From assembly GCA_963702005.1 (NCBI GenBank), contig OY969696.1:2912001-2976000 (forward strand): a stretch of DNA of 64,000 bases, given 5' to 3'. Source of the stretch: Candidatus Aminicenantes bacterium (GTDB lineage Bacteria; Acidobacteriota; Aminicenantia; Aminicenantales; JAFGBC01). Positions 1 through 64,000 of the stretch are shown here, piece by piece; the first letter of the stretch is position 1; every line of letters starts with the position of its first letter. A model generated the notes under the pieces. That model ran no database searches and was not told where the DNA came from. It saw only the letters and a program-made list of their open reading frames with translations. The position numbers and the translations under genes are program-made.

Positions 1-174
1 ACGCTGGGGCGGGTCAAATCGAGCCAGGACATCCAGAAGACCCTCCGCGAACTCGAGGGCTGGAAGGAATTCGAATTCGGCTTCATGGGCGCCAAGACGG
101 TGACCTTCTTCGAGAGCACGCTCACCCCCGAAGGCGCCCGTTACACCATTCTCGGGGAATACCCGCTCGCTTGA
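1..174 (+). CDS. thpR: RNA 2',3'-cyclic phosphodiesterase (2'-5' RNA ligase family), 3' part only
   Basis: Frame 1 reads TLGRVK...TFFESTLTPEGARYTILGEYPLA*, typical of the 2H-phosphoesterase C-terminus following the second HxT motif; truncated by the window edge. Confidence 0.75.
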   Translation, partial: TLGRVKSSQDIQKTLRELEGWKEFEFGFMGAKTVTFFESTLTPEGARYTILGEYPLA

Positions 175-178
175 CGAG

Positions 179-784
179 ATGAAAATCGCCTTCGCCCTCT
201 GCTGCTACCTTCTGGGCGCCGTCCCGACCGGCTACCTTCTGTTCCGCCTCCGCGTCCGCAGCGACATCCGGCGATTCGGAAGCGGCAACACGGGCGCCAC
301 GAACGTCCTCCGTCTCGAGGGCTGGAAGGCGGCCCTGCCCGTCGCCCTGGCCGATGTCCTCAAGGGCATCCTTCCTCCCCTGCTCGCCCTCCGGCTCTTC
401 CAGGACGGCCGGCTCGCGCTCATCGCCTCGTTCCTGGCCGTGGTCGGCCACTGCTTCCCGGTTTACATCAAGTTCCGGGGCGGCAAGGGCGTGGCGACCA
501 CGATCGGCGTCCTCCTCGTCCTCGGCTGGTGGCAGCCGGCCGCGATCGCGCTGGCCGTGTTCGCCGGGACGATCGCCGCAACCCGATACGTTTCCCTCGG
601 ATCGCTCTTGGCCGCGCTCTCGATCCCGATCTCGGCGTTTCTCCTGAAACACGACGTCGAGTTCGCCGTCTGGGGAGTCGCCGTATTCGCCCTGATCGCG
701 CTCTGTCACCGGGCTAACATCGTGCGGATCATCCGCGGCCGGGAGCGCAAGTTCGGCCGCCGCGAGGAGGCCCACCCCGCATGA
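179..784 (+). CDS. plsY: Glycerol-3-phosphate acyltransferase PlsY
   Basis: YLLGAVPTG, GSGNTGATN, GHCFPVYIKFRGGKGVAT, H-RANI motifs; adjacent to gpsA. Confidence 0.97.
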   Translation: MKIAFALCCYLLGAVPTGYLLFRLRVRSDIRRFGSGNTGATNVLRLEGWKAALPVALADVLKGILPPLLALRLFQDGRLALIASFLAVVGHCFPVYIKFRGGKGVATTIGVLLVLGWWQPAAIALAVFAGTIAATRYVSLGSLLAALSIPISAFLLKHDVEFAVWGVAVFALIALCHRANIVRIIRGRERKFGRREEAHPA

Positions 785-1815
785 AGTCCTGCGTCGTCGG
801 CGGCGGAAGCTGGGGGTCGGCCTTCGCCCTCCACTTGGGCCGGATGGGGATCCCGACCCAGCTCTGGGTCCGGGAGGAAGAGATCCGGCACGAGCTCAGC
901 GAGCGCGGAACGAACAGTCTGTTCCTCCCCGGCTTCGTCTTTCCGCCCCAAGTCACCTTCTTCAACGAGATCGCGGCCGCCCTGGAAGGATGCGAGATCG
1001 TCTTCGTGGCCGTGCCCTCCCAGTACTTCCGAAGCGTCTTCACCCTGATGGCTGCTCACTTAGGCCCCGCGCGGGGAATCGTGAGCCTGACCAAGGGCAT
1101 CGAGGAGGGGACCCAGAAGCGGATGTCGGAGATCGTGGAGGAAATCCTGACGCCGGCCGGCCGGAGTCCGGTCGCCGCCCTGTCGGGCCCGAGCTTCGCC
1201 CGCGAAGTGGCCCAGGGCCAAGCGACGGCCGTCGTGGCCGCCTCCGAGGACGGCCCGTTCGCACGGACCGTTCAGCACCTCGTCTCGAACCTCAACCTTC
1301 GCGTCTACACCTCGCCCGATATCCGGGGCGTCGAGCTGGCTGGCGCCGTCAAGAACGTCATCGCCATCGCGGCCGGCATCTCGGACGGCCTGGCGGCGGG
1401 CCACAACTCCTCGGCCGCCCTGATCACGCGGGGGATCCACGAAATGACCCGGCTCGGATTGCGGATGGGCGCCCGGCCCGAGACGTTCGCGGGGCTGGCC
1501 GGGATCGGCGACCTCATCCTGACCTGCACGGGCGCCCTCAGCCGCAACCACTACGTCGGGTTCGAGCTGGGCCGCGGACGCAGCCTGGAGGCGGTCAGGT
1601 CCGGAATGACCATGATCGCCGAGGGGATTGTCACGACGCTCTCCGTCCACGAGCTGTCCGAGCGCCTCCGGGTCGAAATGCCCATCTGCGGACAGATCTA
1701 CGAAGTCCTCTACCGCGGGAAGCCGCCCCAGCGGGTTCTCAGCGATTTCATGTCCCGCTCCCTCAAGAGCGAGCACGGGGACGTCTTCGGCCCGGACGCC
1801 GAAGAAAAGGAGTGA
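781..1815 (+). CDS. gpsA: NAD(P)H-dependent glycerol-3-phosphate dehydrogenase
   Basis: GGGSWG Rossmann motif, SGPSFA, GAVKNVIAIAAG, GLAGIGDL, SRN. Confidence 0.97.
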   Translation: MKSCVVGGGSWGSAFALHLGRMGIPTQLWVREEEIRHELSERGTNSLFLPGFVFPPQVTFFNEIAAALEGCEIVFVAVPSQYFRSVFTLMAAHLGPARGIVSLTKGIEEGTQKRMSEIVEEILTPAGRSPVAALSGPSFAREVAQGQATAVVAASEDGPFARTVQHLVSNLNLRVYTSPDIRGVELAGAVKNVIAIAAGISDGLAAGHNSSAALITRGIHEMTRLGLRMGARPETFAGLAGIGDLILTCTGALSRNHYVGFELGRGRSLEAVRSGMTMIAEGIVTTLSVHELSERLRVEMPICGQIYEVLYRGKPPQRVLSDFMSRSLKSEHGDVFGPDAEEKE

Positions 1816-2586
1816 ATGATGAGTTCCATGAAACCCAAGGCCCTCGTCCTTCTCCTGGCCTGCCTGCCTCTCGCCCTGTGCGCCTCGCCCCAGAAGAGGC
1901 TGGAACGGACTCGCGAGAAAGATCCCAAGTACCAGTACAATCTGGGCTCCTTTTATCTCAACAACAATGACATCGACCAGGCCATCCACGCCTTCAACCG
2001 GGCCATCGAGCTCGATTCGCGCCTCCATCTCGCCTACAACGGACTCGGGCTGGCCTACTCGATGAAGGGGAATCTGGCCGAGGCGGCCAAGGCTTTCGAA
2101 AAATGCCTCGAGGTCAGCCCTCAGTTCACGGAAGCGCGGAACAACCTGGGGATGACCTACCAGGAGATGGGCTATCTCGACAAGGCCGAGGATCAGTACA
2201 AGAAGGCCGTCGCCGACCTCGCCTATCAAACCCGGGAGATGCCCTACTACAACCTGGCGCGTCTCTACCTGGGCAAGGGCCTGAATGAAGCGGCCCTGGA
2301 GACGGACCAGAAGGCCCTTCTGGCCAACGCCAACATGGTCCTGGCCTACAACTTGAAGGGGATGATCCTGGAGAAGATGGACAGGCTCCCCGAAGCGATC
2401 ACGGCCTATGAGGTCGCGGCCCGCAAGGTCCCGGACGAGGTCACCTTCGGCTACAACCTGGCCGTCGCCTGCTTCAAGAACAACGAGCGGGATAAGGCGC
2501 GGGAGGCGTTCGAGAGGATTCTGCCCAAGATCACCGACACGGCCATGCGCGACCGGGTCAACCAGTACCTCGAGCTCTTAAAATAG
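1816..2586 (+). CDS. Exported TPR protein (PilF/PilW-like)
   Basis: Signal peptide followed by about six TPR motifs (AYNGLG, ARNNLG, YYNLA). Confidence 0.8.
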   Translation: MMSSMKPKALVLLLACLPLALCASPQKRLERTREKDPKYQYNLGSFYLNNNDIDQAIHAFNRAIELDSRLHLAYNGLGLAYSMKGNLAEAAKAFEKCLEVSPQFTEARNNLGMTYQEMGYLDKAEDQYKKAVADLAYQTREMPYYNLARLYLGKGLNEAALETDQKALLANANMVLAYNLKGMILEKMDRLPEAITAYEVAARKVPDEVTFGYNLAVACFKNNERDKAREAFERILPKITDTAMRDRVNQYLELLK

Positions 2587-2619
2587 CCGAAGAAATAAGA
2601 AATAGGAAGGAGGTTCGAC

Positions 2620-3984
2620 ATGAAGTCCGAGATGTGGAGTCGACGAGCTTTTCTGCGCATGTGCGGGGCTTTGGGGACGGCCGCCTATTCGGCGACGTCC
2701 GGCGGCCTCGAGCGCGTCCTGGCCGCTTCCCAGACGGTCGCGGACCGAACGCCCGAGGAGGTGGCCGGTGACGAGTTCTACTGGAGGGAGATCCAACTCG
2801 CCTTCAAGCTGGACCGCACCTTGATCAACCTCAACAACGGTTTCACCGCCCCGGCCCCGCGGGTCGTGCTCGAGTCCGAGTTCCGGTACATGGAAATGAT
2901 CAACATGTTGCCCGTGCACTATCAGGGAATGGTCGCCAAGAACGTCGAGACGATCCGCCTGCGCATGGCCAAGGAGTTCGGCTGCGACCCCGAAGAGCTG
3001 GCCCTGACGCGCGGCGCCAGCGAGTCTCTGCAGATCGCCCAGAACGGGATCGACCTCAAGGCGGGCGACGAGGTCGTCACCACCGAGCAGGATTACCCCC
3101 GCATGCTGACGACCTGGGACCAGCGCGTGCGGCGCGAGGGGATCAAGGTCACACGGCTTCAGTTCCCGGTGCCGACGACCCAGGATGACCTCTACCAGCG
3201 GTTCGAGAAAGCCATCTCGCCGCGGACGAAAGTCTTCCATTTCTGCCACGTCACCAATCTAACGGCCCAGATGTTCCCGGTGGCGCGGCTGTCCCGCCTG
3301 GCCCGCTCCAAGGGGATCGTCACGATCGTGGACGGCGCCCACGCGCTGGGGCAGTTCCCGTTTAAGCTGAGGGACCTCGAGTGCGACGCCTACGGCGTCA
3401 GCCTACACAAGTGGCTGCTGGCTCCAATCGGTAACGGCTGCCTGTACATGCGTCGGGAGATGATCCCGAAATTCTGGCCTCTGCAGGCGGCCCCTGAACA
3501 GCAGGACAACGACATCCGCAAGTTCGAGTCCATCGGCACGCACCCCTGGGCCATCCGGGCGGCGCTGGGCGAAGCCCTGGCCTTCCACCAAGCCATCGGC
3601 GGCGAGCGCAAGGCGGCCCGTCTGCGCTACCTGACCCTCCGCTGGGCCAACGCCCTCAAGAAATATCCGCAGATTAAGATCCTGACGAACCTAAGCGATC
3701 CCCCGCAGGCCTGGGCCGTTGCCGCGGTCAACATCGAAGGTACCGACGTCAGGGATCTGGCCAGGTTCCTGATGGACAAGTACCGCATTATCGCCGTCCC
3801 GCTCGTCGGAGGCGCCCCGCCCAACCAGGTCTTCGATTATCAGGCTCTCCGGGTATCGCCGAACGTTTACACGACGCTCGAGGAGATCGACACGTTCGTC
3901 ATGGCCATGGAAGACGCTCTCAAGAACGGCGTCCCGTCCAACGATTCTCCGGCCGAAGCCGGCTGGTCGCTGGGCGGCGATTAG
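2620..3984 (+). CDS. Class V PLP-dependent aminotransferase (isopenicillin N epimerase/cysteine desulfurase-like) with Tat signal
   Basis: SRRAFLR twin-arginine motif; DGAHALG and SLHKWL (PLP lysine); AGGAGG RBS. Confidence 0.88.
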   Translation: MKSEMWSRRAFLRMCGALGTAAYSATSGGLERVLAASQTVADRTPEEVAGDEFYWREIQLAFKLDRTLINLNNGFTAPAPRVVLESEFRYMEMINMLPVHYQGMVAKNVETIRLRMAKEFGCDPEELALTRGASESLQIAQNGIDLKAGDEVVTTEQDYPRMLTTWDQRVRREGIKVTRLQFPVPTTQDDLYQRFEKAISPRTKVFHFCHVTNLTAQMFPVARLSRLARSKGIVTIVDGAHALGQFPFKLRDLECDAYGVSLHKWLLAPIGNGCLYMRREMIPKFWPLQAAPEQQDNDIRKFESIGTHPWAIRAALGEALAFHQAIGGERKAARLRYLTLRWANALKKYPQIKILTNLSDPPQAWAVAAVNIEGTDVRDLARFLMDKYRIIAVPLVGGAPPNQVFDYQALRVSPNVYTTLEEIDTFVMAMEDALKNGVPSNDSPAEAGWSLGGD

Positions 3985-4015
3985 GCGGAGACGTTGGCTT
4001 AAAGGGAGGAGTCCC

Positions 4016-4441
4016 ATGAAACGTTTTGTCGCATTGACCGTCATGACTCTTGTCGTCGTCTTCTTTGCTGGCGCCGCTATGGCCTATGCCCAGGCCTCTT
4101 TTAAGATTCCGTTCAAGTTCGAAGCCGGCGGCAAGAAGTTTCCGCCGGGCGAATACCGGGTGGCCCAGAAGGAAGACGGACAGATCGCCCTTCGGCAGGA
4201 ATCGACCGGCCTGGAAGTCCAGGTCCCCTTCACCCAGAAGCTGGCCCAACCGAACCCGCCCATCGAGGAGCCCCAGCTTATCTTCCATGTCGTGGGAAAC
4301 TTTGAGCCGTCCTACACGGAATACTTTACGGTCTATCTATTGGCGGAAGTCTGGCTGCCCGGGGAGGACGGCCTCCTGGTGCACACGACGAAAGGAGCGC
4401 ACCAGACCCAGATCGTCAAAGGCGAGGCGGCGAAAAAATAA
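4016..4441 (+). CDS. Small secreted hypothetical protein
   Basis: GGAGGAG RBS; signal peptide ending AYA; IPFKFEAGGKKFPPGEY beta-rich motif. Confidence 0.75.
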   Translation: MKRFVALTVMTLVVVFFAGAAMAYAQASFKIPFKFEAGGKKFPPGEYRVAQKEDGQIALRQESTGLEVQVPFTQKLAQPNPPIEEPQLIFHVVGNFEPSYTEYFTVYLLAEVWLPGEDGLLVHTTKGAHQTQIVKGEAAKK

Positions 4442-4453
4442 AATAGGGACGGA

Positions 4454-6502
4454 TTACCGCTCCCAAGCAAAAGGAGTTTTGAGCCTCTCTTCGACCCACG
4501 CCTTGTTGATCCGTAGGTTGTATTGGTCGTGCTGCAAGGTCCAGTCCGGGTCCGGGTTTAATCCTAGCGCCTCTTTAAAATGTGAAACCGCCGCCGCCCG
4601 ATTCCCGAGAAGATCCTGGATATTCCCCATCCAGATGAGGGCATTGAAGACGTCTCTCTTCTGCGAAGCCAGCTCTCGGCTTTTTTTGAAAGCCTCACAG
4701 GCTTCGGCGTAATAGCGGCCGTCGAAGAGGAGCATCCCGAGTTTAAACCAGGCACGGGGCGTTTTTATCCCCGTCGTTTCGGGGCGGCGGAGAAAATCGA
4801 GCGCGGCCTCCCCCGTGCCGGTCCATTCGAGGGCATCGATCGATTCTTCGATTTCAGCTGCAGTCCTGGGTACGGATTCCCGGACGAGCCCTAAGCGGTG
4901 TTCCGGGTCGAGGATAACCTCTTTAAGCGGAGCGCGGCTCCGGAAGCGAAGGACCGCGGCCCGGGAAAGCCTGTCCGTGGCCGCGGCCTGGCTCGAACCG
5001 TCCTTAAAGACCGCCTTGACCGGCACCGGCATGCGCACGGAATCCAGGCCGTACTCGACGCGGACCTCGCTCAGGTAGCCTCCCTCGGCTGGGGTCGAGG
5101 ACTGAGACGCGACCCGGCATTCGAGGATTTTATTGGACCTGGCCCAGTCGTCGAAGAACCAGCCGAGATTCTCCCCGGTCGCTCCCTCGCAGAGAGCCCG
5201 GAAATCGCGCCAGCCGATGCGTTTGCCGGTATACTCCCGGACGGCCCTCCGATAGATCTCGCCGAACCTTTCCCTGCCCAAGACGGTTTCGAGGGCGCTC
5301 AGCACGGTAAATCCCTTGCCATGAATAAGGATGTTGTTCCGGTCGAACCTCTGGGCTTTAACAAGCGAGGGCGGGGCGTCCATCGTCGTATCGTTCCTGG
5401 CCTTCACGCCCTGGAGGTAGCCGTCGATGAAGCCCTGATACCGGTCCCAGCCGAGACCGCGGGCCTGCAGGTATTCCTTATCGGCCTCGATCCCCATGCC
5501 GATCATGAACCAGGCTTCCGTGAAATCGCCCAAGACGTCCCCGGACATGATCGACTCGCCCCAGTACTGGTGGCCGATCTCGTGGGCCGTGATCCATTTC
5601 CACCAGGCGGCCTCGGCCTCGCCCTTGTTCGGGTCATAGGTTTCTTGGCCGTGGATGACGACGATTCCCGAAGCGTACGGATAGCCTCCCCACGGCTGGG
5701 GCCCTCCCGGTATGATGCACAGGGACCGATGGGGATAGCCGCCCAGCCACGATTTATAGAACGGGATGATGTCGGCCGCCGCTTTCAGACAGAGGAGGGC
5801 GCAGTCCCTCCCCTTTTCGGTGAACAGGGCCCTGATCGTCACCCCGCCCGCCTCGGCCTCCTCGGCTTTGAGCTCGTTCGACAGAAAGACGCCGAAGTAT
5901 GTTGTTACGAAGTCGTTTTCGTAATATCCGGTCGTGGGGTCGAACCGGCCGCTCACGGCGGCCTGATAGCCTTGGGGAATGTCCAGCTTGACCTTGAACG
6001 AGTCGCGGACCGGAAGGCCTTCCCACCACAGCCGGGGATACCAGCTCTTGAGGTGAATCTGGCCGTCATGGACGCCGGCCTTGGCGGTAAACTTCACTTC
6101 GAGACGAACGGTTTCGCCCGGCCTGACCGGCTTCGGCAGCTCCATCAAGAGCGGCGTCGTCATCGGCATGCTTTTTTCGGAATTTAGAATCTTGAGCGGC
6201 TCCCCTTTGATGCTTGCCTCGAAGGGCTGCGACGGTCCGAGCGTCCATTCGAAAGCCAGGACGGAAATCGGCCGGCTCGCCGTGTTGGCGAGAGCGATCG
6301 CGCCAGCTGTATCGACGGTCGCCGTTTCTCCGCTGATCCTGATTTTCGCGGCGAGAACGTACGAGGCCCCGGGCGGATCCTTCGGCATCCAATAGCCGGG
6401 GGTTTCGATGGAATCCTTGGCCGGGGAACCGTAGGATGCCCCGATTATGCATGTCGTAAGATAAAAAAACGCTAAGGGACGAACTGCTTTGAGCTTAAGC
6501 AT
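4454..6502 (-). CDS. Secreted M1-like (gluzincin) metallopeptidase with C-terminal TPR
   Basis: Signal peptide; AHEIGHQYWG (HExxH); HGKGFTVL...LG helix typical of M1; TPR-like tail. Confidence 0.8.
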   Translation of the reverse strand: MLKLKAVRPLAFFYLTTCIIGASYGSPAKDSIETPGYWMPKDPPGASYVLAAKIRISGETATVDTAGAIALANTASRPISVLAFEWTLGPSQPFEASIKGEPLKILNSEKSMPMTTPLLMELPKPVRPGETVRLEVKFTAKAGVHDGQIHLKSWYPRLWWEGLPVRDSFKVKLDIPQGYQAAVSGRFDPTTGYYENDFVTTYFGVFLSNELKAEEAEAGGVTIRALFTEKGRDCALLCLKAAADIIPFYKSWLGGYPHRSLCIIPGGPQPWGGYPYASGIVVIHGQETYDPNKGEAEAAWWKWITAHEIGHQYWGESIMSGDVLGDFTEAWFMIGMGIEADKEYLQARGLGWDRYQGFIDGYLQGVKARNDTTMDAPPSLVKAQRFDRNNILIHGKGFTVLSALETVLGRERFGEIYRRAVREYTGKRIGWRDFRALCEGATGENLGWFFDDWARSNKILECRVASQSSTPAEGGYLSEVRVEYGLDSVRMPVPVKAVFKDGSSQAAATDRLSRAAVLRFRSRAPLKEVILDPEHRLGLVRESVPRTAAEIEESIDALEWTGTGEAALDFLRRPETTGIKTPRAWFKLGMLLFDGRYYAEACEAFKKSRELASQKRDVFNALIWMGNIQDLLGNRAAAVSHFKEALGLNPDPDWTLQHDQYNLRINKAWVEERLKTPFAWER

Positions 6503-6649
6503 TGGCTGACCTCTCTATGAATATTATAACGCGCGATCGTCGACGGGCGAAAGAAACAGATTTGTTTTAGTCGGCGAGGCGGCGGTCGACTCATGCTCCC
6601 AGGCGCCATAACCAGGATTCCAGCACACGCGATCCGGGCGAACCGCCAA

Positions 6650-6685
6650 GCCCCTTCCGGTCTCGGCTGGAAGGGCCTTTTTTTC
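6650..6685 (+). terminator. Intrinsic terminator-like hairpin
   Basis: CCCTTCC...GGAAGGG stem followed by T7. Confidence 0.65.
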
Positions 6686-6698
6686 TTCCGCCCTCCGT

Positions 6699-6727
6699 TT
6701 GATTTTAAAAAGGAGAGTGCTTAGAAT
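6699..6727 (+). promoter_or_regulatory. Sigma70-type promoter of the sulfatase unit
   Basis: TTGATT-17 nt-TAGAAT. Confidence 0.65.
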
Positions 6728-6756
6728 GAGTGAGAATGAGAGACGGAGGAAATGCG

Positions 6757-6868
6757 ATAAAGAGAGAGGAGGCCCTGGCCCAGTTCGAGGGTTTATCTCA
6801 AGGCCGACGCCGACTCTGAGCGGGCCGCCCAAGTCAAGGGATTCGTTGAATTCCTCAAGAAGAAATAG
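6757..6868 (+). pseudogene. Relic of a TPR-protein gene (RBS and degenerate start joined to a C-terminus)
   Basis: GGAGG, then ATA AAG AGA, then EEALAQFE / frameshift / VYLKADADSERAAQVKGFVEFLKKK*. Confidence 0.5.
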
Positions 6869-6878
6869 CGGAAGACGG

Positions 6879-9020
6879 ATGGCTCAGATGAGTTCCGGGC
6901 GGCGGACATCCCTCGGGGGGGTCATTCTGGCCGCCCTGCTTGTTGTCTCCTTCCCGGCGTCCGCCGCGGCGGCCGGCCCGGGCAACGGCCGGAACCTTCT
7001 CCTTATCACCGTCGACACCCTGCGGGCCGATCATCTCGGCTGCTACGGATGCGCCGCGGTCCAAACCCCGTTCATCGACGGCCTGGCCCGGGACGGCGTT
7101 CGGTTCGAGCGGGCCTTCGCCCACACGACCACCACCCTGCCTTCTCACACGAACATCCTCCTCGGCCTCACTCCGCTCGCCCACGGCGTCCACGACAACT
7201 CCAACTTCATCGTCCGCCCCGAGTTCACGACGCTGGCCGAATGGCTGAAGGGGGCGGGCTACGCCACCGGCGCCGTCATCGGAGCCTTTCCCCTGGATTC
7301 CCGCTTCGGCCTCAACCAAGGATTCGACGTTTACGACGACAATTACGGCAGCCAATCACCCGACATGCTGTCCTTCGTGGAGCGGAAAGCCGAGGTCGTC
7401 GTGGCCTTGGCCCTCGAATGGCTCAAGGCCAGGGACGGGAGAACCCCCTGGTTTCTCTGGATCCATCTCTACGATCCCCATCAACCCTGGCAGCCGCCCG
7501 AGCCGTTTCGCTCCCAATACAAGGAGGACCTTTACTGCGGAGAAATCGCCTACACCGACCAGGCTCTCGGGAAACTCCTGGGCTATTTAAAGGAAACGGA
7601 CCTGGAGCGGACGACGGCCGTCGTATTCACGGCCGACCACGGCGAGGGGCTCGGGGAGCACGGGGAGATGACCCACGGCTATTTCGCCTACAACGCGACG
7701 CTCCGGATCCCGCTCCTGATCAACGCGCCCGGCATCAAACCGGCTTTCGTTTCCGCGAACGTGGGGCACGCCGACATCTTCCCCACGGTCTGCGACCTTC
7801 TCAAGATCGACAAGCCCTCGGGGCTCTCGGGCGTTTCGCTCCTGCCCCTGATCCAAGGGAAGGAGGTCCCCGATCGGCCCCTGTACTTTGAGGCCCTCAA
7901 CGCCTACTGCAACCGGGGGTGGGCGCCGCTCCGCGGATACATCGAGAGAAACGAAAAGTTCATCGACCTCCCCATCCCGGAACTGTATGACCTGGCCGCG
8001 GACTTTCCCGAGAAGGCTAATCTCGCCGAAGGACGCCCGCTCGACTCGTACCGGAAGCGGCTGGCCGATCTTCAGCAAGCCCTGTCCTCGACGCTCGAAA
8101 ACATGGCCGCCAAGGCGACGGACGCGCAGACCCTGAAGAAGCTCCGGAGCCTGGGCTACATCGCCGCGACCCAGGCCCCTCGGAAAAAGACCTACACCGC
8201 CGCAGATGACCTCAAGACACTTCTCCCCTACCACGAAAAGTGGATGAAGGCCACGCTCCTCCGCGAGAGCGGCCGGCCCCGGGAGGCGATCGAGCTCCTC
8301 AAGGAGATCGTCACCGAACGGAAGGACTTCGACCTCGCCTTCATCTATCTCGCCAATTTCTATAAAGAAGAAGGTCGGTCCGAGGACGCCGTGTCCGTCC
8401 TCCGGGTCGCTTACGAGTTCAACCCGGAGAGCTTCACGATCATGACCGGGCTGGGCATCCGGCTCGTCGAGGTCGGACGGTTCGACGAGGCGATCGACCT
8501 CCTCGCCAAGGCTCTGGGCATCATCGACTACGATCCCGAGGCCTGGAACTATCTCGGCGTCGCCCTTTGGAATAAAGGCGACTACGACGAGGCGCGGAAA
8601 GCGTACCAACGGGCCCTTGCCCTCGACGCCAACGATGCCATCGTCTTCAACAACCTGGGGTCGCTCGACCTCTCGGTTTACTTGAAGACGCAGGCTGGAG
8701 GATCCTTGGACGAGGCCATTGCCGACTTCCGGAAAGCCATCGAGTTCGACCCCCATTACGCTTCGGCCTATAACGGCTTGGGAGCGGCATTCAAAATGGC
8801 CGGAAACCCGGACGGCGCGATCGCGGCCTGGACCAAGGCGGTCGAGCTCAAGCCCGATTTCGGCTACCCCCTCTACAACCTGGGACTGTCCCTCCTCGCC
8901 AAGGGCGATAAGTCCGGCGCCCTCGGCTACTTCACCCGCTACAAGGAGCTGAACTACAGCGTCCTCTCTCCGGAAGACAAGAAAAAGCTGGACGATTTCA
9001 TCGAGCGCTGCCGGGAATGA
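6879..9020 (+). CDS. Sulfatase-like hydrolase with C-terminal TPR repeats
   Basis: LLITVDTLRADH, TTLPSHTNILLG, HLYDPH, TADHGE, PLLI motifs; TPR tail; start placed downstream of the promoter at MAQM. Confidence 0.9.
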   Translation: MAQMSSGRRTSLGGVILAALLVVSFPASAAAAGPGNGRNLLLITVDTLRADHLGCYGCAAVQTPFIDGLARDGVRFERAFAHTTTTLPSHTNILLGLTPLAHGVHDNSNFIVRPEFTTLAEWLKGAGYATGAVIGAFPLDSRFGLNQGFDVYDDNYGSQSPDMLSFVERKAEVVVALALEWLKARDGRTPWFLWIHLYDPHQPWQPPEPFRSQYKEDLYCGEIAYTDQALGKLLGYLKETDLERTTAVVFTADHGEGLGEHGEMTHGYFAYNATLRIPLLINAPGIKPAFVSANVGHADIFPTVCDLLKIDKPSGLSGVSLLPLIQGKEVPDRPLYFEALNAYCNRGWAPLRGYIERNEKFIDLPIPELYDLAADFPEKANLAEGRPLDSYRKRLADLQQALSSTLENMAAKATDAQTLKKLRSLGYIAATQAPRKKTYTAADDLKTLLPYHEKWMKATLLRESGRPREAIELLKEIVTERKDFDLAFIYLANFYKEEGRSEDAVSVLRVAYEFNPESFTIMTGLGIRLVEVGRFDEAIDLLAKALGIIDYDPEAWNYLGVALWNKGDYDEARKAYQRALALDANDAIVFNNLGSLDLSVYLKTQAGGSLDEAIADFRKAIEFDPHYASAYNGLGAAFKMAGNPDGAIAAWTKAVELKPDFGYPLYNLGLSLLAKGDKSGALGYFTRYKELNYSVLSPEDKKKLDDFIERCRE

Positions 9021-9070
9021 TCTCTGTCCCGACTCAGGGATGGCCCGGCCGGGAAGGATAAACAACGCGT

Positions 9071-9204
9071 ATGACAAAGACACGAAGGAACGCCCGCCCG
9101 AGACTGAGCCGAAAGCCCTCGAGGCCCTCAAGGCCTCCCTTAAGCTGAACCCCGATCAGAAGGACATCCGCGACATCGTCGCTTCGCTGGAAAAAATTCC
9201 CTAG
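9071..9204 (+). pseudogene. Relic of a TPR-protein gene (N-terminal start joined out of frame to a C-terminal TPR helix)
   Basis: ATG ACA AAG (MTKTRRNARPRLS), then in another frame KALEALKASLKLNPDQKDIRDIVASLEKIP*. Confidence 0.5.
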
Positions 9205-9213
9205 ATCTTGCGC

Positions 9214-10492
<1,279 letters not shown>

Positions 10493-11659
10493 TCAGAGGC
10501 CGGCCTCTTTGCGCAGGATCTGGGCCTTGTCGGTCCGCTCCCAAGTAAACTCGGGGTCGGTCCGTCCGAAATGGCCGTAAACGGCCGTCTTCTTGTAGAT
10601 GGGCCTGAGGAGGTCGAGGGACTTGATCATGCCTTTGGGGGTCAGCTGGAAGTGGGCCAGGATGAGCTCTTTGATTTTATTCTCGTTGATTTTGGCCGTA
10701 CCGAAGGTATCGACCATGATCGAGACCGGCTGGGCGATGCCGATCGCATAGGCAAGCTGGACCTCGACCTGCTCGACGAGTCCGGCCGCGACGAGGTTTT
10801 TAGCAATGTACCGGGCCATATAAGAGCCGGAGCGGTCGACCTTGGAGGGGTCCTTCCCCGAGTAGGAGCCGCCGCCGTGCTTTCCAAACCCGCCGTAAGT
10901 ATCGACGATGATCTTACGGCCGGTCATCCCCGTGTCGGCCAGGGGCCCTCCCTGCTCGAAGCGGCCGGTCCCGTTGATGATGATCTTGGTCTCCTTGTCG
11001 AGGAGGGCGGCCGGGATGACTTTCTTGATGACCTCCCGCTTGAGGTCGTCCCGAAGGTCGTCCATCTTGACCTTGTCGTTGTGCTGAGCGGCCAAGACAA
11101 CGGCCTCGACCCGGCGCGGTTTCCGGGCGTCGTATTCGACGGTGACCTGGGACTTCCCGTCCGGCCGGAGGTAGTCGAGGATTTTGTCGCGGCGGACGGT
11201 GCTCAGCCTGCGGACGAGCTTGTGGGCGAGCATGATCGGCAGGGGCATGAATTCCTCGGTCTCCCGGCAGGCGTAGCCGAACATCAGGCCTTGATCGCCC
11301 GCTCCCTGCTCGTGGTCCGGCCTTTCATCGACGCCCATGGCGATATCCGGCGACTGCTCGTGGATGGCCGAGAGCACCGCGCACGTTTCGTAGTCGAACC
11401 CATATATGGCCTTCGTGTACCCTATGTCCTTGATGGTCCTGCGGACGACCTTTTGGAAGTCGCAGTAGCCCTTGGTCGTGATCTCACCGGCGATCAGGAC
11501 GACGCCGGTCGTGGCCAGGGCTTCGCAGGCGACCCGGCTCTTGGGGTCTTGGGCGAGCAGGTCGTCCAGGACGGCGTCCGAGATCTGGTCGCAGACTTTA
11601 TCGGGGTGGCCTTCCGTCACCGATTCCGAAGTGAAAAGATGCTTTCCTTCTTTGCTCAT
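10493..11659 (-). CDS. metK: S-adenosylmethionine synthetase
   Basis: [41 protein letters not shown]. Confidence 0.99.
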
Positions 11660-11931
11660 TCCTTTACCTCCATCGCTTTCTCGCCGAAACGGTTAAAAAC
11701 GATAGCATAAACGTGCCATTAATTCAACACGACCGAGTTTTGAAATCTTGGTTTTATCATAGCCGAAGCCGATAGGGTGGAGAAGGCCGTCGAGGGGTCG
11801 AGCGGGCAGATAAAGAAAAAAGGGGAAGGGCGAGGGATGGTCGATGAAGAAGGCCGTATGAGCGGCGGAGCGGGCATGGTCTGATTTGGAGACACAATAT
11901 CGATTTAAGAAAATCAGCATTTGTCCCCAAA

Positions 11932-12094
11932 TCGGGAGCGGAGCCTCGAATCGAACGAGGATTCCTCGCCGGGGAATCCTAAGTGTGCCTTCGAGTCGAC
12001 TATCCCGAGCCCTCTCGCCGGGGCAATTTCGCGTCCTTCGAGCCCTATACTCAGGGAAGCCCTGAGTACTAGAAGCCTCGTCGGCTGAGGTTGC
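11932..12094. repeat. Cluster of GC-rich hairpins, partly resembling the dispersed TTGAC element scaffold
   Basis: CCTCG/CGAGG, AGGATTCC/GGAATCCT and TACTCAGGG/CCCTGAGTA stems; CCTTCGA..ATACT..AGTACT scaffold. Confidence 0.5.
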
Positions 12095-12099
12095 CCGGG

Positions 12100-13449
12100 C
12101 GTGTCAACTCATATAACCATGTTACCGAAACGGTAGTCATTGCATCACCGAAAATGATACCGAAGAAGGATCGAGTTTTTTGTAAGGATCGACCTGGACA
12201 AGCCCCTTGCGTTTCTTCTCATACAGGGTAAAAAGTCTCTTCAGCTTCTGGTCGATCCGACGCTTCAAGTCGGCGGGATTGAGACTGCGATAGAGGTCGT
12301 CCAGGGTTTTGAGGGCCTCCGGGGGGAGTTGCCCCAACTCCCGGAGGATCCGATAGGGCGTCTGGGGCTTCGCATAGCGCCTGCGGGTCTTCCCATCGAC
12401 CCGTTCCTTGCGCTCGAGTCTCATTACCGGCTGGAAGAAGTTCTTGAAGAGCCGCAGCTCGTTTCTGTATAGATCGTTTATCAGGTTCAGCTCTTCGGGG
12501 GTGTCATAGCGCAGGTAGCCCAGCGGCCGGCGGACATGGGTGAAGTTCTTCTGTTCGATATAGGCGTTGTCGTTCTTGCGATAGGGCCGGGACCGGGTGA
12601 AGGCCAGTCCCTCCTCCTGGGTGTACCGGTAGAGCTGATCGTTGATGAAGGCGTTGTCGTTGTCCGAGTCGATCCCCCGCCAGGTGAAGGGGGTCCTGGC
12701 CCGGATCTTCTTGATAGCATCGAAAATCCGGCCCTGGGCGCGGCCCATTACCGCCTCGCCCTCCCACCAGGTCGAGCCGATCTCCAGGGCGGAGAGGCTG
12801 TGGGCATACTCGCCGGCCGTCGAAGCCCCGCAGTGGAGAACCAAGTCCATCTCCAGGAACCCGACTTGGTGGAGGTCCCAATCGGTCATTTTCAGCGGGA
12901 TCTTCTTGGCGATGAGATTCCCCCCGACCCGCCCGTAGCGCCGTTGGGCGATCCATTCGGTCTTCCTCGACTTCAGGAGGCGGTCGATCGTGGCCGGCGA
13001 GACCCGCCGAAGTTGCCGGGCGGTCTTCTCATCGACCTCAAGCTCACCCAAAGCGCGAAGCCTACCCAACTCCTCCTCGACCAAGGGCTTCAGCCTCTGG
13101 CCGCAAGGCCGATCGAAGATCTCCCAGAGCGTCTCTAGGGCCACCCGCACAGGCCTTCCGTACACCCGCCGTCTCGCCTTCCGGGGCCGCGAGTCCCCCT
13201 TAAGGAGGCTGGCCATCTTCCGCAGAACAGACTTGCGCGCCAGGCCCGTATTGCGGCAGTATTCGTCTAAAAGCGCGCTCTTCCCCCTTTTTCGGGCCCT
13301 GAGATACCGTCCCAAGAGAGCTTTCAGATACTGTTCTCGTGATCGCATGTCCATCCTATCCATGTCACCCTATCCTTTAGGAGATTTGGGTAACATTTTA
13401 TATGATTCAACGGGCTTTCCTTCGGTAACATTTTACGTGATTCAATGCG
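12100..13449 (-). mobile_element. Complete insertion sequence (rve/integrase-core DDE type, ISNCY/IS481-like), 1350 bp
   Basis: Imperfect terminal inverted repeats (CGTGTCAACTCATATAACCATGTTACCGAA vs reverse complement CGCATTGAATCACGTAAAATGTTACCGAA), each end doubled; 5-bp direct repeat CCGGG at 12095-12099 and 13450-13454. Confidence 0.85.
12137..13363 (-). CDS. Transposase with integrase catalytic core
   Basis: N-terminal HTH, SPATIDRLL, DLVLHCG, DSDN, SRPYRKNDNAYIEQKN (D-D-E). Confidence 0.92.
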   Translation of the reverse strand: MDRMDMRSREQYLKALLGRYLRARKRGKSALLDEYCRNTGLARKSVLRKMASLLKGDSRPRKARRRVYGRPVRVALETLWEIFDRPCGQRLKPLVEEELGRLRALGELEVDEKTARQLRRVSPATIDRLLKSRKTEWIAQRRYGRVGGNLIAKKIPLKMTDWDLHQVGFLEMDLVLHCGASTAGEYAHSLSALEIGSTWWEGEAVMGRAQGRIFDAIKKIRARTPFTWRGIDSDNDNAFINDQLYRYTQEEGLAFTRSRPYRKNDNAYIEQKNFTHVRRPLGYLRYDTPEELNLINDLYRNELRLFKNFFQPVMRLERKERVDGKTRRRYAKPQTPYRILRELGQLPPEALKTLDDLYRSLNPADLKRRIDQKLKRLFTLYEKKRKGLVQVDPYKKLDPSSVSFSVMQ

Positions 13450-13515
13450 CCGGGTTGTCCCCCGTCCGCGTTTTATGGTATGAATGAGACGTTGAAAACC
13501 GTGATCGAGAAAGGA

Positions 13516-14850
13516 ATGGAGCGAAGGTTCCTGGGGGTCCGGAAGCTGGCGGGCGGACTCATCCTGCTTGCCGGGGCCGCTTTGCCCCTGCGGCCTCAGG
13601 CCAGGGTCTCGTTTCCGGTCACGACCTACGAGCTCCGGAACGGCCTCCAAGTCATCCTGGCCGAAGATCACAGCTTGCCCCTTGTCTCGGTCGTCGTCGC
13701 CTACCGGGTCGGCTCGATCCGGGAGTCGCCCGAAAAATCAGGCCTCGCCTACTTCCTTCAAAAACTCATGTTCCAGGGCTCCCAAAACGTCGGCCCTCTC
13801 CAGCATATCTCTTTCATCAACCGCGCCGGCGGCGACTTCAACGCGACGACCTCCGAGGAGTTGACGCTCTTCTACCAGACCGTCCCCTCCAACCAGCTCC
13901 CCGTCCTGCTCTGGCTCGAATCCGACCGGATGCGCTTCCTGGACATCCGGGCCGACTCCGTCGAGCGGGTCCGAGCCGGTCTGATCGAGGAGATCGTCGA
14001 GCGCAGGGCCTCCGAGCCGTACTGGGACAGCAACCTTCTTTTCGACCAAGTCCTCTTCCCTGACTTCGCCTATAGCCATTCGGTCATCGGGAGCGAGGAG
14101 GATGTCCTGGGCTTGACCATGGAAGACATCTCGGATTTCTATGCCGAGTACTACGCGCCCAACAACGCCGTCCTCTGCCTGAGCGGCGATATCCAGCTCC
14201 CCCGGGTCCGCGAGCTCGTCGCCCGCTACTTCGAGACTCTTCCCCGCGGGCGCGACATCCCAGCCCTCCCCCCCGGCCGGCCCCGGGAACGGAGGGGCGA
14301 GACCCAGAGCATCCGGAACTACCTGGCCCCTTCGCCCGCCTTCAACCTGGGGTTTCCGATCGCCGCCCCCGGCACTCGGGAGTATACTGTCCTGAGCGTC
14401 CTCGAATACATCCTGATGCGGGGTGAAACCGCGCGCATCCCTAAGAGGATCGTCCAGAAAGAACGCCTGACCATCGAGATCAACGGGGGCATCGAGCGGC
14501 GGCGGGATTTGGCCGCCTTCCGCTTCTTCGCCGTCGCCAACAACGACCTCATGGTCGAGCGCTGCCAGAACGCCATCCTGTCCGAGCTGGGCAAGCTCAA
14601 GACGAGCTTCGTCGGACAGGACGAGCTGGCCAAGGCCAAAACCATGCTCCGGATGGACATGGTCCGCCGGGTGGCCACCTCGCTGGATAAGGCCCTCTTC
14701 CTGTGCGAGTCCGTCCTGACCCAGCCCGGCTTCACGGACTTCACCGCCGAACTCGACAAGTACCTGAGCGTGACGCCCTCGGAGATCATCGGTCTGGTCA
14801 ACCGCTATTTCAAGGACACGGACGCTCTCGTCCTCAACATCCAGAAATGA
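13516..14850 (+). CDS. M16B (pitrilysin-family) peptidase-like subunit with a degenerate zinc motif
   Basis: LRNGLQVIL, YRVGS, GGDFNATTS, LWLESDRM, YYAPNNAVL; the HxxEH position reads YFLQK. Confidence 0.88.
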   Translation: MERRFLGVRKLAGGLILLAGAALPLRPQARVSFPVTTYELRNGLQVILAEDHSLPLVSVVVAYRVGSIRESPEKSGLAYFLQKLMFQGSQNVGPLQHISFINRAGGDFNATTSEELTLFYQTVPSNQLPVLLWLESDRMRFLDIRADSVERVRAGLIEEIVERRASEPYWDSNLLFDQVLFPDFAYSHSVIGSEEDVLGLTMEDISDFYAEYYAPNNAVLCLSGDIQLPRVRELVARYFETLPRGRDIPALPPGRPRERRGETQSIRNYLAPSPAFNLGFPIAAPGTREYTVLSVLEYILMRGETARIPKRIVQKERLTIEINGGIERRRDLAAFRFFAVANNDLMVERCQNAILSELGKLKTSFVGQDELAKAKTMLRMDMVRRVATSLDKALFLCESVLTQPGFTDFTAELDKYLSVTPSEIIGLVNRYFKDTDALVLNIQK

Positions 14851-16316
14851 ACGACATAGCCAGGGCCCGATCTCGCCTCCGCTGCCTGGGCATGATCTTG
14901 ACGATCCTGGCCGGGGCCGCGGCGAGCGCGGGCCAGGAGAGGTTCAGGAGGGTCCAGCCCAATCCGGATCCGCTGCCCCAGCTCCGCCTTCCCTCGATCG
15001 AGACCCACCAGCTCAGCAACGGCCTCCTGCTAGCCGTTTGCAAGAGGGACCACCTCCCGCTCATGAGCCTTCAGCTTGTCGTCCTGGCCGGCGAGGCCCA
15101 GTCCCCCGACGAAGTGCCGGGGACGGCCACCCTCGCCGCGCGGATGATCCTGCAGGGGACGGATTTGATCTCCGCGGAGGACGTCCAAGCCCGGATCGAG
15201 GCTATCGGCGGCGAGTTCACGACTTCGACCCAGCTCGATTATTCTCAATTCACTTTCAACTTCCTCGAGGACTACCTGGACCAAGCTCTCCAAATCCTGG
15301 CCCCCCTCCTCCTCCAGCCGGCCTTCCCGAGACGCCAGCTGGACGTCGTCAAGCGGACGATGCATTATTCCCTTATGGAGAGGGCCAAGGATCCCGAGTT
15401 TCTGGCCAAACGCCAGCTCCTCAGGCTTCTCTTCCCAAAACATCCCTATCGCAAGGGCATCTTCAGCGAAGACGTCATCAAGGCCATCAGCCGGACCCAC
15501 GTCCAGGCTTTCTACGACGCCTACTACAGGCCCAATAACGCCATCCTGGTTTTAAGCGGCAACTTGAGCCTGGCGACGGCGACCCAGAAGGTCAGCCACT
15601 ACCTGAACACCTGGGCGGCCAAGGACATCAGCCGTCCCCCGGTCGCGCCGCCCGAGCCGAATCTTCAGGAGCGGATCTGCCTGATCGATAATCCCCAGAT
15701 GAGCGACGCGACCCTCTCGATCGGCACCGTGGTCGGGCCGGCCTCGAGCCCCGACGCCCTCCCGCTCGAGGTCCTCAGCCAGGTCCTGGGCGGGACGCCG
15801 AGCAGCCGGCTGTTCATGAACCTGCGCGAAACGAAGGGCTATGCCTTCTATGCCTTCAGCGATCTCGAGCTCTTCAAGAACTGCGGCCTGTTCCTGGTCC
15901 GGGCCCGGGTCCAATCCAAGTACTGCGGAGTCTCGATTCGGGAGGTCCTCCAGGAGATCGCCGGCGTCGTTGAGGAGCGAGTCGCCTCCTTCGATATCGA
16001 GCAGGCCAAGAGCCGCCTGATCGGGAACTTCCCGCTCCGGATCGAAGCCTTCGACCGGCTGGCCGACCGGGTAGCCGAGATCAAGACCTTCAACCTGGGC
16101 GAGGAGAGCTGGAACCGCCATTACGAAAGCATCATGCTCGTCAACGCCGAGAGCGTTTACGGGGTGGCCCAAAAATATCCGCTCCGGACTCCGGTCGTCG
16201 TCATCGTCGGCGACAAGAACTCCCTCATCGACTATCTCCAGGACTTCGCCAAGGTCGAGGTCTACAACGCCAGGGGCGTCTTCCAGTACAACCTGACCCG
16301 AGGAGGACAAGAATGA
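14847..16316 (+). CDS. M16B peptidase-like non-catalytic partner subunit
   Basis: LSNGL, YYRPNNAIL, VLGG..SSRLFMNLRE.KGYAY-like motifs; signal peptide; ATGA overlap with the upstream gene. Confidence 0.88.
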   Translation: MNDIARARSRLRCLGMILTILAGAAASAGQERFRRVQPNPDPLPQLRLPSIETHQLSNGLLLAVCKRDHLPLMSLQLVVLAGEAQSPDEVPGTATLAARMILQGTDLISAEDVQARIEAIGGEFTTSTQLDYSQFTFNFLEDYLDQALQILAPLLLQPAFPRRQLDVVKRTMHYSLMERAKDPEFLAKRQLLRLLFPKHPYRKGIFSEDVIKAISRTHVQAFYDAYYRPNNAILVLSGNLSLATATQKVSHYLNTWAAKDISRPPVAPPEPNLQERICLIDNPQMSDATLSIGTVVGPASSPDALPLEVLSQVLGGTPSSRLFMNLRETKGYAFYAFSDLELFKNCGLFLVRARVQSKYCGVSIREVLQEIAGVVEERVASFDIEQAKSRLIGNFPLRIEAFDRLADRVAEIKTFNLGEESWNRHYESIMLVNAESVYGVAQKYPLRTPVVVIVGDKNSLIDYLQDFAKVEVYNARGVFQYNLTRGGQE

Positions 16317-17989
16317 AGCTCGTCGAGTGCGTCCCCAACTTCAGCGAAGGCCGGGACCGGGATAAAATCAACGCCATCACCCGGGAGATCGCGGCGACGC
16401 CCCAGGTCAGGCTCCTCGACGTCGATCCCGGCGAGACGACCAACCGGACGGTGGTGACCTTCATCGGGACGCCCGAGGCCGCCAAGGAAGCCGCCTTCAA
16501 GGCCGTCCGCAAGGCCGCCGAGGTCATCGATATGCGGACCCACAAGGGCGCCCACAGCCGGATCGGCGCGACCGACGTCTGCCCCTTCGTGCCGGTCTCC
16601 GGGGTCGCCATGGAGGACTGCGTCCGGCTGGCCAACGAGCTGGGCGAGCGGGTCGGCCGCGAGCTCGGCATCCCCGTCTACCTCTACGAGGAGGCCGCCC
16701 GGAATCCCGAGCGCCGCAACCTGGCCAACATCCGGGTCGGCGAATACGAGGGGTTGGCCGCCAAGCTGGCCCGGCCCGAATGGGCGCCCGATTACGGTCC
16801 CGCCGTCTTCAACGCCAAAGCCGGGGCGACCGTCATCGGCGCCCGCGAGTTTCTGATCGCCTACAACATCAACCTTAACACCCGCGATCGCAAGCTCGCC
16901 CACGAAATCGCCAGCGACCTCCGCGAGATGGGGCGGCCCAAGAAGGATAAGGACGGCAAGGTCGTCAAGGACGCCGCCGGCACGACCGTCATGGTCCCCG
17001 GCAAATTCAAGGCCGTCAAGGCCGTCGGCTGGTACATCGAGGACTACGGGACGGCTCAGATCTCGATCAATTTCACGAACTACAAGCTCTCGCCGGTCCA
17101 CCTCGTCTTCGACGAGGCCTGCCGCCTGGCCGAGAAGCTCGGCGTCCGCGTCACCGGGAGCGAGCTGGTCGGTCTGATCCCGATGGAGGCCCTGCTCATG
17201 GCCGGACGCTACTACCTCGAAAAGCAAGGGAAGAGCGCGGGCTGGCCCGAGGAGGAGCTCGTCCGGGTCGCGGTCCGTTCGCTGGGGCTCAACGATGTCG
17301 CGCCCTTCGACCCCCGGAAGAAAATCATCGAATATCAATTCCAGGATACGGCGGGTTCGCTGTCCGGCCTCAGCCTGCGCGCCTTCGCCGACGAGCTCTC
17401 GACCGACTCCCCGGCGCCGGGGGGCGGAAGCGTTTCCGCCCTCTGCGGGGCGCTGTCGGCGGCGCTGTCCTCGATGGTCGCCAACCTCACGGTCGGGAAG
17501 AAAGGCTACGAGAAGACTCAGAAAGAGCTCAAGGCCCTGGCCGTCCGGGCCCAGAAGCTCAAGGACGAGCTGCTTCGCGCGGTCGAGCTCGACTCGGCCG
17601 CCTTCGCCAAGGTCATGGACGCCTTCAAGCTCCCCAAGGGGACCGAGGAACAGAAAGCGGAGCGGGAGAAGACCGTTGAAGCCGCCACCAAGGAAGCGAC
17701 TCTGATCCCCTTCCAGGTTCTCGAATCGAGCATCGCCTTGATGAAGATGGCCAAGAAGGTCGCCCTCAAGGGGAATAAAAATTCCCTAAGCGACGCCGGG
17801 GTGGCCGGGCTGGCCGCCCAATCCGCCGGCGAAGGCGCCTACTATAACGTCCGGATCAACCTTCCCGGCATCCAGGACGCGGAATTCAAGAGCCGCATCA
17901 AGAAGCAGGCGGTCGCCCTCAAGAAAAAACTCTGCAAGCTGGCCGACGAAGTCCGGGCCGTCGTCGAGAGAGAGCTGCGCAAGAGCTGA
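16313..17989 (+). CDS. ftcD: Glutamate formiminotransferase / formiminotetrahydrofolate cyclodeaminase
   Basis: LVECVPNFSEGR, H.GAH.RIGATDVCPF, SELVGL, PAPGGGS, NVRINL. Confidence 0.95.
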   Translation: MKLVECVPNFSEGRDRDKINAITREIAATPQVRLLDVDPGETTNRTVVTFIGTPEAAKEAAFKAVRKAAEVIDMRTHKGAHSRIGATDVCPFVPVSGVAMEDCVRLANELGERVGRELGIPVYLYEEAARNPERRNLANIRVGEYEGLAAKLARPEWAPDYGPAVFNAKAGATVIGAREFLIAYNINLNTRDRKLAHEIASDLREMGRPKKDKDGKVVKDAAGTTVMVPGKFKAVKAVGWYIEDYGTAQISINFTNYKLSPVHLVFDEACRLAEKLGVRVTGSELVGLIPMEALLMAGRYYLEKQGKSAGWPEEELVRVAVRSLGLNDVAPFDPRKKIIEYQFQDTAGSLSGLSLRAFADELSTDSPAPGGGSVSALCGALSAALSSMVANLTVGKKGYEKTQKELKALAVRAQKLKDELLRAVELDSAAFAKVMDAFKLPKGTEEQKAEREKTVEAATKEATLIPFQVLESSIALMKMAKKVALKGNKNSLSDAGVAGLAAQSAGEGAYYNVRINLPGIQDAEFKSRIKKQAVALKKKLCKLADEVRAVVERELRKS

Positions 17990-17993
17990 ACGG

Positions 17994-18354
17994 CTATCCT
18001 TTGTTCGATTCCCTTGCGAACATGTTTTGGAGGAACTCGGACGCTTTGTTTCCCATCGTCTGGTAATCGCAGGGCTGCTTGATATCCTTGCAGTGAAGAG
18101 GATAGTTCTGGGCCCACCAGGCGGTGTATTCCTTAACGAGACGTCCGCACTTATCGCGAGCCGCTTTGTCACTCCCCTTGGCGGCTCCTGCGAACAGACC
18201 GACGGCCATGACGCCGCCGGTTACGTATCCGCCAGTCCGGCATGGAGCCGGTTTGGCTTCCGGACGACGCCTGGAAAGCCTTGAGGTCCAGGGCGGCCAA
18301 GGCCCCCAAGCAGGCACAAGAGATTCCGAGAAATTCTCTCCGGCTACTTAACAT
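17994..18354 (-). pseudogene. Tat-signal C-GCAxxG-C-C-like redox protein, frameshifted or internally deleted near 18232
   Basis: GGAG RBS; MLSSRREFLG Tat signal in one frame, GYVTGGVMAVG...LHCKDI...C in another. Confidence 0.6.
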
Positions 18355-18388
18355 TTTACACTCCCTTGTAAGAATCCATGACAAACCA

Positions 18389-18411
18389 GGCTTCAACCTA
18401 GGTTGAAAGCC
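18389..18411. repeat. REP-like palindrome between znuB and the downstream gene
   Basis: Perfect core TTCAACCTAGGTTGAA (18392-18407) with GGC/GCC extension. Confidence 0.5.
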
Positions 18412-18471
18412 CGACCCCCTATACCTGCAGCAAAGAATATGCCGGTCCAAAATCGGCGGAGCAAGATCCGC

Positions 18472-19284
18472 CTACTTGAGAGCCGTCTTTCTTCTTTTTA
18501 AAACCAGGATTGCGGCAAATATAAGGAAAGCGAGGAGGACGATGGCGCCCGAGGCCGGGAGGTCCAGATAAAGGGCGGCCGAGAGCCCGCCGGCAACAGC
18601 GACTGCGGCGACACCGCACGAGATCAAAATGGCCCCTTTGAAATCGGAGGCGGCCCGCAGCCCGGCCGCGGCCGGGATGACCAGCAGGGCCGAAACGAGC
18701 AGAACACCGACGACCTTCATCCCCAGGACGACGGTTACGGCCGCGAGCGCCGTGAGCATCGCTTCGAGCCGTTCGACCCGAACGCCCGAAGCCTTGGCGA
18801 TTTCGGGATGGAAGGCCATGGACATGAGGGGCCGGTAGCGGACGATGACAATCCCGACGACGAGGATCGCCAATCCGGCCGACAGGGCGACCTCGGCGGG
18901 CGCGATGGCCAGGATCTCTCCGAACAGGAACCCGAACAGCGAAGCGTTGTAGCTTTTGGCCAGCGAAGCCAGGATGATCCCCAGGGCCATCCCGACCGAG
19001 CTCACGATGCCGAGGGCGGTGTCGCTGTGAACGCCCGCCCGCTCCTTGAGCTTGACGAGAAGGAAGGCCGCGGCCAGGGACACGGCCAGGGCCAGTCCGA
19101 GCGGGAGAAGGCGGACCCAGAGGCCGAGGGCGACGCCGGCGAAAGCGACGTGGGACAGGCCGTGGCCGATCATGGCGTCCCGCTTCAGGATCAGGAAAAC
19201 CCCCAGGATCGCGCAGGCGATCCCGAGCAGGAGGCCGGCCGCGAGCGCCCTCTGGAGGAAACCCAAGGTCCACAGTCCGCCCAT
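18472..19284 (-). CDS. znuB: Zn/Mn ABC transporter permease
   Basis: [42 protein letters not shown]; own ATG at 19284. Confidence 0.92.
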
Positions 19285-19291
19285 GATGCCC

Positions 19292-20070
19292 TCAGTGCCG
19301 GTGGGAGACGAGGTGATGGCCGCCCGAGAGGAGGTCCCGGAACGCCTGCGAGCGGCAGAATTCCTCGTGGGAGCCGTGATAGACGAGGCTCCGGTTGAGG
19401 CAGGCGACCTTGTTGACGTTGCGGTCGACGATCCCGATGTCGTGGGTGACCAGCGCGATCGTGATGCCCTCCTCCCGGTTGAAGCCGCCCAGCATGTCGT
19501 AGAAGTGCTCGACGGTCTCGGGATCGACGCCGGCCGTCGGCTCGTCGAGGAGCAGGAGGCGGGGCCGGTGGACGATGGCCCGGGCGATGAACACCCGCTG
19601 CTGCTGGCCGCCCGACAGGCTCCCGATCCGGCGTCGGAGATGCTCCTCCATTCCGACCCGGGCCAGAGCTTCGTGGATGGCCGCTTCTTCCCTCGTCTTT
19701 CCGGCCGCGTCCCAGGGATGGGCCGGGGCAGCCCGAGGGCGACGACTTCCCGGACCGAAGCGGGAAAGAACGGATCGATATGAGTCGCCTTCTGGGGGAC
19801 GTAGCCGATCGCAGCCCGTTCGGAGACCTCGTCGACAGGCCTTCCCATGAGGAGGATCCGGCCCGCGTCCGGCCGAAGCAGGCCGAGAATGAGCTTGAGA
19901 AGCGTCGTTTTTCCCGATCCGTTCGGTCCCAGCACGGCCAGGAACTCGCCCTCGTGGATATCGAAGGACACGCCGCTCAAAACGCAGTGGCCGGCGTAGG
20001 AAAAGGAAACGGCCTCGACCGAGACGAGCGTCTTGGCCGAACGCTTCGGCTTAGCGATCTTGGCAGCCAT
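19292..20070 (-). CDS. znuC: Zn/Mn ABC transporter ATPase, split by a frameshift near 19725-19728
   Basis: GPNGSGKT and YVPQ in the N-part; [21 protein letters not shown] and His-rich tail in ORF 19292-19651. Confidence 0.9.
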
Positions 20071-20980
20071 CCAGCAGACTCCTGAGGTTGTCCTTCATAA
20101 TATCAAGAAAGCCGCGACCCTGCCGCAGGTCCGCGGGGGAAGGATTATGGCCGGGGTTGAGCAGAAGCATCCGCGCCCCGATTTCGCGGCAAAGGGCTCC
20201 CGCCAACTTGGCCGGTTCTCCGACCTCGCGAAAGACGACGCCGATGTTTTTCGTCCTGGCCAAGCGAACGATCTCTGCCATCCGGGCCGGCGTCGGCTCG
20301 GCGTCGGGACTGAAGCCGTAGAGAGAAACCTGTTCGAACCCATAGCGAGCGAGCAGGCGGCCGAAGGCGGCGTGACCCGCCAGGATGACCGTGCGCTGCC
20401 GGCAGGAAGCAAGGCTGCGCCGGTAGAGACGGTCCAGGTCCTCGAGTCCCGCCTTCGCGGCGCGGGCGTTTTCCTGAAACAGCGAAGCCGAGGCGGGATC
20501 CATGTCGGTGAGAACGTCCCGGATCCTGTCGATGAGTTCGAGGTCCAATCCGAAGTCGAGCCAGATATGGGGGTCCTCGATGGCGGGCCCGGAATCCGCG
20601 TTCTCGGTCTTCGGCGTCAAACCGCGGCCGATTTCGAGGACGCGGAATCGAGGCCGGCCCAAGCCTCCCAGGACGTCGTCGACCCAGGGCTCAAGATGGA
20701 GGCCGACATAGATGAACAGATCGCAAGAGGAGAGCTTGAGGACATCTCCGGCCCTGGGCTGCCAGGTGTGGACCTCGGCTCCGGCAGGAATCAGAAGACT
20801 CGCCTCTCCCCTGTCCCCGGCGACGGCCCGGGCGAATTCCAGGAGGGGAAAGACCGTGGTCATGATCCGGATTCTATTTCCGACAGGAGGGGCCGTAAAG
20901 CCAAATCCAGCCAGGGCAGTTAGCAGAACAATCCCGATAAGAACTCCTGAACGCGCTCGACGATTCAGCCCTCTTTTCAT
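20051..20980 (-). CDS. znuA: Zn/Mn ABC transporter substrate-binding protein
   Basis: [20 protein letters not shown] metal-ligand motifs. Confidence 0.92.
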
Positions 20981-21015
20981 CACAATCCTTTGTTCTTGGG
21001 TCATTACCCTTCACT

Positions 21016-21043
21016 ATTCTACTCAAAAACAAGTGTCTGGCAA
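21016..21043 (-). promoter_or_regulatory. Sigma70-type promoter of znuACB
   Basis: TTGCCA-16 nt-TAGAAT on the minus strand. Confidence 0.5.
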
Positions 21044-21157
21044 TTCACAATAATCGCTCCGTTTCAATTATTGCGGACGCTAGCCATCGTTCTTGAATCA
21101 AATATTTCTTTATGTCATGATGTCCTCTCTGGGACGAATTCACAAAGGAGGCTCCGC

Positions 21158-22609
21158 ATGCCGATAAATTTCAGCCAGCTCAAGCCGTCGCTTCTCTGGA
21201 AGCATTTCGGAAAAATCCTGACCATCCCCCACTGCTCCGGACACGAGCAGGCCCTGGGCGACTACATCCTGTCCGTGGCCAAGGCCGACGGACTCGAAGG
21301 GCAGAAGGACAAGGTCAAGAACGTCCTGGTCGCTAAGAAGGCGAGCCCCGGCCGTGAAAAGACCGCGGGCATAGTCCTCCAGGCCCATATGGACATGGTC
21401 TGCGAAAAGAACTCCGACACCGCCCACGACTTCGCCAAGGACGCCATCCAGACCGAGATCAAAGGGGATTGGCTCCAGGCCAAAGGCACGACCCTGGGCT
21501 CCGACAATGGGATCGGGGTCGCCGCCTGCCTGGCCGTCATGGAGGACAAGGACCTCGTCCACGGCCCCCTCGAGTTCCTGTTCACGGTCGACGAGGAGAC
21601 CGGCCTGACCGGCGCCAACAGGCTCGAGCCCGGCGCCCTCAAGGGAAAAATGCTGCTCAACCTGGACAGCGAGGAGATCGAGACGTTCACAATCGGCTGC
21701 GCGGGCGGCGCGGATTCCGAGGTTTTCCTGCCTTTCGTTCGGGAGAAACCGGCCGGAGCAGCCTACCGGATCAAAATCCACGGCTACCGGGGCGGGCATT
21801 CCGGCCTGGACATCCACCAGGGACGCGGGAACGCCATCAAGCTTTTAGCCCGAATCCTCGACCGAGCCCGCCGCCAATCGGACTATGGACTGGCCGAGAT
21901 CGAGGGCGGGAACAAGCACAATGCCATCCCCCGCGAAGCCTGGGCCGACCTCGTCGTCGCCCCGGACAAGGTCGCTTCGTTGAAGGCCGTCGTCGAGAAG
22001 GCGTTCGCGGAGATCCGCGTCGAATACCAGGCCGTCGAAACGGACGCCGCCGTCTCCTTTGGGCCCTCGGAGGACAAGCCGGCCGAGGTCCTGTCGGCGG
22101 CTTCGCGGAACGCGCTCATCAACCTTCTCCTGACCCTCCCCCACGGCGTCATCGCCATGCACCCCGAGATCCACGGTCTGACCGAGACCTCGACCAACCT
22201 GGCCATCGTCCGGACCGGCCGGAAGGAAGCCAAGATCCACTGCTCGAGCCGGAGCTCGATCGCCTCGGCCCTCGAGGCCGTCCGCGACACGATCCGTGCC
22301 GTCAGCGAGCTGGCCGGCGCCAAGATCACGCTCCTCGAAGGCTACCCGGGCTGGATGCCCAACCTGCAGTCGCCCCTGCTCAAGAAGCTCAAGGAAGTCC
22401 ATGAGAAAGTCGTCGGCAAGGAGGCCGAGATCAAGGCCGTCCACGCCGGGCTCGAGTGCGGCATCATCGGCGAAAAGCACCCCGGCATGGACATGATCTC
22501 GTTCGGACCGACCATCGAGCATCCCCACTCTCCCGAGGAGCGCTGCAACGTCAAGACCGTCGAGGAATTCTGGACGTTCTTAACGGCGGCCCTGCGCGAT
22601 CTAGCCTAA
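21158..22609 (+). CDS. pepD: Aminoacyl-histidine dipeptidase (M20)
   Basis: LQAHMDMV, TTLGSDNGIG, DEETG, NLDSE, HAGLECG, HSPEE; AGGAGG RBS. Confidence 0.95.
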   Translation: MPINFSQLKPSLLWKHFGKILTIPHCSGHEQALGDYILSVAKADGLEGQKDKVKNVLVAKKASPGREKTAGIVLQAHMDMVCEKNSDTAHDFAKDAIQTEIKGDWLQAKGTTLGSDNGIGVAACLAVMEDKDLVHGPLEFLFTVDEETGLTGANRLEPGALKGKMLLNLDSEEIETFTIGCAGGADSEVFLPFVREKPAGAAYRIKIHGYRGGHSGLDIHQGRGNAIKLLARILDRARRQSDYGLAEIEGGNKHNAIPREAWADLVVAPDKVASLKAVVEKAFAEIRVEYQAVETDAAVSFGPSEDKPAEVLSAASRNALINLLLTLPHGVIAMHPEIHGLTETSTNLAIVRTGRKEAKIHCSSRSSIASALEAVRDTIRAVSELAGAKITLLEGYPGWMPNLQSPLLKKLKEVHEKVVGKEAEIKAVHAGLECGIIGEKHPGMDMISFGPTIEHPHSPEERCNVKTVEEFWTFLTAALRDLA

Positions 22610-22614
22610 GCCGA

Positions 22615-24828
22615 TCATTCGATCGGGCTCTCGTGGCCCTGGCTGTCGACGGCCGTTACCGTATAGGCGTAGAGGCCGGTGCCTCCGACATCGTAATCTC
22701 GGTAGGTGCGGACGGAGGCGCCGACCTCGTCGATCAACCGGTAGGCCGTCGCCGCATCTTGGGACTTTTTCCGATAAATTTTATACCCGACGATGGTCGC
22801 GATCGAGTCGTTTTCTGGATTCCCGTCCCATCGAACGTCCGTGATATAGCGGGTATAAAAGAGCGCCCGGTCGGCGTACGTTTCCCAGCGGACGTTCAAA
22901 GGAGGCTGGAGGTTCAAAGCAATAAGGGCGGCTTCTTTTGCGGCCTGGCCGTCCCGGTCGTCCTTGACCGTCAGGCGAAAGGTGTAGGTCCCTTTTATCG
23001 CATAGGTATGACGGACGACCCGCCCCGAATCCGCGGCGCCGTCGCCGAAGTCCCAGAGATAGGACACGATCCGGCCGTCCGGATCGTGCGAGGCCGAAGC
23101 GTCGAACCCGACGTCCAGCGGGCAGATTCCGGTCGAGGGCGAGAACTTAAATTCCGCGACGGGCGTAACGTTCGGTTTCAGGATCGTGATCGTCCCGGAG
23201 GCTTGTCCCCGGCCGCCGCGGTCATCGGTAACGATCAGCCCGATCTTGAACGTGCCGGCCTTGCGGTAGGCGTGCTTGACGACTTTGCCCGATCCCGTTC
23301 CTTCGTCCCCGAACGTCCAGTCATAGGCCGCGATCCGGCCGTCGGCATCTCGAGAGGCCGAGGCATCGAAGGTCACGTCGAGGGGCGTAACTCCCGTCTT
23401 GGGAACGAACGTGAAGCGGCCGTCCGGCGGAACGTTCGGCTTGGTGACCTCGACCGAGCGGGTCGCCGTCCCCTTGGCGCCCCGGTCATCGCGGACCGTG
23501 AGCCTCACCGTGAACGTGCCTATCCTGGTGAAGGCATGCCGGATGGTCTTGCCCTTTCCGGTCGTGCCGTCGCCGAACGCCCAGTCGTAGGCGACGATTT
23601 TGCCGTCGGGATCATAGGATGCTGAGGCGTCAAAGGCCACGGTCAAAGGAAAATCCCCCGAGGTCGGAGACAGCGTAAAATCGGCGACCGGGGGGAGGTT
23701 TTGCTGGGATTCGACGGCCCGGGCAAAGTAGATGTCGTTAGACGCGTCCCAGACGACATAGACGATATCGCCCGTGGGGCTGGCGCTGATGTCCGAGAAC
23801 GTCGAGCCGCGGGAACCGGGCAGCGACTCCTCCCCTTTCCAGGCGCCTCCGGTCCGGATGTTGAAATTGATCGAGAAACCGGCCCGGTAGCTTCCGGTCT
23901 GCCAGCAAGCGAACAGGGTTTGTCCGCGGATCGCCAGGGACGGATAATGGAGGACGGTTTCCGAGGAAATCCGCTCCGGAGCCGTGAATCCGCCTCCCGT
24001 TCCCCGAGTGTAGGCGATGTAGCGAACCCCTCCCGCCGTCAACTCGGGCGACCAGACGACATTGGGGATATCGTTCGCATCGGCGACGACGATGGGGTGC
24101 TGCTCTTCATATCCGGTCGAGGGAAGCGCGCCGGGAGAGCTCCATGAAGAGCCGGCCGCGGCAGCCCGCCAGGCGTAAACGGCCCGATATCCTCCGCTCG
24201 TCCCCTCCATCCAGGTCAGGTAGACGAATTGATTTCCGAGGGCGATGTCCGTAAATTTCGACCTCAGGCCGGGAGCGCTGACAGCCCGGACATCTTCCCA
24301 GGCGCCTCCGACTTTGGACCGGGAGAAGACGGTCCCGTCCTCCGTCCACCAGGCGATATAGAGGTCGCCCTGGGGGCCGGCGGCGATCTTAGGCGTGTTC
24401 ATGCTCGCCCGGGCCGTAGCCACCGCGATCGGGTTTTGCCAAGCGTCGTCGACGAACTGGGCCAGCTTGATGACGTTGCTTTCGATCCAGACGGCGTAGA
24501 CTCGGCCCAGCCCGTCGACGTCAATGTCGCAGGTCCGCTCCCCGGAGGCGTAGACTTTCGAGCTCTGGCTTAAGTTGCGCGGTGTCGTCCAAGTTCGTCC
24601 CGCGTCCTCGGAGCGCGCGTAGAGGCAATCGCCCGTATAGTCCGAATACATTTCAACCCAGGCGACGTGGACGACTCCACGGGAATCGACGGCGATCCGG
24701 GAGCAGGTCGAAAACGTTCCCGGGGAGTTCGAGATGTTCGTAGCGGCCCCGGCTCGGGCGGCCAGCCCCAACGATAAGCCGAAGACCAATAAATAAAAAA
24801 CTAAAGAAGGATTGTTTTTAAGTTTCAT
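22615..24828 (-). CDS. Secreted beta-propeller protein with three PKD domains and an FN3-like C-terminal domain
   Basis: Signal peptide; repeated HVAW/YAVW/YIAW blades; three FDASAS.DPDG.I..Y.W.FGDG units. Confidence 0.85.
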   Translation of the reverse strand: MKLKNNPSLVFYLLVFGLSLGLAARAGAATNISNSPGTFSTCSRIAVDSRGVVHVAWVEMYSDYTGDCLYARSEDAGRTWTTPRNLSQSSKVYASGERTCDIDVDGLGRVYAVWIESNVIKLAQFVDDAWQNPIAVATARASMNTPKIAAGPQGDLYIAWWTEDGTVFSRSKVGGAWEDVRAVSAPGLRSKFTDIALGNQFVYLTWMEGTSGGYRAVYAWRAAAAGSSWSSPGALPSTGYEEQHPIVVADANDIPNVVWSPELTAGGVRYIAYTRGTGGGFTAPERISSETVLHYPSLAIRGQTLFACWQTGSYRAGFSINFNIRTGGAWKGEESLPGSRGSTFSDISASPTGDIVYVVWDASNDIYFARAVESQQNLPPVADFTLSPTSGDFPLTVAFDASASYDPDGKIVAYDWAFGDGTTGKGKTIRHAFTRIGTFTVRLTVRDDRGAKGTATRSVEVTKPNVPPDGRFTFVPKTGVTPLDVTFDASASRDADGRIAAYDWTFGDEGTGSGKVVKHAYRKAGTFKIGLIVTDDRGGRGQASGTITILKPNVTPVAEFKFSPSTGICPLDVGFDASASHDPDGRIVSYLWDFGDGAADSGRVVRHTYAIKGTYTFRLTVKDDRDGQAAKEAALIALNLQPPLNVRWETYADRALFYTRYITDVRWDGNPENDSIATIVGYKIYRKKSQDAATAYRLIDEVGASVRTYRDYDVGGTGLYAYTVTAVDSQGHESPIE
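22930..23700 (-). repeat. Three tandem PKD-domain coding repeats (about 260 bp each)
   Basis: Repeated NxPPVA.F...P..G..PL.V.FDAS...V.DD.G units. Confidence 0.85.
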
Positions 24829-24834
24829 GGCTAT

Positions 24835-24862
24835 ATTATACTATCCCGGTAGGATTTGTCAA
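24835..24862 (-). promoter_or_regulatory. Consensus promoter; leaderless for the PKD gene; -35 coincides with the end of element copy A
   Basis: TTGACA-16 nt-TATAAT-6 nt-ATG. Confidence 0.8.
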
Positions 24863-24936
24863 AACCTCGACACTCATACTAAGCCGTTTCCGTCTTAGTA
24901 TGAGTGCTACAAGGCTGCCGTCGGCGAACGGGTCAA
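24858..24936. mobile_element. TTGAC-bracketed hairpin element, copy A (79 bp)
   Basis: GTCAA...CCTCGAC-ACTCATACTAAGCCG-TTTC-CGTCTTAGTATGAGT...GTCGGCGAACGG-GTCAA. Confidence 0.85.
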
Positions 24937-25022
24937 AAAGAGCGTACAGCCGCGGACCGGTCCGCTTGATATTTCTTTCCAATTCCCATAGCATGGATTC
25001 AAACTCCGAGGAGAGGAAGACC

Positions 25023-28000
25023 ATGGGAAAAAGAACGCTTGGCCTCTTCATGATTATTTGCGTCGTATCGTTCGCGATCCAGGCCGGTTGCAAGAAAAAG
25101 CAAAAAGAGGAGGTTCGGCCGCTCGGCCCTCCCGTTGGCGACCTCCGGGTCCTATTCCAAAGCCCGCAAGGTCCGACCTCGGCCCCTCATGAAGCCGAGC
25201 GGATCGTCGTCATCTTCGACCGCGCCATGGTCCCGCTCGAGGCACTCTCGGACCTGGAGCCCTTCTCCCCGCTTCGGCTCAAGCCCGACATCCCCGGCAC
25301 GGTCCGCTGGCTGGGGACGAAAACCCTGACCTTCACCCCGGACAAGCGATTCCCCTTCGCCACGGAGATCAAAGTCACCGTTCCGCTCGGCACCCGGTCG
25401 CTGGACAACTACGCCCTGGCCGCCGACGCTTCCTGGACCTTCCAGACGATCCGGCCCCGTCTCGCGTCCCACTATCCGGAGGGCGACGGGACGGCCGTCA
25501 AACTCGACGCCAAGGTCCTCCTCGTCTTCAACCAGGCAGTGGACGCGTCCAAGGCCCGAGACTTCATCGACCTCTCCGGGCTGACGCCGGACGAAAAGAC
25601 GAAATCGCTCGGCTTCTCTCTCGACACGGCCTCGGCCGAGCTTCTTAAAACCGAGAACATCCAGGACGCCCCCTCCGATGTTCTCGTCCTTGAGCCCGAT
25701 GCGGCCCTCCAGCCCGACCTGACCTATACGGTAGACCTCAAGGAAGGCCTCCCTTCCCAAGAAGGACCTCTCGGATTGGCCGAGCCGGAAGCGTTCCGGT
25801 TCGAGACCTATAAGACCTTCGCCTGGCTCGGCCTGGGCAATGACGGCGACATTCCCCCCAACGAACCCCTAAGGCTCCAGTTCACGAATCCGGTCGGCTA
25901 CAAAGAACTCGTCGGTAAAGTCCGTTTCGAGCCCGAACTCAAGATCCCCGACTATTACCAGGAGTGGGACCAGGCAAACGCCACGCTCTGGATGACCCTT
26001 CCGCTCGAGCCGGAGACGGCCTATAAAGCCATGCTCGCGGCCGACATCAAGGACGAGTTCGGAAACGCGCTCGGCCGGGAAGTTGCGTTCGCCTTCAAGT
26101 CGGCTCCGTACACGCCCTATGTCAGCATGACGACCGGCCAGGGCATCCTGGAAGCCTACGGCGAGCTCAATTATCCCATTTACGCCGTCAATACGCCCTC
26201 CGTCCTCTTCCAGGCCGGCCGGATCGGCATGGAGGGCGTCATTCCGCTTTTGACGTCGGAAAAAGTCTTCTGGCAGGGTGAGAACTATGCCCCGAGCCCG
26301 GGACTTTTCCAGGTCTCAAGAGACCTCCAGCTCGGCCTTCCCAAGAACCAGCGCCGCCTCATCCCGCTTCCCGTCTCAGAGCTTCTTCCTGAAAAGTACG
26401 GCTTCGTCTTCATCCAGCTCGACACGGGATCCGAGGACAAGTGGAATCGCTACCCCAAGGCCTTCCTCCAGGTGACCGGACTCGGACTCACGGCCAAATT
26501 CTCCCCCGACAACGATACGATCTGGGTGACCGACCTCAAGTCGGGCGAGCCCGTCCCCGAGGCCGAAGTCGAAATCCGCGACGACGGGAACGTCGTTCGC
26601 TGCCGGGGTCGGACCGGCCCGGACGGGAAGGTCACGACGCCGGGTTGGAAGGCCCTCGGGATTAAAGTCGAGGACCGCTGGACCAAGCCTCAACAGTGGG
26701 TCTTCGCGACCAGGGGCAAGGACTCCGCCTTCCTATCCTCCGAATGGGGAGCGGGAATCGATCCCTACCGCTTCGCCATCGACTACGACTGGAATCCGCA
26801 GCCGCCCGAAGTCCAGGGCTCGATCTTCAGCGAGCGGGGGATCTACCGGGCCGGCGAGCCCGTCCATATCAAAGGGATCATCCGGACGCGGGAGAAAGGC
26901 GAATGGCGCCTCCCTAAGGTCCGGACCGTCGCCTGCGAGGTCCAGGATCCGTTCCAGAAGACGGTCAAGAAAGCCGACTGCCCGCTCGACGACTTCGGCT
27001 CGTTCAGCTTCGACCTTGAAACGGCCGAAGACGCGGCCTTAGGCTATTACCAGGTCGCCGTTATAGTCCCGAGAGAGCGGCCGTCCGGTCAGGAAACGAC
27101 CATCTCGAGTTCGTTCCGGGTCGAAGCGTTCCGGCCCGCGGAGTTCGAGGTCCACCTCCGCTCCGCACGCGACTCCTTCGTTTTCGGCGAAGACTACGAC
27201 GCCGAAGTCCGGGCGAGCTACTTGTTCGGCGGAGCCATGGCCGGACAGAAGGCTTCCTGGCGGCTCAGGCTCGATCGGACGTCATTCGCCCCGCCCGGCT
27301 TTTCGGGATACGTGTTCGGGAACGAAATCGAATGGGAAGGGGACGGCGAAGAAAGCCCCGGTTCGAGCCGGCTCCTCGGCTCGGGCGAAGCCGTCCTCGA
27401 CGCCCAAGGGACGGCCCGGGTCGAGATCCCGCTCGTCCCCGAGAAGGAGAAGGATTCGGTCCTGGCGACCCTCGAGGCCACGGTTCAGAGCCCGAGCCGC
27501 CGCTCGATATCGAACCGGATCCAGACCGTCGTTCACCGGGGCGAATACTATATCGGCCTGAAACCGGCCACGACCTTCTTAAAAAAGGGAGATCCCCTCG
27601 GCGTCGACCTCATCGCCGCGGCGCCGGCCGGAGATCTCCTCCCCGATAAAAAGATCTCCCTCAAACTCATCAAACGGGAGTGGCGTTCGGTCCGCAAGGC
27701 CGGGGTCGGAGGCCGCTTCTCCTGGATATCGGAAAAAGAGGACACGACCGTCGAGGAGAGGGCTCTCGTCACCGAGAAAGAGCCTCTGCGGACGGAGTTC
27801 AAGCCGGAGAAATCGGGGCTTTATTACCTCGAAGCGGCGGGGACGGACGGTCTCAAGAACGCAATCACGACCTCGACGTCCTTCTACGTCACGGGCGCGG
27901 ACTATGTGCCCTGGGAGAGGACCGACGACGACGCCATCGACATCGTGCCCGACCGGACGTCTTACGACCCGGGCGCCACGGCCCGCATCCTCGTCAAATC

Positions 28001-30695
28001 GCCCTACGAACGGGCCAAGGCCTTGGTGACCGTGGAGCGGGAGCTCATCCTCGAAAGCAAGGTCCTCGAGATCAAGGGCAGCACGGCCGAGATTGAAATT
28101 CCGATCAAGCCCTCCTACATTCCCAACGTCTACGTCTCGGTCCTCCTCGTCCAGGGACGGACCTCCGATTCGGCCGCGTCGGAAAACCAGGACCTCGGCA
28201 AGCCCTCCTTCAAGATCGGCTATGCGACGCTCGAGATCAACCCGGCCGAGAAACGGCTCAAGGTCGAGCTCGTTCCCGATAAGACGGCCTACAAGCCCCG
28301 AGACAAAGTCGAGGTCCGCCTCAAGGTCCGGACGAATGACGGGCTTCCCGCCCCGGCCTCGCTGACCCTCATCGCCGCCGACGCCGGCGTCCTCAACCTC
28401 ATCGGCTATCGGGTCCCCGACCCCTTCGACGAGTTCTACGGCGACAAGCCCCTCTCGGTTCAAACCTCCGAGATCCGCCTCCACGTCGTCGGCCAGCGCG
28501 CCTACGGCGAGAAGGGCGAGGAGCCCGGCGGCGGCGGGGAACAGGCCGAAAAGGCCGCGCTGCCGCTGAATGAAGTCGAACTCCGGGGCGACTTCCGGTC
28601 CACGGCCTACTGGAACCCATCGATCACGACCGATGCTAATGGCGAAGCCCGGGCCGAGTTTACCCTCCCCGACAACCTAACGACCTTCCGACTCATGGCC
28701 ATCGCCCAGACACGCGACTCGACGTTCGGCCGTGCCGAGACGGACGTCAAGGTCGCCAAGCCCCTCCTTCTCCAGGCCGCCCTGCCGCGGTTCGTCCGCG
28801 TCGGAGACTCGTTCCAGGGAGGCGTCGTCGTCCACAACATGACGGGTCAAGCCGGCGAAGCGACCGTCGAGGTCCAGGCCGAGGGAATCGTCCTCGTCGA
28901 CAAAAAAGCCGTCCAGAAAACCTCCATCCCGAGCGGCGGATCGCAGGAAATCCTCTACCGCTTCGAAGCCCGAACGGCCGGCAAGGCCGTGTTCGGTTTC
29001 CGGGCTCAAATGGGCGCTGCGAGCGATGGGCTCGAGGCCGTCCTCCCCCTCAAGCCGCCGCGCGCCCCGGAGACCGTGGCCCTGTTCGACGAAGCGGCCC
29101 AAACCGCCGAGCAGAAAATCGCGATCCCCGACTTCGCGGCCGGACCGGAAAGCCGTCTCGACGTCCAGGCCTCGGGAACGGTCCTGTCCGGTCTCGCCGG
29201 GTGCGTGGACTATCTGACGAATTACCCCTATCTTTGCCTCGAACAGCGCTTGTCCTCGATCCTCCCCTACCTCGTCGCGGGCCCGCTCATCAAGGACTAC
29301 GGGCTCTCCAAGCTCGACGCCGACGGCATCCGCGACCACGTCCGCGGCCATCTCAAGGAGTTCGTCCGCTACCAGAAGGACGACGGCGGGTTCGGGCTCT
29401 GGCCGGAATCCCGGCGGTCCTCTCCGTTCGTCTCCTGCTACGCGGCCTTCGGACTCCTGGAAGCCCGCGAGTCCGGATACGAGATCGACGGCCAAGGGCT
29501 CGACCGCGTCCGCGATTATCTCAAGAGGCTCCTCCGCCAGAAGTTCGACCCCGAGCATTATTATTTCGATGCCATGGTCTGGAACACGATCCAGGCCTTC
29601 GCCCTTTACGACCTCGCCCTTCTCGGACAGCCCGAGCCGGCCTACGCCGAAAAGCTCTTCAACGACCAAGCCCGCCTCTCGACCTTCGGGAAGACGCTCC
29701 TCCTCAAAGCCCTCTATCGCGGACGGGGCGCCTGGTCCTCCCAGGAGGCGCTGGTCCGGGACCTCATGAATAGGGTCAAGCTGACTCCCTCCCAAGCCCA
29801 TTTCGAGGACGAGGAGGGCCGCGGCGGCGCCTGGATCTATACATCAACGACGCGGACGACGGCCCTCATCCTCCAGAGCCTTCTCGAGACCGGCCGGACC
29901 CATCCGCTAGCCGCTCCCGTCGCCCGCTGGCTGGTCGAGAAGGCCAAGATGAGCTCGCGGATCTCGACTCAGGACAACTTCTATCTTTTCTACGCCCTCA
30001 ACGATTACGCTCGGCGGTTTGAATCGACGGCGTCGGCCGTCCTCTTCAAGATCCGCCTCGCCGGAAAAACAATCCTCGAAGGCTCGTTCGAAGGACGGCG
30101 GACGTCCGCGGCCGCCGCGTCCTATCCGCTCTCCGAATTTCCCAAGGGAAAAACCCTCGGCCTCGAGGTTCACAATGAAGGCGGCGGCCCCGTCCACTAC
30201 GGCGTCCGGATGACCTACACCCCGGCGACCCCGTCCTCGCCCCGCGAAGAAGGGATGGCCGTCGCCAAGTCCATCCGGAGGCTCGACGGCAAGCCGCTGA
30301 CGGATATCCCGGGCGGGACGCTCGTCCTGGTCACGGTGGAGGTCGCGCTTCCCCAGGAAGCTCACTACATAGTCATCGACGATCCGCTCCCGGGCGGGCT
30401 CGAAGCCGTCAACCGGACCTTCCTGACCGAAAGCGAGGAGGACCAGCGGCGGCTCGAGGAAGGCGGCGAGGAAGACGTAGCGAGCCCTTGGTTCGCCTTC
30501 AACCACATCGAGCTGCGCGACGACCGCGTCCTTCTCTTCGCCGACTGGCTGCCGGCCGGCGTCCACCGCCATCGTTACTTGGCCCGGGCCCTGAGCTTCG
30601 GGACATTCCGGATGCCCGGGACCAAGGCCGTGGAGATGTACGCGCCCGAGGTGTTCGGCCGGAGCGGAGAGTCGGAGGTCCGCATCGTGAAATAA
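25023..30695 (+). CDS. Bacterial alpha-2-macroglobulin lipoprotein
   Basis: Lipobox IQAG-C; ERGIYRAGE MG2 motif; thioester YPYLCLEQ; DPLPGGLE; EMYAPE. Confidence 0.95.
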   Translation: MGKRTLGLFMIICVVSFAIQAGCKKKQKEEVRPLGPPVGDLRVLFQSPQGPTSAPHEAERIVVIFDRAMVPLEALSDLEPFSPLRLKPDIPGTVRWLGTKTLTFTPDKRFPFATEIKVTVPLGTRSLDNYALAADASWTFQTIRPRLASHYPEGDGTAVKLDAKVLLVFNQAVDASKARDFIDLSGLTPDEKTKSLGFSLDTASAELLKTENIQDAPSDVLVLEPDAALQPDLTYTVDLKEGLPSQEGPLGLAEPEAFRFETYKTFAWLGLGNDGDIPPNEPLRLQFTNPVGYKELVGKVRFEPELKIPDYYQEWDQANATLWMTLPLEPETAYKAMLAADIKDEFGNALGREVAFAFKSAPYTPYVSMTTGQGILEAYGELNYPIYAVNTPSVLFQAGRIGMEGVIPLLTSEKVFWQGENYAPSPGLFQVSRDLQLGLPKNQRRLIPLPVSELLPEKYGFVFIQLDTGSEDKWNRYPKAFLQVTGLGLTAKFSPDNDTIWVTDLKSGEPVPEAEVEIRDDGNVVRCRGRTGPDGKVTTPGWKALGIKVEDRWTKPQQWVFATRGKDSAFLSSEWGAGIDPYRFAIDYDWNPQPPEVQGSIFSERGIYRAGEPVHIKGIIRTREKGEWRLPKVRTVACEVQDPFQKTVKKADCPLDDFGSFSFDLETAEDAALGYYQVAVIVPRERPSGQETTISSSFRVEAFRPAEFEVHLRSARDSFVFGEDYDAEVRASYLFGGAMAGQKASWRLRLDRTSFAPPGFSGYVFGNEIEWEGDGEESPGSSRLLGSGEAVLDAQGTARVEIPLVPEKEKDSVLATLEATVQSPSRRSISNRIQTVVHRGEYYIGLKPATTFLKKGDPLGVDLIAAAPAGDLLPDKKISLKLIKREWRSVRKAGVGGRFSWISEKEDTTVEERALVTEKEPLRTEFKPEKSGLYYLEAAGTDGLKNAITTSTSFYVTGADYVPWERTDDDAIDIVPDRTSYDPGATARILVKSPYERAKALVTVERELILESKVLEIKGSTAEIEIPIKPSYIPNVYVSVLLVQGRTSDSAASENQDLGKPSFKIGYATLEINPAEKRLKVELVPDKTAYKPRDKVEVRLKVRTNDGLPAPASLTLIAADAGVLNLIGYRVPDPFDEFYGDKPLSVQTSEIRLHVVGQRAYGEKGEEPGGGGEQAEKAALPLNEVELRGDFRSTAYWNPSITTDANGEARAEFTLPDNLTTFRLMAIAQTRDSTFGRAETDVKVAKPLLLQAALPRFVRVGDSFQGGVVVHNMTGQAGEATVEVQAEGIVLVDKKAVQKTSIPSGGSQEILYRFEARTAGKAVFGFRAQMGAASDGLEAVLPLKPPRAPETVALFDEAAQTAEQKIAIPDFAAGPESRLDVQASGTVLSGLAGCVDYLTNYPYLCLEQRLSSILPYLVAGPLIKDYGLSKLDADGIRDHVRGHLKEFVRYQKDDGGFGLWPESRRSSPFVSCYAAFGLLEARESGYEIDGQGLDRVRDYLKRLLRQKFDPEHYYFDAMVWNTIQAFALYDLALLGQPEPAYAEKLFNDQARLSTFGKTLLLKALYRGRGAWSSQEALVRDLMNRVKLTPSQAHFEDEEGRGGAWIYTSTTRTTALILQSLLETGRTHPLAAPVARWLVEKAKMSSRISTQDNFYLFYALNDYARRFESTASAVLFKIRLAGKTILEGSFEGRRTSAAAASYPLSEFPKGKTLGLEVHNEGGGPVHYGVRMTYTPATPSSPREEGMAVAKSIRRLDGKPLTDIPGGTLVLVTVEVALPQEAHYIVIDDPLPGGLEAVNRTFLTESEEDQRRLEEGGEEDVASPWFAFNHIELRDDRVLLFADWLPAGVHRHRYLARALSFGTFRMPGTKAVEMYAPEVFGRSGESEVRIVK

Positions 30696-30702
30696 TCGGG
30701 TC

Positions 30703-32970
30703 ATGCGACGCTCGAAAAAGATCATTGCCCTGGCCGCCGTGGCGACGCCGGCCCTCGTCCTCGCCTCCGTCTACCTCCCCTTTCCCAAAGGCCGCCTCGA
30801 CCCCGCCCCGGTCGTGTCCCTGCGCATCGAAGACCGGAACGGCCTCCTTCTCCGCGAGGTCCTGTCCGACGAAGGCGGACGCTGCCGCTGGCTGGGCGGC
30901 AAGGACATCTCCCCCTTTCTCCTCAAAGCGACCGTGGCCGCCGAGGACCGCGGCTTCTTCATTCATCGGGGAATCGCGCCTCTCTCCATGCTCCGTGCTC
31001 TCGTCCAGAACACCCGCTACGGCCGCGTCGTTTCGGGCGCATCGACGATCACGCAGCAGCTTGTCCGGAATCTCGTCCGCGGCCGGAGGAGCGTCCCGGT
31101 CAAGCTCAAGGAGGCCTGGCTCGCCCTCCGGCTCGAAAACACGCTTTCGAAGGAGGCGATTCTCCTTCAATACCTCAACCGCATCTGCTATGGAAACCAG
31201 GCGTACGGCGCGGAGGCCGCGGCGCGTCTCTACTTCGATAAGCCCGCCTCCGACCTCAGCCCGGCCGAATCGGCCTTGCTCGCCGTCATCCCCCGCTCTC
31301 CGGCCGCCCTCGATCCGTTCCGTCGCCCCGCCGAGGTCAAGGCCCGCCAGGAGCGTCTCCTCGACGATATGGCCGGACTCGGGCTCATTTCGAGGGAGGA
31401 ACGGGACAGGGCCCGGCGCGAGCCCCTTCTTGTCCGTGCCGGGCCGGAAGCTTGGCGCGCCCCTCATTTCTGCGACCATGTCCTGGCCGCGCTCCCGGAC
31501 CGGGTCCGGCGCGAAGCCAAGACGGTCCGGACGACCCTCGACCTCGTCCTCCAGACCAAGGTCGAAAAACTCCTGCGGGGTCAGATCCATGCGCTCGAGT
31601 CGCGCGGGGCCTCGAACGGCGCCGCCGTCGTCATCGACAACCAAACGGGTGACATCCTCGCCTGGGCGGGCTCCAGCGACTACTGGGACGATCGGCACGA
31701 CGGACAGGTCAACGGCGTCCTTGCCCTGCGCCAGCCCGGTTCCACCCTCAAGCCGTTCACCTACGCCCTGGCGCTCGAACGGGGTATGACGGCCGCGACG
31801 CTCATCGAGGACGCCGCCCTGGAGTTCGAGACGCCGGGCGGATTCTTCCGGCCCCGGAATTTCGACGGGACGTACCACGGCCGCGTCCGCCTCCGGACCG
31901 CTCTCGCCTGCTCCTACAACATACCTGCCGTCTCGGTCCTCCAATCCGTAGGTCCCGACCTCCTCTACCGGCGCCTCAAGTCGCTCGGCTTTGACAGCCT
32001 GGACCAGGGCCCCGGTTTCTACAGCGTCGGACTGACGCTCGGGAACGGCGAGGTAACGCTCCTCGAGCTGGCGCGCGCCTACGCGGCCCTGGCTCGCGGC
32101 GGGCGGTACCGGGGAGAGCGCGGCGTCCTCGCCCTCCTCGACCGGACCGGCCGTTCCTTCTCCGAATCGCGGCCGGAACGCCCGGTTTCCGTCCTGGCGT
32201 CCTTGCCCGTTTTTATCATCACGCACATCCTCTCCGACCATGACGCCCGCGTCCCGGCCTTCGGCCGCCGTTCCCCCCTCAATCTTCCTTTTCCGGCCGC
32301 CGTCAAGACCGGGACCTCGAAGGACTTCCGTGACAACTGGGCGGTCGGCTATACGCCTTCGTTCACGGTCGGCGTCTGGGTCGGAAATTTCGACGGCAGC
32401 CCCATGCACGGGGTGTCGGGCGTCGCGGGCTGCGGGCCGCTCTTCCGCGACATCATGCTCCTCCTCCATGCCGCGGAACCGGCGCCCGTCTTCGCGGAGC
32501 CTGCCGGACTCGTCCGTAAAAGGATCTGTCCGGTCTCGGGCGAGCTCCCCACCGCGGCCTGTCCCGGGACCATGGAAGAGATCTTCATCGAAGGAACCGA
32601 GCCGCATCGGCTCTGTTCCGCGCACGGTGGCGCCTCATTCAGAGTGAGAGCCGATGCCGCGTCCCCATCCGTTCCGGCCGGAAGCGTCGCCGACCTCAGG
32701 GTCGTATTCCCCCAGGACGGCGACATCTTCAAGCTCGACCCCGTCCTCAAGCGGGATTACCAGACCGTCACGGTCCGGGCCGGCAGCCCGTCGGCTGCGG
32801 CGCTGAGCGAGGTCGAATGGTGGATCAACGGCCGGCGCGCCGCTCGGACCGGGACGGCCCTCTCCTTTTTCTGGAATCTGCGGCCCGGTTCATATACAAT
32901 TAAGGTCACGGCCAGCGACGGAGGCCGCAGGCTGGAGAGCCGCCCGGTCAAGGTCCAAGTCGTTGTCTGA
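30703..32970 (+). CDS. pbpC: Penicillin-binding protein 1C
   Basis: [28 protein letters not shown]; follows A2M as is usual. Confidence 0.95.
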
Positions 32971-33076
32971 GCGTCAAGGAGCGCGCGCCATGAAGCGGAG
33001 AAAGGCATTGGCCTTCCTGAGCGGCCTCGCCATTCTTAAGACAAAGCTCCTGGCCCGTTCCGCAAGGAGTAATCCG

Positions 33077-33454
33077 ATGCAAGAAGAGATCAAGACCGAC
33101 AAAGCGCCCAAGGCCATCGGCCCCTATTCACAGGCCATCGTCGCCAACGGATTCGTTTTCGCCTCGGGGCAGATACCGATCGACCCGGCCACGGGCGAGC
33201 TCAACACGGGCACGATCGAGGACCAGACCCGACGCGTCATCAAGAACCTGACGGCCGTCCTCGAGGCGGCCGGGACGTCCCTCCACAAGGTCGTCAAGGC
33301 GACCGTCTTCCTCCAGGACATGAACGACTTCACCAGGATGAATGCCGTCTACGGCGAATTCTTCAAGCCCCCCTACCCGGCCCGGGCCGCCGTCCAGGTC
33401 GCCCGACTTCCCAAGGACGTCAAGGTCGAGATCGAGGCCGTCGCGGTCAAGTAA
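33077..33454 (+). CDS. ridA: RidA/YjgF enamine-imine deaminase (alternative start at 32990)
   Basis: [31 protein letters not shown]. Confidence 0.93.
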
Positions 33455-33678
33455 TGCCCCTCTACGAATTCCTCTGCCGCGCCTGCGGGAGGCGCTTCGA
33501 GCGCTTGGTCCGGATCGGCCGGGAGGGCGAGGTCCGCTGCGCGGCCTGCGGCTGTCCCGACATCCAAAAACTCTTTTCCACGTTTGGGATCCACGGAGCC
33601 GAGAAGGCCGTCTCTTTATCGTCCTCGGCCAAGGGCTGCGCGACCTGCTCCTCGAAGTCCTGCAGCACCTGCCATTAG
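33454..33678 (+). CDS. FmdB-family zinc-ribbon protein
   Basis: [12 protein letters not shown]...CAACG, Cys-rich tail. Confidence 0.88.
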   Translation: MPLYEFLCRACGRRFERLVRIGREGEVRCAACGCPDIQKLFSTFGIHGAEKAVSLSSSAKGCATCSSKSCSTCH

Positions 33679-33693
33679 GGCCCGGGCTCGGGG

Positions 33694-35691
33694 ATGCGGA
33701 CCGTAAGGATCGGCGTCGACACCGGGGGGACCTTTACCGATTTCGCCATAGACAGGGACGGCCGCCTCGCCGTCAAGAAGCTTCCGTCCACTCCCCGAAA
33801 CCCGTCGCTGGCCATCCTGGAGGGCATTCGCGAATTTCTGGAGGGGGATGCTCCGGTCGAGATCATCCACGGCACGACCGTGGCCACCAACGCCCTCCTC
33901 GAGCGCAAGGGCGGCCGGATCGCCCTGGTCACGACGCGAGGGTTCGAGGACATCCTGGCTATCGGCCGCCAGGTCCGCAAGCGCCTCTACAGCCTGAGGG
34001 GCGAGGATCGCCGGCCCCTCCTCCCCCGCTCTCTCTGTCTAGGCCTGGCGGAGCGGACGGCGCCGACGGGCGCCGTGGAGAAGAGGCCCGAGCGCCGAGA
34101 GCTTGATCGCATCGCGAAAAAACTCAAGGCGGCCGGGGTCGAAGCCGTCGCCCTTTCTTTCCTTCATTCCTATGCGAACCCGGCCAACGAGAAAGCCGCC
34201 GCCGCCGTACTCGAAGGCCGCGGGCTGCTTCTCTCCGTCTCGAGCCGGCTCCTCCCCGAGCACCGCGAGTACGAGCGGACAGCCGCCACGGCCGTCAATG
34301 CCTACCTGATGCCCGTCCTCGACAGATACCTCGCCTCGCTCGAGACCGGAACGAGGGGGGCGAACCTCCGCATCATGCAGTCCAACGAGGGCACGATCTC
34401 GACGGCCAAGGCCCGGCGCGAGCCGATCAGGACGGCCTTGTCCGGACCCGCCGGAGGCGTCGTAGCCGCCGCGGCGATCGGCCGAAGCGCCGGGATACCC
34501 GACCTCGTCAGCTTCGATATGGGCGGGACATCGACCGACGTCTCTCTCATCGACGGCCGGATCCGCCGGACCCAGGAAAACACCGTCGGCGATTTCCCCG
34601 TCCGCATCCCGATGATCGATATCCACACCGTGGGCGCCGGCGGGGGGTCCATCGCCTCCCTCGACGGCGGCGGCTCGCTCCGGGTCGGCCCGGAGAGCGC
34701 CGGCGCGGACCCCGGCCCGGCCTGCTACGGCCGGGGCGACCTTCCGACCGTCACGGACGCCAACCTCGTCTGCGGCCGCCTCGACCCGGACTTCTTTCTG
34801 GGCGGCGCGATGAGGATCGATTCCGAGCGGAGCCGCCGCGCCGTCGCCCGGCTCGCCCGACGGATGGAAAAAACCCTGATCGAGACGGCCCTGGGGATCA
34901 TCGACATCGCCAACGCCAACATGGAAAAGGCCATCCGGGTCATCTCGATCGAGCGGGGGCACGACCCGCGCCGTTTCGCCCTGTTCTCCTTCGGCGGGGC
35001 GGGCGGGATGCACGCCGCCGAGATGGCCGCCCACCTTCGGATGCCGCGCGTCATCGTGCCCCGCCAGGCGGGAGTGCTGTCGGCGCAGGGCCTTCTTCTC
35101 GCGGACGCCATCAAGGACTATTCCCGGTCGCTGCTCGCCCCCCTCGCGGAGCTTCCCCGGCGCCGGATGAAGCGACTCCTCGACGAGCTCGAACGCAACG
35201 CCCTTGGAGATATGCGTGAGGACGGGTTTCGCGAGAGCGAGGTCCGCTTTTTTGTCTTCCTGGATATGCGCACCCTGGGCCAATCCTATGAGATCACCGT
35301 CCCCTGGCGGCCGGACGCCTGGGACGCCGCGCGGATCGCGGAGGATTTCAGGAACGAGCATCGCCGCCTCTACTCCTATGACCACCCCTCAAAGGACGTC
35401 GAGGTCGTGGCGCTCCGTCTCAAGGCCGTCGTCCCCAGCCCCCGGCCCCGCTGGAGACGCGAGCCCGAGGGTCCCGCCTCGTCGAAACGGGCGCTGCGCA
35501 AGCGGCAGCCCATCGTCCACGGAAAACGTTCCTGGGACGGCGCGGTCTACAGCCGCGGCCTCCTCCGTTCCGGAAACCGGGTCGACGGTCCGGCCCTGGT
35601 CATCGACCCCGAGTCGACCAGTTTCATCCCGCCCGGCTACCGGGGCCGGGTCGACGGCCTGGGGAATCTCGTCATCGACAAAGGATTTTAG
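33694..35691 (+). CDS. Hydantoinase A / 5-oxoprolinase ATP-binding subunit
   Basis: GVDTGGTFTD, HGTTVATNALLER, SGPAGG, DMGGTSTD, GAGGGS. Confidence 0.93.
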   Translation: MRTVRIGVDTGGTFTDFAIDRDGRLAVKKLPSTPRNPSLAILEGIREFLEGDAPVEIIHGTTVATNALLERKGGRIALVTTRGFEDILAIGRQVRKRLYSLRGEDRRPLLPRSLCLGLAERTAPTGAVEKRPERRELDRIAKKLKAAGVEAVALSFLHSYANPANEKAAAAVLEGRGLLLSVSSRLLPEHREYERTAATAVNAYLMPVLDRYLASLETGTRGANLRIMQSNEGTISTAKARREPIRTALSGPAGGVVAAAAIGRSAGIPDLVSFDMGGTSTDVSLIDGRIRRTQENTVGDFPVRIPMIDIHTVGAGGGSIASLDGGGSLRVGPESAGADPGPACYGRGDLPTVTDANLVCGRLDPDFFLGGAMRIDSERSRRAVARLARRMEKTLIETALGIIDIANANMEKAIRVISIERGHDPRRFALFSFGGAGGMHAAEMAAHLRMPRVIVPRQAGVLSAQGLLLADAIKDYSRSLLAPLAELPRRRMKRLLDELERNALGDMREDGFRESEVRFFVFLDMRTLGQSYEITVPWRPDAWDAARIAEDFRNEHRRLYSYDHPSKDVEVVALRLKAVVPSPRPRWRREPEGPASSKRALRKRQPIVHGKRSWDGAVYSRGLLRSGNRVDGPALVIDPESTSFIPPGYRGRVDGLGNLVIDKGF

Positions 35692-35695
35692 CGGC

Positions 35696-37261
35696 ATGGA
35701 ACGGATCGATCCGATCGAGCTCGAGCTCTTCAAGAACATTTTCGTGTCGATCTCGGAAGAGATGGCCGCCGTCCTGGGCCGAACGGCCCTCTCGCCCAAC
35801 ATCAAGGAACGCAAGGATTTCTCCTGCGCCCTGTTCGACGAACGGGGCGAGACCTTCGCCCAGGGGTCCCACATCCCGGTCCATCTGGGGGCGATGCCGC
35901 TTTCGGTCCAGGCGGCGCTCAAGGCCGCCCGGTTCGAGGAGGGCGACCTCGTCGTCCTCAACGATCCCTACCGGGGCGGGACTCATCTTCCCGACATCAC
36001 CTGCGTTTCCCCCGTGTTCGTGGCCGGCCGGCCCCGCTTCTTCGTCGCTAACCGCGCCCATCATTCCGACGTGGGGGGGATGACCCCAGGCTCGATGCCC
36101 CTCGCCGTCGAAATATTCCAGGAGGGCCTGATCATCCCGCCCCTCAAGCTCGTCAAACGGGGCCGGGTCGACGAGGACGTCCTCGGCCTCATCCTCGCCA
36201 ACGTCCGGACGCCCGAGGAGCGCAGGGGGGACCTCCTGGCCCAGATGGCGGCCAACGAGAAGGGAAAACGGCGCGTCGAGGAGACGGTCGTCAAGTATGG
36301 ACTGGCCAAGCTCCGCCGCACGACCGGCCTCATCAGAACATACACCGAGCGCGTTCTGCGCAAAACGCTCCGCGGGATCCCGGAGGGCACCTATACGTTC
36401 AGGGACCGCCTCGACGACGACGGGGTCGGGGGGCGGCCGATCGCCATCCGGGTCGCCGTCACGATCCGCGGAGGCCGCGCCATCGTCGATTTCACGGGGT
36501 CCTCGCCGCAGGTCACGGGGGGCGTCAACGCAAACTTCGCCGTCACGATGTCGGCGGTCCTCTACGTCTTCCGATCGCTGGTCGAGGAGGACATTCCCTT
36601 CAACACCGGACTGATGAGTCCGCTCCGCATCAAGGCCCCGCTCGGCTCGGTCGTCAACGCCGTCTTTCCGGCGGCCACGGCCGGCGGGAACGTCGAGACT
36701 TCGCAGCGGATCGTGGACGTCCTGCTGGGCGCCCTGGCCAAGGCCGTCCCGGACCGCATCCCGGCCGCCAGCTCGGGGACCATGAACAATGTCGCCTTCG
36801 GCGGCCGCGACCCGATTCGGGGAACGCCTTTCGCCTACTATGAGACGATCGGCGGCGGGATGGGGGCGAGCGTCGAGCGGGACGGCCTGGACGGAGTTCA
36901 CACTCATATGACGAACTCCCTCAACACGCCGATCGAGGCCCTCGAGGCTTATCTCCCGATCCGCATCCGCCGTTACGGACTGCGCCGGGGCTCGGGCGGC
37001 CGCGGACGACGGCGGGGCGGCGAGGGGATCGTCCGCGAATACGAATTCCTCGTCCCCTGCCGGGTGACGATCCTCTCGGACCGGAGGCGCTTTCGGCCCT
37101 ACGGCCTCCGGGGCGGGACGCCGGGGGCGCCGGGCCGGAATACGCTCATTTCGGGCGGCCGGGCCATTCCACTTCGGTCCAAGACCAACATCCAGGTCAA
37201 AGCCGGCGACCTCCTCCGGATCGAAACGCCGGGAGGGGGAGGCCTCGGGCGTCCGGGTTGA
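35696..37261 (+). CDS. Hydantoinase B / 5-oxoprolinase subunit
   Basis: SPNIKERKDFSCA, NDPYRGGTHLPD, HHSDVGG, HTHMTNS, ETPGGGG; its stop TGA lies in the TTGAC of element copy B. Confidence 0.93.
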   Translation: MERIDPIELELFKNIFVSISEEMAAVLGRTALSPNIKERKDFSCALFDERGETFAQGSHIPVHLGAMPLSVQAALKAARFEEGDLVVLNDPYRGGTHLPDITCVSPVFVAGRPRFFVANRAHHSDVGGMTPGSMPLAVEIFQEGLIIPPLKLVKRGRVDEDVLGLILANVRTPEERRGDLLAQMAANEKGKRRVEETVVKYGLAKLRRTTGLIRTYTERVLRKTLRGIPEGTYTFRDRLDDDGVGGRPIAIRVAVTIRGGRAIVDFTGSSPQVTGGVNANFAVTMSAVLYVFRSLVEEDIPFNTGLMSPLRIKAPLGSVVNAVFPAATAGGNVETSQRIVDVLLGALAKAVPDRIPAASSGTMNNVAFGGRDPIRGTPFAYYETIGGGMGASVERDGLDGVHTHMTNSLNTPIEALEAYLPIRIRRYGLRRGSGGRGRRRGGEGIVREYEFLVPCRVTILSDRRRFRPYGLRGGTPGAPGRNTLISGGRAIPLRSKTNIQVKAGDLLRIETPGGGGLGRPG

Positions 37262-37332
37262 CCCGTTCGCCGAGGCTCAGGGTTACCCCTATACAAGCCC
37301 CCGCCTGATGGCCGGGGTGTCGAGGGGTTGAC
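37258..37332. mobile_element. TTGAC-bracketed hairpin element, copy B (75 bp, opposite orientation)
   Basis: TTGAC-CCGTTCGCCGA-GGCTCAGGGTTACCCC...GTGTCGAGGGG-TTGAC. Confidence 0.8.
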
Positions 37333-37357
37333 ATTCAGGCGGCTTTAAAAATAATAT
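37328..37357 (+). promoter_or_regulatory. Promoter of the SH3-OMP gene; -35 coincides with the end of element copy B
   Basis: TTGACA-18 nt-TAATAT. Confidence 0.6.
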
Positions 37358-37409
37358 AGCTATCACGGAGGATTCTTTCCTTCGGGGAATTTGATCAAGA
37401 GGAGGAGGA

Positions 37410-38405
37410 ATGAAAAAAATTCTATATGTCTTTCTGGCCGTCCTCGTTCTTTGCGCGGTCGCCAGCGCTTCCGATGTCATCCTGATCAAGGTCAAAGTTC
37501 AATTGGCCAACGTCCGCACCGAGCCCAACCTCAACGCCCCGGTCGTGACGCAACTCAAGGCCGGGACGCTGCTCGAAGCGAGCGCCAAGAAGGGCGATTT
37601 CTACGAGATCGCGGTCGCCGACGAAAGCGGCAAGATTCTCTCGGGCTACATCCACGCCAACACCGTCGAGGTCGTTCAACAGGCCGCCGAGGAACAGGTC
37701 CAGGAACAACCCGAAGCCGTCCAGGAACAGGCCGTCGAAAAGGAGGCGGCCGAGCAAGAAGCCCCTGAAAAAGAAGCGGCCGAGGAGGCTCCCAAGCCCG
37801 AGGCCGCCGCGGCCGGTTACGAGACCTCTCCTTCAGGGACCGGAATCGGGTTGATGGCCGGCTATGCCATGCCCTCCGGATACGGCGGAGGCCTCGCCTA
37901 CGGAGGAAACTTCACTTTCATGTTCTCGTCCAACTTCGGGATCGAAATCGCGGGCCTGCGCTTTCAAAGCACGGTCGACGAGCCGGCCGAGGCGGACCGG
38001 GAAACGGCTTTGAGTAAGGGGAAACTCAGCGTTATGCCCGTCCAGCTCAGCCTGATCGCCCGCTTCCCGCTCGGTCCTAAGATGATGCCCTATGTCCTGG
38101 CCGGAGGCGGTTATTTCCTCAACAGCTATACCCTCGACTCCGGCGTCAAAAACGATTGGGAGGGCCTGGGGTTTGTCATCAGCGAAAAGGTCGAAAACAG
38201 CGTCGGCTTCCACTTCGGCGCCGGCCTGGACTACTTTTTCACCCCCAAGCTGGCCCTGAGCGCCGTGGTCAAATACTGCATGTCGACCTTCAAGGGAAGC
38301 TGGAGCCTGAAAGAGACCGTCAGCGCGACCGAGGCCAGCGGCGATTTGAAAGACCTGAAGCTGAAGCCGTTCATCTTCGGACTCGGCCTCAAGTATTTCT
38401 TTTGA
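37410..38405 (+). CDS. Outer-membrane beta-barrel protein (OmpW/OmpA-like) with N-terminal SH3b domain and Glu/Ala-rich linker
   Basis: ANVRTEP...GYIH SH3b motif; PYVLAGGGY, GFHFGAGLDY; C-terminal YFF. Confidence 0.85.
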   Translation: MKKILYVFLAVLVLCAVASASDVILIKVKVQLANVRTEPNLNAPVVTQLKAGTLLEASAKKGDFYEIAVADESGKILSGYIHANTVEVVQQAAEEQVQEQPEAVQEQAVEKEAAEQEAPEKEAAEEAPKPEAAAAGYETSPSGTGIGLMAGYAMPSGYGGGLAYGGNFTFMFSSNFGIEIAGLRFQSTVDEPAEADRETALSKGKLSVMPVQLSLIARFPLGPKMMPYVLAGGGYFLNSYTLDSGVKNDWEGLGFVISEKVENSVGFHFGAGLDYFFTPKLALSAVVKYCMSTFKGSWSLKETVSATEASGDLKDLKLKPFIFGLGLKYFF

Positions 38406-38425
38406 GATTAAAAGGAGCAATTCCC

Positions 38426-40129
38426 ATGACGAACATCATCAAAAGAAATAAGCGGGTTCTCTTGGTTGTTATCGCCTGCGCGGCGGCCCTGACGGCGTTC
38501 CTCCCCTTGAAAGCCCGGGTCCAGGACGGCTGGCGGATTGCCAACCTTCCGCCCCTGGCCGACAACGCCGCGCCGGTCCATCCCAAGCTGGACGGCGCGC
38601 TGAACCGGGTCTACAACCTCTACTTGACCAAAGGCCTGTCCGGCGCCAAGGACTTCATCGGCCAGAGACGCATGATCGATATGGAAGGGGACCTCATCCG
38701 CGCCGTCGCCGTCGGACGGAGGCACGATCCGATAGCCGGCGAGTTCTTAACGACCCGGCTCCAAGCCGGCATCCTTCGCCTGGGCGGGCGCGTCGAAACA
38801 TCGTACCGGGAGCTCGTCCAGTGTTTGGTCCCGATCAACGGCTTGGCCGCGATCGCCGACCTCCCCGACATTGAGCTCCTCAGGCTCCCCCTCAAACCCA
38901 GGCCGCTGGCGGTGACCGTGACCAGCGAGGGCGTTGCCAAGACGGGCGCCGACACATGGCAGTCGGTCAATCCCTACCGGACCTCGGGAGAGGTCAAGGT
39001 CTGCATCCTTGATATAGGCTTCGACGGCTACCAGAGCCGTATCAGCGAAGGCGAGCTCCCCAGCGACGTCACCGTCCACTCGTTCCGTTCGGACGGCAAG
39101 ATCGAGAGCGGGACCGTCCATGGAGCGGCCTGCGCCGAGATCGTCCATGACATGGCCCCCGACGCCAAGCTCTACCTCGTCAACTTCAACACCGAAGTTG
39201 AGCACCACAATGCCGTCGACTGGCTCATCAACGAAGCCAAGGTCAACGTCATCTCCTACTCGGTCGGCTGGACGAACGCCGGAGACGGGAAAGGGACCGG
39301 CCCGATCAATGAAGATGTCAAGAAGGCGTCCCAGGCCGGGATCATCTGGGTAGGCGCATCCGGGAACTACGCTCTGGACCATTGGGAAGGAACCTTCAAG
39401 GACGGCGACCACGACAACTTGCACAACTTCTCCGGCGCCGACGAGATCCTCGACTGGTACGTCCCGGCCCTCTATTATGTGGCCGCCTGGCTGAGCTGGG
39501 ACGACTTCGGGACCTGGGACGGGACGAACTACTCAGGCTCCAACCAGGACTACGACCTCTACCTTTACATCTGGACCGGTTCGAGCTGGAAGTACGTCGA
39601 CAAATCCGTCAACGTCCAGAACGGGGGCGACTGGCCGACCGAATCCGTCGGCTATTGGTACAGCTACTCGTCGACCCGCTGGGGGATCGCCATCAAGAAA
39701 AAGAGCGCGACCCGGGCCTGCAAGTTCGACCTGTTCACGATGGGGAACACCAAGGCCATCGAATACAACGTCCCCGGGGGGAGCCTGAGCAGCCCGGCCG
39801 ATTCGGCCGAGTGCGTTACGGTCGGCGCCACGGACTTTAGTGACGACTCTTACGCAACTTATAGCTCGCGCGGTCCGACCAACGATAACAGGATCAAGCC
39901 GGATTTCTGCGCTCCGACAAGGGTATCGACCGCGTCCTATGGGACCGAGGCTTTCAGCGGAACATCGTCCTCGACGCCCCACGTCGCGGGGGCCTTCGCC
40001 CTGCTCAAGGGGAAGCTCCCCTACAGCCTCAGCCAGATCAACACCATCCTCCAGGGGCGCGCCCTGGACCTGGGGACGGCGGGCAAGGACAATCAGTTCG
40101 GGATCGGACGGCTCAAGCTGACGAAGTAG
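38426..40129 (+). CDS. Secreted S8 (subtilisin-like) serine peptidase
   Basis: Catalytic ILDIG (D), HGAAC (H), GTSSSTPHVAG (S); ASGN oxyanion residue; inserted beta domain. Confidence 0.92.
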   Translation: MTNIIKRNKRVLLVVIACAAALTAFLPLKARVQDGWRIANLPPLADNAAPVHPKLDGALNRVYNLYLTKGLSGAKDFIGQRRMIDMEGDLIRAVAVGRRHDPIAGEFLTTRLQAGILRLGGRVETSYRELVQCLVPINGLAAIADLPDIELLRLPLKPRPLAVTVTSEGVAKTGADTWQSVNPYRTSGEVKVCILDIGFDGYQSRISEGELPSDVTVHSFRSDGKIESGTVHGAACAEIVHDMAPDAKLYLVNFNTEVEHHNAVDWLINEAKVNVISYSVGWTNAGDGKGTGPINEDVKKASQAGIIWVGASGNYALDHWEGTFKDGDHDNLHNFSGADEILDWYVPALYYVAAWLSWDDFGTWDGTNYSGSNQDYDLYLYIWTGSSWKYVDKSVNVQNGGDWPTESVGYWYSYSSTRWGIAIKKKSATRACKFDLFTMGNTKAIEYNVPGGSLSSPADSAECVTVGATDFSDDSYATYSSRGPTNDNRIKPDFCAPTRVSTASYGTEAFSGTSSSTPHVAGAFALLKGKLPYSLSQINTILQGRALDLGTAGKDNQFGIGRLKLTK

Positions 40130-40135
40130 GGCGGG

Positions 40136-41005
40136 TCAGAAGGATAAGCGGAGGCCGGTCCGGATAAAGAATCCCGAGAGGTCGATCCGGGCCGGCTTGA
40201 CGTTCGACGACCGGGCGGGGTGGGGTTCGGCGTCGGCCAGGGTCCAGAGCGGATAATTTTTGCCTTCGAGCGTGTAGTCATAGCGCCAGAGGGTTTTCGT
40301 TCCCGACTCGGAATAATCGCCGTTCAGACTCTCCGATCCCTTCAAGGTCCAGGGGCCGCACGGGCCGGAGAAGCGGGCCCAGCGGCCTCCCCCGTCGAGG
40401 ACGATCGAAAGGCCCTTGCCGAGCGCGAAATCGAGACCGAGGCGACCCTGGAGCCCGAGGCAGGTCCCGGATGCCCGCCAGGTCTCCGTCCCTTTGTCCG
40501 TGATCCAGAGGGAGCGGATCGTATAATCCCGCTCCCAGCGGAGCCTGGCAAAGTAGAGCGCGACGCCGCCGTCGGCGTGGGCGGACACGCGTCCCCAAAC
40601 CGGAAGGCGGTAGGCCGCCGTCAGCGTCAAAGGCACCGCGCTCAAGACGGGCCTGACATTTTCCGTGGACTGGACGATCCAGTAGTTGTAATCGATTCCG
40701 CTCGACTTTTGGGCCCGGAGGTAGCCGATGCCGAGGGCCAGGCTGAAACGGGGAGAAAGCTCCGCTTCGACCTCGGCCAGGATGTCGAATCCGGCGGCCG
40801 GGCGGCGCAAAGATCCGGCGACAAGGTCGGCTTCGGCTTTGAGGAGATCGTTCAAGCCCAGGAGCCCCCGGCTGAAATCGCCTCCGTTGACGGACAGCCA
40901 GCCGCCGGTCAGACGGACGCCCCAGCCGCGAATTCCGGCGGACGACGCCGTCGCCAGCAAGGCCAGACCGAGGCTCACGGAATAGATTCGTCTTCCTGCG
41001 TCCAT
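40136..41005 (-). CDS. Outer-membrane beta-barrel protein
   Basis: Signal peptide; SAVPLTLTAAY, GGVALY; ends GLRLSF. Confidence 0.75.
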   Translation of the reverse strand: MDAGRRIYSVSLGLALLATASSAGIRGWGVRLTGGWLSVNGGDFSRGLLGLNDLLKAEADLVAGSLRRPAAGFDILAEVEAELSPRFSLALGIGYLRAQKSSGIDYNYWIVQSTENVRPVLSAVPLTLTAAYRLPVWGRVSAHADGGVALYFARLRWERDYTIRSLWITDKGTETWRASGTCLGLQGRLGLDFALGKGLSIVLDGGGRWARFSGPCGPWTLKGSESLNGDYSESGTKTLWRYDYTLEGKNYPLWTLADAEPHPARSSNVKPARIDLSGFFIRTGLRLSF

Positions 41006-41047
41006 CACGGCGTCCTCCCTGGATTTCCTCGTCTCGAGTCTCAGCCC

Positions 41048-41077
41048 TTTATAGCGGAAGGGAGGGGGGCGTGTCAA
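41048..41077 (-). promoter_or_regulatory. Promoter of the beta-barrel gene; -35 coincides with the end of element copy C
   Basis: TTGACA-18 nt-TATAAA. Confidence 0.65.
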
Positions 41078-41243
41078 ACCCTCGACACTCATACTAAGCC
41101 GTTTCCGGCTTAGTATGAGTGCTGCAAGGCTGGGCTTGGCCAGGGTTAACCCTGAGCCGCGCTTATCGTCCCCGCTTTGAAAGGCGGGGCTCCGATTTTA
41201 AGCCCCGCCTTTCAGGGCGGGGTAGCGTCGGCGAACGGGTCAA
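41073..41243. mobile_element. TTGAC-bracketed hairpin element, copy C (171 bp), with IS200/IS605-end-like hairpins
   Basis: Core 15-bp hairpin plus CAGGGTTAACCCTG, CCCCGCTTTGAAAGGCGGGG and GCCCCGCCTTTCAGGGCGGGGT modules. Confidence 0.85.
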
Positions 41244-41345
41244 TCGGACCAGGCCGTCGGCCCCCCCGGGGGCGTTGAAGACCGTTCAGGTTGGCAGCCC
41301 CTCCCCTTTCTGATATAATTTTTGGGGAGCGGGAAGGAAAGGAAC

Positions 41346-42704
41346 GTGCCGTCCATCAATATTCTTGTCGTCGAGGATGAAAAACTCGTCGCCAAAGATA
41401 TCAGCAACATCCTGAAACACATCGGCCACCGGGTCGTTGATATCGTCACGACCGGCCAGGACGCTCTTCGCAGGGTCGAGGAAACCGGCCCCGACCTGGT
41501 CCTGATCGATATCGTCCTGAAGGGCGCCCTGGACGGAATCGCCACGGCCGGACTCATCCAGGAGCGCTTCAGGATCCCCGTCATCTATCTGACGGCTTAC
41601 GCCGACGATACGACTCTGGCCCGGGCCAAGGTCACCGAGCCGTTCGGCTACATCCTCAAGCCCTTCGACGAGCGGGACATCAAGACGGCCATCGAAATGA
41701 TGACCTATAAGGCCCGGATGGACCGCACCCTCCGTGATCGCGAAAAATGGCTGGCGACCATCCTCCGTTCGATCGTCGACGGCGTCATCGCCGTCGACGC
41801 CGCCGGCCGGGTGACTTTCATGAACACGCTGGCCGAGGTCTTGACGGGACGCCCCCTGGCCGAGGGGGCCGGTCAATCCATCGAGAGCGTCGTCCGGATC
41901 TCTCCGGAGCTGGGGACCTCCTCGCAGAGCGAGGCCCTCCTGACGAGCGGGGACGGCCGGCAATACACCATCGAATCGCAGACGTCGCCCATCCTGGACA
42001 TGAGCGGCCAAAAAGCGGGATACGTATTCGTCTTCCGCGACATCAGCCAGCGCCAGAAGACCGAGTACGAGCTCCAGCGGAGCTGGGAACAGATCAAGAA
42101 GAGCCTATCCGGTATCGTCCGGGCCATCTCGCAGATGACCGAAATGCGGGACCCCTACACGGCCGGCCATCAGCGCCGTGTCGCTCAGCTTTCTTCCGCC
42201 ATCGCCAAGGAGATGGGGCTTCACAACGACCAGGTCGAAGGGATCCGTCTGGCCGGGGAAATCCACGACATCGGAAAGATTCACGTCCCCGCCGAAATCC
42301 TCAGCAAGCCCGGCCGCCTGACCCCCGTCGAGTTTGCCCTGATCCAGACCCACGCCCAGGCCGGCTATGAGATTCTGAGGTCGATCGAATTCCCCTGGCC
42401 GATCGCCCAGATCATCTGGCAGCACCACGAACGGCTCGACGGATCGGGCTATCCCAACCGGGTCAAGGGACGGGAGATCCTGCTCGAAGCCCGCATCCTG
42501 AGCGTCGCCGACGTCGTCGAAGCCATGTCCTCGCATCGCCCCTACCGGCCCGCGCCCGGCGTCGCCAAGGCGCTGGAGGAGATCGACCACAACAAGGACA
42601 AGCTCTATGACTCCGATGTCGTGGAAGCCTGCACCGCCCTGTTCAGGGCGGGCCGTTTCGCTTTTGACGGGCCAAAACTCTCCTCCGGCGACCACTCGTC
42701 TTAG
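41346..42704 (+). CDS. Response regulator with REC-PAS-HD-GYP domains (cyclic-di-GMP phosphodiesterase)
   Basis: VVEDE/LIDI/KPF receiver; DGVIAVD PAS; HDIGK, HHERLDGSGYP. Confidence 0.93.
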   Translation: MPSINILVVEDEKLVAKDISNILKHIGHRVVDIVTTGQDALRRVEETGPDLVLIDIVLKGALDGIATAGLIQERFRIPVIYLTAYADDTTLARAKVTEPFGYILKPFDERDIKTAIEMMTYKARMDRTLRDREKWLATILRSIVDGVIAVDAAGRVTFMNTLAEVLTGRPLAEGAGQSIESVVRISPELGTSSQSEALLTSGDGRQYTIESQTSPILDMSGQKAGYVFVFRDISQRQKTEYELQRSWEQIKKSLSGIVRAISQMTEMRDPYTAGHQRRVAQLSSAIAKEMGLHNDQVEGIRLAGEIHDIGKIHVPAEILSKPGRLTPVEFALIQTHAQAGYEILRSIEFPWPIAQIIWQHHERLDGSGYPNRVKGREILLEARILSVADVVEAMSSHRPYRPAPGVAKALEEIDHNKDKLYDSDVVEACTALFRAGRFAFDGPKLSSGDHSS

Positions 42705-43876
42705 GCCCGGCCGTAAAACTCCTTCACCGTCGAAACCACGTAACCCTGCTGGTCTCGAGTCAGCTCGGGATAGAGGGGAAGCGCCAGGACTTCACGGGCG
42801 GCCTTCTCGGCGCGCGGGAAATCGCCCTCCCGGTAGCCGAGGCCGGCGAAGCACTTCTGAAGGTGGAGCGGCAGCGGATAATAGACCGTGGAGCCGACGC
42901 CCTTCGTCCGCAGAAACTCCTTGAGCTCGTCGCGCTTCCGGGCCCGGACGACGTACTGATGATAAGTGTGGAAATTCTTGACTCCCGAGCCGCGATAGAC
43001 GGCTTTAGGAATCGCGATCGAGCCGTCCGCGACGAGCCCCTCCTCCTCGAAAGCGCGGTCGTAGGCGGCGGCCTTCTCGCGGCGCGCCTCCTGCCAGCGG
43101 TCGAGGTGCCCGAGCTTGACGCGAAGGACGGCCGCCTGGATCGCGTCGAGTCGGAAATTTCCCCCCATCTCGTCGTAGGTGTAGCGTTCCCGTTCGCCGT
43201 GGACCCGGAGGGTCCTGAGCCTGGCCGCGAGCGGTTCGTCGTCGGTCAGGACCATGCCGCCGTCCCCGTACCCGCCCAGGTTTTTGGTCGGGTAAAAGGA
43301 GAAGAACCCGCAGCGCCCGATGGCGCCCGCCTTTTTGACGCCCCGGGACGAGGGATATTCGGTCCCGATGGCCTGGGCGGCGTCCTCGATCACGGACAGG
43401 CCGCGGCGGCCGGCGATCTCCAGGATGCGGTCCATATCCGCGCATTGGCCGTAGAGATGGATGGGAACAACGGCCTTGACCTTTTCCGGGGACGCAGGCT
43501 CGGCCCGCCCGCCCAGGACGTCTTCGAGGCGGGCCGGGTCGAGGTTGTAAGTCGCCTCGTCGATATCGCAGAAGACGGGCCTGGCCCCGAGACGGGCGAT
43601 CGCGCCGGCCGTGGCGAAGAAGGTGAAGGGCGTCGTGACGACGGCGTCCCCCCGGCCGATCCCGAGGGCCATCAGCGAGACGATCTGGCCGTCGGAGCCG
43701 GAGGAGACGCCCACGGCGAAGCGCGCGCCGCTGTAGGCGGCGACCTCTTTTTCCAGGGCCTCGACCTCGGGACCGAGGATGAACCCCTGGCCGGCGATGA
43801 CTTCGAGGACCTTGCGGTCGATCTCATCCTTGATGGCCCGGTATTGAGCCTTCAGGTCCAAGGAGGGAACGTTCAT
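42701..43876 (-). CDS. DegT/DnrJ/EryC1/StrS sugar aminotransferase
   Basis: DLKAQY, EDAAQAIG, SFYPTKNLG.YGDGG, RLDAIQAA, LPLYP. Confidence 0.95.
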   Translation of the reverse strand: MNVPSLDLKAQYRAIKDEIDRKVLEVIAGQGFILGPEVEALEKEVAAYSGARFAVGVSSGSDGQIVSLMALGIGRGDAVVTTPFTFFATAGAIARLGARPVFCDIDEATYNLDPARLEDVLGGRAEPASPEKVKAVVPIHLYGQCADMDRILEIAGRRGLSVIEDAAQAIGTEYPSSRGVKKAGAIGRCGFFSFYPTKNLGGYGDGGMVLTDDEPLAARLRTLRVHGERERYTYDEMGGNFRLDAIQAAVLRVKLGHLDRWQEARREKAAAYDRAFEEEGLVADGSIAIPKAVYRGSGVKNFHTYHQYVVRARKRDELKEFLRTKGVGSTVYYPLPLHLQKCFAGLGYREGDFPRAEKAAREVLALPLYPELTRDQQGYVVSTVKEFYGRA

Positions 43877-43883
43877 GGCCTGC

Positions 43884-43912
43884 ACTTTAGACAAATTCGC
43901 CGCCCTTGTCAA
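43884..43912 (-). promoter_or_regulatory. Leaderless promoter of the DegT-family gene
   Basis: TTGACA-17 nt-TAAAGT-7 nt-ATG; no SD sequence. Confidence 0.7.
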
Positions 43913-43923
43913 CGCCGCCCGAC

Positions 43924-44409
43924 TCAGCTCCCTTCGACCTTGCGGATCCGGGCTTTCTCGATTTGGAGACGCCCCTGGTAAGATACATAATTGAGGAGGA
44001 TGAGGACGCGATCATGGCCGCTGAGCTCGCGGTTGAAGACGCCCCGGAGGCCCTTGAGCGGCCCTTCGCTGACCTCGATCTCATCGCCCGGCGCGGGCTT
44101 ATCCCGGAACGTCCGAACTTCGATGAAGCCTTCGACTTCGCGGGCGCGCAGCTCCTCGATGACGGCATCCGGGAGCGAGACCGGTCCGGCATCATTCCCG
44201 ACGATTTTTTTGACCCCCCGCGTGTAGTGGACGAGCTTGTACTGGCGGGGATGGTCGAAGCGGAGGAACGCGTAGCCGGGGAAGAAAGCCCGAACTCTCT
44301 CCCCTTCCCTGCAGCGCGGAAGGTAGAAATCAAACGAAGCCTGCTGGAAGAGACGCTCGACCTGGAACTCTTTTTTGGGCTTGAGGTTGAGAAGGAACCA
44401 GCTGACCAT
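43924..44409 (-). CDS. NusG paralog (RfaH/UpxY-like antiterminator)
   Basis: WFLLNLKPKKE, FFPGYAF, TRGVKKIVG NGN domain; GDEIEVSEGPLKGLRG KOW; RVLILL. Confidence 0.88.
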   Translation of the reverse strand: MVSWFLLNLKPKKEFQVERLFQQASFDFYLPRCREGERVRAFFPGYAFLRFDHPRQYKLVHYTRGVKKIVGNDAGPVSLPDAVIEELRAREVEGFIEVRTFRDKPAPGDEIEVSEGPLKGLRGVFNRELSGHDRVLILLNYVSYQGRLQIEKARIRKVEGS

Positions 44410-44413
44410 GATC

Positions 44414-45238
44414 TCAGTCGCCGATCCTGAGGCGCTTGTAGAATTCGGGCCGACGATCGGGGAGGAAATGCCGGCGGGCGGGGGAGCGGCGGAGCTCGGC
44501 CATGTCGCAGTCCGCGACCAGGATGGCCTCCCGCCCGCGCGGAGCGCGCTTGACCAGGGCGCCGTCCGGGCCAGCGATGAAGGACTCGCCCGCGAACTGG
44601 AGCGCGCCCTCCTTCCCCACCCGATTGGCCAGGGCGGCGAAATACCCGTTCTGGAAGGCGGCGACTCTGACCTCGGCTTCGAAAAGGCCCTTGGGCCATT
44701 CGTTCCAAGTGCCCGCTTGAGGGATGACGACGATCTCGGCGCCGGCCAGGGCCAGCCCCCGCATGTATTCGGGGAAATGCCGGTCATAGCAGATACAGAC
44801 GCCGACGCGGCCGGCCCGCGTCGCGAAGACGAGGTCCGTGTCCTCGGCGGGCGCATAGTATCCCCGCTCGCGAAAGCCGGGCCCGTCCATGATGTGGACC
44901 ATGCGGGTGACGCCGAGGAGCCGTCCGTCGCCATCGATGACCGGGGAAGAATCATAGGTCCGGCCCTTCCGTCGTTCGAAGAGGTTGAGGACGACCACGA
45001 CGCCGGCCCGAGCGGCCAGGGACGAGAAACGGTCCGTGGTAGGCCCGGGGACGGGTTCCGCCTGGGCGAGGGCCGTGGCCGTCGCGCGGCGCCGGGGCAG
45101 GAAAGGGAGGAAGGCGAGCTCGGGAAAAACGATGATCTGGGCGCCGGAGCCGACGGCCTTTTCGAAAGCCCTGACCCCCCGCTCCAGGTTGGCGGTCTTG
45201 TCCCGGGAAGCCCGCCGCTGGATGAGCGCGATCCTCAT
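44414..45238 (-). CDS. Carbon-nitrogen hydrolase (nitrilase family, N-carbamoylputrescine amidase/beta-ureidopropionase-like)
   Basis: VFPEL, ICYDRHFPE, NRVG.E, F.GES. Confidence 0.9.
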   Translation of the reverse strand: MRIALIQRRASRDKTANLERGVRAFEKAVGSGAQIIVFPELAFLPFLPRRRATATALAQAEPVPGPTTDRFSSLAARAGVVVVLNLFERRKGRTYDSSPVIDGDGRLLGVTRMVHIMDGPGFRERGYYAPAEDTDLVFATRAGRVGVCICYDRHFPEYMRGLALAGAEIVVIPQAGTWNEWPKGLFEAEVRVAAFQNGYFAALANRVGKEGALQFAGESFIAGPDGALVKRAPRGREAILVADCDMAELRRSPARRHFLPDRRPEFYKRLRIGD

Positions 45239-45244
45239 GCGGAT

Positions 45245-45273
45245 ATCTTAGTCCAGCTTCCCATCCGCTTCAA
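45245..45273 (-). promoter_or_regulatory. Leaderless promoter of the nitrilase-nusG unit
   Basis: TTGAAG-17 nt-TAAGAT-6 nt-ATG. Confidence 0.65.
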
Positions 45274-45330
45274 TCCCCTCCGCTTGAAGATCTGGTCGCT
45301 TTATCGTGAATTGGCCGTGAAAAACCGCTC

Positions 45331-45391
45331 CGGGGACTAGCGAGGCTTGTCCCCTTCGCGGGATCCCGCGGACACCAGTCCGTGGAGCTTC
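45331..45391. repeat. REP-like palindromes and a fragment shared with element copy F
   Basis: GGGGAC..GTCCCC; CGCGGGATCCCGCG; AGTCCGTGGAGCTTC is the exact reverse complement of 63670-63684. Confidence 0.55.
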
Positions 45392-45523
45392 AGGGTCGGC
45401 CGCGATTAGCCGCAAACGGTGAGAAGGATGGCGTAGAAAATCCCCCCTCCGCTCATCGGGGCCGGTTATTGACGGGGCAGCCGGTCTCGTCTAATCTAAA
45501 AAAAGGGACAAAGGTTTTCGATC

Positions 45524-46084
45524 ATGAAGAGAGCCGTTGCGCTCATCCTCGTTCTGGCCGCGGCCTCGGCCGCTCAAGCGGCCGCGCCCTCCCGCCTCAT
45601 CGGAAAATTCGCCCAATTCCGGCCGTCCACGAATCCCCTCAAAGCCGACTACGGAACATCGCTGGGCTACGGCGGCGAAATCAACATCAGCCTTTCGAAC
45701 TACCTGGACCTCTGGCTGGGCGCGATGTATCACCCCCAGCAGAACCACCTCAGCGCCGGCTCGAGGATCTCGCTGACTCCGATCGATGCCGGACTCAAGC
45801 TGAAGCTCCCCGTGCCGTTTCTGGGAACCCCTTACTTCGGGGCGGGCGCCGTCTATTGCACTTACACCGAGAAAGCGGCCGGCGTCGAATCCAGCCAATC
45901 CGGCCTCGGGTACTGCCTCCAGACCGGCATAGTCATCCCCCCCTGCACGGGCCGCTCCTGCAGCAATGCCCTGTTTTCGGTCGATCTTTTTCTGAACTAC
46001 AGCAGCTGCGAAGTCGCCGTCGCCAACCGCACCCTCGAAATCGGAGGGCTCAGGATCGGCGTCGGCTGGGGCGTCGGTTTTTAG
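45524..46084 (+). CDS. Small outer-membrane beta-barrel protein
   Basis: Signal peptide; LTPIDAGLK, PYFGAGAVY; terminal GVGF; upstream TTGACG-17-TAATCT. Confidence 0.8.
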   Translation: MKRAVALILVLAAASAAQAAAPSRLIGKFAQFRPSTNPLKADYGTSLGYGGEINISLSNYLDLWLGAMYHPQQNHLSAGSRISLTPIDAGLKLKLPVPFLGTPYFGAGAVYCTYTEKAAGVESSQSGLGYCLQTGIVIPPCTGRSCSNALFSVDLFLNYSSCEVAVANRTLEIGGLRIGVGWGVGF

Positions 46085-47475
46085 GCTCCGGTCCCCGTCG
46101 CCGCCTCCACGTCCGCGACCGTCTTGGGAATGGGTTTGCCCAGGACGCGGCGGCCGTCGGCCGTGACCAGGACGTTATCCTCGATCCGGACGCCGCCGAA
46201 GTCCCGGTAAGTCCCGGCTTTATCGTAATCGATGAAATCGGCGAACTTGCCGGCCTTTCTCCACTTATCGATCAGGGGCGGGATGAAGTAGATGCCGGGC
46301 TCGACCGTCACCACGAAGCCGGGCTCAGGCTCCCGGGCCAGCCGGAGATAGGCCAACCCGAACTGGCCGCTCCGCTTGAGTTTTTCGGTGTAGCCGACCA
46401 GCGCTTCGCCGATGTCCTCCATGTCGTGGACGTCGAGCCCCATCATGTGCCCGAGGCCGTGGGGGAAGAACAGCGCGTGGGCTCCGGCCTGGACGGCGGC
46501 CGCGGCGTCGCCTTTCATCAAGCCCAGATCCTTAAGCCCGGCGGCGATGACGCGGGCCGCTTCGAGGTGGACCTCCCGGTACTTAAGGCCGGGCCGGATG
46601 GCCCGGATGGCCGTTTCCTGGGCCCGCAGGACGATCTCGTAGATCTCCCGCTGCCGGGGCGTGAATCGTCCGCTGACCGGGATCGTCCGGGTGATATCCG
46701 AGGCGTAGCCGCGCGGCGATTCGGCGCCCGAATCGTCGATGAGGAGCCGCCCCTCGGCCAGGACGTTGCCGTAGCCGTGATTGTGGAGGACCTGGCCGTT
46801 GATGGTCACGATCGAAGGAAAGGCCGTCCGGCAGCCGCGGCCGAGCGCGATCCCCTCGATCCGGCCCATGATCTCATACTCGTGGATTCCCGGCCGAGTC
46901 ATGGCCATGGCCGCCCGGTACATCTCGTGGGAAACGTCCAGGGCTTTTTCGATCTCGTCGATCTCCTCCTGAATCTTGACCGACCTCTGGGCGATGACGG
47001 CCCGGCGCAGCGCCTCCGAGGCCTTGGCTTTGACGTCCCTGGCCGGAATGCCCAGCCAGCCGCCGAGCTTGCGGGCGGCCTCGGCCCGGTAGGGAGGAAG
47101 AAAATGGATCTTCCGCCGCTTGGCCTTGGCCTGCTTGAGCGCCGCCTCGAGCTTGGCCAGGGGCCGGGCCGTCCCGACGCCGGCCAGGGCCGCCCTGTCC
47201 TTGACGGTCGGCAGATGGCCCATCCAGATGACATCCTCGAGGCCGATATCGTCGCCGAAGACGATCTCCTTGTCGCCGTCGATATCGACGAGTCCGGCCA
47301 GCCCGGGCTGGTCGAGTCCGAAGAAATAGAGAAAGGAGCTGTCCTGCCGGAAATGGTAGGTGTTGGCGGGATAGTTCATGGGGCTCTCGTCGTTCCCGGG
47401 GAACAAGACGAGGCCGGAGCCGAGCTGGGTCCTGAGCCGTTTCCGGCGTTCGCTGTAGATGCGGGCGTCAAACAT
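46081..47475 (-). CDS. pepP: Xaa-Pro aminopeptidase (M24B)
   Basis: FRQDSSFLY, LHNH, DSG, YASDITRT, HGLGHMMGLDVHD, TVEPGIY, GVRIED. Confidence 0.95.
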   Translation of the reverse strand: MFDARIYSERRKRLRTQLGSGLVLFPGNDESPMNYPANTYHFRQDSSFLYFFGLDQPGLAGLVDIDGDKEIVFGDDIGLEDVIWMGHLPTVKDRAALAGVGTARPLAKLEAALKQAKAKRRKIHFLPPYRAEAARKLGGWLGIPARDVKAKASEALRRAVIAQRSVKIQEEIDEIEKALDVSHEMYRAAMAMTRPGIHEYEIMGRIEGIALGRGCRTAFPSIVTINGQVLHNHGYGNVLAEGRLLIDDSGAESPRGYASDITRTIPVSGRFTPRQREIYEIVLRAQETAIRAIRPGLKYREVHLEAARVIAAGLKDLGLMKGDAAAAVQAGAHALFFPHGLGHMMGLDVHDMEDIGEALVGYTEKLKRSGQFGLAYLRLAREPEPGFVVTVEPGIYFIPPLIDKWRKAGKFADFIDYDKAGTYRDFGGVRIEDNVLVTADGRRVLGKPIPKTVADVEAATGTGA

Positions 47476-47560
47476 GCGGGCCTCCTCGACGCGCGAAGGT
47501 TACGGTTCGCGGATAGATATACCAAAGGACCGGGAGGAAGGCAATGGGCCTTCTCCCCGC

Positions 47561-49924
47561 CTAAAGGGACTCGTGCTCCGTTCTCCGGATGATTTCATCC
47601 TGGAGGGCCTTGCCCAGGTCGACGAAATAGTCGCTGTAGCCGGCGACCCGGACGATGAGGTCGCGGTATTTATCCGGATGCTTCTGGGCCTCGCGCAGGA
47701 CGGCCGCCGTCACGATGTTGAACTGGATGTGATGGCCGTCGAGCTTGAAGTAGGACCGGATGAGGTGGAGGAGCTTCTCGACGCCCGAATCGTCGCTGAG
47801 GACCTGGGGCGTGAATTTCTGGTTGAGGAGCGTCCCCCCGGTTCGGACGTGATCCATCTTGGACACCGACTTGATGACGGCGGTTGGGCCGTGCCGGTCG
47901 GCGCCCTGAACGGGAGAGACGCCCTCCGAGAACGGCTCGCCGGCCTTCCGGCCGTCCGGGGTCGCGCCGGTGACCTTTCCGAAATAGACGTGGACCGTCG
48001 TCGGCAGCAGGTTAATCCGGTACTGGCCTCCCCTCGTGTTGGGGCGGCCGTTGATCGCGTCGTAGTAAAGCTCGAAGACGCGCTTCATGATGCCGTCGGC
48101 ATAGTCGTCGTCGTTCCCGTAGCGGGGCGTCTTGTTGAGGAGATACTGGCGGAGGCCTTCCCGGCCTTCGAAGTTGCGGCGGAGGGCCTGGAGAAGGTCC
48201 TTGAGCGGAACCTTCTTTTTGTCGTAGACGCCGAATTTGAGGGCCGTCAGGGAGTCCGTGATCGTCCCCAGCCCGACGCCCTGAATGTAGGACGTGTTGT
48301 AGCGGGCGCCCCCGTCATGGTAGTCGCGGCCCCGGGCGATGCAGTCGTCGATGAGAAGGGACAGGAAGGGCGTCGGGAGGTATTCGGCGTAGATCCGTTC
48401 GATGACGGAGTTCCCCCGGATCTTGACGTCGATGAAATGCCGGACTTGGGCGGCGTAAGCCTCGAACAGCTCATCGAAGGAAGCGAACGCGGCCGCGTCT
48501 CCGGTCCGGAGGCCGATCGTCTTTCCCGTCCGGGGATCGACGCCGTTGGCGAGCGTGATCTCGAAGACCTTGGCCAGGTTGAAGTAGCCGGTCAGGTTGT
48601 AGTTTTCGCGGCCGAAGACCCCGACCTCGACGCAGCCGCTCGATCCGCCCCTCCGGGCGTCCTCCAGGGTCTTGCCCTGGCGAAGGAGCTCCTCGACGAT
48701 GAGATCGGCGTTGAAGAAGGAGGGCTGGCCGAATCCGGTCTTGACGATCTGGATGGCCCGCTTGAGGAATCGGTCCGGGCTGCGCTTGCTGATCTGGACC
48801 GAGGCGCTCGGCTGGAGGAGCCTCATTTCTTCGACGACATCGAGGAGCAGGTAGGTCATGTCGCCGACCGCGTCCTCGCCCTGGGGAGTCAGGCCGCCGA
48901 AATTGATCTGGCAGAAGTCCGTGTACGTCGCGCTTTCTTCGGCGGTGACTCCGACCTTGGGCGGGGCGGGCTGGTTGTTGAACTTGATCCAGAAAGCCTG
49001 GACGAGCTCGCGGGCCTGGTCCTGGGTCAGAGCGCCGTTCTCGATCCCCTTCCGATAGAAGGGCGCCAAATGCTGGTCGAGCTTGCCGGGGTTGAAGGAA
49101 TCCCAGGTGTTGAGCTCGCTGATGACCCCCAGGTGGACGAACCAGTAGGCCTGGAGGGCCTCCCAGAAATCGCGGGGCGGCTGGGCGGGAACGCGGCTAC
49201 AGACCTCGGCGATCCGGTTGAGCTCTTTCTTACGACGCGGATCCTTCTCTTTAAGGGCCAAGGCCCGGGCTTTCTCCGCGTAGCGCTCGGCGAGCCTGAT
49301 CAGGGCGTCGGCGGCCACGGCCATGGCCTGGAGCTCCTCTTCTTTGCGAAGGGCCTCGGGGTCCCGGGCGAAATCGAGCCCGGCCAGGCTGCGCGCGATG
49401 TCCTGTTTGAAGTCGAGGAATCCCTTGCGATAAATCTTGTCGTCAAGGACGGTGTGCCCGGGCGCCCGCTGCTCCATGAATTCCGTAAAAACGCCCGCAT
49501 CGTAGGCGTCCCTCCACTCCGGAGTCATCTCGTCCAGGATCTTTTCGCGGACGGTCTGGCCCTTCCAGAAGGGAATGATCCGCTCCTTGTAGATCTTGCG
49601 GGTCTCGGGGCTGACCTTGTAGGGGATCTTCTCCCGCGTATTCAGGATGTCGAGGTCCTGGAGACTATGGACGTTGATCTCGGGAAAGGTGGGCGTCGCC
49701 TTGGGGCCGGGCCCTCGCTCTCCGACGATGAGTTCCCCGTCGCCGATGGCGATCGCCCGGCGCTCGCAGAGGTATTTAAAGGCTAGGGCCCGCTTCAGGG
49801 GGACGGACAGGGTGGCCGAACGATGGCTTTCGTAGAATTCGGTCATGAGCAGGGCCCGTTCCGGGCTCAGGAACGGCTTCGCCCTCAAGCTTTCTTCGCG
49901 CAATCTTTTGATACGTTCGTTCAT
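47561..49924 (-). CDS. hypD: Glycyl radical enzyme, trans-4-hydroxy-L-proline dehydratase
   Basis: FTEFMEQRAPGHT, ELNTWD, FNNQPAPPKVGVT.EES.TYTDF, SGCVE, LPTT.H.YFG, RVAGYS match the C. difficile HypD motifs as I recall them. Confidence 0.9.
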   Translation of the reverse strand: MNERIKRLREESLRAKPFLSPERALLMTEFYESHRSATLSVPLKRALAFKYLCERRAIAIGDGELIVGERGPGPKATPTFPEINVHSLQDLDILNTREKIPYKVSPETRKIYKERIIPFWKGQTVREKILDEMTPEWRDAYDAGVFTEFMEQRAPGHTVLDDKIYRKGFLDFKQDIARSLAGLDFARDPEALRKEEELQAMAVAADALIRLAERYAEKARALALKEKDPRRKKELNRIAEVCSRVPAQPPRDFWEALQAYWFVHLGVISELNTWDSFNPGKLDQHLAPFYRKGIENGALTQDQARELVQAFWIKFNNQPAPPKVGVTAEESATYTDFCQINFGGLTPQGEDAVGDMTYLLLDVVEEMRLLQPSASVQISKRSPDRFLKRAIQIVKTGFGQPSFFNADLIVEELLRQGKTLEDARRGGSSGCVEVGVFGRENYNLTGYFNLAKVFEITLANGVDPRTGKTIGLRTGDAAAFASFDELFEAYAAQVRHFIDVKIRGNSVIERIYAEYLPTPFLSLLIDDCIARGRDYHDGGARYNTSYIQGVGLGTITDSLTALKFGVYDKKKVPLKDLLQALRRNFEGREGLRQYLLNKTPRYGNDDDYADGIMKRVFELYYDAINGRPNTRGGQYRINLLPTTVHVYFGKVTGATPDGRKAGEPFSEGVSPVQGADRHGPTAVIKSVSKMDHVRTGGTLLNQKFTPQVLSDDSGVEKLLHLIRSYFKLDGHHIQFNIVTAAVLREAQKHPDKYRDLIVRVAGYSDYFVDLGKALQDEIIRRTEHESL

Positions 49925-49927
49925 GGA

Positions 49928-50836
49928 TCATTCTCCCGATCGGACTTCGAATCCGTACGACTCGAGCCGGGCCTTGACCCGTTGGAGGACCGCGGCGGAT
50001 GGGACCGGGAAGTCCCGCCCTTCGCGGGCTCGGATGAGCCGGCGGCGCTTATCCTGGCCGAGGCGGTGGTAGGGCAGCAGACTGATCCGGCGGACCGAGT
50101 CGAGGGAACGGAGGAACTCGGCCGTCCGGCGGATGTTGTCGTCGTCGTCGTTGACGCCCGGTATGAGGGGGATGCGGACTATGATCACGGCCCCGGAGCG
50201 GGCCAGCCGCTTGAGGTTTTCCAGTATGAGGGCGTTGGATTCCCCGGTCAGCCGGGCGTGTTTCTTGGGGTCCATGACCTTGAGGTCGAACAGAAACAGG
50301 TCGCTGAGGGCCCGGACCCGCATGAGAGTGTCGGGGGGAACGAACCCGCAGGTGTCGACGGTCGCATGGATCCCGCGCGTCCGGCATTCCCTCAGCATCT
50401 CCTCGAGGAACTCGGGCTGGGCCAGCGGCTCCCCGCCCGAGAAGGTGACGCCCCCCCGCGATTCCTCGTGGAAAACGGCGTCCTTGGCGACTTCGTCCAC
50501 GACCTCCAGGGCGGACATCCGGTGACCCGCGATTTCGATGGCCTGAGTCGGGCAGATCTCGGCGCAGGTCCCGCAGGCCTGGCACTTGTCGGGATCGACG
50601 CGGGGCCGCCCGTCCAGCTTGCGGATGGCTTTCTGGGGGCAGCCCAACAAGCACTCCCGGCAATCGCGCAGGCAGCGATCGGGGCGGACGACAAGCTCGG
50701 CGCCGGGACCCTGGCCCTCCGGATTATGGCACCAGAGACAGTGCAGAGGGCAGCCCTTGAGGAATACGGCCGTCCGGATGCCCGGTCCGTCGTGCAGGGC
50801 GTATTTCTTGATATCGAAGACGATGCCTTCGCTCAT
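49928..50836 (-). CDS. Glycyl-radical enzyme activating enzyme (radical SAM with ferredoxin insert)
   Basis: HDGPGIRT.VFLKGCPLHCLWCHNPE; two extra CxxCxxCxxxCP-type motifs; GGVTFSGGEP; LLPYH. Confidence 0.95.
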   Translation of the reverse strand: MSEGIVFDIKKYALHDGPGIRTAVFLKGCPLHCLWCHNPEGQGPGAELVVRPDRCLRDCRECLLGCPQKAIRKLDGRPRVDPDKCQACGTCAEICPTQAIEIAGHRMSALEVVDEVAKDAVFHEESRGGVTFSGGEPLAQPEFLEEMLRECRTRGIHATVDTCGFVPPDTLMRVRALSDLFLFDLKVMDPKKHARLTGESNALILENLKRLARSGAVIIVRIPLIPGVNDDDDNIRRTAEFLRSLDSVRRISLLPYHRLGQDKRRRLIRAREGRDFPVPSAAVLQRVKARLESYGFEVRSGE

Positions 50837-51552
50837 GTGTCCTTGGCCGGGGTTTTTCGGCCGCCGGCGCCGGCCGCCCCGGGGTAGTAGCGGACGATGA
50901 ACCGCTCTTGGGTCCGATAGGACCAATGGACGTCGCGGATGAACCGGGCAGCGTCTTCGAAGCGGCCCTGGCGGAGGTGATCGAGCAAGTTTTCGTGCTC
51001 GCCGCAGGACGCCTCCTCCCATTCCTTGACCCAGCTCTCGGGCCGGGGAAAATCATAGAGCCGCTTCTTAAGATTGTTGATGATCTTGACGAGGGATTCG
51101 TTGCCGCAGGCGCCGAGGTAGCTGTTATGAAACTTGAGGTTGCGGTCGTAGTAAAGATCGAAGTTGTCTTCGGCCAAGGCCTTGCGCATGCCATCGCAGA
51201 GCTTTTCCATGCTCTTGATGGCGGCGTCCTTCAGGTTATCGCGCGACAGGAGCAGGGCGGTCGCTTCCAGGGCGCCTATGATTTCATAATAATTCTTGAT
51301 ATCCTTGAACCCCAACGGATTGACGATGACGCCGCGCCGGGGAAGGATGGTGACGAAACTCTCCATCTCGAGCTGCAGCAGGGCGTCCCGGAGAGGTGTC
51401 TTGCTGACACCCAGCATGCGGGACGTCTCGTCCATGTTGATCACGGAACCGGGCAAGAGATGGCCTTTGTGCATCTCCTCTCGGATATATTCGTAGACCT
51501 GCTCTTTCAGGGACTTGATATTCAGGAGCGGCTTCTTTCCTCCCGAGTTCAT
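50833..51552 (-). CDS. GntR (FCD subfamily) transcriptional regulator
   Basis: SLKEQVY, LGVSKTPLRDAL winged HTH; N..FH and EH..L FCD motifs. Confidence 0.93.
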   Translation of the reverse strand: MNSGGKKPLLNIKSLKEQVYEYIREEMHKGHLLPGSVINMDETSRMLGVSKTPLRDALLQLEMESFVTILPRRGVIVNPLGFKDIKNYYEIIGALEATALLLSRDNLKDAAIKSMEKLCDGMRKALAEDNFDLYYDRNLKFHNSYLGACGNESLVKIINNLKKRLYDFPRPESWVKEWEEASCGEHENLLDHLRQGRFEDAARFIRDVHWSYRTQERFIVRYYPGAAGAGGRKTPAKDT

Positions 51553-51579
51553 ACTAACTCCTCCAAATCCTTGTTATGT

Positions 51580-51664
51580 AATATATCAGATATCATTGAC
51601 CTTGTCAAATAACAAGGGTTTTAGCTTCATGTTCCCTCATTTGTCCTCCGATATTAGATATCAT
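51580..51664 (-). promoter_or_regulatory. Promoter of gntR-activase-hypD with two candidate GntR operators
   Basis: TTGACA-17-TATATT (51608-51580); near-palindromic TATATCAGATATCAT (51582-51596) and GATATTAGATATCAT (51650-51664). Confidence 0.65.
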
Positions 51665-51767
51665 AAGAATTTTGAGATTATAAGATTCACCAAACTAAGT
51701 CAAGACAATCCATTTCTAAAAATATATAATTTTGCTGCGAAATATAAATACCGGTGGAGGTATTTTC

Positions 51768-52196
51768 ATGCTTAAGGGAATCTCTCCTTTGCTGAGCCCG
51801 GACCTTCTAGCCGTCCTGAGCCGCATGGGACACGGGGATGAAATCGTTTTAGCCGATGCTCACTTCCCCGGCGAGAGCTCGAATCCCAGGGTCATTCGGG
51901 CCGACGGCCTCCGGATCGCCGACCTGCTCGACGCCATCCTGCCCCTGTTCGTCCTAGACGACTATGTGAAGGACCCGCTGACCATGATGGCGCCCGAACC
52001 CCGCGACACCCTCGACCCGGCCGTTGAAAAGTCTTTCCGGGATGCCGTCGACAGGCACGCGCCGAGAACGCCGCCTATCGCGAGGATCGGCCGCCGGGAA
52101 TTTTACGAGAAGGCGCGGAGAGCCTACGCCGTGGTCATGACCGGCGAAACGGCCAAGTACGCGAACATCATCCTCAAAAAGGGCGTAACGATCTGA
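51768..52196 (+). CDS. fucU: RbsD/FucU-family sugar mutarotase
   Basis: [36 protein letters not shown]...YAN..LKKGV. Confidence 0.9.
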
Positions 52197-52213
52197 GAAA
52201 TCAAGCGGCCTGA

Positions 52214-52296
52214 GTCAACCCTTCGACACCCATACTAAGCCGTTTTCGGCTTAGTATGATTACTGCAAGGCTGGGTAGCGTCGGCGAACGGGTCAA
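52214..52296. mobile_element. TTGAC-bracketed hairpin element, copy D (83 bp)
   Basis: GTCAACCCTTCGAC-core hairpin-TACTGCAAGGCTGGGTAGCGTCGGCGAACGG-GTCAA; supplies the stop codon of the UroD-family gene. Confidence 0.85.
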
Positions 52297-53411
52297 AGCC
52301 CATAGACGCAGGACCGTCCGGCCGCGGCGTAGATCGCGAGTTTTTCGGGCGGCGTATCGAAGAAGTGGTCCGAGAGGGACAGAATATAGCCGCCGTCTCC
52401 GCCGACCTTCTCGAACAGCTCCCGGACCTTGAAACGGATGAGGTCGGGAGCGCCGTCGTTCAAGACCTGGTTTTGATCCAGGCCTCCGATGAGCGCGAGC
52501 CGACCCCGGACCTTGGCGGCGAACTGCCAGGGTTCCTGGTTGCCTCCGATCGACGGCGGCGCGAGCGTCTCCGAGGCGTCGCAGCCGTTGGCGACGATGT
52601 GCTCTTCGATCCCGAGCGTCCCGCCGCAGGTATGGTAGACGATCCTGAATCCCAGCCCGCGCAGCGCCTCGTGGAGTCTGCGATCGTAGGGCAGGCAAAA
52701 AGCGGCATGGAGGGCGGGCGAGATCAGGGTCGAGGAAGCCGCTCCCCCGCCCGTCTCGACCAGGTCGAAGCGGGCGCCTTTCATGGACTCGACGAAGCGG
52801 AGCTTTTTTTCGAGAAGGATGCCCAGAAAGCGGTGGACCCAATCCGGCTTGTCGAAGGTGGCCAGGATCAGGTCGTTGGCGTCGGCCAGACAGCAGGCGT
52901 GCTGCCAGCAGCCAGCCTGATCTCCCCAGACGTAGCCGCGGACGATGCCGGCGTCGCCGACGGATTCCGAGAGCGCGGCGACGGCCTTGAGATCGCACTT
53001 GGGCACGGGCATGTACTTGCCGACGAGCTCGATGTCCTCGTCTCTTTTGACAAGATATTCGGTTATCCAGGTCGTTTGGAGATTCCCCTCAGTCTTCCAG
53101 GTCAGTCGACCTTCGGGCGTCGTGACCGTGTAGCGGACGATCCGGCGCTCGAGTTCTCGGCTCAGGACATCGGCTTCGATCCGCCATTCCCCGGTCGAGG
53201 TGACGGAAACGAGCGCTTCCTCCTTGGAGCGGCCCGCGTTTTCGGAGTACTGGACCTGCGCGTCCAGTCCGAACTTGACAAAGGCTTCGAGCTCGCCGAT
53301 CCCCCCGAGGTAAGCGGCGAGATGGTAGGGCTGCCACTGATGGACGGTCACAGGCAGACGGTCCGGCTTGCCCCTGTCGAGGGCCGTAAGAAGTCTTTGG
53401 CGGGAGGTCAT
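52293..53411 (-). CDS. Uroporphyrinogen decarboxylase / MtaA-CmuA family TIM-barrel protein
   Basis: MTSRQRLLTAL...PDRLPV, ISP..., YHTCG, LIGGLDQ, GGYILSLSDH; ATGA-coupled to the serine dehydratase gene. Confidence 0.88.
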   Translation of the reverse strand: MTSRQRLLTALDRGKPDRLPVTVHQWQPYHLAAYLGGIGELEAFVKFGLDAQVQYSENAGRSKEEALVSVTSTGEWRIEADVLSRELERRIVRYTVTTPEGRLTWKTEGNLQTTWITEYLVKRDEDIELVGKYMPVPKCDLKAVAALSESVGDAGIVRGYVWGDQAGCWQHACCLADANDLILATFDKPDWVHRFLGILLEKKLRFVESMKGARFDLVETGGGAASSTLISPALHAAFCLPYDRRLHEALRGLGFRIVYHTCGGTLGIEEHIVANGCDASETLAPPSIGGNQEPWQFAAKVRGRLALIGGLDQNQVLNDGAPDLIRFKVRELFEKVGGDGGYILSLSDHFFDTPPEKLAIYAAAGRSCVYGL

Positions 53412-54976
53412 GGCCGTCCCTTCGCTCGTTTGGTCCGGACCGACAGGCTCCGGGCCGAGGGCGCGAGCGCGATGCCGCCGCGGGCCGTGCAGCGGAGCTC
53501 GCAGGGCAGCAGGAGGCCCGTCGCGAAAACGGCGTCCACGGTTTCGTCGAGCGGGATGGGATTGGCGTAGCCGCCCAGGACGAGATCGGCCGCGCCGAAA
53601 GCCGCCGAGGCCGCGGCGGCGTTCCTGGTATGACAGGGGATTTCGCAGAAGCCTTGGACCAGGTCGCAAACCGAGCCCATCGTATTCTGGAAGGAGATCG
53701 CGGCCGCGTCCAGGGCGCTGCGAACGCTCCCGCCGGCGGCCTCGACGACCGCGGCGGCGGCCATGGCCCCGGCCGCTCCGATCTCGACCTGGCAACCGGC
53801 TATTTCCGCCGCGAAAGTCGCCCGTTGCGAAACGACGAGGCCGATCGCGCCCGCCGCCATGAGGGATAACGCGACGCTCCGAGCGGATAGGGATTTTTCT
53901 TCGGCCAGGGTCAGTAGCGCCCCGGGGATAACCCCCGACGAGGCTCCGGTCGGCGCGGCGCAGACGACGCCGCCCGAATTCGAAGCGTGGAGGGCGGCCA
54001 TGGCCCGGGCCGCCGCCCGCGCGTGCGGCCCTCCTATGGCCAGCCGGCCCGCGGCTTCGGCCTCGAGGATTCCACGGGCCGCCGGCCCGAGAAGTCTCAT
54101 CCGGACGTTGTCGTCATCGAGCCCGCTGGCGACCGCCGCCTTCATGATCTCGTAGCGGGCCAGGATTTCGGCCAGAATTCGGTCTTCGTTAAAACCGAGG
54201 AGACGCGATTCGTAGGCCAGGGCCGTCTCGCCCAAGGACCACCCGTTCCGCTCGGCGCAATCGGCCATCCCGGCCGCATCGGAGAACAGGGCCTCTCCCC
54301 TCTTAACGAAGAAGAGCGGAGCGACCGTCCGGACGGCACGGACGCCGGAGAGCGATCTCAACTGATTCACAAACGTTTCATCGAAAGGCTTGTTGTTCTT
54401 GAAAGTCAGCTGAACCCCTCCTCGTCCCGGCGACCTGACGGTTTCGACGCGGCCGCTTGAAACGAGGATGCTTTCCTCGATTCCTGAGGCCGAGCCCGGA
54501 TCGGCGCTGACGAGAAGGTCGAAGGACTTTCCATTCAAAGAGGCGGGATAGCCGTCGACCTCGCTGATAACGACGCCCCCGCCGCCGGTGGATTTGGCCG
54601 TCGCCGCCAATCCTCGGCCGTCCCTCGAACGAAGAACGATGCAGACTGTGTTGGGGTGATCGGCCCCCTCGAGCTTCTCGGTCCGGAATTCGACGGAGAG
54701 TCCGGCGTGCTCGGCCTTGCCGAGGGCGTCGAGGAAACGAACGTCCGTAATCTCCCAGCCCAACAGGCCCGCCGCAAACGCTCTGTCGGCGCCCTGCTCG
54801 CGAAAGGTCCGGGCGTAAGAACCAAGGGGGTCGAAGCTGAAGGCCGCCGACTCCGGAGCCGCCCCTAAAAGGGAGCGGGCCATCCGCCCGATGTGATAGG
54901 ACCCCGCCGTGTGCGAGCTCGACGGCCCGCGCATGACGGGACCCAGAACGTCGTTGAGGATACTTAGAAATTCCAT
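53408..54976 (-). CDS. Fe-S-dependent L-serine dehydratase, fused beta-ACT-alpha architecture
   Basis: GPVMRGPSSSHTAG, HPNT, STGGG (beta); APTGASSG, AGCQ.E, CD, PC..RN (alpha, three Cys). Confidence 0.9.
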   Translation of the reverse strand: MEFLSILNDVLGPVMRGPSSSHTAGSYHIGRMARSLLGAAPESAAFSFDPLGSYARTFREQGADRAFAAGLLGWEITDVRFLDALGKAEHAGLSVEFRTEKLEGADHPNTVCIVLRSRDGRGLAATAKSTGGGGVVISEVDGYPASLNGKSFDLLVSADPGSASGIEESILVSSGRVETVRSPGRGGVQLTFKNNKPFDETFVNQLRSLSGVRAVRTVAPLFFVKRGEALFSDAAGMADCAERNGWSLGETALAYESRLLGFNEDRILAEILARYEIMKAAVASGLDDDNVRMRLLGPAARGILEAEAAGRLAIGGPHARAAARAMAALHASNSGGVVCAAPTGASSGVIPGALLTLAEEKSLSARSVALSLMAAGAIGLVVSQRATFAAEIAGCQVEIGAAGAMAAAAVVEAAGGSVRSALDAAAISFQNTMGSVCDLVQGFCEIPCHTRNAAAASAAFGAADLVLGGYANPIPLDETVDAVFATGLLLPCELRCTARGGIALAPSARSLSVRTKRAKGRP

Positions 54977-55015
54977 GGGCGCGCCGCCATTATAGCCCAA
55001 TTCCGGGGGCGCGCG

Positions 55016-55450
55016 CTAAGCGGAGGGACGTTTATGATTCAGGCCCGCGAGGACGCTCTCGAGCTCCTGCACTTCGAACGGCTTCTGGATAAAGGCCAAG
55101 GGCTTCGTGGTCCACGCCCTGTCCATGGTTTCAGGATCGCTGAAAGCCGTCAGGTAAACGACCGGGATCCGGAAACGAGCCTGGATCGTCCGGGCGGCGC
55201 GGACGCCGTCGATCTTACCTTTCAGCCTGATATCCATCAGGATGACATCCGGACGGACCTTCCCGGCTTCCCTGATCGATTGCTCCCCCGAGGTCACGAT
55301 CCCCAAAACGGTGTGCCCGAGCTTGGTCAGTATTTTTGTGATGTCCGAGGCGATGATAACCTCGTCCTCGACGATCAGGACCTTGACGCCGGACCCGTTA
55401 TGAGGCGTCGCCCTCGGCGATCTGCTTTTGTTCAGACAGAGGGAGCCCAT
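55016..55450 (-). CDS. Single-domain response regulator
   Basis: LIVEDE, LMDI, YLTA, KPF; similar to the REC domain of the gene at 41346. Confidence 0.9.
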   Translation of the reverse strand: MGSLCLNKSRSPRATPHNGSGVKVLIVEDEVIIASDITKILTKLGHTVLGIVTSGEQSIREAGKVRPDVILMDIRLKGKIDGVRAARTIQARFRIPVVYLTAFSDPETMDRAWTTKPLAFIQKPFEVQELESVLAGLNHKRPSA

Positions 55451-55577
55451 TTGTTTTCACGGATTTAGTCGTAGCAACCGGATAAAGATTGAAAGCCGGA
55501 ATCCGAGCATCCCTCTCCGGATCTCGGGCTAAGAGAGGCCGAAGCCTCCTTTATGGGGGGAAATACGGTGTGTCGGA

Positions 55578-55654
<77 letters not shown>

Positions 55655-55665
55655 GTGCCGAGTTT

Positions 55666-55752
55666 ATTATATCAAAACCGGACCTCTTGTCAAAAGCTTT
55701 CTTGCCATCCCCTTCCAATTCCTTGACAAGGCTTTAACGCCCTTTCTATAAT
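55666..55752. promoter_or_regulatory. Back-to-back consensus promoters for tRNA-fMet (-) and nuoJ (+)
   Basis: Minus strand TTGACA-16-TATAAT (55693-55666); plus strand TTGACA-18-TATAAT (55723-55752). Confidence 0.8.
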
Positions 55753-55765
55753 GACTCCACCTGAT

Positions 55766-56260
55766 ATGACTTCGATCCTCTTCCTGCTTCTCGCCCTGAC
55801 AAGCGTCGGCGCCGTCCTGGCTATGCTCCTGAGCCGCCGCCAGACCTACGCCGCCCTTTTTCTCGTCTTGGCTTTCGCCGCCCTGGGCGGCATCTTCGGA
55901 TTGCTCGACGCGCCCTTTCTGGCCGCCGTCCAGATCCTGATCTATGCCGGGGCCATCATGGTCCTGTTCATCTTCGTCGTCATGATGATCGACCCGCGCC
56001 GGAACCTTCGTTCCGAACCGAGGGCCTGGTTCCTCCCGGCGGCGATCATTCTTTCGGTCTCCCTCCTTGTTGAAATCTTCTGGGCGGCTCGCGGTACGCT
56101 TGTCCGGCTGGGCGAAGCCCAGGCCTGGTCGTCTTCGCCGGCCGAGATCGCCCGCCTCCTGTTCTCGAAATACCTTTATCCGTTCGAGCTCGCATCTCTC
56201 CTGATCCTGGCGGCTCTGGCGGGCGCCGTCGTCCTATCCCGGAAAAAGGACTCTCCGTGA
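55766..56260 (+). CDS. nuoJ: NADH-quinone oxidoreductase subunit J
   Basis: FLAAVQILIYAGAIMVLFIFVVMM, YPFELAS; start taken downstream of the -10 box. Confidence 0.93.
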   Translation: MTSILFLLLALTSVGAVLAMLLSRRQTYAALFLVLAFAALGGIFGLLDAPFLAAVQILIYAGAIMVLFIFVVMMIDPRRNLRSEPRAWFLPAAIILSVSLLVEIFWAARGTLVRLGEAQAWSSSPAEIARLLFSKYLYPFELASLLILAALAGAVVLSRKKDSP

Positions 56261-56559
56261 TTCCCCTGGCTTGGGTCCTCGCTTTGAGCCTCGTCCTGTT
56301 CGGGCTCGGCGCCGTAGGCTTCCTGATAAAAAAAGACCTCCTGAGCCAATTCATGTCCATCGAAGTCATGCTCAACGCCGCGGGCCTTGCCTTCGTGGGC
56401 TTCGCCGCGGCCTCCCGCGACCTCTCCGGCCAAGTCATAGTCTTCTTCATCATCACCGTGGCCGCGGCCGAGGCCGCCCTCGGTCTGTCCATCATCCTCC
56501 TCGTCTTCCGCAGGAAAAAGACGGTCCGGAGCGACGACATCCGGCTGATGAAAGGCTGA
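56257..56559 (+). CDS. nuoK: NADH-quinone oxidoreductase subunit K
   Basis: MSIEVMLNA, GQV, VAAAEAALGL. Confidence 0.95.
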   Translation: MIPLAWVLALSLVLFGLGAVGFLIKKDLLSQFMSIEVMLNAAGLAFVGFAAASRDLSGQVIVFFIITVAAAEAALGLSIILLVFRRKKTVRSDDIRLMKG

Positions 56560-56563
56560 TGGG

Positions 56564-58462
56564 ATGAGCGCCTTGGCCCTCATTTTAGTCATCCCCGCGG
56601 CGAGCGCCCTCGTCCTCATCCTGGCCGGGAAAAAGCTCCCCCGCGTCTGGATCGGACTTCAAGCCTGCGGGGCCGTCCTGGCCTCATTCCTGCTCGGCGG
56701 CTTGATCTTAATCCGAAGTCTCCAGGCCGGATTACCGGACGGGGGCCGGATCGAAACGTTCTTCAGCTGGATCCGGGCCGGGGCGTTCGACGTCTCGGTC
56801 TCTCTCAGGCTCGACAGCCTCAGCCTGCTCATGATTCTCGTCGTCAGCGGCGTCGGTTTCCTGATTCACGTCTACTCGACGGGCTACATGGCCGGCGATC
56901 CGAGCTATGCGCGCTACTTCGGGCTCCTCAACCTGTTCGTGTTCGCCATGCTCATTCTGGTCACGGCCTCCAACCTCGTCCTGATGTTCGTGGGCTGGGA
57001 AGGCGTCGGCCTCTGCTCCTACCTCCTGATCGGGTTTTGGTTCGAGCGGGACGCCGCGGCCAAGGCCGGCCACAAGGCTTTCCTCGTCAACCGGATCGGC
57101 GACGCGGGCTTCATCATCGGAATCCTCTTCCTCCTCGTCACCGTCGGGAGCGGCGAATTCGAGGCCGTCGAAAAGGCCGTCGCCGGCGGAGTCCTGGCCC
57201 CGGGCTTGGCAACCCTGATCGCCCTTCTCCTCTTCGCCGGAGCCACGGGCAAATCGGCTCAGATTCCGCTCTATCTCTGGCTGCCCGACGCCATGGAAGG
57301 TCCGACCCCGGTCAGCGCCCTTATTCACGCGGCGACCATGGTTACGGCCGGCGTCTATCTTGTCGCCCGCCTCCACGTCCTCTACTCCTTCTCCGAGACG
57401 GCCTCCCTGGTCGTGGCCGTCATCGGCGGCCTGACCGCGGTCTACGCTGCGTCCATGGCGCTTGTTGAGAACAACATCAAGAAGGTCCTGGCCTATTCGA
57501 CGATCTCCCAGATCGGATATATGTTCATCGGCTGCGGCGTCGGCGCCTACGCTTCCGGACTATTCCATCTTTGCACCCATGCGTTCTTTAAAAGCCTCCT
57601 CTTTCTCGGCGCCGGCAGCGTCATGCACGCCCTGGCTGGCCAGGCGGACCTGCGGCGCATGGGCGGCTTGCGCCGGGATCTCCCCAAGACCCATTTTGTC
57701 TTCCTGGTCGGAACCCTGGTCATCGCCGGAGTCCCCTTCCTGTCGGGGTTCTTCTCCAAGGACGCCATCCTGACCTCGGCCTACGCAAGCGGCCGATACG
57801 GGATCTGGGCCTTGGGCGTCTTCGCTGCTTGCCTCACCTCCTTCTACATATTCAGGCTCTACTTTCTCGTTTTCTGGGGAGAGTCACGGCTCCCCGGGCA
57901 AAGCCGGAGTCACATCCATGAATCTCCCGCCTCAATGACCGTTCCCATGGCCGCCTTGGCTTTTCTCTCGGCCGTCGCAGGATATATAGCGTTGCCGGCC
58001 GTTTTCGGAAAAAACGCCGATCTTCTCGGCCGATTCCTCGGGTCGGTTCTCCCCGCCTCCGAAGGAGCTCGTCTCACGGCCGGGGCGGAATGGCTCTTGA
58101 TGTCCGGCTCCGTGCTCGCGGCCGCGGCGGGAATCGGCATCGCCTATATCTTTTACCAAAAAAATCAAGCGCTGCCGGTCCGTTTGGCTCACAAGCTCTC
58201 CGGCCCCTACCGCCTCCTGGCCCGCCGCTATTATGCCGACGAGGCTGTGGACGCCGTCATCGTCCGCCCGCTCCTTCAAGGCGCCCGGGCCGTTTACGAG
58301 CATTTCGACCTCAAGGTCGTCGACGGGGCCGTGAACGGGGCGGCTTCGGCCGCGGAATTCCTGGGCCGGACCGTTTCGGTCCTTCAATCGGGATTCCTCA
58401 GGGATTATGCCTTGCTCATTCTGGCCGGGGCCGCCGCGGCCCTGGCCGTCTTTCTATTCTGA
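56564..58462 (+). CDS. nuoL: NADH-quinone oxidoreductase subunit L
   Basis: GWEGVGLCSYLLIGFW, NRIGD, KSAQIPL..WLPDAMEGPTPVSALIHAATMV, HAFFK. Confidence 0.96.
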   Translation: MSALALILVIPAASALVLILAGKKLPRVWIGLQACGAVLASFLLGGLILIRSLQAGLPDGGRIETFFSWIRAGAFDVSVSLRLDSLSLLMILVVSGVGFLIHVYSTGYMAGDPSYARYFGLLNLFVFAMLILVTASNLVLMFVGWEGVGLCSYLLIGFWFERDAAAKAGHKAFLVNRIGDAGFIIGILFLLVTVGSGEFEAVEKAVAGGVLAPGLATLIALLLFAGATGKSAQIPLYLWLPDAMEGPTPVSALIHAATMVTAGVYLVARLHVLYSFSETASLVVAVIGGLTAVYAASMALVENNIKKVLAYSTISQIGYMFIGCGVGAYASGLFHLCTHAFFKSLLFLGAGSVMHALAGQADLRRMGGLRRDLPKTHFVFLVGTLVIAGVPFLSGFFSKDAILTSAYASGRYGIWALGVFAACLTSFYIFRLYFLVFWGESRLPGQSRSHIHESPASMTVPMAALAFLSAVAGYIALPAVFGKNADLLGRFLGSVLPASEGARLTAGAEWLLMSGSVLAAAAGIGIAYIFYQKNQALPVRLAHKLSGPYRLLARRYYADEAVDAVIVRPLLQGARAVYEHFDLKVVDGAVNGAASAAEFLGRTVSVLQSGFLRDYALLILAGAAAALAVFLF

Positions 58463-58464
58463 CC

Positions 58465-60054
58465 ATGATACCGCTGTTGAGCCTGCTGACCTTCGCCCCG
58501 CTCGCGGGAGCGATCCTCATTATCCTCCTCCCCGGCCGCGCCAAGGGACTGCTCAGAACGACGGCCCTGGCGGTGAGCCTCTCCGTCTTCGCCCTGGCCG
58601 TCGTCATCTTTATCCGCTTCGACGGGATGTCCGGCGCCTACCAGTTCGTCGAGAAGAAGGCTTGGCTCGGCTACGGCATCCACTACAACGTCGGCGTCGA
58701 CGGGATCAGCCTGACTCTCATCCTCCTCACCGCCTTCATCTTTCCGCTCGCCCTCCTCTCGGCCCATTCGGCGGTCGGGGAACGCGTTAAGGAATTCCTC
58801 GTCTTCATGCTTCTCCTCGAGACGGGAATTCTGGGCGTCTTCGTCTCCCTTAACCTTTTTCTGTTCTATGTCTTCTGGGAAGCCATGCTCGTCCCCATGT
58901 ACTTCCTGATCGGGATCTGGGGAGGCGGCCGCCGCGTCTACGCGACCCTCAAGTTCGTCCTGTTCACGATGGCCGGGAGCCTCCTCATGCTCGTCGGCAT
59001 CCTCGTCTTGTTCGTCCTTCACGCTAAGGCCACCGGCGTTTACTCCTTTGCCATCGCCGACCTGGAAGGGATGGTCCTCAATCCGAGGCTCCAGACCTGG
59101 CTCTTCCTGGCCTTCGGCCTGGCCTTCGCCGTCAAAGTGCCCCTCGTCCCCTTCCATACCTGGCTCCCCGACGCCCACGTCGAGGCGCCCACGGCGGGCT
59201 CGGTCGTCCTGGCCGCCGTCCTCCTCAAGATGGGTGCCTACGGCTTCCTCCGCTTCGGCTTGCCCTTCTTCCCCGACGCGGCCCGGCGCTTCCTTCCCGC
59301 GCTCTCCATCCTCGCCCTGGCCGGGATCATTTACGGCGGACTGATGGCCCTCGTCCAGAAGGACATCAAGGCCCTGGTCGCTTATTCGAGCGTAAGCCAC
59401 ATGGGGCTGATCATGCTGGCCGCTTTTTCGCTGAGCCTCGAGGGAATGGAAGGGGCCCTTCTCCAAATGGTCAACCACGGAATCAGCACGGGCGCTCTGT
59501 TCCTTGCCGTCGGCGTCCTGTACGAACGGGCTCATACGCGGCGCATCGACGACTTCGGAGGGGTCGGCCGCCTCATGCCCATCTTCGCGGCCCTGTTTCT
59601 CGTCAGCCTGCTGTCCTCGATGGGCCTTCCCGGCCTCAACGGGTTTACCGGCGAAATCCTCTGCTTCTTCGGCGTGTTCCGGGTCAGCCGCGGGCTGGGG
59701 ATCGCCTCCGTCGCGACCGTCATCCTGGCCGCCGCCTATCTCCTCTGGATGTTCCGCCGCGTCATGCAAGGCCCCGTGACCAAAGACGCGGTCCGTTCGT
59801 TCAAGGACATCACCTTGAGGGAAGGACTGGTCCTCGTCCCGCTCGTCGTCGTCATGGTCTGGATCGGGATCGCCCCGCGCGTCTTATTGAGCAAAATGGA
59901 TGCGTCGGTCGCCGCCCTCACGGCCAAACTCAAAGCCGGCCCGACCGCCCTCTCGGCGGAGCGCACGCCCGCATCAGCCCGCCCGATCGTAACGGCCAAA
60001 GCGCTCCCGACGGCCGCCTCCGAAGCCGGCGGAAAGGAGACGCGCAGGCCGTGA
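58465..60054 (+). CDS. nuoM: NADH-quinone oxidoreductase subunit M
   Basis: FYVFWEAML, KVP..PFHTWLPDAHVEAP, LKMGAYG, AYSSVSHMG, GLPGL.GF.GE. Confidence 0.96.
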   Translation: MIPLLSLLTFAPLAGAILIILLPGRAKGLLRTTALAVSLSVFALAVVIFIRFDGMSGAYQFVEKKAWLGYGIHYNVGVDGISLTLILLTAFIFPLALLSAHSAVGERVKEFLVFMLLLETGILGVFVSLNLFLFYVFWEAMLVPMYFLIGIWGGGRRVYATLKFVLFTMAGSLLMLVGILVLFVLHAKATGVYSFAIADLEGMVLNPRLQTWLFLAFGLAFAVKVPLVPFHTWLPDAHVEAPTAGSVVLAAVLLKMGAYGFLRFGLPFFPDAARRFLPALSILALAGIIYGGLMALVQKDIKALVAYSSVSHMGLIMLAAFSLSLEGMEGALLQMVNHGISTGALFLAVGVLYERAHTRRIDDFGGVGRLMPIFAALFLVSLLSSMGLPGLNGFTGEILCFFGVFRVSRGLGIASVATVILAAAYLLWMFRRVMQGPVTKDAVRSFKDITLREGLVLVPLVVVMVWIGIAPRVLLSKMDASVAALTAKLKAGPTALSAERTPASARPIVTAKALPTAASEAGGKETRRP

Positions 60055-61478
60055 ACTCCCTTCTGGCGGCCGCCCCCTTGATCGCCGTTTCGTCGGGCGC
60101 GCTCATCGCGCTTCTGGCCGACGCGTTCATCACGAGGACGAACAAGAGCCACCTGGCCGGCCTGTCCCTGTTGTCCCTCGCCGCGGCCATGGCCTTCGCG
60201 GTCATGTCCTGGGACAAGGGTTATCATTATTTTGGGGAGACGCTTCGCCTCGACAACGTCTCGATTCTTCTGTTCGGGCTCATCCTGACCCTGGGCGCCC
60301 TCATCGTCCTCATCGGCCTGAAGTCCCATTCCTCTCCCGCCCTGGTTGAAGGAGCCTTCTATCCCCTTCTTCTCCTCGCGCTCGCCGGGCTTATGGTCAT
60401 GGTCTCGACCTCCGATCTTATCGTCGTCTTCCTCGGCCTCGAGGTCCTGTCCATCTCCTGCTATGCCCTGGCCGGACTGAGGATGTCCGATCCCAAGTCC
60501 AACGAAGCGGCCGTCAAGTATTTCCTGCTGGGAAGCTTCGCCAGCGCGTTCCTGATCTTCGGGATCGCGCTCCTCTACGGAGCGGGCCGGACGACGGATA
60601 TCGCCTCGCTGGCCTCGATCGCCCGGACCGAACGGGGCTGGCTCGCTCTGGCCGGGTGGGCGTTTGTCGTCGTCGGCTTCGGCTTCAAGATCGCCCTGGT
60701 TCCCTTTCACGGCTGGGCCCCCGATGTCTACGAAGGATCTCCGACGCCGGTCACGGCCTTTTTCTCGGTCGGGCCCAAAGCCGCCGGCCTGGCCGTCCTG
60801 ATCAGGATCGCGCTGGCCGCGTCGCCCGGGACATTGCCGGGCGCGGCCTTCATGAAGCTTCTGGCCGGACTGGCCGTCCTGACCATGATCGTCGGGAACC
60901 TGACCGCGCTGCGCCAGACGAACCTCAAAAGGCTGCTGGCCTATTCGAGCATCGCCCATTCGGGATATCTTCTCCTCGCCGTCCTGGCCCGGAATGGGAC
61001 GGGCCTTCTCTTCTACCTCGCGGCCTATCTGTTCATGAACGTCGGCGCTTTCGCGACGCTCGCGGTTTTCTGTCGGAGGGCCAATGGAGAGGAGCCGGTC
61101 GAGCTCGACGATCTGGCCGGGATCGGATTCCGCTATCCTTGGATCGGAGCCTGTATGACCGTATTCCTGCTGTCCCTGGCCGGGTTTCCGCCCACGGCCG
61201 GATTCCTGGCCAAGTTTTTCGTTTTCAGCGCGGCCGTCCGCGAGGGCCAGGTCGGGCTGGTCGTCATCGCGGCCGCCGCGACGCTCGTCTCCGTTTTTTA
61301 TTATCTAAGGATCGTCGTCATCATGTACATGGCGACGCCCAAGCGCGAGACGACCGTCGACCTGGAGAATCCCGCCCTCTATCTCGTCCTCTTTGTCTGT
61401 CTCTTGGCCGTGCTGGAGCTGGGACTCTTCCCCGGCAATTTCTTGGTCCTCGTCCGCAGGGCCGCGGGCGGGCTTTGA
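60051..61478 (+). CDS. nuoN: NADH-quinone oxidoreductase subunit N
   Basis: EAAVKYFLLG, FKIALVPFH.WAPDVYEGSP, KRLLAYSSIAH, SLAGFPP.AGF. Confidence 0.96.
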   Translation: MNSLLAAAPLIAVSSGALIALLADAFITRTNKSHLAGLSLLSLAAAMAFAVMSWDKGYHYFGETLRLDNVSILLFGLILTLGALIVLIGLKSHSSPALVEGAFYPLLLLALAGLMVMVSTSDLIVVFLGLEVLSISCYALAGLRMSDPKSNEAAVKYFLLGSFASAFLIFGIALLYGAGRTTDIASLASIARTERGWLALAGWAFVVVGFGFKIALVPFHGWAPDVYEGSPTPVTAFFSVGPKAAGLAVLIRIALAASPGTLPGAAFMKLLAGLAVLTMIVGNLTALRQTNLKRLLAYSSIAHSGYLLLAVLARNGTGLLFYLAAYLFMNVGAFATLAVFCRRANGEEPVELDDLAGIGFRYPWIGACMTVFLLSLAGFPPTAGFLAKFFVFSAAVREGQVGLVVIAAAATLVSVFYYLRIVVIMYMATPKRETTVDLENPALYLVLFVCLLAVLELGLFPGNFLVLVRRAAGGL

Positions 61479-61768
61479 GGTTCGGGCTCCTTCTTATCCG
61501 GCCCGGCGGCCCGCTTTATCATGGTCCGCATGATGTCGGCCTTCTCCTCATCCTGATGCTCGATGTACCTGAACAGGTAGTAGAGCGTGATGAAGGTCGA
61601 GATGAGGCAGAGGACGATGACGACGAACGAGAGGCGGATGACGGTCCATTCCGGGTAGGTGTCCCCCTTGAGGATGTCCTCGAGGGAAAGGACGCCGAAG
61701 AGGACCGCGAGCCCGGCCAACAGAACCAGGGCTTCGCTGATCCTAGCCCAAAGTTTAAGCTTTTTCAA
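61379..61768 (-). CDS. Small two-helix membrane hypothetical protein
   Basis: TTG start after AAAGGGG and its own promoter; two hydrophobic segments; 3' end overlaps nuoN convergently by about 100 nt. Confidence 0.55.
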   Translation of the reverse strand: MKKLKLWARISEALVLLAGLAVLFGVLSLEDILKGDTYPEWTVIRLSFVVIVLCLISTFITLYYLFRYIEHQDEEKADIMRTMIKRAAGPDKKEPEPQSPPAALRTRTKKLPGKSPSSSTAKRQTKRTR

Positions 61769-61805
61769 CGGTCTAGTCCCCTTTCTCGATTGGCTTGTAG
61801 GACCG

Positions 61806-61834
61806 ATGATAAAACACGCGGGGAGCCAAGTCAA
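61806..61834 (-). promoter_or_regulatory. Promoter; -35 coincides with the end of element copy E
   Basis: TTGACT-17 nt-TATCAT. Confidence 0.7.
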
Positions 61835-61912
61835 CCCTTCGACACTCATACTAAGCCGTTTCCGGCTTAGTATGAGTACTGCAAGGCTGGGTAGCGTCGG
61901 CGAACGGGTCAA
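61830..61912. mobile_element. TTGAC-bracketed hairpin element, copy E (83 bp)
   Basis: Perfect 15-bp stem ACTCATACTAAGCCG/CGGCTTAGTATGAGT with TTTC loop; GTCAA at both ends. Confidence 0.88.
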
Positions 61913-62613
61913 CTTCCCTCACCCCGTAGGACCGGCACCCTGCGTTCACGGAGGACCAGGATGAAGAGGAAAACGGCCAGGACCAGGGCGAAATGGCACT
62001 GGATGGAGGGGAGGACGCCCTGAGGCTCCCGGAGCAGGATCCGGACGGCCAGCGAAGGCAGAACGAATCCCAGGACACCCGCCTGAAGGTCGGCCAGATG
62101 CTTGCGGATGACCGGGTCCCGCTCGCCGGCCAAGCCGGCCGTCGTCCCGAAGATGAGGACGGCCAGGCCGGACTGGTAGAAGGCCCCGAACAGGATCTCG
62201 AAGGGCGGAGAGTGGAAGTAGCGCGCGATGACCATCTGGCAGACGGACTTGGTCACGCACCCCGGCTCGATAAAGATCCAGCCGATGATCAGGGCCGCCG
62301 CTGCGAACCAGATAAGCGGCAGAGCGATAAGTCCCCGGCGGCGGGGAGAAATGAGCTGAACCATCAGCCACAGGCCGAGCGGAGGCAGCCAGCTGATATC
62401 GAAATAGGCGAGGCGCGTGAAGAGGAGGTTGGCGGGGGCGGCGCAGACGGCGACTTCGGCGAACTGATAGCCGGCCAGCAGCAGAAAGATCAGGGCCGTC
62501 GGCATCAGGATCCGCTTCCGGCCGGGACTCGTCAGCGCGAAGGCGGCGCCCAGGAATTCGAGGATGCCCGTCACGACGGCCAACAACGGCGAGTAGCCGG
62601 ATGGGAATATCAT
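61909..62613 (-). CDS. Multi-pass (about 7 TM) membrane protein of unknown function
   Basis: About seven hydrophobic helices with several Cys; ATG overlaps the stop of the TylF gene; its stop lies in element copy E. Confidence 0.75.
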   Translation of the reverse strand: MIFPSGYSPLLAVVTGILEFLGAAFALTSPGRKRILMPTALIFLLLAGYQFAEVAVCAAPANLLFTRLAYFDISWLPPLGLWLMVQLISPRRRGLIALPLIWFAAAALIIGWIFIEPGCVTKSVCQMVIARYFHSPPFEILFGAFYQSGLAVLIFGTTAGLAGERDPVIRKHLADLQAGVLGFVLPSLAVRILLREPQGVLPSIQCHFALVLAVFLFILVLRERRVPVLRGEGS

Positions 62614-63506
62614 GGCGGTTTACGCGCCTCCTCGCTTGCGTTTTGTTCTTTTCTCAACTGAACGTAGGCCGAGGCCGAGGCCAGCGGGAGGGGCCGCATC
62701 CGGGTGCCGGAAAAATAGCGATCGATCGCCAGCCTTGCTCCCAGATCGCAGACTCCATTGTAGTCATCGAACACCACGATCCCCCCGTCCGACGTCCTTG
62801 GGATCGTAAACTCGCACGCCTCGTAGGTGCCCTGATAGAGATTAGCGTCAATATGGACAAAAGCCAAATGGAGATCGCGCGCGTTCAGTTTCAGGAACGT
62901 ATCGGAAAACAATCCGGGGAGCACTTCGACCCGGTCATCGATACCGAGCGTTTCGGCCCTTTGCCGGATGATATCCACCTGGTTCTTGACGAGCGGAAAT
63001 TCGCGCTCAAAACGAAAAGGATCATACTGCGAGGGGGCCGGCATTCCTTCGAATGTATCCAGCATTAAAACCTTCTGGGAAAGGCCGTTCATCTTGCCGA
63101 GCAACGCTATGAGGAGGGCGGTCGTCCCCCAGAATGAGCCGCATTCCATCACATCGCCCGGCGCCGATCTCGCCCGCCACCAGGCGCCGGCGAGCGCTTC
63201 CGCGCGAATCGGAGGCATCGAAAAACGCGCCCCGGTCTCGGCCAGACGGGCCAAGGCGGCCTGGAAATTCGGAGTCGGCGGAAAATTCGCATAGGTCCGC
63301 GTGCGGAACTCCCTCAAAGGATTGATCAGGACCATCGGATCCGACACGGGCAGCGACAGCGAGCGGCGCTGCCGGAAATAGCGAGGGACGGCCCACAGGT
63401 AGTATTTGAGGCCGAGCTGGACGGAGCGCATTATTTTTTTTGGGATGGAGGAGGCGTAATAGGCATCCTCGAAAACGTCGGCCACGTCCTTTGCCCGTTG
63501 CCTCAA
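62610..63506 (-). CDS. TylF/MycF-family SAM-dependent O-methyltransferase
   Basis: GDVMECGSFWG, DTFEGMP, GLFSDT, FVHIDANLY, GGIVVFDDY, GAR.AID. Confidence 0.88.
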   Translation of the reverse strand: MRQRAKDVADVFEDAYYASSIPKKIMRSVQLGLKYYLWAVPRYFRQRRSLSLPVSDPMVLINPLREFRTRTYANFPPTPNFQAALARLAETGARFSMPPIRAEALAGAWWRARSAPGDVMECGSFWGTTALLIALLGKMNGLSQKVLMLDTFEGMPAPSQYDPFRFEREFPLVKNQVDIIRQRAETLGIDDRVEVLPGLFSDTFLKLNARDLHLAFVHIDANLYQGTYEACEFTIPRTSDGGIVVFDDYNGVCDLGARLAIDRYFSGTRMRPLPLASASAYVQLRKEQNASEEARKPP

Positions 63507-63622
63507 AGTCCCGCCCGGATCATGTTATTGGCGCTGAAGGCAGTCTTCTTTTCGAGTTCTTTTCTCGTCTCCCGCTTTTCGGCCCGCCCTGATTCATGAA
63601 GATTGATCGCGAGGCGAGACTT

Positions 63623-63651
63623 ACTCTATCGCCGGGGAGGATCGATGTCAA
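63623..63651 (-). promoter_or_regulatory. Promoter of the TylF gene; -35 coincides with the end of element copy F
   Basis: TTGACA-17 nt-TAGAGT. Confidence 0.65.
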
Positions 63652-63907
63652 CCCCTCGACTCCCCGGCCGAAGCTCCACGGACTAATGCTCATTGGAGCG
63701 CCAGTACTCATGAACCGTTTCCGGTTCATGAGTGCATGAATGCCAGGGCTTGTTCGGGGTTAACCCTGAGCCCACTCAGCCCCATCCCGTCCAAAAGGGC
63801 TGAGTACAAAAGTGTCGCTTCTCGTCCCCGCCTTTCAGGGCGGCACCCACGAACCGTTCCCGGTTCATGAGTACTGCAAGGCTGGGTGGCGTCAGCGAAC
63901 GGGTCAA
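63647..63907. mobile_element. TTGAC-bracketed hairpin element, copy F (261 bp, compound)
   Basis: Same ends as the other copies; two variant cores (ACTCATGAACCG-TTTC-CGGTTCATGAGT), GGGTTAACCCTGAG and CCGCCTTTCAGGGCGG modules. Confidence 0.85.
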
Positions 63908-64000
63908 GAACGCCGGGACGCCTCGGCCACCTTCTTCGCCGGATAGCCCACGCTCTGGGCGAACAGGACGCGCTGTTCCGGACGCAGCTTGAATTCCTTG
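63904..64000 (-). CDS. Nitroreductase/SagB-family protein, 3' end only
   Basis: KEFKLRPEQRVLFAQSVGYPAKK...*; AQSVGYP is typical of this fold's C-terminus; stop lies in the TTGAC of copy F. Confidence 0.6.
   Translation of the reverse strand, partial: KEFKLRPEQRVLFAQSVGYPAKKVAEASRRS

Follow-up and report, generated by a model that had tools for sequence, protein, structure and literature searches.

Six intergenic copies (c1-c6) of a repeat, each 75-261 nt long, lie within 39 kb of the window, by which we mean the whole 64,000-nt stretch of Candidatus Aminicenantes DNA analysed here, and all six were found where the initial annotation had placed them (Table 1). The names of homologues likewise indicate Candidatus Aminicenantes. 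Two copies separate divergent genes: c1 lies between genes for a PKD-domain protein (- strand) and an alpha-2-macroglobulin (+ strand), and c3 between an OMP gene (- strand) and a gene for an HD-GYP response regulator (+ strand). Copy c4 lies between the convergent RbsD/FucU gene (+ strand, ending at 52196) and a URO-D-like gene (- strand), with its outer end facing the 3' end of the convergent gene. Downstream of the outer ends of the remaining copies are an SH3/OMP gene (c2; ATG at 37410, with GGAGGAGG before the ATG), a 129-aa ORF with hydrophobic stretches (c5; TTG at 61768, with GAAAGGGGA before the TTG) and a gene for a TylF-type methyltransferase (c6). No ORF confined to the element was found in any copy. 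The repeat does create false N-terminal extensions, as where an ATG at 24900 inside c1 opens a 1931-aa ORF.

Table 1 Copies of the repeat and the gene signals overlapping or adjoining their ends
Feature	Position	Strand	Description
c1 outer TTGACA and -10 box	24835..24862	-	16-nt spacer, TATAAT; consensus 12/12
c1	24858..24936	-	79 nt; inner end, GTAG-tagged hairpin with 16-bp stem, outer end
c2	37258..37332	+	75 nt; sole + strand copy; family ends kept
Hydantoinase B TGA stop	37259..37261	+	within inner TTGAC of c2
c2 outer TTGACA and -10 box	37328..37357	+	16 nt to AATAAT or 18 nt to TAATAT
c3 outer TTGACA and -10 box	41048..41077	-	18-nt spacer, TATAAA
c3	41073..41243	-	171 nt; c5-like with about 88 nt of extra modules
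c4	52214..52296	-	83 nt; no -10 box on outer side
URO-D-like gene TGA stop	52293..52295	-	within inner TTGAC of c4
c5 outer TTGACT and -10 box	61806..61834	-	17-nt spacer, TATCAT
c5	61830..61912	-	83 nt; 96% identity with c4; fold z -5.2
234-aa membrane protein TGA stop	61909..61911	-	within inner TTGAC of c5
c6 outer TTGACA and -10 box	63623..63651	-	17-nt spacer, TAGAGT
c6	63647..63907	-	261 nt; family ends, two inverted variant hairpins, other modules
c6 variant hairpin	63702..63735		inverted relative to the next
c6 variant hairpin	63843..63876		inverted relative to the previous
ORF running off window end, TGA stop	63904..63906	-	within inner TTGAC of c6

Read from the inner to the outer end, the copies follow the consensus TTGAC-CCGTTCGC(C/T)GA...GTCGA(G/A)G(G/T)(G/T)-TTGAC around a mosaic, hairpin-rich interior. 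The shared ends, claimed at the outset, hold in the alignment of all six copies, where TTGACCCGTTCGC.GA.G and GTCGA.G..TTGAC are invariant; the conserved stretches measure roughly 20 nt on the inner side and 14 nt on the outer side. The 17-nt inner-end motif gives six matches with 0-1 mismatch and nine with up to three mismatches, against 0.46 expected and a count that 0 of 100 shuffles reached; the other three matches have three mismatches each, are positioned inside listed ORFs and were treated as chance. For the 14-nt outer-end motif there are five matches with up to two mismatches against 0.57 expected, and the outer end of c1, with three mismatches to the motif, is visible only in the alignment. 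TTGAC stands as a 5-nt direct repeat at both ends of every copy, and all six copies have one orientation relative to it (two-sided chance about 0.03). The DNA directly beyond TTGAC is unrelated among the copies, with no further repeat in the flanks. Pairing between the two ends is limited to ACCC.TTCG / CGA.GGGT, or 8 of 12 positions when TTGAC is counted.

The interior is assembled from a few modules. In c1, c4 and c5 there is a single central hairpin closed by end-to-end pairing, and in c3 two CCCCGCC..GGCGGGG hairpins and a GGGTTAACCC module are added between the inner end and this common hairpin. Copy c2 is without the common hairpin and has a GCTCAGGGTTA(A/C)CCC module. The hairpin variant of c6 differs from the common hairpin on both arms and keeps its self-complementarity. 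A tag in front of the 36-nt hairpin reads GTAG in c1 and GCAG in c3, c4, c5 and c6, neither being present in c2. These modules are confined to TTGAC-bounded copies, with four of four strand-distinct matches for the hairpin, three of three for the GC hairpin and, for the GGGTTAACCC module, five of five (three loci). Four of the five hairpin-rich copies fold far better than shuffled sequences (z -4.2 to -10.4, equalled by 0 of 200 shuffles), among them c1 (-19.9 kcal/mol as DNA, z -5.6) and c3 (z -10.4); the fold of c2 is weak, with z only -1.0. The elements do not look like intrinsic terminators (GC-rich stem plus T run), as none of the 56 terminator-like sites listed falls inside one, and no Rfam family with a match to the elements was found.

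A -10 box 16-18 nt beyond the outer TTGAC could be read directly in five of the six copies, as described in the initial annotation, and in all five copies that face a gene start the outer TTGAC occupies the exact -35 position. At c1 the ATG of the PKD gene (24828) follows 6 nt past the -10 box, a leaderless-type layout. The strict pattern TANNNT is present in four of six copies against 3.2% at random intergenic positions (P = 1.5e-5 for at least 4 of 6). Outside the elements, the window holds 112 TTGAC sites, 103 genic and 9 intergenic, and TANNNT at 16-18 nt accompanies 5/9 of these unoccupied intergenic sites versus 1/103 of the genic ones. It follows from this contrast that TTGAC between genes mostly serves as a -35 box, and TTGAC specificity combined with selection therefore explains the promoter link. 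Since the rate at the elements does not differ from that at free intergenic TTGAC sites (5/6 versus 5/9; Fisher p = 0.58), targeting of -35 boxes, as first proposed, is not needed, and the label "promoter-targeting" is only partly supported.

The inner TTGAC contains a TGA stop in four of six copies, again in agreement with what had been annotated. The four ORFs ending there are hydantoinase B (Pfam, 6.5e-211; domain full to the last residue but one), the URO-D-like gene, an ORF for a protein of 234 aa and a C-terminal fragment of 31 aa. The 234-aa protein, earlier labelled 7TM, has no Pfam match, and the homologues it has are membrane or hypothetical proteins without names; the fragment, earlier labelled nitroreductase, comprises only 31 aa within the window and likewise has no Pfam match. 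Stops in TTGAC context account for 4 of 29 TGA stops, all at elements, where 0.45-0.9 would be expected (P = 0.001-0.012). Among tolerated TTGAC sites, those overlapping a stop are occupied in 4/4 cases versus 2/11 of the others (Fisher p = 0.011). TTGAC-type stops are thus too frequent for a simple model in which the element lands on pre-existing sites. All four genes have T as the third base of their final sense codon, although T occupies only 9.6% of third codon positions. For one gene at least, it is doubtful that the element has left the original stop codon in place: among the 120 URO-D-like homologues listed, 111 end in Tyr, and the window protein runs two codons further, as Tyr-Gly-Leu, before the TGA in TTGAC. 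From these termini we would say that the TTGAC stop of the URO-D-like gene is not the ancestral stop of the family.

In appearance the repeat is a small mobile element of a new sort, one whose insertion motif is fixed. The reading we favour, with somewhat better than even confidence, is that the copies are non-autonomous repeats of the REP/BIME or MITE kind, forming one family that spread via insertion at TTGAC. In the insertion proposed by the initial annotation, the direct repeats, the single orientation and the unrelated flanks stand; the mobility is what we infer. Given the direct repeats, the one orientation and the -35 placement, an empty site with a single TTGAC is the simplest pre-insertion state. 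The family would have inserted in a single orientation at TTGAC and left TTGAC on both sides, either as a 5-bp target duplication or as a target at one end matched by an identical terminal motif at the opposite end; since TTGAC never varies, a duplication is inseparable from an element-borne motif. With TTGAC forming the core of the -35 hexamer and also including TGA, such an insertion would rebuild both signals, so that surviving copies would be found chiefly at promoters and gene ends. The link with promoters would then come from the motif plus purifying selection and not from promoter recognition. Built from a few interchangeable modules, the interior is non-coding; once in place, the element would leave the upstream transcript with a stable hairpin at its 3' end, immediately before the next promoter. 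By analogy with REP and Correia elements, this hairpin could stabilise or partly insulate transcripts. The 96% identity of c4 and c5 suggests that the spread was recent. In species-representative genomes, a subfamily-specific pattern gave only 29 single chance matches, none with the rest of the element, and a 30-aa translation of c5 had no match among 1.84 billion representative proteins; these searches brought up neither an empty site nor a copy beyond the window. A Pfam scan of 55 window ORFs found no tnpA or RAYT, as had been stated, and no transposase, tnpB or integrase.

The excess of TTGAC-type stops bears on two other readings. In the first, to which we give tentative and limited credence, it would reflect a real coupling to gene ends: an orientation-specific element, moved by a single-strand HUH transposase or a site-specific recombinase with the -35 core TTGAC as its motif, would be attracted to, or retained at, those TTGAC sites that also act as TGA stops, placing a hairpin exactly between two transcription units and regenerating stop and promoter in a dedicated "safe-site" strategy that exploits the two punctuation marks most common in bacterial genomes. 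In the second, which we consider unlikely, both TTGAC motifs belong to the element, which has an outward -35 box on one side and brings a ready TGA stop on the opposite side, and copies are retained for supplying half a promoter or a stop, like Correia elements and many insertion sequences with hybrid promoters. An element that supplies the stop itself would readily account for the excess, and the T-ending last codons and the URO-D-like protein, whose extension past the conserved end would fit a newly acquired stop, point the same way, as does the partial overlap of TTGAC with the imperfect terminal inverted repeat. However, an arbitrary intergenic landing would meet a correctly spaced -10 box in about 3% of cases, not in four to five of six, and, with c4 and c5 as similar as they are, it is implausible that almost all young copies were selected for creating a promoter. 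The gene ends also count against an element-supplied stop: when the element is deleted by eye together with both TTGAC motifs, the upstream ORF terminates after 3-4 codons in two genes and runs on for more than 20 codons in the remaining two, and the hydantoinase B domain is complete almost to its last residue.

We regard it as improbable that the repeat is a non-mobile cis-acting site, for example for a DNA- or RNA-binding protein, upstream of the -35 boxes of co-regulated envelope genes. Four of the five genes beyond outer ends are of secreted or membrane type (the PKD-domain protein, two OMP beta-barrels and the 129-aa ORF), the fifth being the methyltransferase, followed by a membrane protein, and conservation is much stronger at the ends than in the interior, both points in favour of this reading; yet c4 faces no promoter, the length range of 75 to 261 nt would shift an upstream site by up to 186 bp, and the second TTGAC, the stop overlap and the full-length near identity of c4 and c5 are left unexplained. 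The attC consensus is RYYYAAC ... GTTRRRY, with the inverse core and the core at the two ends. That the copies are attC-like sites at which a site-specific recombinase system, integron-like or other, would act, with cassette 3' ends marked by them and TTGAC as crossover core, is very improbable: the paired conserved ends, the asymmetric internal loop, the centre variable in sequence and length, the start at the preceding ORF's stop codon in four of six copies and the two-gene unit flanked by c6 and c5 in direct orientation are all attC-like, but the ends are direct repeats and not an inverse core pair, GTTGAC(C/A/T) misses the core at position 6, a G precedes the inner TTGAC only in c2 and c5, the 55 ORFs scanned lack an integrase, housekeeping operons (nuoJ-N, hydantoinase A/B) lie between copies and c2 is inverted.

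For the favoured reading of a non-autonomous family spread via TTGAC, one of the closest likenesses is to REPs, which in the available portion of PMC3733652 are 20-40-nt palindromes tagged at one end by GTAG (or CGTC) in unpaired form and, in excerpts of the same source, PMC3333891 and PMC2817692, are usually located 3' of ORFs where neighbouring genes are unidirectional or convergent. Like REPs, BIMEs and REPINs as outlined in those portions, the copies are short extragenic palindromes, with few motifs in a mosaic and a comparable location relative to genes; a tetranucleotide precedes the stem (GTAG in c1, GCAG in c3-c6), and c6, with two inverted hairpins, resembles a REPIN. Descriptions of REPs do not include a bounding 5-nt direct repeat of fixed sequence, as our elements have; in our elements the conserved part is a pair of ends and not the hairpin, which c2 lacks in its common form, most copies have GCAG as the tag, and RAYT was not seen in the window ORFs. 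With IS200/IS605 elements the copies share a fixed pentanucleotide at one end, one orientation and no other duplication, the insertion being putative here. IS200/IS605 elements move by Y1 HUH transposition next to a fixed motif of 4-5 nt, their transposase TnpA often being accompanied by TnpB; they lack terminal inverted repeats and have a separate subterminal hairpin at each end. The initial suggestion of such an origin is not borne out by the anatomy, which comprises a central hairpin in three copies, paired ends and one copy without the common hairpin; moreover, the same pentanucleotide closes both ends, and tnpA and tnpB were not seen in the window ORFs. TTGAC is one base from TTGAT, the motif of ISDra2, and, in the accessible part of PMC12415229, is predicted for a related TnpB.

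As in the Correia elements (CREE) of Neisseria and in bacterial MITEs, the copies are small, non-autonomous, intergenic inverted-repeat elements, with at best imperfect terminal inverted repeats. CREE duplicate TA and carry promoter parts within their own repeat. In contrast, the promoter half here is the flanking or duplicated TTGAC itself, the orientation relative to TTGAC is single, and there is no similarity to any Rfam entry. MITEs are non-autonomous derivatives of DDE insertion sequences, and the 55 window ORFs scanned gave no full-length insertion sequence that would pair these ends with a transposase. MITEs with symmetric ends are expected in either orientation relative to an asymmetric target; the six copies are as small, non-coding and multicopy as MITEs (75-261 nt, six in 39 kb) but share one orientation relative to TTGAC in 6/6 cases. 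Hybrid-promoter insertion sequences create a new promoter and are selected for activating a gene. Our elements resemble them in combining a terminal TTGAC(A/T) with a flanking -10 box at 16-18 nt, and their geometry suggests that, unlike these insertion sequences, they keep a resident promoter rather than create one. The ends of CREE can form promoters with neighbouring DNA, and hairpins in their transcripts are bound by RNase III, according to the available portion of PMC2649163.

The base rate at free sites carries a general caution, namely that any TTGAC-specific element will seem promoter-targeting. If empty sites carry a single TTGAC, the family would be a clear natural case in which the insertion motif is itself a gene-expression signal, and the element could multiply in a compact genome with promoters and reading frames unbroken. 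If true, this would also aid the annotation of metagenome bins like those of Candidatus Aminicenantes, in which the repeat would mark gene ends and real sigma-70-type promoters.

Direct reading of the six intergenic repeat copies (c1 to c6) showed one short element at each of the six intervals proposed by the initial annotation. Its inner end, where the TTGAC can hold the TGA of the upstream gene, reads TTGAC-CCGTTCGC(C/T)GA(C/G)G, and its outer end, where the TTGAC faces the next promoter, reads GTCGA(G/A)G(G/T)(G/T)-TTGAC. Scanning the window with a 17-nt inner-end motif returned 6 matches at 0-1 mismatch and, with up to 3 mismatches, 9 matches against 0.46 expected, a number reached in 0/100 shuffles; the three extra matches, carrying 3 mismatches apiece and positioned inside listed ORFs, look like chance. 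A 14-nt outer-end motif produced 5 matches when up to 2 mismatches were allowed (0.57 expected); c1 has three mismatches at this end. The statistics throughout refer to six copies in a single 64-kb window and to a gene list curated from codon-position GC content and Pfam.

Alignment of the six copies yields 36 invariant columns, chiefly at both ends, and because the ends are what all copies conserve, the alignment speaks for end recognition. The copies range from 75 to 261 nt, with interiors assembled from a small set of modules: a perfect 36-nt hairpin (c1, c3, c4 and c5, with a variant twice, inverted, in c6), a GC-rich hairpin CCCCGCC..GGCGGGG (c3 and c6) and a GCTCAGGGTTA(A/C)CCC piece (c2, c3 and c6). 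Module scans found none of these anywhere in the window outside the TTGAC-bounded copies. The single-strand folds of c1, c3, c4, c5 and c6 are far better than those of shuffled sequence (z -4.2 to -10.4), that of c2 is not (z -1.0), and in c4 and c5, which are 96% identical, the ends pair mutually (ACCC.TTCG with CGA.GGGT) and enclose the central hairpin.

Database searches returned no relatives of the element. In a genome-contig collection that evidently lacks the source genome, a scan with the hairpin-to-inner-end region, a pattern that fixes neither TTGAC, gave 29 loci and no true copy; we take these loci as chance since they are single matches in unrelated taxa, none with TCAA after or the hairpin before. 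Plasmid and phage collections searched in distant mode held no match for c5, c6 or c3, and Rfam gave nothing for the whole window at gathering scores and, with the E limit raised to 10, just two chance-level matches in 61700-64000, neither on an element feature. The 30-residue translation of c5 had 0 matches among 1.84 billion representative proteins, which says no more than that an ORF of this kind has not been recorded. The repeats form a real and formerly uncatalogued family of the REP/MITE kind, mosaics of hairpins bounded by TTGAC.

Repeat copies, with gene contexts from Pfam and ORF data and the -10 boxes in flanking DNA (distance from the outer TTGAC(A/T)), and other features of the window
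Feature	Position	Strand	Context	-10 box
c1	24858-24936	-	between divergent genes: PKD-domain protein / alpha-2-macroglobulin	TATAAT, 16 nt
c2	37258-37332	+	tandem: hydantoinase B / SH3/OMP gene	AATAAT, 16 nt, or TAATAT, 18 nt
c3	41073-41243	-	between divergent genes: OMP / HD-GYP response regulator	TATAAA, 18 nt
c4	52214-52296	-	between convergent genes: RbsD/FucU / URO-D-like gene	none
c5	61830-61912	-	tandem: 234-aa membrane protein / 129-aa ORF with hydrophobic stretches	TATCAT, 17 nt
c6	63647-63907	-	tandem: ORF running off the window / TylF-type methyltransferase	TAGAGT, 17 nt
Region with no repeat copy	1-24857		several intergenic regions in these first 24.8 kb	
S-adenosyl-L-homocysteine hydrolase	9214-10477	-	overlapping ORFs 9347-10477 and 9214-9729, different frames	
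ABC ATPase/ABC-3 permease ORF	18472-20070	-	adjoins ZnuA-type binding protein	
c1 outer-end promoter	24826-24862	-	PKD-domain gene	
ATAATATAGC(C/T)AT	24828-24845, 37350-37365		unique flanks of c1 and c2	
Alpha-2-macroglobulin ORF	24900-30695	+	opened by ATG within c1	
Glycyl-radical enzyme (PFL-like, 787 aa) and radical-SAM activase	47561-51022	-	no repeat copy near	
Palindrome TTGACCTTGTCAA	51596-51612		divergent region upstream of GntR/FCD regulator gene	
Two 12-of-12 consensus promoters	55578-55752	- and +	tRNA-Met (CAT anticodon), - strand; nuoJ-like gene, + strand	
nuoN-like gene	60051-61478		convergent with 129-aa ORF	
129-aa ORF	61379-61768	-	downstream of c5	

The long alpha-2-macroglobulin ORF more likely has its true start near 25002 than at the ATG in c1, and the element can therefore produce false N-terminal extensions in gene calls. 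The 129-aa ORF has no Pfam match and shares its final 100 nt with the 3'-terminal part of the nuoN-like gene. Elsewhere in the window, both S-adenosyl-L-homocysteine hydrolase ORFs match part of the Pfam domains and the split is a frameshift, so that the gene is a pseudogene or the assembly is in error here; the ORF that combines an incomplete ABC ATPase domain (positions 1-72 of the 137-position profile) with an ABC-3 permease domain is probably two genes joined by a frameshift.

The initial annotation had read the element as targeting -35 boxes. Every copy that faces a gene start has a correctly spaced -10 box (5/5); the outer side of c4 meets a convergent gene at its 3' end. Strict TANNNT matches at this distance are seen in 4/6 copies against 3.2% of random intergenic positions (P = 1.5e-5), and the element ends coincide with real -35 positions. 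Targeting has to be weighed against the TTGAC background: counting both strands, the window contains 124 sites, 112 of them outside elements. Spaced TANNNT boxes accompany 1/103 genic sites and 5/9 intergenic or gene-edge sites outside elements, the unoccupied promoter-like sites including perfect-consensus promoters beside tRNA-Met and nuo genes, and these unoccupied intergenic sites do not differ from the elements (5/9 vs 5/6; Fisher p = 0.58). An intergenic TTGAC in this genome is usually a -35 box, and therefore any element that inserts at TTGAC and does not persist in coding DNA will look promoter-targeted. The family is better read as TTGAC-specific and hence located at promoters.

Several promoters in the window have features of their own. 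That at the outer end of c1 is a perfect consensus whose TATAAT precedes the PKD-domain gene's ATG by just 6 nt, and as this gene start has no Shine-Dalgarno sequence, the arrangement suggests a leaderless mRNA. The ATAATATAGC(C/T)AT shared by the flanks of c1 and c2 is in both cases 17 nt from TTGACA, with unrelated spacers; it may be a coincidence added to the -10 consensus, or it may mark a start region that is conserved. Of the two 12-of-12 promoters, one lies upstream of tRNA-Met, and in the other the TATAAT and the ATG listed for the nuoJ-like gene overlap. The palindrome upstream of the GntR/FCD regulator gene overlaps the -35 box of that gene and is likely an operator.

At the inner ends, the TGA within TTGAC terminates four ORFs, namely those at all copies whose inner end meets a gene 3' end (4/4). 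The T-TGA-C context is found at 4/29 TGA stops in the curated gene list, all of them at elements; with T at 9.6% of third codon positions, 0.45-0.89 such stops are expected (P(>=4) = 0.001-0.012). Among the 15 tolerated TTGAC sites, the stop-overlapping sites are occupied in 4/4 cases and the others in 2/11 (Fisher p = 0.011). Target availability does not account for so many stops, and the association with stop codons exceeds what chance would give.

Comparison of protein C-termini qualifies the further claim that insertion preserves the stop. The names carried by homologues of 82% identity or less point to Candidatus Aminicenantes. In hydantoinase B the Pfam domain is complete; the tail after its GGGGxG motif, found in 119/120 homologues listed, spans 0 to 30 residues. 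Its end lies no more than one residue from those of the relatives at 90% and 86% identity, and three relatives at 82-85% are 7-8 residues longer. The tail of the 234-aa protein, which has relatives at 97% and 84% identity, is likewise variable among homologues, and because tail length varies in this way both comparisons are uninformative. In the URO-D-like family, 111/120 homologues listed end in a C-terminal Tyr, among them relatives at 88-76% identity, and the window protein, identical to one database cluster, has Tyr-Gly-Leu before the TGA in TTGAC. Its TTGAC stop is not the ancestral one: either the lineage lost its stop and, ahead of the element's arrival, extended the frame to a TTGAC close by, or the gene end was remodelled by insertion. 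The TGA in TTGAC stands at four genes; that insertion preserved it is doubtful for at least the URO-D-like gene.

If both TTGAC motifs belonged to the repeat, which would then donate the -35 box and the stop, the stop excess and the last codons ending in T would both be accounted for, but the correct -10 spacing at every promoter-facing copy would require selection at each young copy, and we consider this origin unlikely. The two TTGAC of each copy are direct repeats with unrelated DNA outside, and the orientation relative to the asymmetric TTGAC is identical in 6/6 copies (chance about 0.03). These direct repeats, the position of the outer one at -35 and the single orientation bear on the mechanism; most simply, the putatively mobile repeat would enter one TTGAC and afterwards be flanked by TTGAC on both sides. 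The second TTGAC could come from a 5-bp duplication by a target-specific transposase; equally, an element ending in TTGAC could enter beside a host TTGAC, as in single-strand HUH transposition. Compared by eye for longer duplications, the inner flank matches the outer end over 7, 8 and 6 nt in c1, c2 and c5 and over only 5 nt in c3, c4 and c6, which on a rough estimate does not exceed chance. GC skew shows no replication direction in the window and gives no basis for reading a lagging-strand bias.

The absence of tnpA and RAYT genes reported initially was borne out by a Pfam scan of 55 ORFs in the window, which detected no transposase, RAYT, TnpB or integrase domains. IS200/IS605 derivatives carry a separate hairpin at each end and show no end-to-end pairing, whereas in three of the copies paired ends enclose a single central hairpin and c2 is without the common one, making the suggested IS200/IS605 origin a poor anatomical fit. 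A DDE-type MITE would be expected in both orientations, in contrast to the one orientation of the repeats; their anatomy fits neither textbook case well. The ISDra2 motif is TTGAT, and for a related TnpB the predicted motif is TTGAC (PMC12415229), the pentanucleotide of the repeats. The tetranucleotide ahead of the hairpin, GTAG in c1 and GCAG in c3, c4, c5 and c6, and the inverted hairpin pair in c6 recall the GTAG-tagged REPs and REPINs described in PMC3733652. Literature searches brought up no bacterial element reported to insert at TTGAC or at -35 boxes.

As to function, 0/56 listed terminator-like sites fall in an element, and a role as canonical intrinsic terminator is therefore not supported. 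The ends of Correia elements can give rise to promoters, and RNase III binds these elements (PMC2649163). By analogy with these and with REP/BIME elements, it is plausible that the repeats, as 3' hairpins, would stabilise or insulate transcripts.
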